From positions 2,480,001 to 2,544,000 of the forward strand of contig CM075991.1 of the NCBI GenBank assembly GCA_038087875.1: a DNA stretch of 64,000 nucleotides. The letters are read 5' to 3'. How positions within the stretch are numbered: position 1 is the stretch's first letter; the number at the start of each line of letters is the position of its first letter. The translations under genes were made by a program, and so were the position numbers. Shown here piece by piece: positions 1-64,000 of this stretch. The notes under the pieces are model-generated. The model was not told the DNA's origin. It worked only from the letters and a program-made list of their open reading frames with translations, and did no database searches. Source of the stretch: Malacoraja senta (taxonomy: Eukaryota).

Positions 1-757
1 CATTGTTATACAACATTTGTTATATGGTTATATGGTTATTAGGACTGTTTCAGACACAAAGTGCTGGAGTAACTCAGTGGATCAGGCCGCATCTCTGGGG
101 AACATGGATGGGTGACGTTTCGAGTCGAGATCCTTCTTCAGCTGAGCCATCCATGTTCTCCAGAAGTGCTGCCCAACCTGCTGAGTTACTCCAGCACTTT
201 GTCTTTTTGTACATTAACCAGCATCTGCAGTTTCTATGTTAGGCCAGTATCCTACTGTCCCTTTCCTATTTAAGTGTCTTTCTAAATACCTCTTAAATGT
301 AATGCATTGATCCCACCTCCACCAACATGGTCTAGATGTCAACCACTCTCTGTATATATTAAAAAAGTGACCTCCGGATCCGTTAAAGCTCCTTCCTCAC
401 CCCTTAACTAATGCCCCCTTGTCTCTGATACCGTTAACTGGGAAAAGGATATTGACTGCCCACCATATGTCCACCATATTGACTATACCAGTCACATTAT
501 CGTGTACCATCTGATTAGTTTTGGAGATTAGAAATGTGTAGGAGTGTATCCGCTTAAATTTAAAGAGTGTTTTATAAATTGGAATGGATTAACCAAGCTG
601 TTGTTTGTTGAATGTGTTTCTGTCATGCTGTGTTTTCAGAGTGAAATCACAATAAATAAATCTTCATTTCGTAGTTATCATTGATTTAAATAACTTTGTT
701 TAAAGATGCAGCAAGGAAACAGGTCCTTCAGTCCACCGAGTCCACACTGAACATTGA

Positions 758-1525
758 ACCCTGTCTCCAACATGATCCCACCACTTGCCACATCTTCCCA
801 ACTCCTCCCCTGTCTGCTTTCCGCAAAGACCGCTCCCTCCGTAGCTCCCTGGTCAATTCGTCCCTTCCCACCCGAACCACTTCAACCCAAAAGGTGCTGC
901 GTACTTTCCCTTGCAACCGAAGGAAATGCTACACTTGTCGCTTTATCTCCCCCCTTGACTCCATCCAAGGACCTAAGCAGTCTTTCCAGGTGTGGCAGAG
1001 GTTCACCTGCACCTCCTCCAACCTCATCTATTGCATCCGCTGCTCTAGATGTCAGCTGCTCTACATCGGTGAGACCAAGCGTAGGCTTGGCGATCGCTTC
1101 GCCCAACACCTCCGCTCGATTCGCAATAACCAACCTGATCTCCCGGTGGCTCAGCACTTCAACTCCCCCTCCTATTCCGAATCCGACCTTTCTGTCCTGG
1201 GCCTCCTCCATGGCCAGAGTGAGGACCACTATAAATTGGAGGAGCAGCACCTCATATATCGTTTGGGCAGTTTGCACCACATCTCTAATTTCAGGTAGTC
1301 CTTACTTTCTCCTCCTCTTCTCAGCTCTCCCTCAGCCCACTGGCTCCACCTCTTCCTTTCTTTTCCCGCCTACCCCCCCCCCCCCCTCACATCAGTGTGA
1401 AGAAGGGTTTCGACCCGAAGCGTTGCTTATTTCCTTTGCTCCATAGATGCTGCCTCACCCGCTGAGTTTCTCCAGCATTTTTGTCTACCTTTGATTTTCC
1501 AGCATCTGCAGTTCCTTTTTAAACA
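758..1525 (+). mobile_element. 5'-truncated Penelope-like element (GIY-YIG endonuclease C-terminus plus pLTR tail)
   Basis: Encodes ...FTCTSSNLIYCIRCSRCQLLYIGETKRRLGDRFAQHL...HFN. 12-bp TSD ACTGAACATTGA (746-757 and 1526-1537). Inserted into a SINE. Confidence 0.9.
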
Positions 1526-3943
1526 ACTGAACATTGATCACCCGTTCACACTAGTTCTCTTTTCCCACTTTCACATCCACTTCCTCCACACTGGGAACAA
1601 TTTACGGTGACCAATTAACCTACAAACCTACATGTCTTTGGGAAGTGGGATGAAACCCCGGGGCACCCAGAAGAAACCCACGTGGTCACGGGGAGAACGT
1701 GCAAACGGCACATAAACAGGCCCCGAGGTCAGGATTGAACCCAGGTCTCTGGTGCTGTGAGGGAGCAGCTCCATCAGCTGCTCCACTGTGCCACCCAAGT
1801 GACTTAAACAATCAGTTTGCAATTTTTTCCTAACGCTTTGAATGGGAAGAGAGGATCTATAAAGGGTCTGGCAAAAATGGCGTTAAAGATATCTACTCAA
1901 GTAAAATCACACATAACCACGGTATTTCAGTGCAATTTTAAACTGAAATAACTTTTTATTTTGCAGGCTGATTTATGTGACAAGATGGAACAATCTTGTA
2001 TGGAAAGAGACCAGAACGTGGGAGGAAGTTGAGATGTGTAACTCGAGCTCGAGCACTTGTCAGAGATCCAGCTGTGTGACTGGATTCTTAAAGTGAAACA
2101 TGCACTTTCACAAGCAATGAAACACGTTAAATGATGTGATTTGAAAGATTAATGATGCATGGTAATAACACGATCACCTTGTTTACATCATTGTAATTAC
2201 TGTGCCACTATGTACACACAGCTTTCATCAATGAACTTCCTAATTCACATCTGGTTTCATTCTTAATATAAAAACTCCATTATTCATTCCAACATTCGCG
2301 CAAATGTAAATGGAAGCAGGTGCAATGAAACTTCCTCATATGATTAAAAATATATATTCTGCACACAAACATAGGTGAGGTTGTGGATAGTGAGGAAGGT
2401 TGTCTAAGACCCTTGCGGCATATAGATCAGGTGAAAAGTTGGGCAGAGCAATGGCAGATGGAGTGTGGTCGCAACAAACGTGAGGCGATGTGAGGTGAGG
2501 GAAGTCATAGGGTGGGGCATACTCATAAATGGTCGACAACTAAGTGATGTTAATGAACTGAAACCAAGGGATCCAAGTCCTCTGTTCCCTGCAGCAACAC
2601 TGGTCAATAGAGTGGTGGAGAAGGCAAATAGCATACTTGGCTTAATAGGTCAAGGCCCAGAGGAAAACTCTGTGACTAAGATGTTCCTGCTATAGAAGAT
2701 GGTGCCTCAATAACAAACATTTTGAAAGAAAGTAAAACTAAGCCCCTTTCTGCCATGGAGATGACCACGGCACGACATAGCTGAAGGTTTCCTCTGAGTG
2801 CTCCGGTTTCTTCCCACATCCCAAAGGTGTGTAGGTTAAATGTTAGTTTAGAGATATAGCGCAGAAACAGGCCCTTCGGCCCACCAGGTTTGCCCCAACA
2901 TGTGGTCCCCGCAAATTAACACTATCTTACATACACTCGGGACAATTTACCTTTATACCAACCAATTAACCTACAAACCTGTACGTCTGTGGAGTGCGGG
3001 GAAAAAACCAAAGACCTCAGCGAAAACCCACGCAGGTCACGGGGAGAACGTACAGACTCCGTACTGACAGCGTAGAGTGAGGATCGAACCTGGGTCTCTG
3101 GCGCTGTGAGGCAGCAACTCTAATGCTGTACCACCGTGCCACATGGTAGTTAGCCTCTATAAAATTGTCCCTGGTGTGTACGGAGTTAATTAGAAAGTGG
3201 GATAACATACAACTCGTGAACGGGTGATCTATGATCGACGTGGACCGAAGGGCCTGTTTCCAGGCTGTATCTCTAAATAAAATGATCCAATTTCTTACTT
3301 GGGTAGACTAAAAACGATTGGGACTATAACGTTATGTTAACATTTAGAATAAGGAATACGATACCAAGACATATAGACAAATGAGTACATAGGTAAGTTC
3401 AACAGGTGCAAGTTCTTAGACATGCATATATCTGAAGATCTGTCCTGGACCCAGCACATTGATGCAATCATAAAGCAAGTCCATCAACACCTCGACCTCC
3501 TTAGAAAATTGAGATTTAGGTAGGTCAATAAATACTCCATTGAACTTCTGCAAGTGTACTCTAGAGAACATCTATATTACTAACAGTAAGATCTTGACCG
3601 CGTTTGACTCACTGCGATGTGATTTCCGAGAGAACGCCGCCACTTACGGCCGTCATTTTTGGCCACCCTCCGCCGGACTGGACCGGAGGATTTTTCCCAT
3701 CGATGAACATTCAGAGAGATATTAATGTTTTTTAAAATTTCGCCATTCTCTATGCTGCCCTTGCTGGTGGGAGGGGGAGGGACTATAAAATCCGGAAGTG
3801 GTGTGCCTCACTCAGTCTCTGCAAGATGGTGGAAGCGAGAGGGTCACGTCTCTCTGAGCTCAGAATAACACTGAACACATGTCTACTCAACTGTGAGTGC
3901 CCTTAATGTGGTTTGAAAATGAAAATATGGTTGGTTTGAAAAA

Positions 3944-4392
3944 GGCACTGCAAATGGTTGTTTGGAGGGTTTGGGTTGAAGTAAAAAGGCACTGCAAATG
4001 GTTGTTTGGGTTGAAGTAAAAAGGCACTGCAAATGGTTGTTTGGGGGGTTTGGGTTGAAGTAAAAAGGCACTGCAAAGGGTTGTTTGGGGGGTTTGGGTT
4101 GAAGTAAAAAGGCACAGCAGAGAATTGCTTGGGGGTTTGGGTTGAAGTGAAAAGGCACTGCAGACGGTTGTTTGGGGGTTTTGGGTTGAAGTGAAAAGGC
4201 ACCGCAAATGGTTGTTTGGGGGTTTTGGGTTGAAGTGAAAAGGTACTGCAAATGGTTGTTTGGGGGTTTTGGGTTGAAGTGAAAAGGCACTGCAAATGGT
4301 TGTTTGGGGGTTTTGGGTTGAAGTGAAAAGGCACTGCAAATGGTTGTTTGGGGGTTTTGGGTTGAAGTAAAAGGCACTGCAAATTGTTGTTT
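3944..4392. repeat. Minisatellite, about 42-bp unit (GGCACTGCAAATGGTTGTTTGGGGGTTTTGGGTTGAAGTGAAAA), about 11 copies
   Basis: Visible tandem array. Confidence 0.95.
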
Positions 4393-4756
4393 GTCTAAAC
4401 TTGACAACTTCCTGTTAGCACTATATTGATTTTAGATAAAACGCTACCACTTACGGCTGTGATTTTGGCCATCTTACTCAGTCCCCCTCTGCTCATCAGG
4501 TGCAGAGGATTCTTCCCATCAATTAAATTTAAAAGTGTTATAAGTGTTTAAAAAATGTTGAGAATCTCTCTCCTGTCAATCACACCATGAAGGCCACACC
4601 TTTTCCGGTTGCAGGGGGTGGGATTATAAAACCCGGAAGTGTGGGTGTGGCTCAGTCTGCATGATGGGGAGGGAGAGGTCACGACTCTGAACTGTGAATC
4701 AACTGAACACACTGAATGTCTACTGAACTGTGAGTGTGGTGTTTTGTGTGGTTTTA

Positions 4757-5105
4757 TGGTGGTTTCACCCTGCTTGGTATGAAACTGCATTTGAATGTGG
4801 TGGCCTTGCACCCTGCATGAAATGGTATGAAAGTGCATTTGAATGTGGTGTCGTTGCACCCTGCATGAAATGGTATGAAACTGTATTTGAATTTGGTGGC
4901 CTTGCACCCTCCTTGAAATGGTATGAAACTGCACTTGAATTCGGAGGCCTTGCACCCTGCTTGAAGTGGTAGGAAACTGAACCTGAATGTGGTGGCCTTG
5001 CACCCTGCTTGAAGAGGTAAGAAACTGCACTTAAATTTGGTGGCCTTGCACCCTGCTTGAAATGGATTTGAATTTGGTGGCCTAGCACTCTGCTTGAAAT
5101 GGAAT
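4757..5105. repeat. Minisatellite, about 48-bp unit (GGTGGCCTTGCACCCTGCTTGAAATGGTATGAAACTGCATTTGAATGT), about 8 copies
   Basis: Visible tandem array. Confidence 0.95.
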
Positions 5106-6144
5106 TTCAAGGAATAGCCGCGAGTCAACTGCCTGCCCACCAGCCGTGAGTGAGCTGCCAGCACATCAGACGTGAGGGACTGAGCTGCCACCCCAAAAAT
5201 CCATTTGGCCCACAATGTCTATACTAGTCCTCTGGAGACCAGTAGTCCCTGCAGCCAACATCACCTATACCAGCGCTCCAGAAAGCCCCCCCCCCCCCCA
5301 CTGGCCACCAATATTGGAATTGGTGGAGAGGTGGAATATTGCATCGGGGGACCAGCCCTCCCGTGTGAACATGGGACCCTACGGGTCCCACTTAGTCTAG
5401 TATTGACTGGTTGCATCACAGCCTGGTTCAGTGACTCAAACACCCAGGAACTAAGCAGATTTCAAAAAGTGGTCCTCAACAGGGTACTGACCTCCCCATC
5501 ATTGAAGGGGTCTGTAAGAGGTGCGTTTCAAAAACACTCCCAGCATCATCCGATGAGCCGGCATGGGGAGAAACCACAGAGAGGGAGAACAAAGGAGGAT
5601 CCGGTGTGGGGGAACTGCCAAGAACTAAGGGGGATGTGTTAAAAATGGTTTGTGTAAAATGGAATAGTTTGTAACGTTGTCTCCGCTCTTTATGTGGCGA
5701 CGTTTTGCATACATTGGGTGAGTAAAACAAGAATATCATGTGATTTGTCACGTGTGACAATAAACTCATTCATTCAAGGAACTACGCCACCCTGGCCACA
5801 CAGTCATTTCACTCCGGCCATCGGGAAGAAGGTACAGGAGTCTGTAAACTAACGTCCAGGTTCAAGAACAGCTTCTTCGCAACGACCATCAGGCTATTGA
5901 ACACCATGAACGCCAACTGAACTCCAAACTGCGTTCACTGTACTAGAGACTTCGGGCTTTGGCTTTTTTGCACCGCATTTGGGTATTTTTTAATCCATTA
6001 ACTTTTTTTTTACATTGTTGACTTCAGTGTACACAGTTGAGTACATGACAAAAAAACACTCGACTCAGACATTGCTGAACTTCACCATTTCATCACATTA
6101 TTAGGCGGCACTTCTAAAGGGTTCTCCCATTGCTCACATACTAA

Positions 6145-6230
6145 CTGCTGCACACACCTCTCACCACTAGATGGGACTTCAAAGCTGCTGCACACACCTC
6201 TCACCACTAGATGGGACTTCAAAGCTGCTG
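6145..6230. repeat. Perfect 40-bp tandem duplication
   Basis: CTGCTGCACACACCTCTCACCACTAGATGGGACTTCAAAG twice, plus CTGCTG. Confidence 0.95.
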
Positions 6231-6291
6231 TCCCCATTTTACTTCAAAAATTACACCTTAAATTTTCTTTCAAAGCATTTTTAAATATATA

Positions 6292-7010
6292 TTTTTTAAT
6301 TTTTATTAGAAGCAATTGTACACAGATAAAACATTCGGCATCTAAAATTATACAATTATTGTATAGCTTCATTTTTAACCTTATAACCTGAAAATGAAAA
6401 AAGAAAAGAAAAAGAGAACAAGACAGAAAAAAAGTGAAAAGATAGATCGAAAAAGAATAAGGGAAAGGCCTCTAAACTACCAAAGTATTGTGGCCGAAAG
6501 ATATAGAAATAAGAAAAAAGGAAAAGAAAGGTGGAGATATACCTTGCCCCTCATCCCCCCCTCCCCGCCCACCTCACCCAACCCGGCATCAGATTTAAAT
6601 TTAAATTTGTGTTGCACCATACTATTCTTGTAAGAATTCGGTGAAGGGTGTCCATGTCTTGAGAAATTGATCTGGTTTTTCCGCCAAGACAAGCCTAACG
6701 TTTTCCAAATGTAGTGTCTCGGACATGTTTGTGATCCACATCTTCACTGTAGGGACTGTTGTCTGTTTCCAAAATTTAAGTATTAGTTTTTTCGCCGTTA
6801 TCAGGCCATAATTAAGAAAACGTCTTTGAAATAATGTTAGCTCAGAGCAGGCCTCTGACATATCTAATGTGATCAATTTTATGTCGGGATCCAATTTTAT
6901 TTTAAGTATTTTGGAAAAGATATCAAAAATTCCCATCCAGAAGTTTTGTAATTTTGTAAAGGAAGCAAAGGAATGGGTTATGGTTGCTTCTTGGGGGAGA
7001 CATTTAGCTT
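6292..7010 (-). mobile_element. L1/Tx1-clade LINE 3' fragment
   Basis: AKKLILKFWKQTTVPTVKMW...FLKTWTPF (L1-type ORF2 C-terminus); A-rich 3' end. Confidence 0.75.
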
Positions 7011-8088
7011 CGAAGGTAAATCAAATCTCTTGTCTATTTTCACTGGCTCCTTTCTTTGAAAATGTCCCCAATTTCTTGCCGATAAAGCAAAAAAGTTTTC
7101 AGAAATTAAAAAAGTTCTCTTCAATGCAAGTCTGTCAAACAGCATTTAAACTTCCCTCCTCTACCTCCCTTGGAACCAGATCAGAAGGAACAGCTGATAG
7201 GAACAAGAGCAGTTTGACTTGCGCCCAGTATCAACACAAAAAGACAAACACTGTGGCAATAACAGCTTTTGTTTTGACTCATCAGAAAAACTCTGCCCAT
7301 TGTTTGCGTAACTATCCACAGGCCGTGTCTTGGCAAAATAACTGAAAATGAAAATGCTGACTAAAATTGCATTTCAATACCTGGAATTATTAATCATTTA
7401 GGAGGATGCAGTTTACAACCTAATTTCCAAATTGTGATGGTTCATTTAAGGGTTACTAGAATAGAAACATAGAAAATAGGTGCAAGAGGAGGCCATTCAG
7501 CCCTTCGAGCCAGCACCGCCATTCATTGTGATCATGGCTGATCGTCCCCAATCAATAACCCGTGCCTGCAATAGTACAGCATAGGATACAGCATAGGAAG
7601 GAAAGAAGCATAGATAGACAGTCAGAACCTTTTGTCCCAGCATGGAAATATACAGCACTAGAGGGCATAGTTATAAGGTGAGAAGGGGGACGTTTAATGG
7701 AGATGTATGGGTGTGTTATTGAGATGTTTTGTTGCATAGAGTAGTGATGTAAAAACAATTTGTTGCATAGAGTAGTAATATAAAAACAAGGATGTAATGT
7801 GGAGGCTTCATAAAAGGCACTGCTCAGACTGCATTTGGAATTGGCATTTGAAATTCAAGTTGGCGATATGCAGAATACTGCCCTGCCGACTACAAATTCA
7901 GAAGGATTATCATGAGTTTTGGGCCAGGATTTTAGACGATGGGCCGAATGGCCTAATTATGTTCCAAAAACGTATGAACTTATGAATAGTGATGTCTAAG
8001 ATGCTTTTAGATGGGCATTGGGATATGCAGGGAATATGGATCATACACCGGCAGATGATACCAGTTTAACTTGCATCATGTTCACCAT

Positions 8089-8634
8089 TGTTAGGTGCTC
8101 CCCCTCCTGGTCAATGTTATGTATTAACCTTTCTCTGTTTCTTTCCCGAGTGCAGGCTAAAAGGCTCCTGTACCCAATTGGCCAAGCTGCGTCAGGTGAC
8201 GGGTGACTCATCTGAAGTATAAATACGAGAGTTCCCAGAATTCTCGTTCTCTCTCCGACGACCCTGCCTCGTGAGCTGATTGCTGGTGTGGGCTGTGGAA
8301 GGCCTGGCCACATGGCATAGAACTTTGTGTAATTTCAACATTACGTAGTACCAAATATTGAATTGGGCTGTCCTTAGAAGTTATCGGTATTTTGTTTCAG
8401 GGATAGCTTTCTTTTAGGCAGGTTTAGAGCCTCAGGTTCGACGGTCCATCGCGTGGCTGGCCTGAGCACTTTTAAGTTGTTTGTTAATCCATTCATATCC
8501 TTGTCTGGGTTGTTTGAATCAGGTTTGGGTTTTTGGGTGTGTTATTGAGTAATTAAAAACTATTTTTGAACTTAAACCTGGTTTTTGACTTATGTTACGC
8601 GACTCTGAAGTACCTGCTTTCGGGAGTCGTAACA
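8089..8634 (+). repeat. 5' LTR
   Basis: TGTTA...TAACA; TATAAATA near 8218; near-identical to 11622-12168. Confidence 0.95.
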
Positions 8635-8637
8635 AAA

Positions 8638-8650
8638 TGGGGGCTCGTCC
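8638..8650 (+). promoter_or_regulatory. Primer-binding site, tRNA-Pro
   Basis: TGGGGGCTCGTCC, 3 nt after the 5' LTR, equals the first 13 nt of the canonical tRNA-Pro PBS. Confidence 0.85.
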
Positions 8651-8734
8651 TAAGTTTTGAGGACCCTAGACGTTTTGGGGGGTTTTGGTAGGCTTCTGGT
8701 GACTGAGGAAGTCTGTGTGTTGTGAGGGAAATTT

Positions 8735-10162
8735 TTGTTCCCTGTTTGTGGTAGCATTGGTGCCCAGGGTTTAGCTGGTGCTTTGGCTACATTTGATATG
8801 GAGTCTAAATGGAAGGACTTTATTGAGGCTCCTAGTCGGAAGTTGTTTGATCGAGGTACGAAGGAGCATTTGATTTTTCTGGCAGAGAACTATGAAGTGC
8901 CTATTGACCCACATGCAAAGAAACAGGTAATTAAATCGGTGTTGTGGGCTGCATTGGTGGACCGTGGGGTTTTGCCTGGCTGTGCAGACAGTCCCACACC
9001 TTCCGGTCAGCCTGGTCAGGCCATGAAGGCAACCATAAGGTTGAAGAAGTTAGAGCTGGCATTGGTGACCAAAAGAGCAGAGGAGGAGACAAAAAGAGCA
9101 GAGGAGACAAAAAGAGCAATGAAAAAGGATGAGCTCATGCATGTTCTTGAAATGAAACGGCTTGAGCTTGAGGAGGAAACCAAGAGGGCACAGATTAGGC
9201 TGCGGGAGAAAGAATTAGATATGATTATGGAAGACTTTGGGAATGATCTCCCTGAGAGGGTTACTGCTTACCTTAATGAGCAGAAGGTGAATGAGGTGTC
9301 TGGAGCCGCGGTGTTGGCAGAGGAGTATGTATTGACTCATAAAACTGATTTTGTTGGGTGCTCCTATAGTTTTGATGCATGGCCGGTTGATCGTGGTGGT
9401 GTCGCCGGTGGCAGTGTCAAAGATGTTTCTGTGCCTGCAAGTGGCAGCACGTTGATACAGGGGGAGGTCCGAGCTGATAAGGTTGAAGGAAATTTGAGGA
9501 CTAGCGAAGGTCCTGTGTGCTACTATTGTGGAGGGAGAGGGCACATGTTAAAGGCGTGTCCCGTTCTGAAGCAGAAAGATGCAAAGCCTGTGGCTTTGGT
9601 GGGTACACAGAAGGCACCTGTGGTACCTGAGGTGCCTGAGTCTGATGAGTGTAGGAATTATTCTGCGTTCATCATGAATGGTTTTGTTTCTCTGGAGGAT
9701 GGGGGTGATAGAGTTCCAGTATCCATCTTGCGTGATACTGGTGCTACTCAGTCCTTTATATTGGAGAGTGTACTGCCGTTTTCTGGGGAATCATCGGTTG
9801 GGTCAAGTGTCCCTGTGGTAGGATTCGGGATGGATGGCATGGTAGTGCCTTTGCATACCGTGAGTCTCGAGTCCGAGTTGGTTTCAGGCCGGGTAACTAT
9901 TGGGTTACGGCCGTGTTTTCCCGTTGAGGGAGTTTCTGTAATTTTGGGGAATGACTTGGCAGGAGGTAGAGTTTTAGTTACTCCTGAGGTGACGGCTGTT
10001 CCGATGGTGCAGAGTCCTGACAGATTGGCTATGCAGCATCCGAGGGTCTTCGCAGCTTGTGCTGTCACGAGGGCTATGGCTAAGAGCCAGGCGAAGTTTG
10101 AGGATGTAGTGGACCTGAGTGAGAGCATTTTGGGGATCAGGATGAGGGATCCTGTGTTGTGA
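8735..10162 (+). CDS. Retrotransposon Gag-protease ORF (coiled coil, CCHC zinc knuckle, aspartic protease); appears internally shortened
   Basis: CYYCGGRGHMLKAC knuckle; LRDTGATQS and ILGNDL protease motifs. Confidence 0.85.
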   Translation: MFPVCGSIGAQGLAGALATFDMESKWKDFIEAPSRKLFDRGTKEHLIFLAENYEVPIDPHAKKQVIKSVLWAALVDRGVLPGCADSPTPSGQPGQAMKATIRLKKLELALVTKRAEEETKRAEETKRAMKKDELMHVLEMKRLELEEETKRAQIRLREKELDMIMEDFGNDLPERVTAYLNEQKVNEVSGAAVLAEEYVLTHKTDFVGCSYSFDAWPVDRGGVAGGSVKDVSVPASGSTLIQGEVRADKVEGNLRTSEGPVCYYCGGRGHMLKACPVLKQKDAKPVALVGTQKAPVVPEVPESDECRNYSAFIMNGFVSLEDGGDRVPVSILRDTGATQSFILESVLPFSGESSVGSSVPVVGFGMDGMVVPLHTVSLESELVSGRVTIGLRPCFPVEGVSVILGNDLAGGRVLVTPEVTAVPMVQSPDRLAMQHPRVFAACAVTRAMAKSQAKFEDVVDLSESILGIRMRDPVL

Positions 10163-10280
10163 TGGGTGTTTCTACATCTCAAGAGGGGATAGTGTCTGGA
10201 AATGTGCCGGTGTAGCTGTCAAATGACTGGTTGAGGAGCAAAAGAGTGATCCAGGTTTATCTGAGCTGTTCGACCGCGCG

Positions 10281-11555
10281 GTGCCTGAGGGGGATATGGA
10301 TTCCACAGCAAAGGGGTATTTTCTAAGGGAGGGCGTACTGATGCGAAAGTGGTCTCCCTTGGATGTATCTGGGCATGATGATTGGAGCGTGGTTGATCAG
10401 ATTGTAATACCTCGTCGGTATAGGGACGAGATTGTTTGGCTCATGATGGTCCTCTGGGTGGACATTTGGGAGTCAATAAGACGAATGACCGTATCTTATG
10501 GAATTTTTTTTGGCCAGGGTTGAAAAAGGACGTGAAACAGCAGTGCAGGTGTTGTCACATTTGCCAGGTGGCAGGAAAGCCAAACCAATCGATTGTTCCT
10601 GCGCCTAAGCCTGTTTTGGCTGCAGTGGTGCTGCCCCCTGACACGGGTGGTGAGGCATTTGGGATGCGCAATGCGCCGGCAACCTTCCAACGGTTGGTGA
10701 ACATTGTATTGTCTGGTTTGTCCTTCTGTGAGGCATACCTTGATGATTTGGTTGTGTGCTCCAGGTCGTGGATCGAACACATCGGTCATCTGAAGGAGGT
10801 ATTCCATCATCTAGCGGAGGCAAAGCTAACTATCAATCTGGGGAAGTGTGAGTTTGGCCAGGCCACGGTAACGTATTTGGGTAAGGTGGTGGGCCGGGCT
10901 CAGGTTCGCACTCTCAAGGAAAAGGTGGAGCATATTGTCGCATTTCCTGCTCCAACCTCGAGGACTGAACTCCGTAGGTATCTGGCTATGGTTGGTTACT
11001 ATAGGGGATTCTGTCCAAACATCTCTGCGGTGGCTGCCCCTTTGACGGATTTGCTGAGTCCAAAGGTAGTTTTTGTGTGGTCCGCAGTGTCAACAAGCCT
11101 TTGATCATACTAAAAGTCTTCTGGTGCACACACCTGTGCTTGCGGCACCTGATTTTGAGCGTCCATTTAAGCTGGCAGTGGATGCTAGTGATCGTGGGGT
11201 TGGGGGAGTTCTTCTACAGGATGATTCAGATGGGGTGGAGCATCCAGTTTCGTACTTATCTAAGAAGTTTAATCGGCATCAGAAGTGGTACTCCACCATT
11301 GAGAAAGAGGCCCTTGCTATTTTAATGTCTCTAAATCATTTCGAGGTTTATGTTGGCTCCTCGAATGTCCCTGTCATCATACTCACGGATCATAATCCGT
11401 TGGTATTTTTGCATAATATGAAGAATAAGAACCGACGGTTAATGAGCTGGAGTTTGCAGCTGCAAGACTACAACCTGGAGGTCAGGCATATCCGTGGCAA
11501 GGATAATGTCTTGGCTGACGCCTTGTCGCGCCAGTGGAGTTTAGCTCCTGAATAG
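10281..11555 (+). pseudogene. Disrupted pol: integrase Zn-binding N-terminus, then partial RT, then RNase H
   Basis: AHDGPLGGHLGVNKT...CHIC (HHCC); FGMRNAPATFQR and AYLDDL (RT); AVDASD, EKEALA, TDHNPL and NVLADALSR (RNase H). Frameshifts near 10436 and 11080. Confidence 0.88.
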
Positions 11556-11621
11556 TTTCGGGGATTTGGTGGTGTTTTTTCTCTCTTCATCCGAAACTTT
11601 TTCAGTATCTTTGGGTGGGGG

Positions 11622-12168
11622 TGTTAGGCGCTCCCCCTCCTGGTCAATGTTATGTATTAACCTTTCTCTGTTTCTTTCCCGAGTGCAGGCTAAAAGGCTC
11701 CTGTACCCGATTGGCCAAGCTGCGTCAGATGACGGGTGACTCATCTGAAGTATAAATACGAGAGTTCCCAGAATTCTCGTTCTCTCTCCGACGACCCTGC
11801 CTCGTGAGCTGATTGCTGGTGTGAGCTGTGGAAAGGCCTGGCCACATGGCATAGAACTTTGTGTAATTTCAACATTACGTAATACCAAATATTGAATTGG
11901 GCTGTCCTTAGAAGTTATCGGTATTTTGTTTCAGGGATTGCTTTCTTTTAGGCAGGTTTAGAGCCTCAGGTTCGACGGTCCATCGCGTGGCTGGCCTGAG
12001 CACTTTTAAGTTGTTTGTTAATCCATTCATATCCTTGTCTGGGTTGTTTGAATCAGGTTTGGGTTTTTGGGTGTGTTATTGAGTAATTAAAAACTATTTT
12101 TGAACTTAAACCTGTTTTTTGACTTATGTTACGCGACTCTGAAGTACCTGCTTTCGGGAGTCGTAACA
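11622..12168 (+). repeat. 3' LTR
   Basis: TGTTA...TAACA, preceded by the G-rich PPT gggtggggg (11613-11621); about 7 substitutions and 1 indel versus the 5' LTR by eye. Confidence 0.95.
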
Positions 12169-14354
12169 ACCATAAACATTGAACACCAAAGTTCCTGTGC
12201 TGTACTTTGAACAGGACCTTCAGCCCATGATGTCCATGCCAAATGTAACGTCCAATGAAATGAATCTCATCTCCCTGCCCTCTATTCCTTGTATATCCAT
12301 GTCTATGCTTCCACCACTACTTTGGCAGCATGTTCCAGGCAGTTTGAAATAAACATTTGCCCCACATATCTTTAAATCTTCCCCCTCTCGTCTTGAATCT
12401 ATGGCCTCGAGTATTTGACAACCTGTGTCCCTTCCCACTCCCACCTGTCCTCCCAGGTCCTCTCTTCCTTTGTCCACCTCACCTCTCTCCCCATGTCTCC
12501 ATCCACTCATCTGATTGCACCCATCACCTACCTCCCTGCTCCATTCCTCCCACTCTTCTGTATACCGGCCACCTTTCTTCATCCTCCCTCGGGCCTGATT
12601 CAACGTCTCAAGCAGAAATGTTGCCTTATCCTTTTTTCCAGCAGTTTACTTTTGCTCTGGTTTCATATTCTACTCTTCCTTTTCACATCCATGTCTTGAC
12701 TGTTTGATGAATTCTGAAGTTTTCCCCATCCTCAGCCTTACTGCTATTTTGCACCATAACAGAAGGCAATCTTTTATTCTTCAGAGTGATCAGAAAGCAG
12801 TTGTCAATGCATGTAATGCATGCATGACCAAGATACACCAGTTTAAATGTAGCCAAGTGTCCATGTTCACCATGGATTCCCCATTCACAATAGTTATCCC
12901 ACTTTCTCATCCACTCCCTACACACTAGGGGCAGCTTTTCTTCTTTTTTTATTAAAAGAGGCCAATTAACCTATAAACCAGCACGTCTTTGGGATGCCTC
13001 GCAGTCACAGGGAGAATGTTCAAACTTTGCAGAGACAGTATCCGAGGGGATCAAACCAGGGTGTCTGACTCTGAGAGGCAGCAGCTCCAGCAGCTGAGTC
13101 ATTGTGCCGCCCACTTCCCCAGTTCTGCTCAATTCCCCACTGGTGGACATTCAGGAGGGACCATAAAGGCGCACAAAACATCAGGAGTTGAGCAGAAGTC
13201 ATGTTTCAAACCTCAAATTGTCAAATGAGTCCCAGTAAATAGAATATTTTTTAAGGCAAAACGTTTTAGTAAATTAAAGAACCCTGAAATAACATCTTTG
13301 ATAGTGGACACTAAAATCTTACCAAGCATTGAAGTCCAGCTGACTATCGGACGGGCAAAATCTAGTTTATTCCAACATTTCAGTATTAACCGTTCGAATG
13401 ATCAGCGTGGGAGGGGGGGGGGGCGCTGAGAAGGAAGCGGGAGCATTGGAACTACATTGGACACTTTGTAACTATATCTGCGCCCTTTACATGGCTACTC
13501 TTTGCGTACGGTATGCAAAAGAAAGAATTTCACTGTGACAAGTCACATGTGATAATAAATATCAATCATCCATTCAAAACAGACTGGATTTGTGATCCAT
13601 AGAGATATATTGCAATGACTCACGTTCTAGGTGTGTCAGGGAAAATGTGACCACTGGGTGGCGCCGTACGATGGCCGCCTCGCCAACAGTCTGTCTGGTC
13701 CTTTTCTTTTGTTGTTTTTAGTCTGTTGTTAAATGTGTTTTAGTGCATCTATAGTTTTGCATTATGTGGGGGGTGGAGGCGGGAAACATTTAAAAAATCT
13801 CTTTCCTTGACGGAGATGCGACTTTTTCCGTAACGTATCTCCGTCCGCACTGCAGCCTAACATCGTGGAGCTGGCGGTCCCTTGGTCAGGGATCGACTGC
13901 GGGAGCTCCAACCGCAGGTGCTTCGACCTCCCCGATCGCAGGAGCTTCGATCGCTTTCGACTGCCCCGATCGCGGGAGAAAGGGAGGGAAGAAGATAATA
14001 CATTATTGCCTCCCGTCACAGTGCGCTGTGGTCGATGTTTATGTTAATTTTTATGTAGAAGTGTGCCTTGTTGATTTTTTTGTATGACTTTGTATGTTTT
14101 TACATACTTGACTAATAAATTAATTACAATTCGAATGTCTCATCAGCTTCCCATACTTGCACTCAAAGAACATTTGACACTGAATGTAGAACATGCCCTT
14201 CGACCCACAATATCGACACCGAGCATGAGTAAAACTAATCTCCTCCGTCTGCACGTGATCCATATCGTTCCATTTCCCGAATCTTCCCGTGCCTGACTAA
14301 AAGCCTCTTCAACGCCACCTTTACATCTGCCTCCACTACGTCCACGGCAGAGTA

Positions 14355-14790
14355 AGGTGAAGATTTACGAGGGTGTCTCAAAGACTCAGGCCCTGAGCTC
14401 CCGGAGAGATTGGGCAGGCTAGGACATTATTCCTTGGTGTACAGGAGGATGAGGGATGGTTTTATAGAGGTGTATAAAATCACGAGGAGATCGGATGGGG
14501 TAGATACACTGAGTCTTTTACCCAGAGTTGGGTGATCAAAACCAGAGTTCACAGGTTTAAGTTGAGAGGGGGAACCCGAGAGGCAACTTTTTCCACACAG
14601 AAGATGGTGGCTATGTGGAACAAGCTGCCAGAGGAGGTAGTTGAGGGTGGTACAATACCATTTAAAAGACATTTGGACAGGTGCATGGATAGGAACGGTC
14701 TAGAGGGATATGGGCCAAATACGAGAAGGAGGGACTAGTGTAGATGGGGCATCCTGGCGTGTACAAGTTGGGCTGAGGCTGTTTCTATGA
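14355..14790 (+). mobile_element. CR1 3' fragment
   Basis: FSTQKMVAMWNKLPEEVVEG. Confidence 0.8.
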
Positions 14791-14959
14791 CCACCTCGTT
14801 CCAGGCACCTGCACTGGCATTGAACATTTCCTGTGCAGACCAGATTTGACTTGGATGAGAAATCAAAAATAATACATCAGTAAAATGAATTCCAATGCAA
14901 CCATCACCTTTAAAAGAATGAGATGAGAAAATCAGTAAAACTGCTCAGTGATTGTATCA

Positions 14960-15891
14960 GTTTGGGGAACGGCTGCTAACCAGCAACCGTCCGTTAAATT
15001 CACTTTTTTATTTAGTTTTTTTTCTTGTCTATGTCTTGGGGAAATTTGACTTGTGGGGGGGTAAGGGGGAAACTATCTCTAGGTCCCTACCTGGTCGGTG
15101 AGGCAGCTTTTTCTCCGGGCTGCCCCGTCCTTGCGGCCTACCAGTGGACGTGGAGCGGCGTTTTCCTGGCGGGGACTGCCCAGCACCTTCAGCTCCGGTG
15201 GCGGCACAGCGCTGGAGCGCTATCGCGCAGCGGGCGATGCCTTGCCTGGGTCGCCGCGCTGGAGCTCCGGTGAGCTGTGACCGCCGAGCTCAACACCTCC
15301 GGGCTGCGGGTCTGTGGAGCGGCCAGCCACGGGTGGCGGCGCCGACCCTAACATCGGGAGCCTCGGAGCTCCAAATCGGCGCGGCCCTGTTGGCTTCAGG
15401 TGCCACGGACTCCAATAGGAGATCGGCTGTTCCAGCCGCTGCGTGGACTCTCCCGACACCAGGGCAACTCTACCCGGCGAGAACGGCCAGGAACATCGGG
15501 CCTCCGTACAGGCAACTGTGGAGGCTTCAATAGGCCTGACTTTGGGTGAACTGGGGTTGGGGACTGGACATTGTCCCTTCGCCCACAGTGGTAATCATTG
15601 TGGGGGGATGATTTTTTTTGTGTGTGTAAATGATATTTTATTTTGTGTCGAAGATGGCTGCCGGAGGGGAGAGTGGACGCTGGCGCGCTTTAGCAGCCGC
15701 TGCTCTCTCTTCCATATTGTGTTTTTGATTTTTGTTTTTGGATTGAATTCTCTCTTTAATTTGTGTACTCGTGATGTCTTTACTATTTATTTCATTCCGC
15801 TTACATGTTTCTACTATTTGTTAAACTTTGTAAGGTGTCCTTGAGACTTTTGAAAGGCGCCCATAAATAAAATGTATTATTATTATTATTA
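14960..15891 (+). repeat. GC/CpG-rich interspersed repeat(s) ending in a LINE-like (TAT)n tail
   Basis: Shares the ggactgga...cccacagtgg..a.cattgtggggggatg..ttt block with 55865-56285; similar composition at 13655-14120 and 41730-41990. Confidence 0.6.
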
Positions 15892-15971
15892 TCAGACCTT
15901 TCAAAAGCAGAAGATGGTTGATGACTTCTCACTTTGATCATTTCCATGAAGACCGTGCATCGAGGGCTGGT

Positions 15972-16001
15972 TTTATTCATTATAATTCTCCGTGCTTTAT
16001 T
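15972..16001 (-). terminator. Candidate GPAT2 polyadenylation signals (two AATAAA)
   Basis: tttatt at 15972-15977 and 15996-16001 in non-repeat sequence about 0.95 kb downstream of the stop codon. Confidence 0.4.
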
Positions 16002-16254
16002 CAAACATTGAACGAGTACAAGGCAGCAAATTCAACCTCAGAAAATCTAAATTAATCAACAAACTCAAAATCAAGCTCATTTTTTCCAATTGCAGAAAAC
16101 AAATACTGAGGCTCGCACGGCAGTTTCACACCGTGGTCTCCGTCTATGATTCTCTCATGGTCAGCCGCCCTCCATACTGGCAGGGAAACTGAACGCGTCC
16201 TTACAACCTAACCCTACTGAGACAGCGATGCATGGTCCCGACCCAGAACGGAGG

Positions 16255-16512
16255 AATGAGAGGAAAAACCTTTTCACCCAGAGAGTTGTGAACCTGTGGA
16301 ATTCTCTGCCACAGAAGGCAGTGGAGGCCAATTCACTGGATGTTTTCAAGAGAGAGTTAAATATAGCTCTCAGGGCTAACGGAATCAAGGGATATGGGGA
16401 GAAAGCAGGAACAGGGTACTGATTTTAGATGATCAGCCATGATCATGGTGAATGGCGGTGTTGGCTCGAAGGGCCGAATGGCCTGCTCCTGCACCTATTT
16501 TTCTATGTTTCT
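16255..16512 (+). mobile_element. CR1 3' fragment (antisense within the probable GPAT2 3'UTR)
   Basis: RKNLFTQRVVNLWNSLP plus tail. Confidence 0.85.
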
Positions 16513-16740
16513 AACAACTGTCCATTTCCCTCCCCAGATGCTGCCTGACCCAGAGTTCGTCCAGCTTTTTGATTTTTGCTTCACCCACAATAACCATGTC
16601 CGTTATTGAAACACATTGTGATGGGTTTGGCTTCCGTGGAAGTCCCAGTGCACTCTAGATACATACTGAAGTCTCCCCTTTAAGAAATGATCCAGGGACA
16701 AACTTGTCATCTGACAGAATCCAACTGTTTGCATGGATGT

Positions 16741-16904
16741 AGACACAACAAGCTGGAGTAACTCCACGAGTCAGGCAGCATCTCCGGAGACGTGTTGGGC
16801 CGAGACGCGAAACATCACCTGTTCCTTTTCTCCTGACCCGCTGAGTTACTCCAGCTTATTGTGTCTATCTTTGGTTTTAACCAGCCTCTGCAGTTCCTTC
16901 CCAC
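16741..16904. mobile_element. Penelope-derived fold-back element in the GPAT2 3'UTR
   Basis: Inverted arms (agacac..aagctggagtaactc / gagttactccagctt..tgtgtct); TSD actgtttgca(t)ggatgt at 16724-16740 and 16905-16920. Confidence 0.8.
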
Positions 16905-16925
16905 ACTGTTTGCAGGATGTGCTCT

Positions 16926-17036
16926 TTAACAGAATTGTTGAATATATTGTTGCAGCTTCAGTCCACTGTCAAGTTGCTGAAAAGTTTCACTGAGTTCCAG
17001 CAATGGATCTGTCACTCCCGCCTCCACTTTGAAAAC
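16926..17036 (-). CDS. GPAT2: GPAT2 last coding exon: VFKVEAGVTDPLLELSETFQQLDSGLKLQQYIQQFC*
   Basis: Acceptor ctcctgtag; TAA at 16928-16926; resembles the GPAT C-terminus VFKE...LELSSTF...KLLEYI. Confidence 0.93.
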   Translation of the reverse strand, partial: VFKVEAGVTDPLLELSETFQQLDSGLKLQQYIQQFC

Positions 17037-20000
17037 CTACAGGAGAAAGTAAACTATAAAAGTAGATGGAAACACTCAATAAGCCTGGCAGTGTCTGTGG
17101 ATAAAGAATCACAGTTGATTGCAGATGACACAAAGCTGGGCGGCAGTGTGAACTGTGAGGAGGATGCTGTGAGAATGCAGGGTGACTTGGACAGGTTGGG
17201 TGAGTGGGCAGATACGGGCAGTTTAATGTGGATAAACGTGAGGTTATCCACTTTGGTGGCAAAAATAGGAAGGAAGATTATTATCTGAATGGTGTCAAGT
17301 TGGGAAAAAGGGAAGTACAACGGGATCTGGGGGGTCCTTGTTCGTCAGTCAATGAAAATAAGCATGCAGGTACAGCAGGCTGCGAAGAAAGCGAATGGCA
17401 TGTCAGCCTTCATAACAAGATGAGTTGAGTATAGGAGCAAAGAGGTCCTTCTGCAGTTGTACAGGGCCCTCACCTGGAGTATTGTGTGCAGTTTTGGTCT
17501 CCAAATTTGAGGAAGGACATTCTTGCTATTGAGGGAGTGCAGCGTAGGTTCACAAGGTTAATTCCCGGGATGGCGGGACTTTCATATGCTGAGAGAATGG
17601 AGCGGCTGGGCTTGTATACTCTGGAATTTAGAAGGATGAGAGTGAATCTTATTGAAACATATAAGATTATTAAGGGTTTGGACATGCTAGAGGCAGGAAA
17701 CATGTTCCCAATGTTGGGGGAGTCCAGAACCAGGGCCACAGTTTAAGAATAACGGGTAAGCCGTTTAGAACGGAGATGAGGAAACACTTTTTTCACACAG
17801 AGAGTTGTGAGTCTGTGGAATTCTCTGCCTCAGAGGGCAGTGGAGGCCGGTACTTTCAAGAGAGAGCTAGATAGGGCTCTTGAAGATAGTGGAGTCGGGG
17901 GATATAGGGAGAAGGCAGGAACAGGGTACTGATTGTGGATGATTAGCCATGATCATTTGCTGGCTTGAAGGGCCGAATGGCCTACTCCTGCACCTATTGT
18001 CTATTGACGTTTCTGACCCAAGAACCTTCATCGTTTCAATGTTTTCCGAATCATTCACTGATTCTCTTTCCACAGATGCTGCCTGACCAGCATTTCCCGT
18101 TTTTATTTCAGATTTTCAGCATCTGCAGTTCTTTCATTTTCAGACGTTATGCATCCATCAGATGTACAAAATGCAGCACTGGTACAGAACATATCAAGGC
18201 GTTACCTAATGTGAAAAATGTAACAGAAATTCAACTGAAACCAAAACTAAAGCAGAGTTCAACTTCAACTGTACAGTCCAATAGGCAAATTTGAAACTAT
18301 TTCTGTTCAACCACACAACATTCAAGGAAATTTAAACGACAAAACCTCTCATTTTTCCATGTCGGAGCTCAGCTTGATTTCACTCTTGTGGGCAACAGGC
18401 AGTTATTGTTTCGTCACCAAATGCTGGAGTAAGACTTTTGAACTCAGCGGCTCAGGCAGCATCTCTGGAGAACATGGATAGATAATATTTTTGGTGAGTT
18501 ATTCCAGCACTCTGTGTCTTTTTTTGGTAAAAGCTGCCGATGACCTGTTTGTTCTGCAGGGGTCGGTGTTGGGTCCACTACTTTTCATGTTATATGTTAT
18601 TGATCTGGATGATGGAATTGATGGCTTTGTGGCCATGTTAGCAGATGATGGGTGGAGGGGCAGGTAATGTTAAGGAAGCAGGGAGTCTATAGAAGGGCCT
18701 CGACACATTAGGAGAGTGGACAAAAAAGTGGCAGTTGGAATACAATGTAGAAAAGTGCGCAGTCATGCACTTTGGTGGAAAGAATAAAGGAATAGGCTAT
18801 TTTCTAAATGCAGCAAAGATTCAGAAATCGGAGGTGCAAAGGAACTTGGGAGTGCTGGTGCCAGATTCACAAAAGTTAATTTGCAGGTAGAATCGGTAGT
18901 AAGGAAGGCAAGTACAATGTTAGCATTCATTTTGAGAGGACTAGAATATAAAAGGATGTAATATTGAGGCTTTACAATGCGCTGGTCAAACCACATTTGG
19001 AGTATTGTGAGCAGGTTAGGGCCCCAGACCTGAGAAAGGATGTGCTGGCATTCGACAGGGTCCAGAGGTTTACTAGAATCATCGCAGGGATTATAGGGTT
19101 CGCATGCGATGAGCGTTTGACGACACTGGGCCTGTACTCCCTGAAGTTTAGAAGGATGAGGGGATCTCATTGAAACTTACCGAATAGTGAAAGAACTAGG
19201 TAGAGTGGATGTGGAGAGGATGTTTCCAGTAGTGGGAGAGGCCAGGACCAGAATAAAAGTGGAGATGAGGAGGAATCTCTTTATCCAGAAGGTGATGAAT
19301 CTGTGGAATTCATTGACAGAGATGGCTGTGGAGGCCAAGTCGTTGGGTATTTTTAAAGTCGAGATCAATAGGTTGTCGATTAGTAAGGGCATCAAAGGTT
19401 ACATGGAGGAGGCAGGAGAATGCGGTAGAGAGGGGAAAATAGTTCAGTCAGGACCAGAGACAAATGACCTAATTCTGCTCCTGTGTCCTATAATCTTATG
19501 ATCTCAACCAGCATCTGCAGTTCCATGATGTTTAGTGACGGGCTGGTGTCTGTGTTGTGTACTGTAAGGACAACTCACACATGTTGAGCAAGTCAGTGTT
19601 GGCAACGTGGCCAAACTCAATGATGCAGTGAAGCTCAAACAACCCTCTGCCCAGTTGTTTAGACATGTTGACGGCTCATCATCTGTGGAGAAAAGGGATA
19701 GGTGACGCTTCTGGTCGGGACCAGTCTGAAGAAGGGTCCCGACCTAAAAGATCACCGAAGATAGACACAAAAAGCTGGAGTAACTCAGCGAATAAAGGGC
19801 CTGTCCCACTTTCACGATCCAATTCAGAACCTTTTTTACTCGTGGACATTTTTCATCATGTTGAAAAAACGCCCCGACCTACTTGATGCCACGAGTACCT
19901 ATGACTAGCATCACGACCTGCTACGACCTACCTACGACCTCGTGACGACCATGCTGCGAGTACGAGTCAAGGGCAAACTCGGCAGAGGTCGTGAATTAGG

Positions 20001-23000
20001 TCGTGAAAGTGGGACAGGCCCTTCAGGGAGCATCTCTGGAGAAAAAGGAATAGATGACGTATCGGTGACGTTTCGGGTCGAGACCCTTCTTCAGACTGAG
20101 TCAGGGGAAAGGGAAACGAGAGATATAGACGGTGATGTAGAGAGATATGGAACAAATGAATGAAAGATATGCAAAAAAGTAAAGATAAAGGAAACAGGCT
20201 GTGGGCTCGGTGATAACTAGTTGTACGGACAATGAAACTCACGGATGGAGAGAGAGGGAAAGCAAGGGTTACTTGAAGTTCGAGAAACCAATATTCAGAT
20301 GGCTGGGTTGTAGGCTGCCCAAGCAAAATATAAGGTGCTGTTCCTCAAAAATATCAGGTGCTCTTCCTCAAATTTGCGCGTGGCCTCACTCTGACAGTTT
20401 CTCCAGAGATGCTGCCTGACCCACTGAGTAACTCCAGCATCTTGTGTTTTATCTTCAGCTAAACAATTGTCAAACTAACATGATATGTGGAGACTGGTCA
20501 ACAGCCCCCTTGTTACCAGAACTTAACACTTACCCCTAACTCCTTGAAGGTTTTTACCGCACTGTTAACGAGGTGCTGTGTCACACTGCCTGCAAAATAT
20601 TAAAAACAGACCTCAAGCCAGATTCATCCGTGTTCAAATTTACAATGTATTTACACAAGTTCAGAGGAACTAATAGATTGTAAAATCAAAGGACAATATC
20701 CAAACTGCAGGTACAACAACATTGCCAAACACTCATTCTGAATCCTCTATTGCAGGAGGAATTTCTTTTGCCAGAGGGTGGTGAATCTGCGGAATTCATT
20801 GCCACAGACGGCTGTGGAGGCCAAGTCACCGGGTATTTTTTGAAGAGGAGATAGGTTTTTGAATAGTCAGGGATCAAAGGTTATGATATGGGGAGGGCAG
20901 GGGAATGGGGTTGAGAGGGAGAAATAAATCAACCATGATCGAATTGGTGGAGCAGACTCGATGGGTCGAATGGCCTAATTCTGCTCCTCTGGCTCATGGT
21001 GTTATCTCAGGGCAGAGTAAAGCCCCTGTCCCACTTACGTGTCCTTGGCACGCTAATTACGCGACCTCGTGGTCGCGCGACGGTCCCGCGAAGGTCGCGC
21101 GCAATTTCATTTGCCCGCACAGCCGCCTGGAGCGTGTGACGTCATTTGAAGCTGGAGTAACTTAGCGGGACCGGCAGCATCTCTGGAGAGAAGGAATGGA
21201 CGAAATGTCACCCATTGCTTCTCTCCAGAGATGCTGCCTGTCCCGCTGAGTTACTCCAACATTTTGTGTCTATCTTCAATTTACTTGGCCCCGCTCTGGG
21301 AGTAGAAGTGGGGGCGGATCCGGACCGCAACGGCCGTGAGCCCCAGGCCGAGTTCGGCGATCGTTTGCCTGCTTCTGCTGCTGTTGGAGGTGAGACGTTG
21401 CGTCGTGCCAGGGTCTTGGGCCTGTCCCACTTTGGCCGTGAGTTATGCGACAGGCCGTTGGCACGCGAAGATTTCGTTCTCTACAAAAATTTCGGAGCCC
21501 CGCGCGATGTAGCGCACTACTCCATACCCCTCCGCGCTTCTCAGTGGGACCGGCCCCGCGCAGCCACAAGATGCCCGTACGCCTCAACGCGACGACGAGG
21601 TCGCGTAATTTGCGCGCCAAGGACACGCAAGTGGGACAGGCCCTTTATGCTGTGGAGCGAGCAACACTTCACATCTGGAACTATAGAGCCCGCAACCATT
21701 AGATTAGAGCAAGCAAGTCTTTAGTTTCTCATTCACAATGGCAGTGAGTTCCTCAATATTCATCCCCTCTTGTCTTTTGAAATGTCATCACAATAGCTAT
21801 TTGAAGCTAAAAGCATTGCGTTGTATCGTCCAACTCACCTGGATGGTCCTCTACTTGTGCCTGTATGAGATTAAACATTCTCAGCACAAGCTGTGACTCT
21901 GAAAGAAAAAGCAGACATGATGTCACCTGTGAACACTGGTACTGGTCTCAGAGTCATTGAGTTATGCAGCAACGACCAGATGACATAGGTTTAAGGTGAG
22001 AGGAGCAAGATTTATATAAGAGCCTAATGGGCTGCTTCTTCGTACAGAAGGTGGTGGTACTGACCATCGATCACCCGTTCACACCAGTTCCATGTCACCC
22101 CAATGTTCTCATCCACTCCCTACACACTAGGGGTAATTTACAGAAGGCCAATTTACCTACATCTTTGGGATTGACAGGAAACTAGAGCACCCGGAGGAAT
22201 CCCACGTGATCACAGGGAGAACATGCAAACACCACACAGACAGCATCCGAGGTCAGTATCGAAAGCAAGTCTCTGGCGTTGTAGGCAGCAGCTCTACCAA
22301 CTGCACCAATCAAAATACTTTTCGTTCTGTCGTCCCATTTGCCTGCGTTTGGCCCATTTCCCTCCAAACCTTTCCTATCCATGTATCCATCCAAGTGTTT
22401 TTTTAAATGCTGTTATAGTACCTGTCACAACTAACTCCTCTGGCAGCTGGTTCCATACCTACATCCCAAAGACATGCAGGTTAAATGGCCCACTGTGAAT
22501 TCCTCCAAGTTTGTAGGGAGTGGATGAGAAAAGTGTGATCGGGTGATCGCTGGTTGGTGGGGACCAAAGGGCCTGTTTCCTTGCTGTTTCGTTGAATCAA
22601 TCAATTTCTCTGGTTTCCCAAAACACGCAAGACTATTGGTGACATTAAACATTTTTAAGATTGAGAAACAGGAGGACTAGAGCATTCCTACCAGCTTTTA
22701 ACCTTGAATTATCAGTTCTGAATGAAGGTTTTAATGAGTTGATAAGGCCGATCATGCCATACGCTGCATGTTTCACCACCCATTCTACCATTTGCAGGGA
22801 ACTATGTACTTGTACAGCCAAGTCTCTCTGTTCTACACCAACCCCACCCTCAGGCTTCTACTGTTCACTGTGCCTGTCCTGCCCTGGTTTAACTCCCCAA
22901 CATTCAGCACGTCATTTGTTTCAGTTAAATTCCACCTGCCATTCCTTCATCCATTTTAGTCGATCTATATGTTTTAATTTTAGTTTTAGAGATACAGCAC

Positions 23001-26000
23001 AGAAACAGGCCCTTCGGCCCACCGGATCGGCACCGACCTGCGATCCCCACACATTAACACCATCCTACACCCACAAGGGGAAATTGTTTTTTACATTTAC
23101 AAATCTGTACGTATTTGGAATGTGGGAGGAAACCGAAGATCTCGGAGGTCACGGGGAGAACGTACAAACTCCGTACAGACAGCACCCGTAATCGGGATCG
23201 AACCCGGGTCTCTGGCGCTGCATTTGCTGTAAGGCAGCAACTCTACTGCTGCGCCACAGTGACCGCCCATTCCACTGTGAGGGCGGGCCACCACCACGGA
23301 TTTAGTTTAGACCACCACCACTGATTTTATGCAGGAACAGTACCAACATTTCACAGCCGGGCAGGCAAGGACATGGAATTAATGCGGGCAAGTTGGATTC
23401 GTGTAAACAGGCGTGTTGCTTGACATAGACTCGATGGGCCAAAGGGCCTACTTCTATACTCTACAACCCCGACTAGTCAGAGATGTAGTTAACCGCTAAA
23501 TAAACAAAACCTTTTATTCACCTTATCAACTCATTTCATTAATTATTTCACTGTTCATCAGTCCCACCCCTCATTTCTCGATATTACACATTTGAAGAGT
23601 TTACTAAAGTCACTTCACTAATGTTTAAAGCAGCTTTGTTGCAGTGGATTGTTGGTGAACTTTCTCCACTCTGATGCATTAGTGCAACAACATAATATCT
23701 TCCATCTCCTGGGGTGACACAGAAATGCAATCAGAATCCCAATCGAGACTTTAGAGATACAGCACGGAAACAGGCCATTCGGCCCACCGAGTCTACGCCA
23801 GCCAGTGATCACACTCCATACACTAACCTATACACACTAGGGACAATTTTACAACTTATTGAAGCCAATTAGCCTACAAACCCACACGTCTTTGAAGTGT
23901 GGGAGGGAACCGGAGCACCCGGAGAAAACCCAGGCAGGTAACGGAGAACGAACAAACTCCATACAGACAGCACCTGTAGTCAGGATCGAACCTGGGTCTC
24001 TGGTGCTGTAAGGATGTAGCTCTACTGTTGCGCCACTGTGCCGCCCTATGTACACCTCTAACAGGAGGCATTCATTATTTAATTTGCAATACACAACATG
24101 GTACATGACAAAGGACAAGTAAGCAACACCACAAATAAAGTCTAAAGCTGCGACCACCGTAAGTTGTAGATCCGCTGATCCCCGCACACTAGCGTCGCAC
24201 TTACGTACCTTCGATGGGAAAGCTGGCTTTGTGGAGCAGACCGGCTGCCATCTCATAGGCCTTCAGCAGAGACTGCAGCAAGCTGCAGAGGAAGAGGAAG
24301 AAGGCATGGCTCTCACTGCTTCGTCCGAGCTGCAAGGGAGATCACATCATAGAGTCGTACAGCACGGAAACAGGCCCTTCGGCCCTGCCGACCAAGATGC
24401 CCCATCCAAGGCAGTCCCATCTGCCTGCGTTTGACCCAAATCCCTCCAAACCTTTCTTATCCATGTACCTGTCCAAGTGTTTTTAATGTGTAGGAAGGAA
24501 CTGCAGATGCTGGTTTAAAGCGAAGATAAGACACAAAAAGCTGGAGTAACTCAGCGGGACAGGCAGCATCTCTGGAGGAGGAATGGGTGACGTTTCGGGT
24601 CTCGAGTTACTCCAGCATTTTGTGTCGATCAAGTGTTTTTTATAGTACCTACCTCATCTGACAGCTCGCTCCATTGAGATGAGAACATCGCTGAATTGTG
24701 GTGAACATAAGTGCAACTAAAGAACCATCTTGTTATTGCTTAAAAAAACTCAATGTGCACGAGATCAAGAAATAAAAATATATCAATGAAAATTCAAATG
24801 TTTTTTTCAAACTCTGTGGGTCTATTAATCAGATGTATACCAGTAATTCTATTGATCAAACTTTTAGGAACATCCTGTAATTCTGACGGACGAAAGCGTC
24901 CCACAACACTGCACAGAAACGGGCCCTTCGGCCCAATTCATACATGCTGAGCAGGTCTTGAATGAACGAATGAATGAAGAAGTTGGCCAAGTATTCACAT
25001 ACAAGGAATTTGCCTTGGTGCTCCGCCCGCAAGTGACAACATGGCATATAGACAGTTAGGAATGACACATAAAACATAAAACATTGATAATAAAACATTA
25101 TTGATTGTCTTATTACTGGGATAGTCCCATTTACCAGAGTTGGACCATATCCCTCTGAGCCTTTTCTATCCAGATGTCTATCTGAATGTCTTTTAAACTG
25201 CACCATTGTACCTGCGCCTACAGCTTCCTCTGGCAGCTTGTTCCATAAACCCACCACCCTCTGTGTGAAGACATTGCCCATTAATTTTCACTTACATCCT
25301 TCCCTTTTCACCATATACCCTACCTGTACCTGAAAATTCTGGATGACCCTACTGATCAGGAACCACAGCCGTTTGCTATATTGCTGCCTCCCTGAGTCCA
25401 AAACACCGCAGAAGTATGAACACATTATTAAGACCAGAGATGCTGCCTGTCACGCAGCAGAATTAGGCCGTCTTAGAAACATAGAAAATAGGTGCAGGAG
25501 TAGGCCATTCGGCCCTTTGAGCCTGCACCGCCATTCAATATGATCATGGCTGATCATCCAACTCAGTATCCTGTACCTGCCTTGTCTCCATACCCCCTGA
25601 TCCCTTTAGCCACAAGGGCCACATCTAACTCCCTCTTAAATATAGCCAATGAACTGGCCTCAACTACTTTCTGTGGCAGAGAATTCCACAGATTCACCAC
25701 TCTCTGTGTGAAAAAAAAAATTCTCATCTCGGTCCTAAAACTTTCCCCTTATCCTTAAACTGTGACCCCTTGTTCTGGACTTCCCCAACATCGGGAACAA
25801 TCTTCCTGCATCTAGCCTGTCCAACCCCTTAAGATGCATTGATTCTGTCTTGATGCATTGATTCTGCATCGCCATTGACTGATCTATTGTTCCCTCTCAA
25901 CCCCACTCTCCTGCCTTCTCCCCGGAACCATCGACACCCTTACTAATCAAGAACCTCTTTAAAAATACCTGTTGACTTGGCCTTCACAGCCGGATGTGGC

Positions 26001-29000
26001 AATGAATTCCACAGATTCACCACCCTCTGACTAAAGACATTTCTCCTCATCTTCATTCTAAAGGTACGTCCTTTTATTCTGAGGCTGTGCCCTCTGGTCC
26101 TAGACTCTCCCAGCCGAGACTCTTGCTGAAGTTATATTTCTACATGATTCAACTTACCTTGAAATAGCGCTTGACGATCTCTTCTTCACAATCACTGTCG
26201 CAGTCATCAAAGTCACCCGTCACCTTCCACGTCAGCTCCTTGGTAAACCACCGCTGCCAGACGTCACAGGCCTGCTCCGCGCTCTCGCTCTGCCGATTGA
26301 GAGGACAACATGGGAGCTTCATCCCACCGCCACGCCTGGTGATTGCAGGCTGAGTGGGAAACTGTTCATCAGGCAAAGACTAATGGACACTTCCATCAGC
26401 TCAGCCATCTATTTAGACCATCATTCAAGAGCCAGTCAGTTCGCTTTAACCTCAATGGACACAAAGTGCTGGAGTAACGAGCATCGGTGACGTTCGAGTC
26501 GGGACCCTTCAGCTCCCTATTCTGCTCCACCCCCCATCAATGTTTCTGCAAATGTTTCCCACAAGTTCCCATCCAATTCTCCTTTGAAAAGCCCGCACTC
26601 TCTTTAGGCAGAGGGTGGCAAATCTGTGCAATTCATCGCCACAGAAGGCCGTCAATGGATATATTTAAGGCAGAGATAGATAGATTCTTGATTAGTACGG
26701 GTGAAATAATGGGGTTACGAAGGAGAGATATATCAGCCATGATTGAATGGCGTAGTCGATGGGCTGAATGGCCTAATTCTGCTCCTATCAGTTATGAACT
26801 TCTGAATGTTTCCATAATCCTGACAGGCAATGAGTCCCAGATCATAACCACTCTGTGTAAAATCCGTTTCCTCACACACCGTTCATATCTTCAGACCATC
26901 ACTTTGAAACTGCAACCTTGAATCATCCAGTAGTTTAGTTCTGGAGATACAGCATGGAAACAGGCCCTTCGGCCCACCATGTCCATGCTGACCATCAATC
27001 ACCCGTTCACGCTAGTTCTGTGTTGTCCCACTTTCTCATCCACCCTACACTCCAAGGGCAATTCACAGAGGGCAAATCAACCTACAAACCCGCACGTCTT
27101 TAGGATGTGGGAGGAAACCGGAGCACCCAGTAGAAACCCACGCAGTCACAGCGAGAACTTACAAACTCCACACAGAAAGCACCCGAGGTGAGGATCGAAC
27201 CCGGGTCTCTGGCGCTGTGAGGCAGCAGCCCTGCCAGCTGTGCCATCGTGCCGTCTGATAACTGCTACTCACTGTGCGCCCTGACTAACCCCAACCTAGA
27301 CCGACTCCCCTACCCCTACCCCTCTCCCCACCCCCCCCCTCCCCCCTCCCCAATCTTTGCACATCCCCAATCCCTTCCACTCGCACTTTAATTTCACTTT
27401 TCATGTATCTTGTGTTTTTATGACTGTTGGCAGATCAATTTCCCTCCTGGGATAAATCAAGTTCTATCATATCATATGGATTCAATATTCCACTTCCCAC
27501 CTAAGCAGGAACAGCAAGAAGACTTTTTCACTCAAGTAAATGAGAGATTGGTGTGATGGATGGAGTTCATTGCCAAGAAACACGCTGTACGTTGCGACAC
27601 ACAACACTGTGCCTACCCCAGCCTCTATGCCCCAGTATTTATCTGCCAGCCAATACAAGCACCACAAGAAAGTTCTCACCTCCTCCAGAATCTCGCAGTA
27701 GGTCAGTTTGTCCACCGCTTCCTGTGAAAACTGGTACACCGACTGGCAGGGCTGAGAGAGATTCAAACAAATGTACACACAGTTACACAAGAACGGGGCA
27801 ATAGTTGAAAGTGAGCATTAGTTGCGAGGATCATTTTCAAAGACCATTATTCCCAATAACTGCGCTCCTATTTTTGCAGACTGTAATGCTGTGTACAACA
27901 AAATGTTTTGTTCCCATTTTACAAGCAAATGCAGACTCACTGGTTACCAGGCGGTAAAGCTGAATGGGGTCAATTTATGTAGGGCATTAATTTATAGGCG
28001 GCCCAGTGGTGCAGCTGGTAGAGCTGCTGCCTCACAGCGCCAGAGACCCGAGTTTGATCCTGAGCTCGGGTGCTACCCGTGAGGAGTTTTCACCTTCTCT
28101 CTGTGGCCACGTGGGTTTTCTCCGAGTGCTCCAGCTTCCTCCCACATCCCAAAGCTGCAGGTTTGTAGGTAGACAGAAGTGCTGGAGAAACTCAGCGGGT
28201 GCAGCAGCATCTATGGAGCGAAGGAAATAGGCAACCTACAGGTTTGTAGGTAAAATGCCTCTGTAAATTGCCCCGAGTGTGTAAGGAACGGATGATAAAG
28301 TGGGATAGCATGGAAGTAGATGGTCGGTGCGGACTCGGTGGGCCGAAGGACCCGTTTCCATGCTGCGTCTCTAGTTCTTAAGAAAAGTCCTGGGGTTTTT
28401 AAATCAGAGATGTATAGTTTCAGTTGAGTTTATTGTCACATCTACAGAAATGTAGTGAAAAGCTTTTTGTTGCGGGCTGACCAGTCAGCAGAAATACAAT
28501 ACATGATTACAAACCACACAAATGGGCGGCACGGTGGCGCAGCGGTAGATTTGTTGCCTTACATCAGTTGCAGCACCGGACACTTGAGTTTGATTCCGAC
28601 TACCGGTGCTGTCTGTACGGAGTTTGTACGTTCGCCCTGTGACCGCGTGGGTTTTCTCCAAGATCTTCGGTTTCGTCCCACACTCCAGACGTGCAGGTAT
28701 ACAGGTTAATTGGCTCGGTATAAGTGTAAATTGTCCATAATGTGTGTAGGATAGTGTTAATGTGCGGGGATCGCTGGTCGGTACGGACTCGGTGGGCCGA
28801 AGGGCCTGTTTCCGCGCTGTATCTCTAAATCTAAAAACGAAACTAATTAATGCTATTGAAAAGAAAATCAGGTTTGACTTGGTCAAACATGTTGAATTTA
28901 ATGAATCTTCAAAGAGAAAGGGAATGTGGAGAGGTTTGGGGAGAGGTTTTCAGGTGCCAAAGCATGAGCTGCTGCAGCTACAGCCAGGTTAAAGGAGTAG

Positions 29001-32000
29001 GAGGAGGCCTGATGTGAAGAGCCCTGGTACTGATGGAGGGGAGCCAGGCATAGAGGCAGCGCACACAGGGCTGACAGTAATACACACAAAATGCTGAAGT
29101 AATTCAGCAGGTCAGGCAGCATCTTTGGAGAACATGGAAAGGCGGCATTTTGGGTTGGGACCCTTCTTCACACTGATTCACGTGAGAGTGATGGCTCTTA
29201 ATAATTTAATGAGTTATGAAGAAAACTAGGTGAATGGACATCTAAGTGAATGCACCCAGTGGTTGGAAGCACACTTTGCAGAAAGGAAAGTGATTATAGT
29301 CAAGGAGTCACACATCATAAGCCGAGGGCAACAGTGCAGGTGAACGTATTGTAGCTCCAACCATCTTCAGTGCCTTCACCTATAACCTTTCATCATCCAG
29401 GGCAGGGAAAGAACATTTGCTGATGATTTTTGTTATTGATTTGTTTTTTTAGACCTGGGCATCACTGGCAAGGCTATCTATTATTGCTCATATCCAACTG
29501 TGTGTTATACATCTCTCTATATCACCGTCTATATCTCTTGGTTCCCTTTCCCCCGACTCTCAGTCTGAAGAAGGGTTTCGACTCGAAACATCACCTATTC
29601 CTTTTCTCCAAAATGCTGCCCGAGTTACTCCAGCATTTTGTGCCTATCTTGTGGTTCAGAAGGTGGCTTACACCACTGCAGACCTCCTGCTGAAGGTAAC
29701 CCAACACTCCATTCCATTCTGGATGGAGTTCCAGGATTTAAACCCAGCGACGAGGAAGGAAACATTATATATTTCCAAGTTAGGACTCAGAGGGGCATCT
29801 TTGGGTGCTCCCGTGTGACTGAACTGCTTTGAATTTCTTGGCAGTAGAAGTTGCCGGTTTTAGTTTAGAGATACTGCACGGAAACAAACCCTTTGGCCCA
29901 CCGAGTCCGTGCAGATCATCAATCATCCTTTCACACTAGTTCTATGTTATCCCACTTTCTCATCCAATCCCTACACACAAGGAGGCAATTTAGCCCTGGC
30001 CAATTAACCTGTAAACCTGTACATAGACACAAAATGCTGGAGAAACTCAGCGGGACAGGCAGCATCTCCGGAGAGAAGGAATAGGTGATTTTTCGGGTCG
30101 AGACCCTTCTTCAGACTGGAGAAGGGTCTCGACCCGAAACGTCATCCATTCATTCTCTCCAGAGATGCTGTCTGTCTCGCTGAGTTACTCCAGCTTTTTG
30201 TGTCTATCTTCGGTTTAAACCAGCATCTGCAGTTCCTTCCTATACAAACTGGTACATCTTTGGGATGTGGGAGGAAACCGGAGCACCCGGAGAAAACAAT
30301 TACAGGCAAACTCCACACAGACAGCACCCGAGGTCAGGATCGAACCGGGGCTCTGGTTCTGCGAGGCAGCAGCTCCACCCGCTGCGCCACCGTGGCCACC
30401 CTAGAGGTCGTCACAGGGTGAGGGAGGTCATTGTGCTGGGTAGATGGTGTACACTGGAGCCACTAGCGTTGGAGCAAGTGAATGTTCAGGGTGGGTGATG
30501 GGCTGCCTGGATGGCGCTGAGCTGCTCCGTGATCTGAGAATTGAATTCCACTCAGCCGTGTGGAGAGTATTTCACCACACTCCAGCTTGTGTCTTGCAGA
30601 TGGGTGGGAAGGGTTTGGGATGTTAGATGCAGCACAGCACTCAGCCTTCAACATTCCCAATGGATATGATTTTTTCCCCAACAGATTTCAACACCAGTCT
30701 GATAATGAACAAATCATCGTTGAACACAATAAATGCAGGTATCCCATTATTGAACCACCAGCCATTTCTAAACTGAGCTTCCAACTCCATTATTGTCTCA
30801 TTCCCTTATCCGCATATTAATCTCTTTACTGTCTTGAGGAACTGGAGGGACAACTTTTCTTTTGTTACACAAAGGATGGTGGGAGTATGGAACGAGCTGC
30901 CAGAGGAGGTAGTTGTAAAGGGGCTGTCCCACTTGGGCGACCTAATTGGTGAGTTTAGAAGAGTTTAGGAGAGGTTGAAAAAATGACATGTTGAAGACCT
31001 CCTTCGACTATGTAGAAGACCCCCTTCGACTATGTTGAAGACTAGCTTCGATTAGCTACGACTAACCGAGAAAATTGGACACCAAATAGTGGAGAGTGAA
31101 GACGACCTCCTTCGATCTCCTTCGACTATGATGAAGACTATCTATGACTACCTTCGACTACCCTCAACTACCTAAGTTACGTCCATGGTGACCTGTTTTT
31201 ACTCTCGGGCATTTTTCAACGTTGAAAAATACGCCGCGACCTAGCTGAGGCCTCGAGTACGCGGGGACTACTCTCGAGCATGAAGGAGAGTTACAAAGAC
31301 CTCCTAGGACCTTGTGTTGACCATGCTGCGAGTATGAGTCGAGGGCAAACTCGCCAGAACTCGCGGATTAGGTCGCCCAAGTGGGACAGCCCCATAAGCA
31401 GGTACTAACCCAATATTTAAAACACATTTGGATGGGTACATGGATCGGGAAGGTTTAGAAGGAAATGGACGCACGCAGGCAGGTGGGACTAGTGTAGATG
31501 GGACATGTTGGGCAAAGGGCCACCTGTTTCCACGTGGTGTGACTCTATGATCTACTTTCATGTTCTTTAAATTTCTAGTCATTTCTTGTAAGGTGTTTGA
31601 TCAAAGCATCCAGGCGCACTATTGCCTTCCCCCAACTATCACGTGTATTAAAAAAAGGTATGAAGTGCTGGAGTAACTCAGCGTCTGTGGAGAACATGGA
31701 CAGGTGCCGTTAAGGATCGGGACCCTTCTTCAGAAGAGTCAGAAGAACAGTCCCGACCAAAAATGTCACCTCTCCATGTTCACTGGGAATGCTGCCGAAC
31801 CCACTGAGTTACTCCAGCATTTTGTGTCTTTTTTGGAGAGCAGCATCTGCAGTTCCCTGTTTCTATATCTTGTATATACCTCTTCTAAAGAATTTTATGC
31901 ATGATTATTTTCCACAAACTGTCCCTTTAGTTACACTTAACTTCAGACATTTTTTAACTTTGCATTGCATCAGAATCAAGGTTGCCAATTCCCTTCACTT

Positions 32001-35000
32001 GTAATCTCCTATTTTCCCAAATAAATGAATGTATTGGAACATTTGTGGACGAGTTTCTGCTCTTACCGGTAAAAGTAGGACTTCGCTGGGCAACAAATGA
32101 CACAGCTGAACAGTTTTGCAGATAAGTTCCTCCTGACTGATTACAACTTCCAGATTGGAGTCCAGGTCTGTTATATATTTTGCCGCTTCCTTCAAAAGGG
32201 AATTTAAAGCAGAGGCTGAAATAAAAAGTGATAAAAAATCAAATACAGTAACACTCCACAGTAATAGAGGGATAGGGGCCAAATGGGACAATCCCAGATG
32301 CCAACTATGTCGGCTTGGCCAAGTTGGGACTTAGTAACAGACTCTATAATACCCTGCGAGTGGTAGAGTCTATGAACCACTGCAACTTTCAGCAGTTCTC
32401 CTCCTCAAACAAGCAACAGACGGCCAACTGAGTCATCAACAGCTTCCTATAACTCGCCTTCAATGAACGAGAGTATCAAAGCCCCGCAAAGCTGTTTCTT
32501 AGCATTAAAATCCACCAATTCAAAAATGACGCACAAAATTAAACCAAACTAACAAAAAAGAAACAGGAACTAAACAGGAACTGCGCAGTTTAAAAAAATG
32601 ATGCTGGAGTAACTCAGCGGGTCAGGCAGCATCTGTGGACAACATGGATAGGTGACGTTTCGTCAGACTGAACACTTAATTAGCACCAGATGATAGGGGC
32701 TACAAAAATAGTGAGAGTGTCTCCAATAAGGTAGACAGTAGCTTAGGACAGCTCTGTAATTGTTGATAGGATGGTTCAGTTGCCTGATAACATGAAGGCT
32801 CCTCACCGAATATTACTCTGAACTCTTGCAGAAACTAAAGAACACGCTGCAGGTTTTGGCATCTGTATTTTTACTAAACACTTAGGGCAGAGTTGCTTAC
32901 CAGCCACAGCTTCACAGACAAAGACGGGGAGGATAGTGTTGCTGTACAAGCTGAGCTCCTCCACAGCCTTGCTGGTGGTCTTTGGTATGACAATGATATT
33001 GCTCTGTGAAAAGCTCATGATCAGCACGCTGTCTCTCAGCAAGAACAGGGCACGCAGCACGATATCCTGGAGCTTTCCAGCGAAGCCCACATCAAAATGC
33101 CTCGCAAGAACTTCGTTCATTAACCAGCAGAAATCCTTTGCCAACGTGGTAAGAAAGGCGCCCTGCAAAAAGGTACTCGATTACATTAGAGCTTCCAGAG
33201 TGCAACAAACAACAGCAAAGATTAAAGAGGCCATTAAATGACATCCATTGCTTTAATGAAGAGCAGAAATAATTTCCATTGTAACTTTCAAAGAGCAATT
33301 TAATAGAGCAAAACCTCAGGGAATAGCTGGTGAATGGAAATGATTAGATTGTCCTTACAAGCTTGGCACCGGAGGATGCAGATGCTGGGATCTGTAGCAA
33401 AGAAAATAGAACTGCTGGAGGAACTCAGCAGGTTAGGCAGCATCTGTGGAGGGAAATGGATAACTGAGTTTGGGGTCAAGATCCTTCATCTGGGGTGGCA
33501 CAGTGTTGGTGTTGTGTAGGAAAGAACTGCAGATCCTGGTCTAATTTGAAGTTAGACACAAAAATCTGGAGTAACTCAGCGGGACAGGCAGCATCTCTGG
33601 AGGGAAGGAATGGGTGACATTTCGGGTCGAGACCCTTCTTCAGAACTACAGTGTTAGAGTTGCTGCCTCACCGAGACAGAGGCCTGGGTTTGATCCTGAC
33701 TACGGGAGCTGTCTGTACAGAGTTTGTATGTTCTCCCCGTGACCTGCTTGGGTTTTCTCCGGGATCTCCGGTTTCCTCCCACACTCCAAAATCGTACAGG
33801 TTTGTAAATTAATTGGTTTGGTAACATTGTAAATTATTCCTAGTGTGTGTAGGGTAGTGTTAATGTGCGGGGATCGCTGGTCGGTGCGAACCTGGTAGGA
33901 CAAAGGGCCTGTTTCCGCACTGTACTTTAAACTAAACCTGCCACCTGACCTGGTACGCAATTCCAACGCACAGGAATTCAAGCGTGTGGTGGGCTCAGCC
34001 TGGTCCATCACAGAAGCAGCTCTCCCCTCCATTGAAACCAGCTACATGAGGCGCTGCCTCAAACAGGTACCTATCATCAAGGATCCACACCATCTGACCT
34101 GTGTGCCCTCTTCTCAATGCAGCCATCGGACAGAGAGTACAGAAGCCTGAATGAGTAGGAAGAAACTGCAGATGCTGGTTTAAGCCAAAGATAGACAAAC
34201 AGCTGGAGTACCTCAGCGGGACAGGCAGCATCTCAGGAGAGAAGGAATGGGTGATGGGCTTCGAGACCCGAAACATCACCACTTTCTTCTTTCTTGGGAT
34301 GTTGCCTGTCCCGCTGAAATACTCCAGCTGTTTGTGTCTATGTACAGAAGCCTGAAGTCCCACACCACCAGGCACAGGAACAGCTACTATCCTACAACCA
34401 TCATGTTCTTGAACCAACCTGCACAACCCTCATTCTACCTCTGCAACAAAACAATACAGAACACCTGTTTAAGAAGGAACTGCAGATGCTGGAAAATCGA
34501 AGGTAGACAAACATGCTGGAGAAACTCAGCGGGTGAGGCCGCATCTATGGAGCGAAGGAAATAGGCGACGTTTCGGGTCAAAACCCTTCTTCAGACCAAA
34601 CACCTCTTGTATTACTGTGGACCTGATTTTATTTTTTTTCTTAATTCTGTTTAGCTCTTATATCTTGGGCTTTTTTGCAGTCTTCTTTCTTTCTGTTTAG
34701 AAATCAGCTACAACTTTGTGCGTGTGTGTGTGTCTGTGTGTGTGTCTGTGTCTGTGTGTGTGTGTCTGCATGTGCGTGTGCGTGTGCGTGTAATGCTGCT
34801 GCAAGCAAGATTTTAATTGAACTTGTACCTTACTGCACTCATGCATATGACAATCAACACAGCATGACTTGTTCTGGTCTGAAGAGTAGGACAAAGGGCC
34901 TGTTTCCGCACTGTACTTTAAACTAAACCTGCCACCTGACCTGGTACGCAATTCCTGGCAGCCAGTATAAAGAGATGAGAGAGTGGTTGGCAGGTGGAGG

Positions 35001-38000
35001 TTCACTTTTTCAAAGAGGGAACAATTCTAGACTCGAAAACCTGCCCCATCCACCCCCACTCCTCTTTATACTGGCTCCTTCCTCTCTACAATTTCATTTT
35101 GGTGAAGAATCCCGTCCTGAAACATCCACTGTCCATTCCCTCCACAGAGGCAGCACAGTGCCGCAGTTGCTGCCTCACAGCACCCGAGACCCGGGTTCGA
35201 TCCTGACCTCGGGTGCTGTCCGTGTGGAGTTTGCACGTGACCCCTTGGGTTTCCTCCACATGCTCCAGTTTTCTTCTACATCCCAAAGACGTGCAGGTTT
35301 GTAGGCGAATTAACCTCTGTGAATCGCCCCAAATGTTTAAGGAGTAGATAAGAAAATGCAATAACATAGAACTAATGTGAACGGTTTGGCATGGTATCAG
35401 TGGGCTGAAGGGCCTGTTTCTATGCTGTATCTCTAAAAACGGACCCATTGGGTTTCCCCAGCAGCTCTGCTTACAACCAGTCTGACGAAGGGTCTTGAGC
35501 TGAAACATCACCTCTCCACGTTCACCAGCGTAAGTGCCTGACCCGCAGAGTTAATCCAGCAGTTTGTCTTTGTTTTGTAAACTAGCATCTGCAGTTCCTT
35601 GTGTCGATAGCTCTACTCCCAAGCTGCATTGATTCCATGTTGCTAACTGCTGGCGGCAGTGGGGAGGCAAGCTGCGGCCTATGTCCAGTGTGGATGTGCT
35701 GGCTGCTACCAGGGCAAAGACAGCCTACCTGTGGGTGTTTGTGGAGCAGGAGGGAGGCCAGGATGGCGGTCGACATGATGGCGGAGCAGCACCTCGCATC
35801 TGTCGGGTAGAAAACACTGCACGTTAGTCATAAGGTCATAGGTGATGGGAGCAGAATTCGGCCATTCGGCCCATCAAGTCTACTCCACCATTCAATCATG
35901 GCTGATCTATCTCTCCCTCCTAACCCCATTCTGCTGCCTTCTCCCAATAACCCCCGACACCCGTACTAATCAAGAATCTAACTATCCCTGCCTTAAAAAC
36001 ATCCATCGACTTGGCCTCCACAGCCTTCTGTGGCAACTGTCAAAAGCCTCAGAGTGGATTCATCGTCAGCTGAGTGATTACTCACAGAATGAGCTTGTGT
36101 CCAGATCAGTCTTGGCACTGAGCTTCTGTACAGATCACCATGTCACCTCCCCCAAAGCAAAGGTTCCACGGAATCTGCTTACAGTCATCTTTTTCCCCCA
36201 AATACGAGTCTCCGCCTTTTCAAATTCCCTTTAATTCATTTCCAAATTACTTCAAAACTAACTTACTTCTAATCTGGAAGAGGTATAGGAGTCTGTCAAC
36301 TAAGGTCCAGTTCAGGTACAGCTTCTTCCCGACAACCATCAAGCTATTGAACACCACGAAATGTCTGGGTTGCACTCGTGACTTCCGGGAGTTTGTTTTG
36401 TATTTGCACTATATTAGGTTTTTAATTTATTGAACTTTTTTTGTATTTGTTTATCAGATTATCCATTGAGTGCTGTGCTTACAAACCTTGTGCTGCAAGC
36501 AATAATGTCACTGTTCTATTTCAGTACATAGGACAGTAAAACACTCCTGACTCTTGATTACTGATGTCCTAACTTATAACTTTGGAAGGTTGTGGGGCAG
36601 CATGGTGGCGCAGCGATAGAGTTGCTGCCTTACAACGCCACAGACCCGGGGTACTATGTTTAAACACTGCTGTAATTTCTTCATGGTGAAACCAAAATGT
36701 ATAAAAATGGCCTTCATTAAAATCTGACAATATGCACTTTAACCACGTGATGTATTTAAATTACAAATCTCAAATTGTGGAGTACAGAGGCCAATAAATA
36801 AATGGGTCTTTGTCCCAAACATTATGGAGGTGTGTCTGTGTGTGTGTGTCTGTGTGTGTGTGTCTGTGTGTGTCTGTGTGTGTGTCTGTGTGTGTGTGTC
36901 TGTGTGTGTGTCTGCTGTGTGTGTGTGTCTGTGTCTGTGTCTGTGTGTGTCTGTGTCTGTGTGTGTGTGTATGAGAAGTTCGTCTGCGTTTCACATCTCC
37001 AAGAAAACACGACACGCTAACGGTGAAATCTTTACATATTTCGATAGATTTATGCCATGTCAAAAATAGCCTTATCTGAAAATTTGATTAATTATTTCTT
37101 GTGTTATTTATGAAAATGTTCACGAATGTGCTTAGCCCTGCTCGCAACATTGTTGCTATCCAAGTCGACTGAGTTCTGCTCGGCCGAGCAAGTGCAAATG
37201 CTTTTTTTTTAAAGCTTAGAAATGAGGGAGGCTGAATGGACCAGGCCTCCCATCTGACCGGGACCCGGGATCCTTGGTCTAGTATACTTATAAAACTCTG
37301 ATCTTGGATGTGTATTTATTTGTGTGATGTTCGTGTGCGTTTCACATCTCCTCGAAAACACGAGGGCCTGTCCCACTGTACGAGGTAATTCAAGAGCTCT
37401 CCCGAGTTTAAAAAAAAATCAAACTCGTGGTAAGCACGTAGAATGTATGTAGCGGGTACGTCGGAGCTCGGGACGTCTCTTAGCGGCTCGTAACGCTAAC
37501 GGCAGGTAATTGGGAAACACGGTAAGTTCGTGAAGACTTGTGAAGATTTTTCAACATGTTGAAAAATATCCACGAGGGCCCCGAGTACCTACGAGCGGCC
37601 ATTACCGTAATTCTCCGAGTTCGAATCAGGGGAAACTCGGGAGAACTCTTGAATTACCTCGTACAGTGACCCTCAACGGTGAAATTTTTACATATTCCGA
37701 TAGAGATTTACGCTGTGAAGTCAAAAATCGCCTTATCTGAAAATTTACTACATTATTTCTCGAGTTATTTATGAAAATGTTCAAAAGTCTCAGAAAATTT
37801 GAAAAAACTGTCTTTCGCTTATTCCTTGTCCTTAGCCCTGCTCGCAACGTTGTTGCTATCCAAGTACACTGAGCTCTGCTACCAGGCAAGTGCAAATGCA
37901 TTTTTTTTAAAGTTTAAAAATGAGGGAGGCCGAATAAGGCGAAATGAGCAGCCCCTCCCTGCGCAGTTGTCGGCTATGGGTGTGTGCTGGAATATTGCGT

Positions 38001-41000
38001 TGGGGGAACGGGTTGTGTTGGAGAAAGGGGAACGGGTTGCGTTGGGGGACCAGGCCTCCCGTGTGACAGGGACCCAATGGGTCACACTTGGTCTAGTTGG
38101 TCAATAAAACCCTCTTGACATTCACAAACTAGGGCAGTTGTTCAGGAGGGTGATGGAGGCCTAATCTTTCAATCAGAGAAAAAATGGGTGGAGATGATGC
38201 AAGAAAATAAAATATTTGGACAGTAAATGATCAGTATTCTGTCCACAGAGAAGAGGTTACAACTAGACATTGTACTTGAAATGTGTAGGAATGAACTGCA
38301 GATGCTGGCTTAGACCGACGATAGAAAAAAAATGCTGGAGTAACTCAGCGGGATAGGAGCATCTCTGGAGAGGACTGGGTGATGTCTTAGGTTGAGACCC
38401 TTCTCTCCTCACCTATTCCTTTTCTCCAGAGATGCTGCCTGACCCGCAGAGTGACTCCAGCCTTGTGTGTCTGCCAGACAGTGTACCCACTCATTCAATG
38501 GTGCTCCGCATGACCAAGTGGACAGGTCACAGTGGATCAAGCAGTTGTCCAAGAACAACTATTTGCTTAGGGCCAAGTCCAATTTGATGTTTCATTTCTC
38601 AACAATACATGAACTCCAGCATCCTAATTCCGAGGTCGGCTCTGGGTCCCCTCCCCCCCACTTCCGTCAGGTCACCCTACGAGCGTTGCCACGTGGCGGG
38701 AGCTTGTGATTGAGGAGGCGGCGTGGGTTTGAGTACCGGGCCCATCCCCCGTGCACCACATGTGGGGTTCGGGAGCTCTGTGGTTCCCCAGCTGGTGAAT
38801 TCCCACTGGTTTAACCCCCACCCCAACCAACACCCCTGTTTTTCCCCACCCAGCCTTGGGTTAAACTAGTTCATATTCTCCCCCCCCCCCCCCCCACCCA
38901 AACACCCGATTATAGCGGGTAATCAGCACTAACAGCCCGTGCATCAGTCTGAAGAAGGTTTCGGCCCGAAACGTTGCCTCTTTCCTACGCTTCATAGATG
39001 CTGCCGCACCCACCGAGTTTCTCCAGCAATTTTGTCTACCTTCGATTCTCCAGCATCTGCAGTTCCTTCTTGAGCACTAACAGGCACATCCCCACCCCCT
39101 CCCCATGGTCCATTTTTGTGAGGGTTTACTGTACTTCGATCAGGCCTCCCCTCCATCTTCCAGCTCCGATGTTCCAGAAAAACAATCCAAGGTTATCCAA
39201 CCTCTCCTTCCAGCTAATACTCCCCGATCCAGACAGCATCTGGTAAAGATCTGCACTATTCCGGGGACAATGCACCTTGATTCCCCCCCCCCCCCCGTGT
39301 GAGTTTCATGCACGTTTTTATATAACATGCAAAACTTGTGGAGGATGAGGAAGGGTGCCAGAGCAATGTAATTGCGGGGGTTTGCAGAGAATTGGTTTAT
39401 TACAAACTGTTTAAACTTCTTGGAAGGAACAGCTTGAGGACTTGTGTGCAGAGACAGAGAGCAGCTTGTGTACTGGAGATTACAACTGATAAGAACATAG
39501 AGACAACAGTGAACAAAGCCTTCATGGTACGAAGGTAATGAGGTAATGTACACCGACCATCCACCTGGGATCAGGACCAGTCTGGAAGGATACCATATGG
39601 AAGATTGGTGTTAAACCAGTAAGAGACACCACACAGATTGATAGCAGAAACAGCATAATCATCCTCTATTGATACAGAAATCTGTTTTCAGCTGTATCTT
39701 CACTGTCTTTTGTCGGTTAGTTAAGTTCAGCCTTTAGTAATGACTCTGCAGTCTTTTGATGATTAATTTCAGTATATTCAGGTTTTTAGTCACAGTCTGC
39801 TGATTTTTTAATGCTTTATTCTCATACCATGTAACCACTGCACTGGAATAAAACGTTTTAAACGCTACCATTGAGAATTCAATGAACTAACATAATCAAG
39901 GCCCGGGATGGCGGGACTGTCATATGCTGAGAGAATGGAGCGGCTGGGCTTGTATACTCTGGAATTTAGAAAGATGAGAGGGGATCTTATTGAAACATAT
40001 AAGATTATTAAGGGTTTGGATGGGCTAGAGGCAGGAAACATGTTCCCGATGTTGGGGGAGTCCAGGACCATGGGCCACAGTTTAAGAATAAGGGGTAAGC
40101 CATTTAGAACGGAGACAAGGAAACACTTTTTCTCACAGAGAGTTGTGAGTCTGTGGAATTCTCTGCCTCAAAGGGTGGTGGAGGCAGGTTCTCTGGATAC
40201 TTTCAAGAGAGAGCTAGATAGGGCTCTTAAAGATAGCAGAGTTAGGGGATATGGGGAGAAGGCAGGAACAGGGTATTTATTTGGGAATGATTAGCCATGA
40301 TCACATTGAATGGCGTTGCTGGCTCAAAGGGCCGAATGGCCTACTCCTGCACCTATTGTCTATTGTTGAAGACAGAACATCATGCAGACCCAACTTCGGC
40401 TAAACTCTCACCCCAGAGCAGTAGTTACATTGCCACGCTGCTCACGGCCAGATTAACTTGTTTTAGTTTTGAGTTTTAGTGGAAACAGGCCCTTTGGCCC
40501 ACTGAGTCTGCACCAATTCCTCACACACTGGCACTATCCTACACACTAGGGACAATTTACAATGTTTACCAAAGCCAAATAACCTACAAACCTGTACGTT
40601 TGTAGGTTATTTGCACCCGGGAAAACCCACATGGTCATGGGGAGAAAGTACAAACTCAATACAGACAGCACCCGTTGTCAGGATCGAACACGGGTCGCTG
40701 ATGCTGTAAGGCAGCAACTCTACCGCTGCGCCACCATGCCACCCCTTTTCTGCACCGAGATCAGATGAATTAAATTCATCGAACTTGGTGGTAAGTGAGG
40801 ATTGGAGCAAATTTAAGAGTTAGAGATGCAGCATGGAGTAAGGCCCTTCGGCCCATGCTGACCATTGATCACCCATTCACACTTGTTGTATGTTATCCTA
40901 CTTTCTCCTCCACTCCCTACACACTGGGGACAATTTACAGAGGGCCAATTAACCTACAAACTGACAAGTCTTTGGGATGTGGGAGGAAACCGGAACACCT

Positions 41001-44000
41001 GGAGGAAACCCACAGGAAGAACATGCAAACTCCGCAGAGTCAGCATCCGAGGTCTGGAAAGAAGCCGGGACTCTGGCATTCAGGCAGCAGCTCTACCACT
41101 GTGCATTTATTGATACAGAAGATCATGTAATGTTATTTTCCTCATTCACCAATGTCAAATGTCAGTCGATCTTACTGTGAAGCAGGTGCTTTCCCAGATC
41201 AGCAACTAGTGTTTGGTGTCGCTTGTCGAGTTGAGTCCAACCTTCATCGTTCACAAGCCAGTCCTGAGACTTCTCGCAGAACATAGAGTCAGAGCTGCAA
41301 TAGAACGTCTTCCATCAACAAACGGAACTGAGAAATTGTCCCACAAAGCTACGGATTTTCCCAAGTTTATTTTATGATCAACAAACAGGGAGTCAATCCC
41401 TATTTAGCAAAATAACATCAGGTTAGTTTAATCACAACTTCACAAGAGTGATGCTTGTATTTTTTGACCCGTAATATTAGGCTCTTTTCCATGCTTTGGA
41501 GCAATAGACTTATGCAGCACGGAAACAGGCCCTTCAGCTTTTCCTATCCATGTACATCCACGTATCTTATAAATGGTGTTACAGTTGCTGCCTAAACTAT
41601 CTCCTCTGGCAGCTTGCTCCATGTACCCACCACCCTCTGAATTATCCTGTCCAGGCACGGAAATCGCTATCAAAACATGGGATGGGGGGGGACACAATTT
41701 CTGGGCGACCGTGCGCGCGCATGCGCACACACTCGAGGTTTCGGCCGTGGGTCCTGTGGACGGTTACATCGGGAGTTGACCTGGTTGGTGACCGACTCCG
41801 AACTCCAGCAACAGCAGCTTAGTCTGCCCCGAATCGTGGGGCTTGAATCGGCCCGTTCGCGGGAGCTTTCATCGGCCGGCAGGAGCTTCAACATCGGGAG
41901 CCTCGATCGCCTCGATGCAGCAGTTTGATTTTAAGCAGCGCCGAGCGCTGAAAGGCCCCGCGAGCAGGCCGATTCAGCCCTTACAAAGCATCTGACAAAG
42001 TCCGGATTACAAAACATGAGGGGGATTGTCCCCCACCTCTCAAAGCATGGGGGGACGTGTCCCCCCCCCAGGATTTCCACCCATGATCCTGTCTGCCTTT
42101 AGCAGGTTTCAAAAGCGTGCATGAGAAGCAAACAGGGACTGCGGTCCTGACTATGCTGCTCCTCAAACCTGCACAGAGTCTAGTGATAACAGTGCAGGGA
42201 ACCACAGAGATATAAAAAATGTGGGAGTGGGAATAGAATTGAAAGCACCAGTATTGTCAAGGCATCTCAATAGTATTGCTTAACTAGTCCCTATTTTCTC
42301 GAGTTGAATATATAAAATTACGAGTAGCATGGACAAGAGGAACTGTGTCTTTGTCCAGAAGAGGGTCTGTATCAATGGAAGTGTGAAAAATCAATGGGAT
42401 GCAGTCAAGGGTCAACTATGGTTCAGTAAAATGGAAAATATCTCCGAGGCGCCTGTGTGACACTTTGTCATCAGAACAAGTACAATGGAGAAGGTGGAAC
42501 GGGGAGAATGTAATGGAATCCTTCTCATGAAACAAATTGGGTGGCCGTTCAAACTGTCGGAAAAGACATGGATGTTTGTGGTGAGCCCATGTCCTGTGAT
42601 GATGGTGCAGAGATTCAGAAAGGAAGGGGGAGTCAGAGATGGAGGATGTGAAGGTGAGAGGAGGATGGAAATTGGATATTTACAACTTCTCGATTGTGTA
42701 GATAGCTGTATGGATGCTGGCGTATCGGACAAATTGTGGCCTGAACGGAACTGAGAAAACAAATTTCTGTAAAACATTAATTCCCCATAAACAAACTGCG
42801 GATTTGGTAAAAGGGAGTGTATCTGAAGGAGAAGTTACTCAATTTTAACATTAATTCCCAATTTTCTGAACTTTGGGATCATTTAATACTCTTCATTTTC
42901 TTCTTCAATCACAATATATTATCTGCCTCAAAAGCCACTAGTGCTTAAGCCTTCAATGTTATATCTCAATGAAACAGCTCTTACAGTTAAGAGTCCCGAC
43001 ACAAAACATTACCTGTCCATGTTCTCCAGAGATCCTGCCTGATCCACTGTTACTCCAGCGCTTTGTGTATTTTTTTGTCAACCAGCATCTACAGTTCCTT
43101 TTATCTCTTACAGCTTCTCTTTATTTTTGTAATGCTAACCCTTTAACAATGTCCCTAACTTAATCATTTGCTGACCAACAGAAACTATCTGCCACTAGTT
43201 CTGTTGAAAGCTTGAAGAACTTTGAAAATCTTTACTTTTCATCTTTGTTCCTCCAGTGGAAAATAGCTTTTCTGAACAATGTTCTCTTTTCTCCGAAATG
43301 CAATGCGTCTCTGCGATCATAGTGAACGGCTGAGGACAGACCAGAGTTGAACAAGGTTTAAGAAGAAACTGCAGATGCTGGAAACATCGAAGGTAGACAA
43401 AAATGCTGGAGAAACTCAGTGGGTGAGGCAGCATCTATGGAGCGAAGGAATAGGTGGCGTTTCGGGTCGAGACCCTTCTTCAGACTGATGTGGGGGTGAA
43501 GGGAGCGGGAAGAAGAAAGGAAGAGGCAGAGACAGTGGGCTGTGGGAGAGCTGGGAAGGGGAGGGGAAGGAGGGAGAAAGCAAGGACTCCCTGAAATTGG
43601 AGAAGTCAATGTTCATACCGCTGGGGTGTAAACTACCCAAGCGAAATATGAGGTGCTGCTCCTCCAATTTGCGGTGGGACTCACTCTGGCCATGGAGGAG
43701 GTCCAGGACAACAAAAAATGCTGGAGAAACGCTGTGGGTGAGGGAATCGTTGGCCTATTACTGCTCAGCATCACCTTGCGATAGTACTAACCATCCGGTA
43801 GCTAACATTCATTTCTAATACAGAAATTAGGGCAGCACGGTGATGCAGCTGGTAGAGCTGTTGCCTCACAGCGCTAGAGACCTGGGTTCGATCCTGATCT
43901 CGGGTGCTGTCTGCGTGGAGTTTGCACGTTCTCCCTGTGACCACGGGGGTTTCCTCCGGGCGCTCCGGTTTCCTTCCACACCCCTAAGATGTGCGGGTGT

Positions 44001-47000
44001 GTAGATTAATTGGCCCTCTGTAAATTGCCCTTGGTGTGTAGGGAGCGGATGTGAAAGTGGCATAACATAGAGCTAGCGTGAACGGGTGATAGATGGTCAG
44101 CATGAACTCGGTGAGTCAAAGGGTCTGTTTCCATGCTGAACCTCTAAACTAAATAAAATAAAGGTGTTTTCATTCATTCCATATTGTGAGATACAACTAC
44201 CCAATTAATGGAGCCTTGCAATTTACAAAGTACAATACAATACTGTTGCCATTAAGATGAGCAAACTTAGTTTAACAGCACTCACCTGTATCCAAGTATG
44301 CATGGCAGCAAGATTCTCTGTAGTGGCACAGCAGGGGGACGGAAATGAATCCCATCATTTTCTACGTAATCCTGGTGTAGAAGAACCCAATAGATCAGAC
44401 ACAACACCAGGCCGCCTGCCTGCCTGCGTACACTAGTGAATCATTCACAAAAAAGTGGCAACCTTTCAAGGTACTTCAGGTAAGGAGTACATGACTTGGT
44501 ACTTGGGGACAGCTCGGACATTCGTACATCATGGCTCAACTTCTACCTCAACAGAAATTTCCTGTACTATTCCCGCAGTACTCGTTTCCCTCAATATCTA
44601 GAAATGTATCAACCTAGATCTTGAACAAACTCACTGACTGAGTCTTTGCCGTCTCCACATCAGGGAATTCCAAAGATTCACCACCATCTGCATGAAGGAA
44701 TTTCACATCTCAATCCTAAGTGATCTACTTGCTATTCTGTAGATAGACACAAAAAGCTGGAGAAACTCAGCGGGTCAGGCAGCAAATCTGGAGAAAAGGA
44801 ATAGATCCTTCTTCAGTCTGAATAAGGGTCTCTGCCCCAAACATCACCTATTCCTTTTCTCCAGAGATGCCGCCTGACCCGCTGAGTTACTCCAGCTTAT
44901 TGTGCCATCTTCAGTTTAAACCACCATTTGCAGTTCCTTCCGACACTACGTGTTACCCAATCTGTGACCCTTGTTACTAGACCCGTTGGTCAGGGCAATC
45001 GTCCTCCTGTCAACCAGCCAGTCTTATAAGTTCTTCTCACGTTCTCTAAACTCTGCAGAGCCACGCCTAATCTACTCACAAAGAAAAGACACAAAGTGCT
45101 GAGTAACTCAGCAGGTCAGGCAGCATCATGGATAGGTGACATTTTAGGTCTGGACCCTTCTTCAGACTCTCTCTCTCTCTCTCTCTCACTCCTAATCTAT
45201 TCACTCTCTTCTCCTACAGCAAACCAATGCAATGAATATTTGCTGCATTTCCTCTGTAGTATATCCCTTCGTAGGACAGGGGACTAAAACTGCACACAAT
45301 GCTTCTCCGAGCTCCTATATATATATATAATTACAGCAAGATGTCCTTACTTATGTACTCAGAATAAAGACTGTCATACCATTTGCATTCCTTAATCCTT
45401 TGCTCCAGCTGTATAGTTCAGTGACTTTGTCAACAAGACCATATGAATATTAATATTTCCTTCTTAACACAAAAATACTTTGCTTTGTCTGCTAAAGAAA
45501 CTAAATTCATTTCACATCATGTTGCACCTGCCATCTTCTAGCCCGCTCACTCATTTGGGATTACCAAAGGCTGTGAGATACCAGTGCACATACAGAGGAG
45601 GTGGTTATTCTCCTTATATGAGCTCCTCTTGATAAGTCAACACTAAGGTCTGAAGAAGGGTTTCGGCCTGAAACGTCGCCTATTTCCTTCGCTGATTTTA
45701 TAAATCTCTATAAGATCACTCTTCAGCCTCCTATTTACCAGGGAATAAAGTCCTAGCCTTTCCAGCCTCTCCTTATAACTCAAACCCACCGCTCTCAGTA
45801 ATATCCTCGTAAACCTTTAAGAAGGAACTGCAGATGCTGGAAAAATCTAAAGTAGACAAAAAACGCTGGAGAAACCCAGCAAGTGAGGCAGCATCTATGG
45901 GAGAAAAGGAGTAGACGACATTTCGGGTCGAGACCCTTCTTCAGACTGAAGAGATGGATGCCGTAGATATCTCCGTAGATGCCGCCTCACTCGCTGAGTT
46001 TCTCCAGCATCTTTTGTCTATCGTCGTAAACCTTCACTTCTTTGTGTCACTTTCCATAATCGAGAAGGTTAATAATCTCAGCCAATCTTTAGGCAACTTG
46101 CAATAGGATTAGAAAGGAAGTGAGGATATTTTCTTCACCTTGGGGTGAGGGGTCTGGAACTCACTGCCTGAAAGGATGGTGGAGGCAGAAATCAGGATCA
46201 CATTTTGAGAAAATATCTAGATACATGTGTGGTCAACAAAGTTACAGGGAAGAGCTCAAAATGGGGTCAAGCTGGATTGTTGTTTCTCAACTGGCGTGAA
46301 ACGAAATGGTAAATGTGAGGCAGAGGTTGACTTGCATCTCTTCCAACTCCTCCTCATCCACTGTGTTCTCGGTGTGGACATCTATAGATTGGCGAGACCA
46401 AGCACAGACAGGGCGATCGTTTAGCTGAACATCTCCGCTCAGTCCGCCTTGGCCTACCCGATCTCCCAGTTGCCAAAGATTTTAAGTCCCCTTCTCATTC
46501 CCATACTGACCTTTCTGTCCTGGGCCTCCTCCACTGTCAGAGTGAGGCCACACGCAAATTGGAGGAACGGCATCTCATATTTCACTTGGGCAGCTTACAC
46601 CCCAGCGGTATGAATATTGATTTCTCTCACTTCAAGCAACCTTTCTATCCCACCTCTCTCTCCCTAATCGGCTTGCTAGTTTCACTGCACATATCCCTTC
46701 ATTATCACCTCTTCTACAGCCAACAATGGACCCTTGTGGGCTCCTCCTTTCCAAAGTCACCGGTGCCAGCTCTGATTTGTTCCGTACCTTTTCATACGTC
46801 TGGTTTCCCTCTCCCCTGACTCTCAGTCTGAAGAAGGGTCTCAACCCAAAACGTTGCCTATTCCTTTTCTCCAGAGATGCTGCCTGACCCACTGAGTCAC
46901 TCCAGCATTTTGGGTCTATCAGCAATTCTATACTTATTGCTGAAACATATTAATTAGCAGTATCTGAGATCCCCTTTCACTGCCGACCGTTCACTGATGA

Positions 47001-50000
47001 AATAATGAACATTAGACGGAAATCCGCCTATTTTTAAATGATTAGCAAAATCAACTTGGAAGCAAAGGAAGAATAAAATTTTGAATCTATTTTCAATTCA
47101 TAGCACATGTTTGGACATGAACAAACATAGACCCTACCTTCAAAGAAAATGGTTGCCCAAAATCCACTCGAACGCAGCCGTATCGCTTGAGTAGAAATCT
47201 GAGTATCCAACAAACTGCTCCAAAGATTGTCGTCGCTCTGGTACCCTGCACAGTACAAGACATTTACAATCTCTGTAACCACTGCTCAGGACACAGGCCA
47301 AGTATACAGACCATGTCAGACTGGGTTGAGAAGGCACAGGTCCTCATTGACCTCAGAATCTTGCCCCATCCTCTCACAAAGATGCCAACTCCAAATTCCC
47401 TCGGTAAAGCCAGTGTCGAACGTAACATCGGTTGCTAAGAGTGTGTGAGCAACTTTCACCAAAATAGACCAGGTAGTTATTTCACTCCCTGCGATGTGCT
47501 TCCTTGCACAACTTCTTTCTAAAAATACCAAGCAGATTCTGTAAAGGAGAAAAGCCAGAAACTGCTGGAGTAACTCAGCGGGTCCGGCAGCATCTCTAGA
47601 GGACATGGATAAATGACGTTTTGCGTCAGGACCCTTCTTCAGTGTGATAGTTGGCGTTTTGGGTCTGAGGAAGGGTCCCGACTCATAACGTCACCTATCC
47701 ATGTGCCCCAGAGATGCTGCCTGACCGGCTGAGTTACTCCAACACTTTGGGTCTTTTTTTGTTAGCCTGTATCTGCGGCTCCTTGCTTCTTCAAGTGCAG
47801 TAAATGGTCTGGCTTTGCTAGCTTGGAATACTGACAGAACAGCAGAAAAACCTAATGGTGTCCAAGCGCTACTAGGCAAAGGAATCTAAAAGGACTTGTG
47901 TCCAAGCTAAGATGGTGAATTTAAGAGGACTTGTGCAGGCAAAATGTCAATGTTACCAAAAGCATGTTGTGTCCGTCATATAAATAAATGATGCATATGT
48001 GCTACAAGTTTTGTAAGTAACAACAGGGTAAGTGCTGGAGATGATGGTGAATTTAGAAGCATTGAATTTCGCTGGGGAAATGCTACACAGGGTACAAGAT
48101 ACCTTTCTGTACCCCTGACTCTTGGCTATTTTTCAAGTCAGTCTGGACTTCAAAAATCAATAAAAAAAACATCTGTTATTGGTATCTCAGCAAAGATCAC
48201 ACAAGCTCCTCATGCCAAATACACTTTCCAAATGTCAGGAGATACTGATCACAAGTGGAAAAATTACTCCAAATATTCCTCTCTTTGGCCCAGAGGATAC
48301 GTTATAGCAAATATTTTTGCATCTTGTGCTCCTTCAGTTGAGTTTAGTTTAGGAACACAGCATGGAAACAGGCCCTTCGGCCCACCAAGTCCATGCCAAC
48401 CATCAATCACCCATAGATTAATTCAATCCTGCACCCTACGGACAATTTACAGAAGCCAATTAACCTGCACGTCTTTGGAATGTGAGAGGAAACCCGGAGC
48501 ACCCAGAGAAAACCCACGCGGTCACAGGGAGAACATGCAAACTCTGTACAGACAGCGGGTTATAGTCGGGTTCAAACCCGGGTCTCTGGTGCTGTAAAGT
48601 GTAGCAACTCTACCGCTGCACCACTGTGAGAGTGACTGGATAAACAAGGGCCGAGTTATTAAAAAGAGTTTACATAACAAGAAATGATTGTGGGCCAGAT
48701 CACACTGTGGGGATTCGTCTAGCTGGTGGCTCAAGTGTAGGCTGCAGGACTTGAGCACATGATATCTACAAATACCTGAGCACAATATTGAGGAGGAAAG
48801 GCACTGTAAATTGACTCATAGAATTACATGTCAAACTCTGGTCCCATCTGCCTGCTCAGTTGGATATTAAATGTCCTGAATGACCGTGTGATGAGTTGAG
48901 GGCCTGTCCCACTGTACGAGCTAATTCAAGAGTTCTCCCGAGTTTCCCCTGATTCGTACTCGGAGAATTACGGTAATGGCCGCTCATAGGTACTCGGGGC
49001 CCTCGTGGACATTTTTCAACATGTTAAAAAATCTTCATGAGTCTTCACGAGCTTACCGTGTTTCCCGAGTACCCGCCGTTAGCGTTACGAGCCGCTAAGA
49101 GACGTCCCGAGCTCCGACGTACCCGCTATGTACTTATCACGAGTTTGATTTTTTTTTTCAACTCGGGAGAGCTCTTGAATTACCTCGTACAGTGGGACAG
49201 GCCCTTAAGAAATCCTCTTGGTTCATTTTCCTCTCTCAACAAATGCTTGATTCTTGCGGGATTGTGAAAAGTGGTTGCCAGATGAAGTGAGAAACATGGA
49301 TTTCTCAAAGATAGATCTATTGATGAAGTGCTTTGAGGTTCAAGCACGAATACGACTAAAATACTCATTCTTTATTGCTTTACTAATGAGAAAGTTGAAG
49401 CAGCTCATTTCTCCGCAACATCTTAGTTTGGGAACTGCAGAGTTGTGGATGTAGCCCAGTCCATCACACAGACACAGACTCCCCACCATTGACTTCATCT
49501 ATTTGTCACACTGCCTCGGAAAAGCAGCCAACATATTCAGAGATACACTAAATGCTGGAGTAATTCAGCGGGACAGGCAGCACCTCTGGAGAGAAGGAAC
49601 GGGTTACGTTTAGGGTCAAGACCCTGGTTTCGACCAAAAACATCACCCATTCCTTTTATCCAGAGATGCTGCCTGTCCCGCCGAGTTACTCCAGCATTTT
49701 GTGTCTATCTTCGGTGCAAACCAGCATCTGCAGTTCCTTCCGAAACATATTCAAAGACTTGACCAACCCCAGTCATGCCTTCTTCCCGCTCCTGTTGAGC
49801 AGAAGATAGAAGCTTGAAAGGGCGTACCACTAGACTCAGGAATAGCTTCTTCTCCTGTTATCAGGCTGTTGAACAGTCCTTCCATACGCTAGGATACTGT
49901 CCGATTCACCTCTAAACCAATGCGGATATTAAACTGTCCACAATGTAATTGTAATCAGCCTGAAGAAGGGTCTCAACCCAAAATGTGATCAGTCTGAAGA

Positions 50001-53000
50001 AGGGTCTCGACCTGAAACGTCACCCATTCCGTCTCTCCAGAGATGCAACCTGTCCCGCTGAGTTACTCCAGCATTTTGTGTCTATCTTCGGTTAAAACAC
50101 CATCTGCAGATCCTTCCTACACATTGGACTGTCTCTGGAACTGGTGCGCTGCAATGGTGGGAACTATATTCTGCACTCTGTATCTTCCCTTCTCTAGCCC
50201 AATTGTGCTAGCATTTGGCTTGATTGCGTATCCACCAACAGGATAGCATGCAACAAAAAAAGCTTTTCACTGTACCTCGGTAAATGTGACAATGAACTAA
50301 ACTATGTATAATATTATCTAATCTAATTGGACAGCATGAGAAATAAAGCTTTTCATTGTATCTCAGTACACGTGACAATAATAAACCTAACAATAGACAA
50401 TAGGTGCAGGATTAAGCCATTTGGCCCTTCAAGCCAGCACCACCATTCAATATGATCATGGCTGATCATCCACAATCAGTACCCCGTTCCTGCCTTCTCC
50501 CCATATCCTCTGACTCCGCTATCTTTAAGACCTCTATCTAACTCTCTCTTGAAAGCATCCAGAGAACCGGCCTCCACCGCCTTCTGAGGCAAAGAATTCC
50601 AGACTCACAAATCTGTGTGAAAAAATGTTTCCTCATTTCATAGATACATAGAAAATAGGTGCAGGAGGCCATTCGGCCCTTCGAGCCTGCACCGCCATTC
50701 AATATGATCATGGCTGATCATCCAACTCAGTATCCCGTACCTGCCTTCTCTCCATACCCTCTGATCCCTTTAGCCACAAGGGCCACATCTAACTCCCTCT
50801 TAAATATAGCCAATGAACTGGCCTCAACTACCCTCTGTGGCAGAGAGTTCCAGAGATTCACCACACTCTGTGTGAAAAAGTTTTTCCTCATCTCGGTCTT
50901 AAAGGATTTCCCCCTTATCCTTAAGCAGTGACCCCTTGTCCTGGACTTCCCCAACATCGGGAACAATCTTCCTGCATCTAGCCTGTCCAACCTCATAAGA
51001 ATTTTGTACGTTTCTATAAGATCCCCTCTCAATCTCCTAAATTCTAGCGAGTATAAGCCAAATCTATCGTCTTTCTTCATATGAAAGTCCTGACATCCCA
51101 GGAATCAGTCTGGTGAACCTTCTCTGCACTCCCTCTATGGCTATAATGTCCTTCCTCAGATTTGGAGACCAAAACTGTACGCAATACTCCAGGTGTGGTC
51201 TCACCAAGACCCTGTACAACTGCAGTAGAACCTCCCTGCTCCTATACTCAAATCCTCTTGCTATGAAGGCCAACATACCATTCGCTTTCTTCACTGCCTG
51301 ATGCACCTGCATGCCTATTTTCAATGACTGCTGTACCATGACACCCAGGTCTCGCTGCATCTCCCCATTTCCTAATCGGCCACCATTTAGATAATAGTCT
51401 GCCTTCCCGTTTTTGCCACCAAAGTGGATAACCTCACATTTATCCACATTATACTGCATCTGCCAAACATTTGCCCACTCACCCAGCCTATCCAAGTCAC
51501 CTTGCAGTCTCCTAGCATCCTCCTCACAGCTAACACTGCCCCCCAGCTTAGTGTCATCCGCAAACTTGGAGATGTTGCTTTCAATTCCCTCGTCCAGATC
51601 ATTAATATAAATTGTAAATAGCTGGGGTCCCAGCACTGAGCCTTGCGGTACCCCACTAGTCACTGCCTGCCATTGTGAAAAGGACCCGTTTACTCCTACT
51701 CTTTGCTTCCTGTTTGCCAGCCAGTTCTCTATCCACATCAATACTGAACCCCCAATACCGTGTGATTTAAGGTTGTATCCTAATCTCTTATGTGGTACCT
51801 TGTCGAAAGCCTTTTGAAAGTCCAGATACAACACATCCACTGGTTCTCCCCTATCCACTCTACTAGTTACATCCTCGAAAAATTCTATAAGATTCGTCAG
51901 ACACGATTTACCTTTCGTAAATCCATGCTGACTTTTTTCCAATGATTTCACCACTTTCCAAATGTGCTGCTATCCCATCTTTAATAACTGACTCTAGCAG
52001 TTTCCCCACTACCGATGTTAGACTAACTGGTCTGTAATTCCCCGTTTTCTCTCTCCCTCCCTTCTTAAAAAGTGGGGTTACGTTTGCTACCCTCCAATCC
52101 TCAGGAACTATTCCAGAATCTAAAGAGTTTTGAAAAATTAGCACTAATGCATCCACTATTTCTGGAGCTACTTCCTTAAGTACTCTGGGATGCAGCCTAT
52201 CTGGCCCTGGTGATTTATCGGCCTTTAATCCATTCAATTTACCCAACACCACTTCCCGACTAACCTGGATTTCACTCAGTTCCTCCATCTCCTTTGACCC
52301 GCGGCCCCCTGCTATTTCCGGCAGATTATTTATGTCTTCCTTAGTGAAGACGGAACCAAAGTAGTTATTCAATTGGTCCGCCATATCCTTGTTCCCCATG
52401 ATCAATTCACCTGTTTCTGACTGCAAGGGACCTACATTTGTTTTAACTAATCTCTTTCTCTTCACATATCTATAAAAACTTTTGCAGTCAGTTTTTATGT
52501 TCCCTGCCAGTGTCCTTTCATAATCTATTTTCCCTTTCCTAATTAAGCCCTTTGTCGTCCTCTGCTGGTCTCTGAATTTCTCCCAGTCCCCTGGTATGCT
52601 GCTTTTTCTGGCTAATTTGTACGCATCATCTTTTGCTTTGATACTATCCCTGATTTCCCTTGTTATCCACGGATCCACTACCTTCCCTGATTTATTCTTT
52701 TGCCAAACTGGGATGAACAATTTTTGTAGTTCATCCATGCAGTCTTTAAATGCCTTCCATTGCATATCCACCGTCAACCCTTTTAGAACTAATTGCCAGT
52801 CAATCTTGGTCAATTCACGTCTCATACCCTCAAAGTTACCTTTCTTTAAGTTCAGAACCGTTGTTTCTGAATTAACAATGTCACTCTCCATCCTAATGAA
52901 GAACTCAACCATATTATGGTCACTCTTGCCCAAGGGGGCACGTACAACAAGTCTGCTAACTAACCCTTCCTCATTACTCAATACCCAGTCTAGAATAGCC

Positions 53001-56000
53001 TGCTCTCTCGTTGGTTCCTCTACATGTTGGTTTAGATAACTATCCCTCATACATTCCAAGAAATCCTCTTCCTCAGCACCCTTGCCAATTTGATTCACCC
53101 AATCTATATGTAGATTGAAGTCACCCATTATAACTGTTTTGCCTTTGTTGCACGCATTTCTAATTTCCTGTTTGATGCCATCCCCAACTTCACTACTACT
53201 GCTACCAGCGTTTTCTGCCCCTTAGTGTTTCGCAGCTCTACCCATACCGATTCCACATCCTCCAAGCTAATGTCCTTCCTTTCCACTGCGTTAATCTCCT
53301 CTCTAACCAGCAATGCTACCCCACCTCCTTTTCCTTTCTCTCTATCCCTCCTGAATATTGAATATCCCTGGATGTTCAGCTCCCAGCCTTGGTCACCCTG
53401 GAGCCATGTCTCCGTGATCCCAACTATATCATAATCATTAATTGCTATCTGCACGTTCAACTCATCCACCTTATTACGAATGCTCCTTGCATTGAGACAC
53501 AAAGCCTTCAGGCTTGTTTTTACAACGCTCTTACCCCTTATACAATTATGTTGAAAAGTGGCTCTTTTTGATTTTTACCGTGGATTTGTCTGCCTGCCAC
53601 TTTTACTTTTCACCTTGCTACCTATTGCTTCCGCCCGCATTTTACACCCCTCTGTTTCTCTGCTCACCCATTTAAGAACCCCACCACCTCTTATTCTCTG
53701 TTTATTATTGTTTTCTTCCTTCCCCCCTACATGTTGGGTCTGAGTGCTTTCCTTCTCTGCCTCCTGCCTCACACACTGTCTAATAGCATTCTCTATTTGA
53801 GTCCCTCCCCCGAACCATTCTAGTTTAAAGTCTCCCCAGTAGCCTTTGCAGATCTCCCCGCCAGGATATCGGTCCCCCTCAGGTTCAAGTGCAACCCATC
53901 CTTTTTGTACAGGTCGAACCTTCCACAAAAGAGGTCCCAATGATCCAGAAATTTGAATCCCTGCCTTCTGCACCAGTCCTTCAGCCACGCATTTATCCTC
54001 CACCTCGCTCCATTCTCAATGGCTTACCCCTTATTCTTAAACTGTGTCCCTGGTTCTGGACTCCAACATCGGGAACATATTTCCTGCCTCTAGCGTGTGC
54101 ACACCCTTAATAATCTTATGTCAGGACTTCAGTGAGAAAATACTAAGAATGCACGTTTGAACGAAACCTATTTCCTTTTGATAATTAGAACAAAAGGTGG
54201 TTTTACACTGCAAAACGGAAAAACTATGTGTTTTACTAGAAAGCAAAGAAACGCTCTTACCATCTGCTCAAAGCTGTTGTTCTCCACAACACGATCATAA
54301 GACACCCCCACAGGTATCAGCACCGCATTTGGTATTGAATGGTGGTGAAAAGCACTGAACACTCCTGCTAGCCACTCCAATCCCGTGCAAGAGGGATGTC
54401 CACAAGATGGAACTGGGTCTTCCAGATACACCACCAGACTTTGCTGCGCCTTCAGTAATTTCTCCACATACTGCAAACATTGGACACAGATAGTAAGAGA
54501 ATTCCTTCAGACTCAAATATGTTAACATTCACACAATAATGATCAGCAAGCGCGTCAAAGGTTTACGGGATCAAGGCAGGAGAAAGGGGCCGTGAGGGAA
54601 ACAAAATAGATCAGCCATGTTCAAATGGCGATGAATCAAACGGCCCAATTCTGCTCCCGTGCCTTATGAACATAAACCACTCCTCGTGTGCTGTAGGGCC
54701 TTATGATGACAGGCAGATTCCTGGTGGGGTTATATATCAGAGGAGAGCAGCAGCAATCAAATCCATGCAAGAATACTAAGGGAATAAAATACACTAGAGA
54801 GAGAAAATAGGACCCCTCAAAAAGCAGTGTTCATCCATGTGGGGAGCTGCAGGGGATGAGCAAGGTTCTCGAAGAATATATCTCCTCTGTTTTTACCACA
54901 AAGACACGAAGACTAGAGAGCCTGGGAAAGTTAACAGTGATGCCTCGAGGACAGTGCCTTGTGCAGGCGGAGAGGTGCTGGGTGTCTTAAGATGTATGAA
55001 AGTACTTACATCTCCCTTGCTTGATAAGATATAGCCAAGGACACTGTGGGAAGCTAGGGAAGAGATTCCAGGAGCCCAAGTTGAGATATCTGAAGCATTG
55101 TTAGAAATAGGCAAGGTGTCAGAAGACTAGTAACTAATGCTGAGCCTCCTTTTAAGAAGAGATGCAAAGAAAAACCTGGGAACTTGGTTGATGATGATGA
55201 AGAAGATGAGCTTAACATCTGTGGTAGGAAAGTTACCGCAGAGGATTCTGAGGAATAAGCTCTACATCATGCATTTGGAAAGACGTGCTTTTTGATTAGG
55301 CATGGTTTTGCGGGTGGGAGATCATGCCTCAGGGATTTGATTGTTTTTTGAAGTAGTAACAAACTTCACAAGGGCAAGGCTGTGGACTATAGGGACTTCT
55401 GCAAGACCTTTGATGAGGTTCTGCATGGTAGTTTGCTCTAGAGGGTTCGAAGATGGTTCTTTGTAGCATATTGGAGGCATGAGACTTGCAGTGTGTCTCA
55501 GAGATTAGTCCTGAGCCCATTGCAGTGCCATCTAATCAACGATTTAGGCACTGCTGGCACGATTAGCAAGTTTGGTGATGACGCTAAAATAGGTGGAAAC
55601 TATGTCAATATGGTTATCAAGAATTACAGCAGGATCTTGATCATTTGGGTAAGTGGGCCGAGAAAAGGCAAATGGAGTTTAATTCAGATAAGCGTGAAAT
55701 GTTGTACTTAGGAAGTCATACCCAAGGTAGGATCACAGTAAATTGGAGGGCCTTGGAGAGTGTTGTAGCGCAGGAGGCCAAGTATAGAGTTCCCAGACAA
55801 TAATGTCACAGGTAGATTGCATGGTGAAGGCGGCTTTTGGTACATTGGCCTTCATCAGTCAAGGCGGCACTGGATTTAAAACCCCTCGGAGCCTGGGATC
55901 TAAGATAGCCAGAGTCGGAGCTCCAACCAGCGCGGCCGGAGGACTTCGGGAGACGCGGTCTCCGGGGAGGAAGCGGCCGCTCCAGACATTCCAAACCGCT

Positions 56001-59000
56001 GAGGAGTGTTCACCCGACGCCGGAGTTCCATCTTCCCGGCAAGAGGGCCTGAAGCATCGGGTTGCCGTAGCAGCGACTGCGGAGGCCAGAATAGGCCCGA
56101 CTATGGGTGAACAAGGGACGGGACTGGACTTTGCTGCCTTCCCCCACAGTGGGAACCATTGTGGGGGGATGTTTTTATGTTTATTGTTAAATTCTTTAAT
56201 GTTGAGTCTTTTCTTTATTCGTGTGCTGCAATGGCAAGTCAAATTTCACTACACCAATTGGTGTATGTGATAATAAATGTCCTTTGTAAATGATTAGATA
56301 CATTGAGACGTTACAGTTGCACAAAACATCGGCAAGGCCGCACATGGAGTATCGTGTTGAGTTTTAGTCACCCTGCTATTGGAAATATGCCATTAAGATG
56401 GAAAAAGTGCGGAGTGCAGTGCAAGAGTGCAGATGTTGCCAGGACTTGAGGGCCTGAACAATGGGGAGAGGTTGTGCAGTCTAGGTCTTTATTTCTTGAA
56501 GTGCAGGAGGCTGAAGGGTGATCTTAGAGGTGTATAAAATCATGAGGGGTATAGAGTGGGTGAATGCACACAATCCTTTTTCCAAGATACGGAATCAAGA
56601 ACTAAGGTGAGGGGGAGAGAGATTTAATCGGCACCTGAGGGCAACTTTTTCCACAGAGGGTGGTTGATATATGGAATGACCTGCCAGAGAATGTAGCTTA
56701 GCCAGATATAATAACAAATTGAAAAGATCTTTAGACAGATACATGATTAGGAAAGGTTTTGAGTGATATGGACCAAACACAGGCAAATGGGACTATCTTA
56801 GATGGGGGATTTTAGCAGTATAGATGAGTTGAGCGGAAGGACTTGTTTCTGTGCTGTGTGACTCTATGGATGTGACTTGACACGTTTTACCTCCTGCCTA
56901 AATGTTGACTCTGTCTTCCAGCAGGCAAGCATGGAATGTTTTGTCTATGACTAAGTGCAGGTAGATGGGAATGGTGTAGAGAGGTGTAGGAAGGAACAGT
57001 TGATGCTGGTTTAAACCAAAGATAGACACAAAAAGCTGGAGTAACTCAGCGGGACAGTCATCATCTCTGGAGAGAAGGAATGGGTGACGTTTCGGGTCGA
57101 GATCCTTCTTCAGTGCCTCCTCCAAAGCTAATATTTCCTTCCTGACTCGAAACATCACCCGTTCCTTCTCTCCTGAGATGTTGCCTGTCCCGCTGAGTTA
57201 CTGCAGTTTTTTGTGTCTATCTATGGTGTAGATAGGTACTCTGTGTCAGCATAGAGGGCTGAAGTGCCTGTTTCAGCGTTGTACACTGTTGTACAGTGTT
57301 GTACTGCTTCATTTGCCGAGGAATTGAGATCCTAACATGTTATTGTTTAAAAAAATGCCGGAAATGTTGGCACTTCTGCCCAACCACCCAACTCCATGCC
57401 ACATAAGAATAATATAAAACAAATGTCAAAACTTGCATCCATCACAAGTAATCAGTGAATGATCCATCTGAACTGGAAAAGATCACCCGTTTTGTGATGT
57501 TGCCAAATCTTCCAAGGATTCCCAGGAAATGCAGGGATTTGCGGGCTGCTCCCGTTGTGTTTTGAGTCAATGGGTTTATTTTCAGCTGTGGATCTCAGTC
57601 AGCATTTCTTTGTTGCTGGACTTGAGGAAAAGCTGGTTATGTCTGGTTTTCAAACACTTCAGGAATGGGTCAATAGACTTGATTGTGCCATGTGTGCTCC
57701 ACGCTAGAGGAAGGAAGTTTGTGCTTGTCTAGCTTCTAGACTTCAATGGTGCAGTGTTCACAGTAACAGGACGTGCTGACATTGTTACCCAGGCAAGAGA
57801 GAGTGAACAAGTTAAGTACGTTTGCATGTTCGGCTGAGAGGCCATCTGAGGAATTTATTTTAACCACATTCCTGAGGTTTTGTCTGTTGAAGCATAAATT
57901 CCTTTTATTCTTAAACAAACAGAACCCCTTCCCAAATTTTCTGTCCCGAATCTTATTGCAAACCACCAAAGAAGCCATGTTTATTTTATATAAATATGCT
58001 TGGCAAACATCGATATGATAAAAGTCTTGGAGACTGGTATAAAACCAGATCACTTGTTTAACACTTTCTCCAGGCGAAGGCCATTCTAAACACTGGAAAG
58101 TACTCTGTTCAATGTTATTTAAAGTGGAAAATGTTCTTTTGGCACTGATGAGCTGGGTTTGTGTTACATAATTAAGTAGTTGGGGGAAAGAAGAGAGAGA
58201 AAGAGAAGGCTATTCGATTCTCACACTGGGGTATTTTCCTGATCACTTGAATTATCCAGCACCAAGTGTTATAGTTCTTGAAAGTGTCAATGAAGTTCAT
58301 AGATCAGATCTCCCCTCAGCCTACGACGCTCCAGGGAAAATATTCCATGTTTGTCCAGTTTCTCCTTTTAGGGAATAACCTCTAATCCAAGGAGCATTTT
58401 GTCAAACTTCATTTGCACCCTCTCCAAAGCCTTCACATCCTTCCTGTAAAGGGGTGACCAGAACTGCACACAAGACTCCAAATGCAGCCTCACCAAAGTC
58501 CTATAAAGCTGCAAGGTGACTTCCTTACACTCAATGCCCCGACAGATGAAAGCACGCACACCATACAAGATCAAGACATTGTTTCAACCAACCGAATTTA
58601 AGACAGTCTTGTGCAAGTTCTTCCCGGGGCTCATCGCAGTTCCATGCAGTAGCGGTGGAGTGAAGATCCCTCCCAATCTCTGCAGCAGAGTCCTGACCAG
58701 TTCAAAGGACACAAAACAAAGAGCATCACATATACATGCGCCGTCACCTCCAAAGTAGCATCAAAGATATTTTTAAAACCTTGAGCAAAGTAGCTGCTAC
58801 ATTCACAGGCACCAGCCCCAGGCGTGACACAAACTGTGACGTCTGATGTTCGGCTGCTGACCCAGAAGTACACCAACCGCGTCCAATATATGTTCCTCCA
58901 TTGCAGACATGCTTCTTTGGGTGGCAGGTTGGAGGTGGGGCTTGGATGGATGAGGCGAGAGGCCGTGAGCTAGTTTCTTTACCCTTAAAAATATTTTGTC

Positions 59001-61769
59001 AACTTTAATTACTGCAATTCCCATTTTAACTATGACTGGGTGTGAGCAAGTAGGGTCAAATGGCAATTCTCGCCCTAGCATCCAAAATGGCAATACAGTG
59101 GCACAGCTAGGAGGGCTGCTACCTCTCAGTGCCAGAAACCTGGGTTCTATCCTGACCTTGGGTGCTGTCTGTGTGGAGTTTGCACCTTTTGCACATGGGT
59201 TCCCTCTGGATGCTCCAGTTTTCTCCCACATCCAAAAGACATATGTCGTTCGAGGTTAATTGGCCTTGTAAAAGCCCCAGTGTGTAGGGAGTGGATGCGT
59301 GAATGGGATAGTATAGAACTTGTGTGAACAGGCGATGGATGGTCAGTGTGGACTCAGTGGGCCAAAGGATCTGTTTCCATCCTGTATCTCCAAATTAAAC
59401 TGAACTACACAAGGAAAGATTCCTTTCTCTAAGAGAAGCAAGATATTTTGTTCCTGTATAACATATCCCATTCCCTCACAGTGGTTGGTGGGTTTAAATG
59501 ACGTCACCTGAGAAATGGAAGCCGGGCATCTTCCCCGCAGATGATGTACGGGACTCTGATACTGTGGCAGAGAAGAACAAAGGTAACCAGCAGGTAATCC
59601 AGACGAGACTTATGGACAGGGAAAAAGACGAATGGACCGTCATACTGCCAAAAATACAAAACAGATTCCATGTTATAATCCAATGCATCAAAAATATTGC
59701 CTGCATTGTCACCTCACAGTCCAACGGTTACAAGGTTAATTCCCGGGATGGCGGGACTGTCATATGCTGAGAGAATGGAGCGGCTGGGCTTGTATACTCT
59801 GGAGAGGGGATCTTATTGAAACATATAAGATTGTTAAGGGTTTGGACACGCTAGAGGCAGGAAACATGTTCCCGATGTTGGGGGAGTCCAGAACCAGGGG
59901 CCACCATTTAAGAATAAGGAGTAAGCCATTTAGAACGGAGACGAGGAAACACTTTTTCTCACAGAGAGTTGTGAGTCTGTGGAATTCTCTGCCTCAGAGG
60001 GAGGTGGAGGTCTGTTCTCTGGATACTTTCAAGAGAGAGCTAGATGGGGCTCTTAAAGATAGCAGAGTCAGAGGATATGGGGAGAAGGCAGGAATGGGGT
60101 ACTGATTGTGGATGATCAACCATGATCACACTGAATGGCGGTGCTGGCTCGAAGGACTGAATGGCCTACTCCTGCACCTATTGTCTATTGAAACCATACA
60201 CTAAAGTCATTGCAACGATTCTCTTTAAGGCCCTGTCCCACTTACGTGATTTTTTCGGCGACTTGCCGGCACCCGTCATAGTTGCAGCAGGTCGCCGAAA
60301 ATTTTCAAAGTGTTGAAAATCCAGCGGCAACCAGAAAAAGGTACGACGCTTTGGGTGACTACTCACGACCATACAGGCGTCACCCTGTATGGTCATGAGT
60401 AGTCGCCCAAAGAGTCGTACCTTTTTCTGGTCGCCGCTGGATTTTCAACATGTTGAACATTTTTGGCGAGCTGCTGCGAGCGAATATGACGGGTGCCAGC
60501 AAGTCACCGAAAAAAAAATTGCGTAAGTGGGACAGGCCCTTAAAATAAGGTCACAGTTAACATGAACATTGCTTTAATAGAAGCACCAATATTTACAATC
60601 CAAATACATTTCAATCAGTTCTACTTGAAAGAACACGTCTAAAGAATCCAAATGTTTTTTTTCTATGGAATATCTCCATTAAGTAGCTGCAAATATTTAA
60701 CAGTATATCTGCAGGAGTTGACTGGAGGGCCAGGTAACCCACTGATGAATCATTTACACACAGAGTTATACAGCGTGGAAACAGGGCCTTCATCCAAATT
60801 GCCCATGTCGACCTACATGCCCCATCTAGTACCACCTGCCAGTGTTTGGCCCATATCCCTATAAACCTTTCCTATCCATGTACCTGTTTCAATAGCTTTT
60901 AAAAGTTGTTATAGCAACTACCTCAACTACTTCCTCTGGCAGTTTGTTGCATATAAGCACCACCCTTTGCATAATAAAGTTGTCCCTCAGATTCCTATTA
61001 AATCTTTTCCCCTCTCACATTGATTCCGGTACTTGGGGTAAAAGACTGTGCAGTTATCCTATCTATTCCCCTCATGATCTTACACGCTTCTATAAGATCA
61101 CCCATCATCCTCCTGCCCTCCAAGCAATAAGGACCTATCCTGTTCAACCTCTCCCTATATATAGCTCAGGCCCTCGAGTCCTTGCAACATCCTCGTAGTT
61201 CACCCACAAGACAATAAAAGTAAGCAACAGGCTAGTAACGAGTAATGCTGCAAAATCACGACATGTCACAAGGCAGTGGTGCTGTGCAGATGCAAAAAAG
61301 AGCTTTACAGTACTCCACTTTAAATGCGATGGGAGATACAGGGAACTGCAAGGTCGACACAAAATGCTGGAGTAACTCAGCAGATCAGGCAGCATCTCTG
61401 GAGAAAAAGAATAGGTGATGTTTTGGGTCGGAATCCTTCACTTTGAAGAAGTTCTCGTAAACCATCATCTGCAGTTCCTTCTTACGTGAGGAACTGCAAT
61501 GCTGGTTTACAAAAGGACAAAGTGCTGGAGTAACTCAGCGGGTCAGGCAGCATCTCTGGAGAGCATGGATAGGTCTACTTTGAATTCAACTTTAAATCCA
61601 TTCAGAAATGGCAGATTTGTCTCTACATATTCTACAGTTCTCCTTCCATGCAAACAATTAACGCCTCACCTCTTCCCTTGCCTTCCTTAGCATCTCAACT
61701 TGCCCACGATGCACTTGCAGGTTTACAAATACCCTGTTAAACACTTTCAGCAGGATCCAGCCGGTTATT
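16926..61769 (-). CDS. GPAT2: Glycerol-3-phosphate acyltransferase 2, mitochondrial (multi-exon gene, 5'-partial; 16 coding exons in window)
   Basis: Exons 61670-61769, 59508-59644, 58593-58692, 54261-54470, 47138-47245, 44286-44371, 41176-41294, 35729-35799, 32901-33162, 32067-32215, 27680-27751, 26158-26289, 24209-24329, 21839-21898, 20534-20589 and 16926-17036 all have AG acceptors and (except the last) GT donors. Phases are compatible and sum to 1894 nt in one frame. The protein is collinear with GPAM/GPAT2. GGIFTPP, YLEDP and ACDVWQRWFTKELTWKVTGDFDDCDSD resemble GPAT2 rather than GPAT1 (comparison from memory). Confidence 0.93.
17118..18005 (+). mobile_element. CR1 LINE 3' fragment
   Basis: ADDTKLGG...HLEYCVQFWSP...; tail cctattgtctattg. 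Confidence 0.9.
18556..19502 (+). mobile_element. Degenerate CR1 LINE 3' fragment
   Basis: QGSVLGP-like start; LYNALVKPHLEYC. Confidence 0.85.
19796..20022. mobile_element. Harbinger-type MITE
   Basis: TIR AGGGCCTGTCCCACTTTCACGA / TCGTGAAAGTGGGACAGGCCCT; flanks taa/tca; inserted into a Penelope tail. Confidence 0.8.
20025..20395 (-). mobile_element. Penelope-like 3' fragment with intact hammerhead core
   Basis: Homologous to the 46560-46920 tail. Confidence 0.8.
20064..20100 (-). ncRNA. Minimal type-I hammerhead ribozyme core (Penelope pLTR)
   Basis: Reverse complement cagt-CTGAAGA-A-GGGT-CTCG-ACCC-GAAA-CGTC-acc: CUGAnGA core, 4-bp stem II, GAAA, GUC site. Confidence 0.7.
20534..20589 (-). 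CDS. GPAT2: GPAT2 exon: SVTQHLVNSAVKTFKELG
   Basis: Acceptor ttttgcag, donor gtaagt, 56 nt; resembles LVKNAVKMFKDIG. Confidence 0.92.
21021..21644. mobile_element. Harbinger-type MITE with nested insertions
   Basis: Long TIRs (cctgtcccacttacgtgtccttggc / gccaaggacacgcaagtgggacagg); flanks taa/tta. Confidence 0.8.
21839..21898 (-). CDS. GPAT2: GPAT2 exon: SQLVLRMFNLIQAQVEDHP
   Basis: Acceptor ttttctttcag, donor gtgagt, 60 nt, phase 1-1. Confidence 0.85.
24209..24329 (-). CDS. GPAT2: GPAT2 exon: LGRSSESHAFFLFLCSLLQSLLKAYEMAAGLLHKASFPIE
   Basis: Acceptor cccttgcag, donor gtacgt, 121 nt. Confidence 0.92.
25475..26112 (-). mobile_element. Two CR1 3' fragments
   Basis: Reverse complement of the CR1 tail and RVVNLWNSLP region, present twice. 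Confidence 0.85.
26158..26289 (-). CDS. GPAT2: GPAT2 exon: SESAEQACDVWQRWFTKELTWKVTGDFDDCDSDCEEEIVKRYFK
   Basis: Acceptor aatcggcag, donor gtaagt, 132 nt; an alternative in-frame acceptor would start the exon at 26349. Confidence 0.9.
27680..27751 (-). CDS. GPAT2: GPAT2 exon: PCQSVYQFSQEAVDKLTYCEILEE
   Basis: Acceptor ctctctcag, donor gtgaga, 72 nt. Confidence 0.92.
28523..28830 (+). mobile_element. HE1-type tRNA-derived SINE (representative full copy)
   Basis: GGGCGGCACGGTGGCGCAGCGG A-box head, B-box-like sequence, and CR1-like tail gggccgaagggcctgtttcc...tctctaaa. Approximate positions of other copies: 1526-1797(-), 2845-3140(-), 12855-13112(-), 22060-22305(-), 22985-23270(-), 23750-24046(-), 26935-27253(-), 27995-28370(+), 29860-30400(-), 33650-33935(+), 35148-35436(+), 40465-40745(-), 40820-41103(-), 43830-44152(+), 48345-48626(-), 59088-59395(+). 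Confidence 0.85.
30024..30243. mobile_element. Penelope-derived fold-back element inside a SINE
   Basis: Arms meet at tttcgggtcgagacccttcttcagactg / gagaagggtctcgacccgaaa; imperfect TSD aaac(c/t)(t/g)gtacat. Confidence 0.8.
30919..31394. mobile_element. Harbinger-type MITE with internal (CTTCGACTA)-like repeats
   Basis: TIR GGGGCTGTCCCACTTGGGCGACCTAA / TTAGGTCGCCCAAGTGGGACAGCCCC; TAA TSD; splits a CR1 fragment. Confidence 0.85.
32067..32215 (-). CDS. GPAT2: GPAT2 exon: SALNSLLKEAAKY...VISQEELICKTVQLCHLLPSEVLLLP
   Basis: Acceptor atttcag, donor gtaaga, 149 nt. Confidence 0.92.
32901..33162 (-). CDS. GPAT2: GPAT2 exon: GAFLTTLAKDFCWLMNEVLARHFDVGFAG...ILPVFVCEAVA
   Basis: Acceptor ttttgcag, donor gtaagc, 262 nt; EVLARxFDxGF motif. 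Confidence 0.95.
34152..34341. mobile_element. Penelope-derived fold-back element
   Basis: Inverted arms; 15-bp TSD GTACAGAAGCCTGAA (34137-34151 and 34342-34356). Confidence 0.85.
34563..34597 (-). ncRNA. Minimal hammerhead ribozyme core (Penelope pLTR)
   Basis: Reverse complement ggt-CTGAAGA-A-GGGT-TTTG-ACCC-GAAA-CGTC-gcct. Confidence 0.65.
34716..34790. repeat. (TG)n compound microsatellite
   Basis: Visible in sequence. Confidence 0.95.
35729..35799 (-). CDS. GPAT2: GPAT2 exon: ARCCSAIMSTAILASLLLHKHPQ
   Basis: Acceptor ccgacag, donor gtaggc, 71 nt; AIMST...LLL motif. Confidence 0.93.
36829..36970. repeat. (TG/TC)n compound microsatellite
   Basis: Visible in sequence. Confidence 0.95.
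37363..37668. mobile_element. Harbinger-type MITE (right TIR clipped) inside a Helitron
   Basis: Inverted-orientation relative of 48899-49205. Confidence 0.8.
38936..39072 (+). mobile_element. Solo Penelope pLTR unit starting at the hammerhead core
   Basis: 11-bp TSD AGCACTAACAG (38925-38935 and 39073-39083). Confidence 0.8.
39900..40365 (+). mobile_element. CR1 LINE 3' fragment
   Basis: GLSYAERMERLGLYTLEFRKMRGDLIETYK...; same family as 17118-18005. Confidence 0.9.
41176..41294 (-). CDS. GPAT2: GPAT2 exon: SDSMFCEKSQDWLVNDEGWTQLDKRHQTLVADLGKHLLH
   Basis: Acceptor tattgcag, donor gtaaga, 119 nt; supplies the phase-2 to phase-1 link; LVADLGKHLL resembles LIANLAEHIL. Confidence 0.9.
42380..42720 (-). 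mobile_element. Highly degenerate Penelope RT-region remnant
   Basis: Weak resemblance to PLE linker motifs (SCKxxIP, GASExxxxxxNxG). Confidence 0.4.
43358..43710 (-). mobile_element. Penelope-like 3' fragment
   Basis: EEQHLIFRLGSLHPSGMNIDFSNFR plus pLTR tail. Confidence 0.85.
43830..44152 (+). mobile_element. HE1-type SINE
   Basis: gggcagcacggtgatgcagctggtagagc head, GGTTCGATCC B-box, LINE-like tail. Confidence 0.85.
44286..44371 (-). CDS. GPAT2: GPAT2 exon: DYVENDGIHFRPPAVPLQRILLPCILGY
   Basis: Acceptor caccag, donor gtgagt, 86 nt; LxxxLLPxIL pattern. Confidence 0.9.
45646..45682 (+). ncRNA. Minimal hammerhead ribozyme core (Penelope pLTR)
   Basis: aggt-CTGAAGA-A-GGGT-TTCG-GCCT-GAAA-CGTC-gcct; stem I aggt/gcct can pair. 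Confidence 0.65.
45818..46023. mobile_element. Penelope-derived fold-back element
   Basis: Inverted arms; 11-bp TSD TCGTAAACCTT (45807-45817 and 46024-46034). Confidence 0.85.
46330..46920 (+). mobile_element. Degenerate Penelope-like 3' fragment
   Basis: GIY-YIG remnant, EERHLIFHLGSLHPSGMNIDFS, and a pLTR tail with the hammerhead core. Confidence 0.85.
47138..47245 (-). CDS. GPAT2: GPAT2 exon: GTRATTIFGAVCWILRFLLKRYGCVRVDFGQPFSLK
   Basis: Acceptor tgtgcag, donor gtaggg, 108 nt; YGCVRVDFxQPFSLK is typical of mitochondrial GPATs. Confidence 0.95.
48899..49205. mobile_element. Harbinger-type MITE
   Basis: TIR AGGGCCTGTCCCACTGTACGAG / CTCGTACAGTGGGACAGGCCCT. Confidence 0.85.
49540..49743. mobile_element. 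Penelope-derived fold-back element
   Basis: Inverted arms; TSD AACATATTCA (49530-49539 and 49744-49753). Confidence 0.8.
49956..50025 (+). ncRNA. Tandem pair of hammerhead cores (first degenerate, second near-intact)
   Basis: cagcCTGAAGAagggtctcaacccAAAAtgtg followed directly by cagtCTGAAGAagggtctcgacctGAAAcgtcaccc. Confidence 0.55.
50638..54003 (-). mobile_element. CR1-clade LINE, about 3.4 kb: ORF1 esterase C-terminus plus near-complete but frameshifted ORF2 (APE-RT) and 3' tail
   Basis: ORF1 remnant DGLHLN (SGNH); APE CLNARS, ITETW, MGDFN, LGKSDH; RT YRPVSLTS, DFQKAFDKV, GVPQGSVLGP, KFADD. Nested in an older CR1 3' fragment (about 50392-50637 and 54015-54120). Confidence 0.93.
54261..54470 (-). 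CDS. GPAT2: GPAT2 exon (motifs III/IV): YVEKLLKAQQSLVVYLEDP...AVLIPVGVSYDRVVENNSFEQM
   Basis: Acceptor tttgcag, donor gtaaga, 210 nt; IPVGVSYD motif IV. Confidence 0.95.
54830..56870 (+). mobile_element. Old degenerate CR1 ORF2 remnant interrupted by a GC-rich repeat (about 55865-56285)
   Basis: Scattered CR1 motifs (SKFGDDAKIGG, VKAAFGTLAFISQG, 3' tail). Confidence 0.75.
56986..57222. mobile_element. Penelope-derived fold-back element
   Basis: Inverted arms; TSD ATGGTGTAGAnAGGT (56971-56985 and 57223-57237). Confidence 0.8.
58593..58692 (-). CDS. GPAT2: GPAT2 exon (motif II region): TLLQRLGGIFTPPLLHGTAMSPGKNLHKTVLNS
   Basis: Acceptor ggtcag, donor gttggt, 100 nt; phase fits both neighbours. 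Confidence 0.9.
59508..59644 (-). CDS. GPAT2: GPAT2 exon with acyltransferase motif I: YDGPFVFFPVHKSRLDYLLVTFVLLCHSIRVPYIICGEDARLPFL
   Basis: Acceptor tttttggcag, donor gtgacg, 137 nt; HxxxxD motif (HKSRLD). Confidence 0.95.
59730..60190 (+). mobile_element. CR1 LINE 3' fragment
   Basis: RGDLIETYK...FFSQRVVSLWNSLP plus tail. Confidence 0.9.
60228..60540. mobile_element. Harbinger-type MITE, almost fully palindromic
   Basis: Arms of about 150 bp meeting near 60384; flanks tta/taa. Confidence 0.88.
61670..61769 (-). CDS. GPAT2: GPAT2 exon: ITGWILLKVFNRVFVNLQVHRGQVEMLRKAREE
   Basis: Acceptor cttcacag, donor gtgagg, 100 nt; matches the GPAT segment LTGWVLLKLFN...IQIHKGQLEMVK. Confidence 0.93.
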
Positions 61770-64000
61770 CTGTGAAGAGTAAAATACTCAAACAATTAAA
61801 TGTCTAGTCCAGCATATGGCTGTGGTCTTCCACTAGATTCTGTCTGTGTGGACAACATTGGATGCAGTTCACACCTTGCCCACGGGCTCCAACCTTTTGG
61901 ACCAGCCTTCATTAGACCTTGCTGGTTGGCGCGGAATCGCTGTATCTCAAAGTCAAAGTCAAGTTTATTCTTCACGTGCACATACGAGATGTGCAGTGAA
62001 ATGAAAAGTGGCGATGCTTGTGGATTGTGCAAAAAAAACTACAAAACAGAATGGAACAGAAACACATAAGCACATATTGCATATTTGTGGGAGGAAAAAA
62101 AGGAAAAAAAACAGCAATTTTAAAAAGACACAACAGCAAAAAGGTCCAGTAAAGTTAGTCCCTGGAGAGATAGGAGTTTACAGTCCGAATGGCCTCTGGG
62201 AAGAAACTCCTTCTCATCCTCTCCGTTTTCACAGCATGGCAACGGAGGCGTTTGCCCGACCGTAGCAGCTGGAACAGTCCGTTGCTGGGGTGGAAGGGTT
62301 GCATAATAATGTTGTCCCTCAGATTCCTATTAAATCTTTTCCCCTCTCACATTGATTCTGGTACTTGGGGTAAAAGACTCTGTGCAGTTATCCTATCTAT
62401 TCCCCTCATGATCTTGTTGGCACCTTGTGATGTATAGTTCCTGCAGGGGGGCGAGTGTAGTTCCCATAGTGCGTTCGGCCGAACGCACTACTCTCTGCAG
62501 AGCCTTCTTGTCCTGGGCAGAGCAATTCCCAAACCAAACTAAACTTCTCTGAACTAAACGTAAACATTCAGTTTGCATATTGCAGAGCCTGGTTTATCAA
62601 CCCATTGAAGCATTAGCTTCCAGGGACATCCAGAACGAAAAGAGATAGCACGGTTTGTTTAGGGAAAATCATATCTGACTAAATTGATTGAATTTTTCAA
62701 AGCATTTGAATTTCCAAGATGCATTGATGAGGACAGTGCGATTGATATGGGCTGCATGGTCTTTGACAAGATCTCAATGGAAGCTGGTCCAAACGGTTGG
62801 AGCCCGTGGGCAAGATGTAAACTGCGGCCAATGTTGGCTTGATAATAGCAGGCAACAGATGACAATGGAGATTATTTTGTCTTTGGACTACTGTGGTCAA
62901 TGGCGTGTCACTAGGACTGTGTACCTTAGCTGTTTGATATCCAAGTTATAGATCTGGATATGAAAATGGGAAGCATTAGTAAGTTTGAAAATGATATGAG
63001 AATCGTTTGCGCTGTTGATAATGAGGAGGTTAATCATAGGCCACCGGGCGCTATTGGTCAATTGATAAGACAGGCAGAACAATGGCAGATGGAATTGAAT
63101 GCAGATAAATGCAAGGTACTGCATGTAGGGAAGTGTAATATGGGAAGGGCACACACCACAAATACTAAGGCCTGAGATGGGTAACAAAGACAGGGGAATT
63201 TCTGTTACAAGTCCCAGGAGCTCTGAAGGGAGCAGCAGAGGTAGGTTTGAGTTTAGTTTATTGCCATGTGTACCGAGGTACAGTGAAAAGCTTTTTTTGC
63301 ATGCTAACCAGTTAGCAGAAAGACAACACATGATTATAATCGAGCCATCCACAATGTACAGATAAATGATAGCGCGAATAACATCTAGTGCAAGATAAAG
63401 CCAGTAAAACCTGATCAAAGATAGTCCATGGGTCTCCAAGGAGGTAGTAGTTCAGGGCTGTTCTCTAGTTGTTGTGGGGGGAGGGGTGGTTCAGCTGCCT
63501 GTTAACAGCTGGGAAGAAACTGTCCCTGAAGTTTAGCCAGGGAGGTAATAGCTTACAGACAGGGAAGCTGGGGAAGATGACTTATGGTAAATAGGCTGGG
63601 GTCTTTTCCTTAGAGCAGAGGAGGCTGAGGGGGACCAGAGAAAGGTATACAGAATTATGTAGGACACAAATAACAGTAAATAGAAGGAACTTTTTCCTCA
63701 TATCTAACCACCCTGTGTAAAAGACTGTACATTCACGCTATCAATTCCCTCATGATTTTATAAAACCACCACTTAGCCTCCTGCGCTCTAAGGAATAAAG
63801 TCCTAGCCTGCCCAACCTCTCCCTGTAGCTCAAGCCCTCAAGTACCTAGCCGTCGTCATCGTGGCTATCGCTCAAGGTCGAGGATGATGGTCTACATCCT
63901 GTTGTTTTGATGGACGCTCAGGTGGCTTATGAGTCCAATCCTGGCAACATCCTCGTAAATCTTTTCTGCACTCTTTTCAGCTTAACGACATCCTTCCTAT

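Follow-up and report, generated by a model that had tools for sequence, protein, structure and literature searches.

The 64-kb window analysed here (the whole stretch of 64,000 nucleotides of skate DNA) carries many copies of a short motif resembling the core of hammerhead ribozymes, on both strands and also within the introns of a host gene. The questions are what these motifs are, how they arose and whether they cut the RNA of the gene in which they lie. We consider it probable from the sequence evidence that they are minimal type I hammerheads in the pLTRs of several skate Neptune/Nematis-type Penelope-like element (PLE) families. Most copies would be short decaying stubs, which likely originated from capped uncleaved RNA and which likely do not cut the GPAT2 pre-mRNA.

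The initial annotation claimed more than 20 copies of the motif and named 20 sites. All of these sites carry it on the strand assigned to them, with an offset of a few bases at most, and 25 cores were counted in the window. A pattern scan allowing up to four substitutions yielded 23 matches, whereas none was obtained in any of 20 shuffles of the window with dinucleotides preserved; two further cores are one at 38949 (plus strand) with a 1-nt deletion and a partial one at 49605-49632 (minus strand). A core was scored as intact when it had the core boxes, four stem II pairs, G10.1-C11.1, self-complementary 15.2/16.2 and at least 2 bp of stem I. This rule, applied to 21 cores of the window, leaves just three as intact (20067-20094, 34567-34594 and 45917-45944, all on the minus strand). 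The segment 45646-45682, previously suggested as a test RNA, has G10.1-U11.1 and is not among the three. A profile search detected 56 tail pieces, which cover about 9% of the window (a slight overestimate, since the profile includes flank columns), and duplications of 8-15 bp flank 8 of 20 window insertions. Under the same scoring, the core density is 1 per 3.0 kb in the window vs 1 per 5.1 kb in a 600-kb genome sample. The hammerhead family was absent among the 14 Rfam matches of the window at E ≤ 5, as expected for a core lacking stem III; the miRNA matches in the same scan are spurious, these sequences being head-to-head stubs.

The host gene is GPAT2. Over 95% of its length, the exon at 54249-54470 is identical to a GPAT protein of the thorny skate; most of the other matches are GPAT2 of rays and sharks. 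Since the 16 exons run on the minus strand from 61777 to 16929, the copies noted before at 20064 and 34563 are indeed intronic and in the sense orientation, and so are all three intact cores. The gene and the Penelope pieces and cores of the window are as follows:

16929-61777, minus: GPAT2, 16 coding exons in the window; copies inside this span are intronic
51-236: head-to-head stub, core 114-141 (minus) with a stem II mismatch and without stem I, fused to a tail-bearing forward piece
690-1525, plus: 5'-truncated PLE copy with the end of the RT thumb, CX4CXXC linker, GIY-YIG endonuclease (frame 690-1298; PF01541 above cut-off), pyrimidine-rich 3' UTR, broken hammerhead core 1397-1424 and then the long tail
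19726-19753, plus: decayed core, GAAA box lost, adjoining an inverted piece
20067-20094, minus: intact core, stem I of 2 bp (unformed in context), GPAT2-sense, in the last intron
29144-29171, minus: decayed core
29565-29592, plus: core boxes present, stem III palindrome lost
30011-30247: head-to-head pair, cores 30087-30114 (minus) and 30116-30143 (plus), both damaged, the joint being a TCAG-N-CTGA palindrome
31706-31733, minus: decayed core within the head-to-head stub 31646-31863
33616-33643, minus: core boxes present, stem I of 1 bp; at 950 nt, the closest partner of 34567-34594 on its strand
34567-34594, minus: intact core, stem I of 3 bp, GPAT2-sense, with predicted pairing to antisense sequence in that intron
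35482-35509, plus: decayed core, GPAT2-antisense
38949-38975, plus: core with a 1-nt stem II deletion, 11-bp target-site duplication
43356-43743, minus: 5'-truncated copy retaining the endonuclease end and the 3' UTR, together with a broken core (43456-43483) and the tail
44741-44949: head-to-head stub, decayed core 44818-44845 (plus), source of a spurious Rfam miRNA match
45138-45165, minus: decayed core
45650-45677, plus: core boxes present, G10.1-U11.1, stem I of 4 bp, GPAT2-antisense
45816-46026: head-to-head stub, intact core 45917-45944 (minus) inside a long hairpin, 11-bp target-site duplication
46315-46911, plus: copy of an older PLE family with endonuclease end, 3' UTR and decayed core 46828-46855
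47559-47789: head-to-head pair, decayed cores 47615-47642 (minus) and 47665-47692 (plus)
49545-49747: head-to-head stub, partial core 49605-49632 (minus), 10-bp target-site duplication
49960-50123, plus: direct mini-tandem, cores 49960-49987 (broken) and 49994-50021 (G10.1-U11.1), the second beginning G-ATCAGT, an extra-G junction
56984-57225: head-to-head stub, core 57086-57113 (minus) with a stem II mismatch and without stem I, 10-bp target-site duplication

Other repeats share the window. A broken Gypsy-like LTR retrotransposon (8726-11555, plus) retains a gag zinc knuckle, a protease-like stretch, an RT fragment and RNase H frames. Inside a GPAT2 intron lies a long LINE of CR1 type (51064-53574, minus), its endonuclease and RT spread over three frames, and shorter CR1-type pieces are found at about 17435, 39896 and 59740. 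The frame 6622-7020 (minus) had no Pfam match; to us it resembles the C-terminal part of an ORF2 of L1/Tx1 type. At 3883-5218 there are two tracts of tandem repeats, whose minus strand has long open frames. A second abundant repeat, seen at 1566-1800 and many other sites, often stands beside Penelope stubs and is presumably a tRNA-derived elasmobranch SINE.

The motif is linked to a GIY-YIG endonuclease, as was proposed from the start, although in other bounds: the frame is 690-1298 instead of 758-1525, 1525 being the position that the insertion reaches. The hammerhead does lie downstream of this frame, though not directly, as its core begins about 100 nt past the stop. The domain scores above the Pfam cut-off. 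Searching the genome with this frame gave 88,375 first-look candidates, 150 of which were scored, and the longer copies add an RT with the motif YLRYIDD (the RVT_1 match is below the cut-off, E 1.5e-5). The window frame and its relatives share the linker CNRRKCYTC (CX4CXXC), and the endonuclease contains a CCHH motif. A CX2-5CxxC linker between RT and EN has been defined for Neptune/Nematis-type elements (PMC8557442). By these motifs, and not by a tree, the families can be assigned to EN+ PLEs of Neptune/Nematis type, with Neptune and Nematis left undivided.

Full-length units span about 3.8 kb between hammerheads, and the same hammerhead and tail stand both behind the endonuclease and before the ORF. 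In one copy (L069) two hammerheads about 3.8 kb apart flank the ORF; the upstream one is also present in L064 and L070, and in all three copies hammerhead and tail run on into the ORF, a candidate ATG lying about 35 nt past the long tail end. The 3' ends of family A fall at 62-65 nt (25 of 65 copies) or 98-99 nt (18 of 65) past the cut site, and these two insertion ends about 35 nt apart correspond to the Penelope tail. An inverted piece lies immediately upstream in 131 of 366 copies anchored on the downstream part. The N-terminal coding region contains a variable array of an approximately 24-nt repeat, which encodes a low-complexity peptide and differs in length by copy (L035, L039, L050, L057). 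In the window, 1293-1396 (plus) looks intron-like, with GT at the ORF end, a pyrimidine tract and CAG before the hammerhead. The Penelope family was also seen in contig sets of related organisms; a metagenome protein scan yielded no relative among 148 candidates. Two records from a metagenome collection (L197:201-227, minus, and L198:10-36, plus) share core and stem II with the skate motif but differ in the loops, and their flanks are unrelated; the cores match by construction of the search pattern, and stem I of L197 is 3 bp.

The identification as a Penelope pLTR minimal hammerhead with a palindromic vestigial stem III is supported, and so is the linkage to a GIY-YIG element. The core CUGAnGA...GAAA...UH is present in the subfamily majority sequences. 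Stem II has 4 bp, with G10.1-C11.1 in 160 of 204 copies and an extra unpaired A between 9 and 10.1, and the palindromic 15.2/16.2 (ACGU) occurs in all subfamily consensuses, where the 4-bp duplex amounts to −1.7 kcal/mol. Most intact copies (47 of 54) have a stem I of 2 bp, and it seldom forms in predicted ensembles.

The 204 copies were clustered on downstream columns only, which gave four subfamilies of at least eight copies (three smaller clusters with 14 copies were excluded). The majority sequences differ in one of the 11 core columns (G12, which belongs to a CpG, in the oldest cluster), in two of the 14 paired ones (U-A to U-G each time), in 3 of 7 free ones and in 11 of 57 downstream, the last figure including some alignment shifts. 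As the core and paired columns barely vary, the masters seem to have kept a hammerhead-compatible sequence, and probably the master lineages alone did so, while the inserted copies decay. The earlier description of stem II pairing as mostly kept, base swaps included, beside a varying loop applies in part. The U-A/U-G swap is real, yet it is a fixed one-sided difference between subfamilies, and the loop does vary, yet largely through CpG decay. The stem check gave two such one-sided changes and no two-sided change between the four consensuses, and a two-sided change at one pair was found in only 4 of 204 copies from this same genome, so that compensatory covariation was not found among the skate copies. 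In two older subfamilies, G12 has changed in 12 of 51 and in 15 of 28 copies. Outside CpGs, the core diverges by 4.8%, paired positions by 9.4% and the downstream part by 6.2% (core vs downstream p 0.04); the slightly lower core value may reflect ascertainment. Signals of selection on individual copies are mixed and small, and the decay of the stubs is mostly at CpGs.

The copy number in the 1.94-Gb genome is very high. One exact 28-base pattern gave 28,199 genome matches and a pattern of core, stem II, NUH and two stem I pairs found 42,787 perfect copies, with none in either control. Sixty evenly placed 10-kb stretches from large contigs contained 118 recognisable cores, of which 21 (about 18%) are intact; scaled to the genome, this corresponds to about 380,000 recognisable (314,000-453,000) and 68,000 intact cores (42,000-97,000). 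Tail pieces cover about 4% of this sample, again slightly overestimated by the flank columns in the profile. The large genome-wide ribozyme load that had been expected is therefore borne out as a count, and not as an active load, with some 18% of cores intact and stem I nearly always 2 bp. For comparison, about 4,000 hammerheads were reported for coelacanth and about 9,000 for Xenopus (PMC4209133). The skate numbers are well beyond these published vertebrate counts, although search methods differ.

The 5' ends of the stubs are informative about their template. Among 366 anchored copies, 144 ends lie at −5 to 0 relative to C3, and 98 at −4 to 0 with the mode at −3; the 46 ends at −5 are inflated by short or diverged UTRs invisible to the script (15 were flagged), and the −19 to −6 bin is empty by construction. 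Only five copies start at the cut site, and 60 reach into the 3' UTR. The ends are spread over −4 to 0 instead of falling on one base, which counts against a single start. Genome-wide, the base preceding A(−3) in the young subfamily is G in 829 copies and A or T in 1,199, whereas an internal control, 3 nt past the cut site, gave 18 copies with G and 123 with A or T in front. Thus 41% of the starts at A(−3) whose preceding base is not C have an extra G, vs 13-19% at the control (Fisher p 2e-12; 1e-5 after subtraction of an estimated 47 palindromic junctions), and flank composition predicts 20%; the remaining 59% of these starts are without extra G. In a small sample, the G excess was only slight (8 of 20), which, like the starts without G, weighs against a cap origin. 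Direct mini-tandems gave 610 genome matches, and a hand count of 100 listed ones showed G before A(−3) in 25 of 31 non-C cases. In one copy (L210), the extra G is placed between the target-site duplication and the element.

An extra G at full-length L1 insertions has been ascribed to the mRNA cap (PMC11702581). The extra G at the shared start of the skate stubs likewise likely records the capped 5' end of an uncut template RNA, although an alternative without a cap might hold, in which the enzyme adds C to run-off cDNA of any kind. Genome-wide, 205 starts fall at the cut site itself, vs 141 at the control 3 nt further, and the 12 loci examined among the 205 showed that they include internal deletions, palindromic junctions and point mutants. 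The footprint of cleavage in the starts would accordingly be a small excess at most, the 205 being one tenth of the number of non-C starts at A(−3) (2,028), though a little cleavage may have taken place. In copy L227, a piece of the element's own ORF start is immediately followed by a stub that begins at the cut site, possibly a self-insertion or a template jump. With A(−3) taken as +1, the sequence TCAGT at the shared start fits the consensus of an initiator. An internal promoter of the initiator type, lacking a TATA box, is present in Drosophila Penelope (PMC2377424).

We propose that Pol II starts at the initiator-like TCA(+1)GT, 3 nt before the core, a position deduced from the DNA junctions, and that reverse transcription is primed by the element protein inside the RNA, at one or the other tail site. 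Such internal starts at tail sites were demonstrated in vitro for the anole element (PMC11167929). Priming in the upstream pLTR would end in run-off at the cap, some 95 or 130 nt on, and leave a stub with the whole uncut hammerhead, and two run-off cDNAs joined at their ends, often via the TCAG-N-CTGA palindrome, would give the head-to-head stubs. Priming in the downstream pLTR would produce the longer 5'-truncated and the full-length copies; extended copies are compatible with circular templates as well. The hammerhead would be kept on master elements, acting as a dimer of two pLTR copies, probably with the help of a protein, with the stubs as passengers. Cleavage of the full-length RNA would take off the cap. 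As the mRNA would start 3 bases before the hammerhead, we tentatively suggest, as a possible though rather doubtful extension, that the ribozyme is a protein-gated decapping switch that removes a 31-nt capped leader and turns the mRNA into a non-translated, ligatable template; the stubs would then be strong-stop-like run-off cDNAs of uncut capped RNA.

The same fixed start, two fixed ends and target-site duplications would also suit a non-autonomous, SINE-like family of short units with its own internal promoter and start, mobilised in trans. The Drosophila promoter cited above is in line with this, and the oldest subfamily has no upstream endonuclease-coding DNA in its 4 extended copies. The other three large subfamilies are, however, tied to such DNA (19 of 22, 8 of 24 and 4 of 8 extended copies), the tail sequences are common to stubs and ORF-linked copies and no stub-only lineage was seen, so we find this origin unlikely. 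An origin of the shared start in a 3' splice site, or in a structural stop truncating the cDNA, is suggested by the GT after the ORF end, by the polypyrimidine tract and CAG ahead of the core, by the palindrome TCAG-N-CTGA that centres many inverted pairs and by the D. virilis Penelope intron that ends at helix I (PMC4209133). Yet the mode of the starts is A(−3) and not the base following AG, 95 of 155 non-inverted copies at risk have the same start and neither splicing nor a stop explains the extra G. A pLTR intron was rejected, as the genome contains no copy of the predicted spliced junction at up to one mismatch; a GT..AG joint was absent among the 15 of 72 joints listed from four contig sets, a weak result, these being possibly DNA runs. 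We regard this explanation as quite unlikely. In the inferred transcript the motif spans +4 to +31, a zone in which downstream promoter elements lie, and it might be kept between subfamilies mainly as such an element or as a protein-binding site and not as a catalyst. A vestigial stem I, the lack of two-sided covariation and the in vitro insertion by anole ribozyme mutants (PMC11167929) would agree with this. Against it, all subfamily changes in the motif are tolerated in hammerheads (loop 2, H17 C/U and the two U-A to U-G changes), and the extra base at 9/10.1, G10.1-C11.1 and the palindromic 15.2/16.2 are also found in PLE hammerheads whose sequences are unrelated (PMC4209133). A mainly promoter or binding function is extremely improbable, and promoter and catalyst roles can coexist.

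It had also been suggested that intact sense copies could cut GPAT2 introns co-transcriptionally; in this reading, the transcriptome of the skate would bear a heavy load of active ribozymes. The 42,787 perfect copies, the three intact sense copies in GPAT2 introns and the 610 close direct tandems found by the short pattern speak in its favour, and Xenopus introns are depleted of tandem retrozymes (bioRxiv 10.64898/2026.07.22.740005). Folding and partners were analysed for 54 intact copies in 1.25 Mb. A compatible partner on the same strand lies within 200 nt of only 2 of them, within 1 kb of 10 and within 4 kb of 24, counts that are underestimated by the use of 10-kb pieces, whereas an antisense copy lies within 300 nt of 18. 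For the three intact window copies, the predicted probability of the stem I, which is 2 bp in most intact copies, is at most 0.055 in a 178-nt context, and in longer context they are predicted to pair with antisense sequence. Orientation was scored in GPAT2 and seven spectrin-repeat gene intervals (629 kb). All cores were 76 sense vs 72 antisense and intact cores 20 vs 13 (p 0.30; 95% interval of the sense share 0.42-0.77), or 13 vs 9 without the interval inferred from two exons only. Cuts in introns need not block splicing, so cutting is compatible with the absence of depletion; the orientation test rules out a strong sense deficit only, and harmless cutting would leave none. Hammerhead monomers of the PLE class were reported to be inactive and dimers weak (PMC4209133), and the anole ribozyme cut only with protein and was dispensable for insertion (PMC11167929). 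With a weak stem I, few dimer partners and no sense depletion, the intron-cutting claim found no support: the stubs likely do not cut the GPAT2 pre-mRNA, and co-transcriptional cutting of host introns appears very unlikely. If single intronic copies did cut, each skate would have thousands of intronic self-cleavage sites; the present tests argue otherwise. Arrays of at least three hammerhead-length units, head to tail, were observed at G000:C1:260875992-260876078 and C2:2199110-2199256, and these may be the best natural candidates for dimer-competent ribozymes.

The arrangement of a hammerhead in a PLE is itself already known and will not surprise a specialist. The minimal hammerheads of metazoan PLE pLTRs (described in 2014 by Cervera and De la Pena, PMC4209133) share with the skate motif the core boxes, the extra base at 9/10.1, G10.1-C11.1 and the palindromic 15.2/16.2 without loop 3, as well as mostly solitary copies from truncated elements and pairs on opposite strands. 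The skate stems I and II (2 and 4 bp) differ from those of Schistosoma (4-5 and 7-8 bp) and D. virilis (2 and 6 bp) described there; the text of two supplementary files of that study contains no skate or shark terms. The Poseidon element PAc of Anolis carolinensis (Frangieh et al. 2024, PMC11167929) similarly has two internal RT starts, a 30-40-nt tail and a hammerhead at the pLTR-ORF junction, with uncleaved RNA as the main substrate and cut-site reads reported as absent. PAc is, however, of the Penelope/Poseidon type and its ORF starts in stem II, whereas the skate element has a linker zinc finger and its candidate ATG beyond the long tail. A C-terminal GIY-YIG with CCHH, a CX2-5CxxC linker, 5' truncation, partial tandems, an adjacent inverted 5'-truncated copy and a one-sided tail are shared with the Neptune and Nematis clades (Craig et al. 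2021, PMC8557442), from which the skate element, assigned by motifs, differs in the variable tandem-repeat stretch of its N-terminal part. Non-LTR retrozymes (bioRxiv 10.64898/2026.07.22.740005), reported in one chondrichthyan, also carry type I hammerheads from PLE pLTRs. They form tandem arrays of full units, whereas the skate copies are nearly all solitary or head-to-head apart from the roughly 610 close direct tandems; retrozyme-like arrays were not encountered in our set, with a direct tandem upstream in 5 of 189 copies. The L1 junctions (PMC11702581) resemble ours in a non-templated 5' G read as a copy of the cap; they belong to full-length insertions, whereas the skate G marks PLE stubs of 95-130 nt and about 41% of non-C-preceded starts. 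Titles and abstract beginnings of the listed open-access matches contained no account of the skate family or of a cap G in PLEs.

The junctions provide testable coordinates, namely a likely capped start 3 nt before the ribozyme and RT starts about 95 and 130 nt into the transcript. The evidence on the template points to mostly uncut RNA. If the decapping switch were true, the skate genome would constitute a base-resolution fossil record of the transcription start, the reverse transcription starts and the cDNA joining of Penelope elements.
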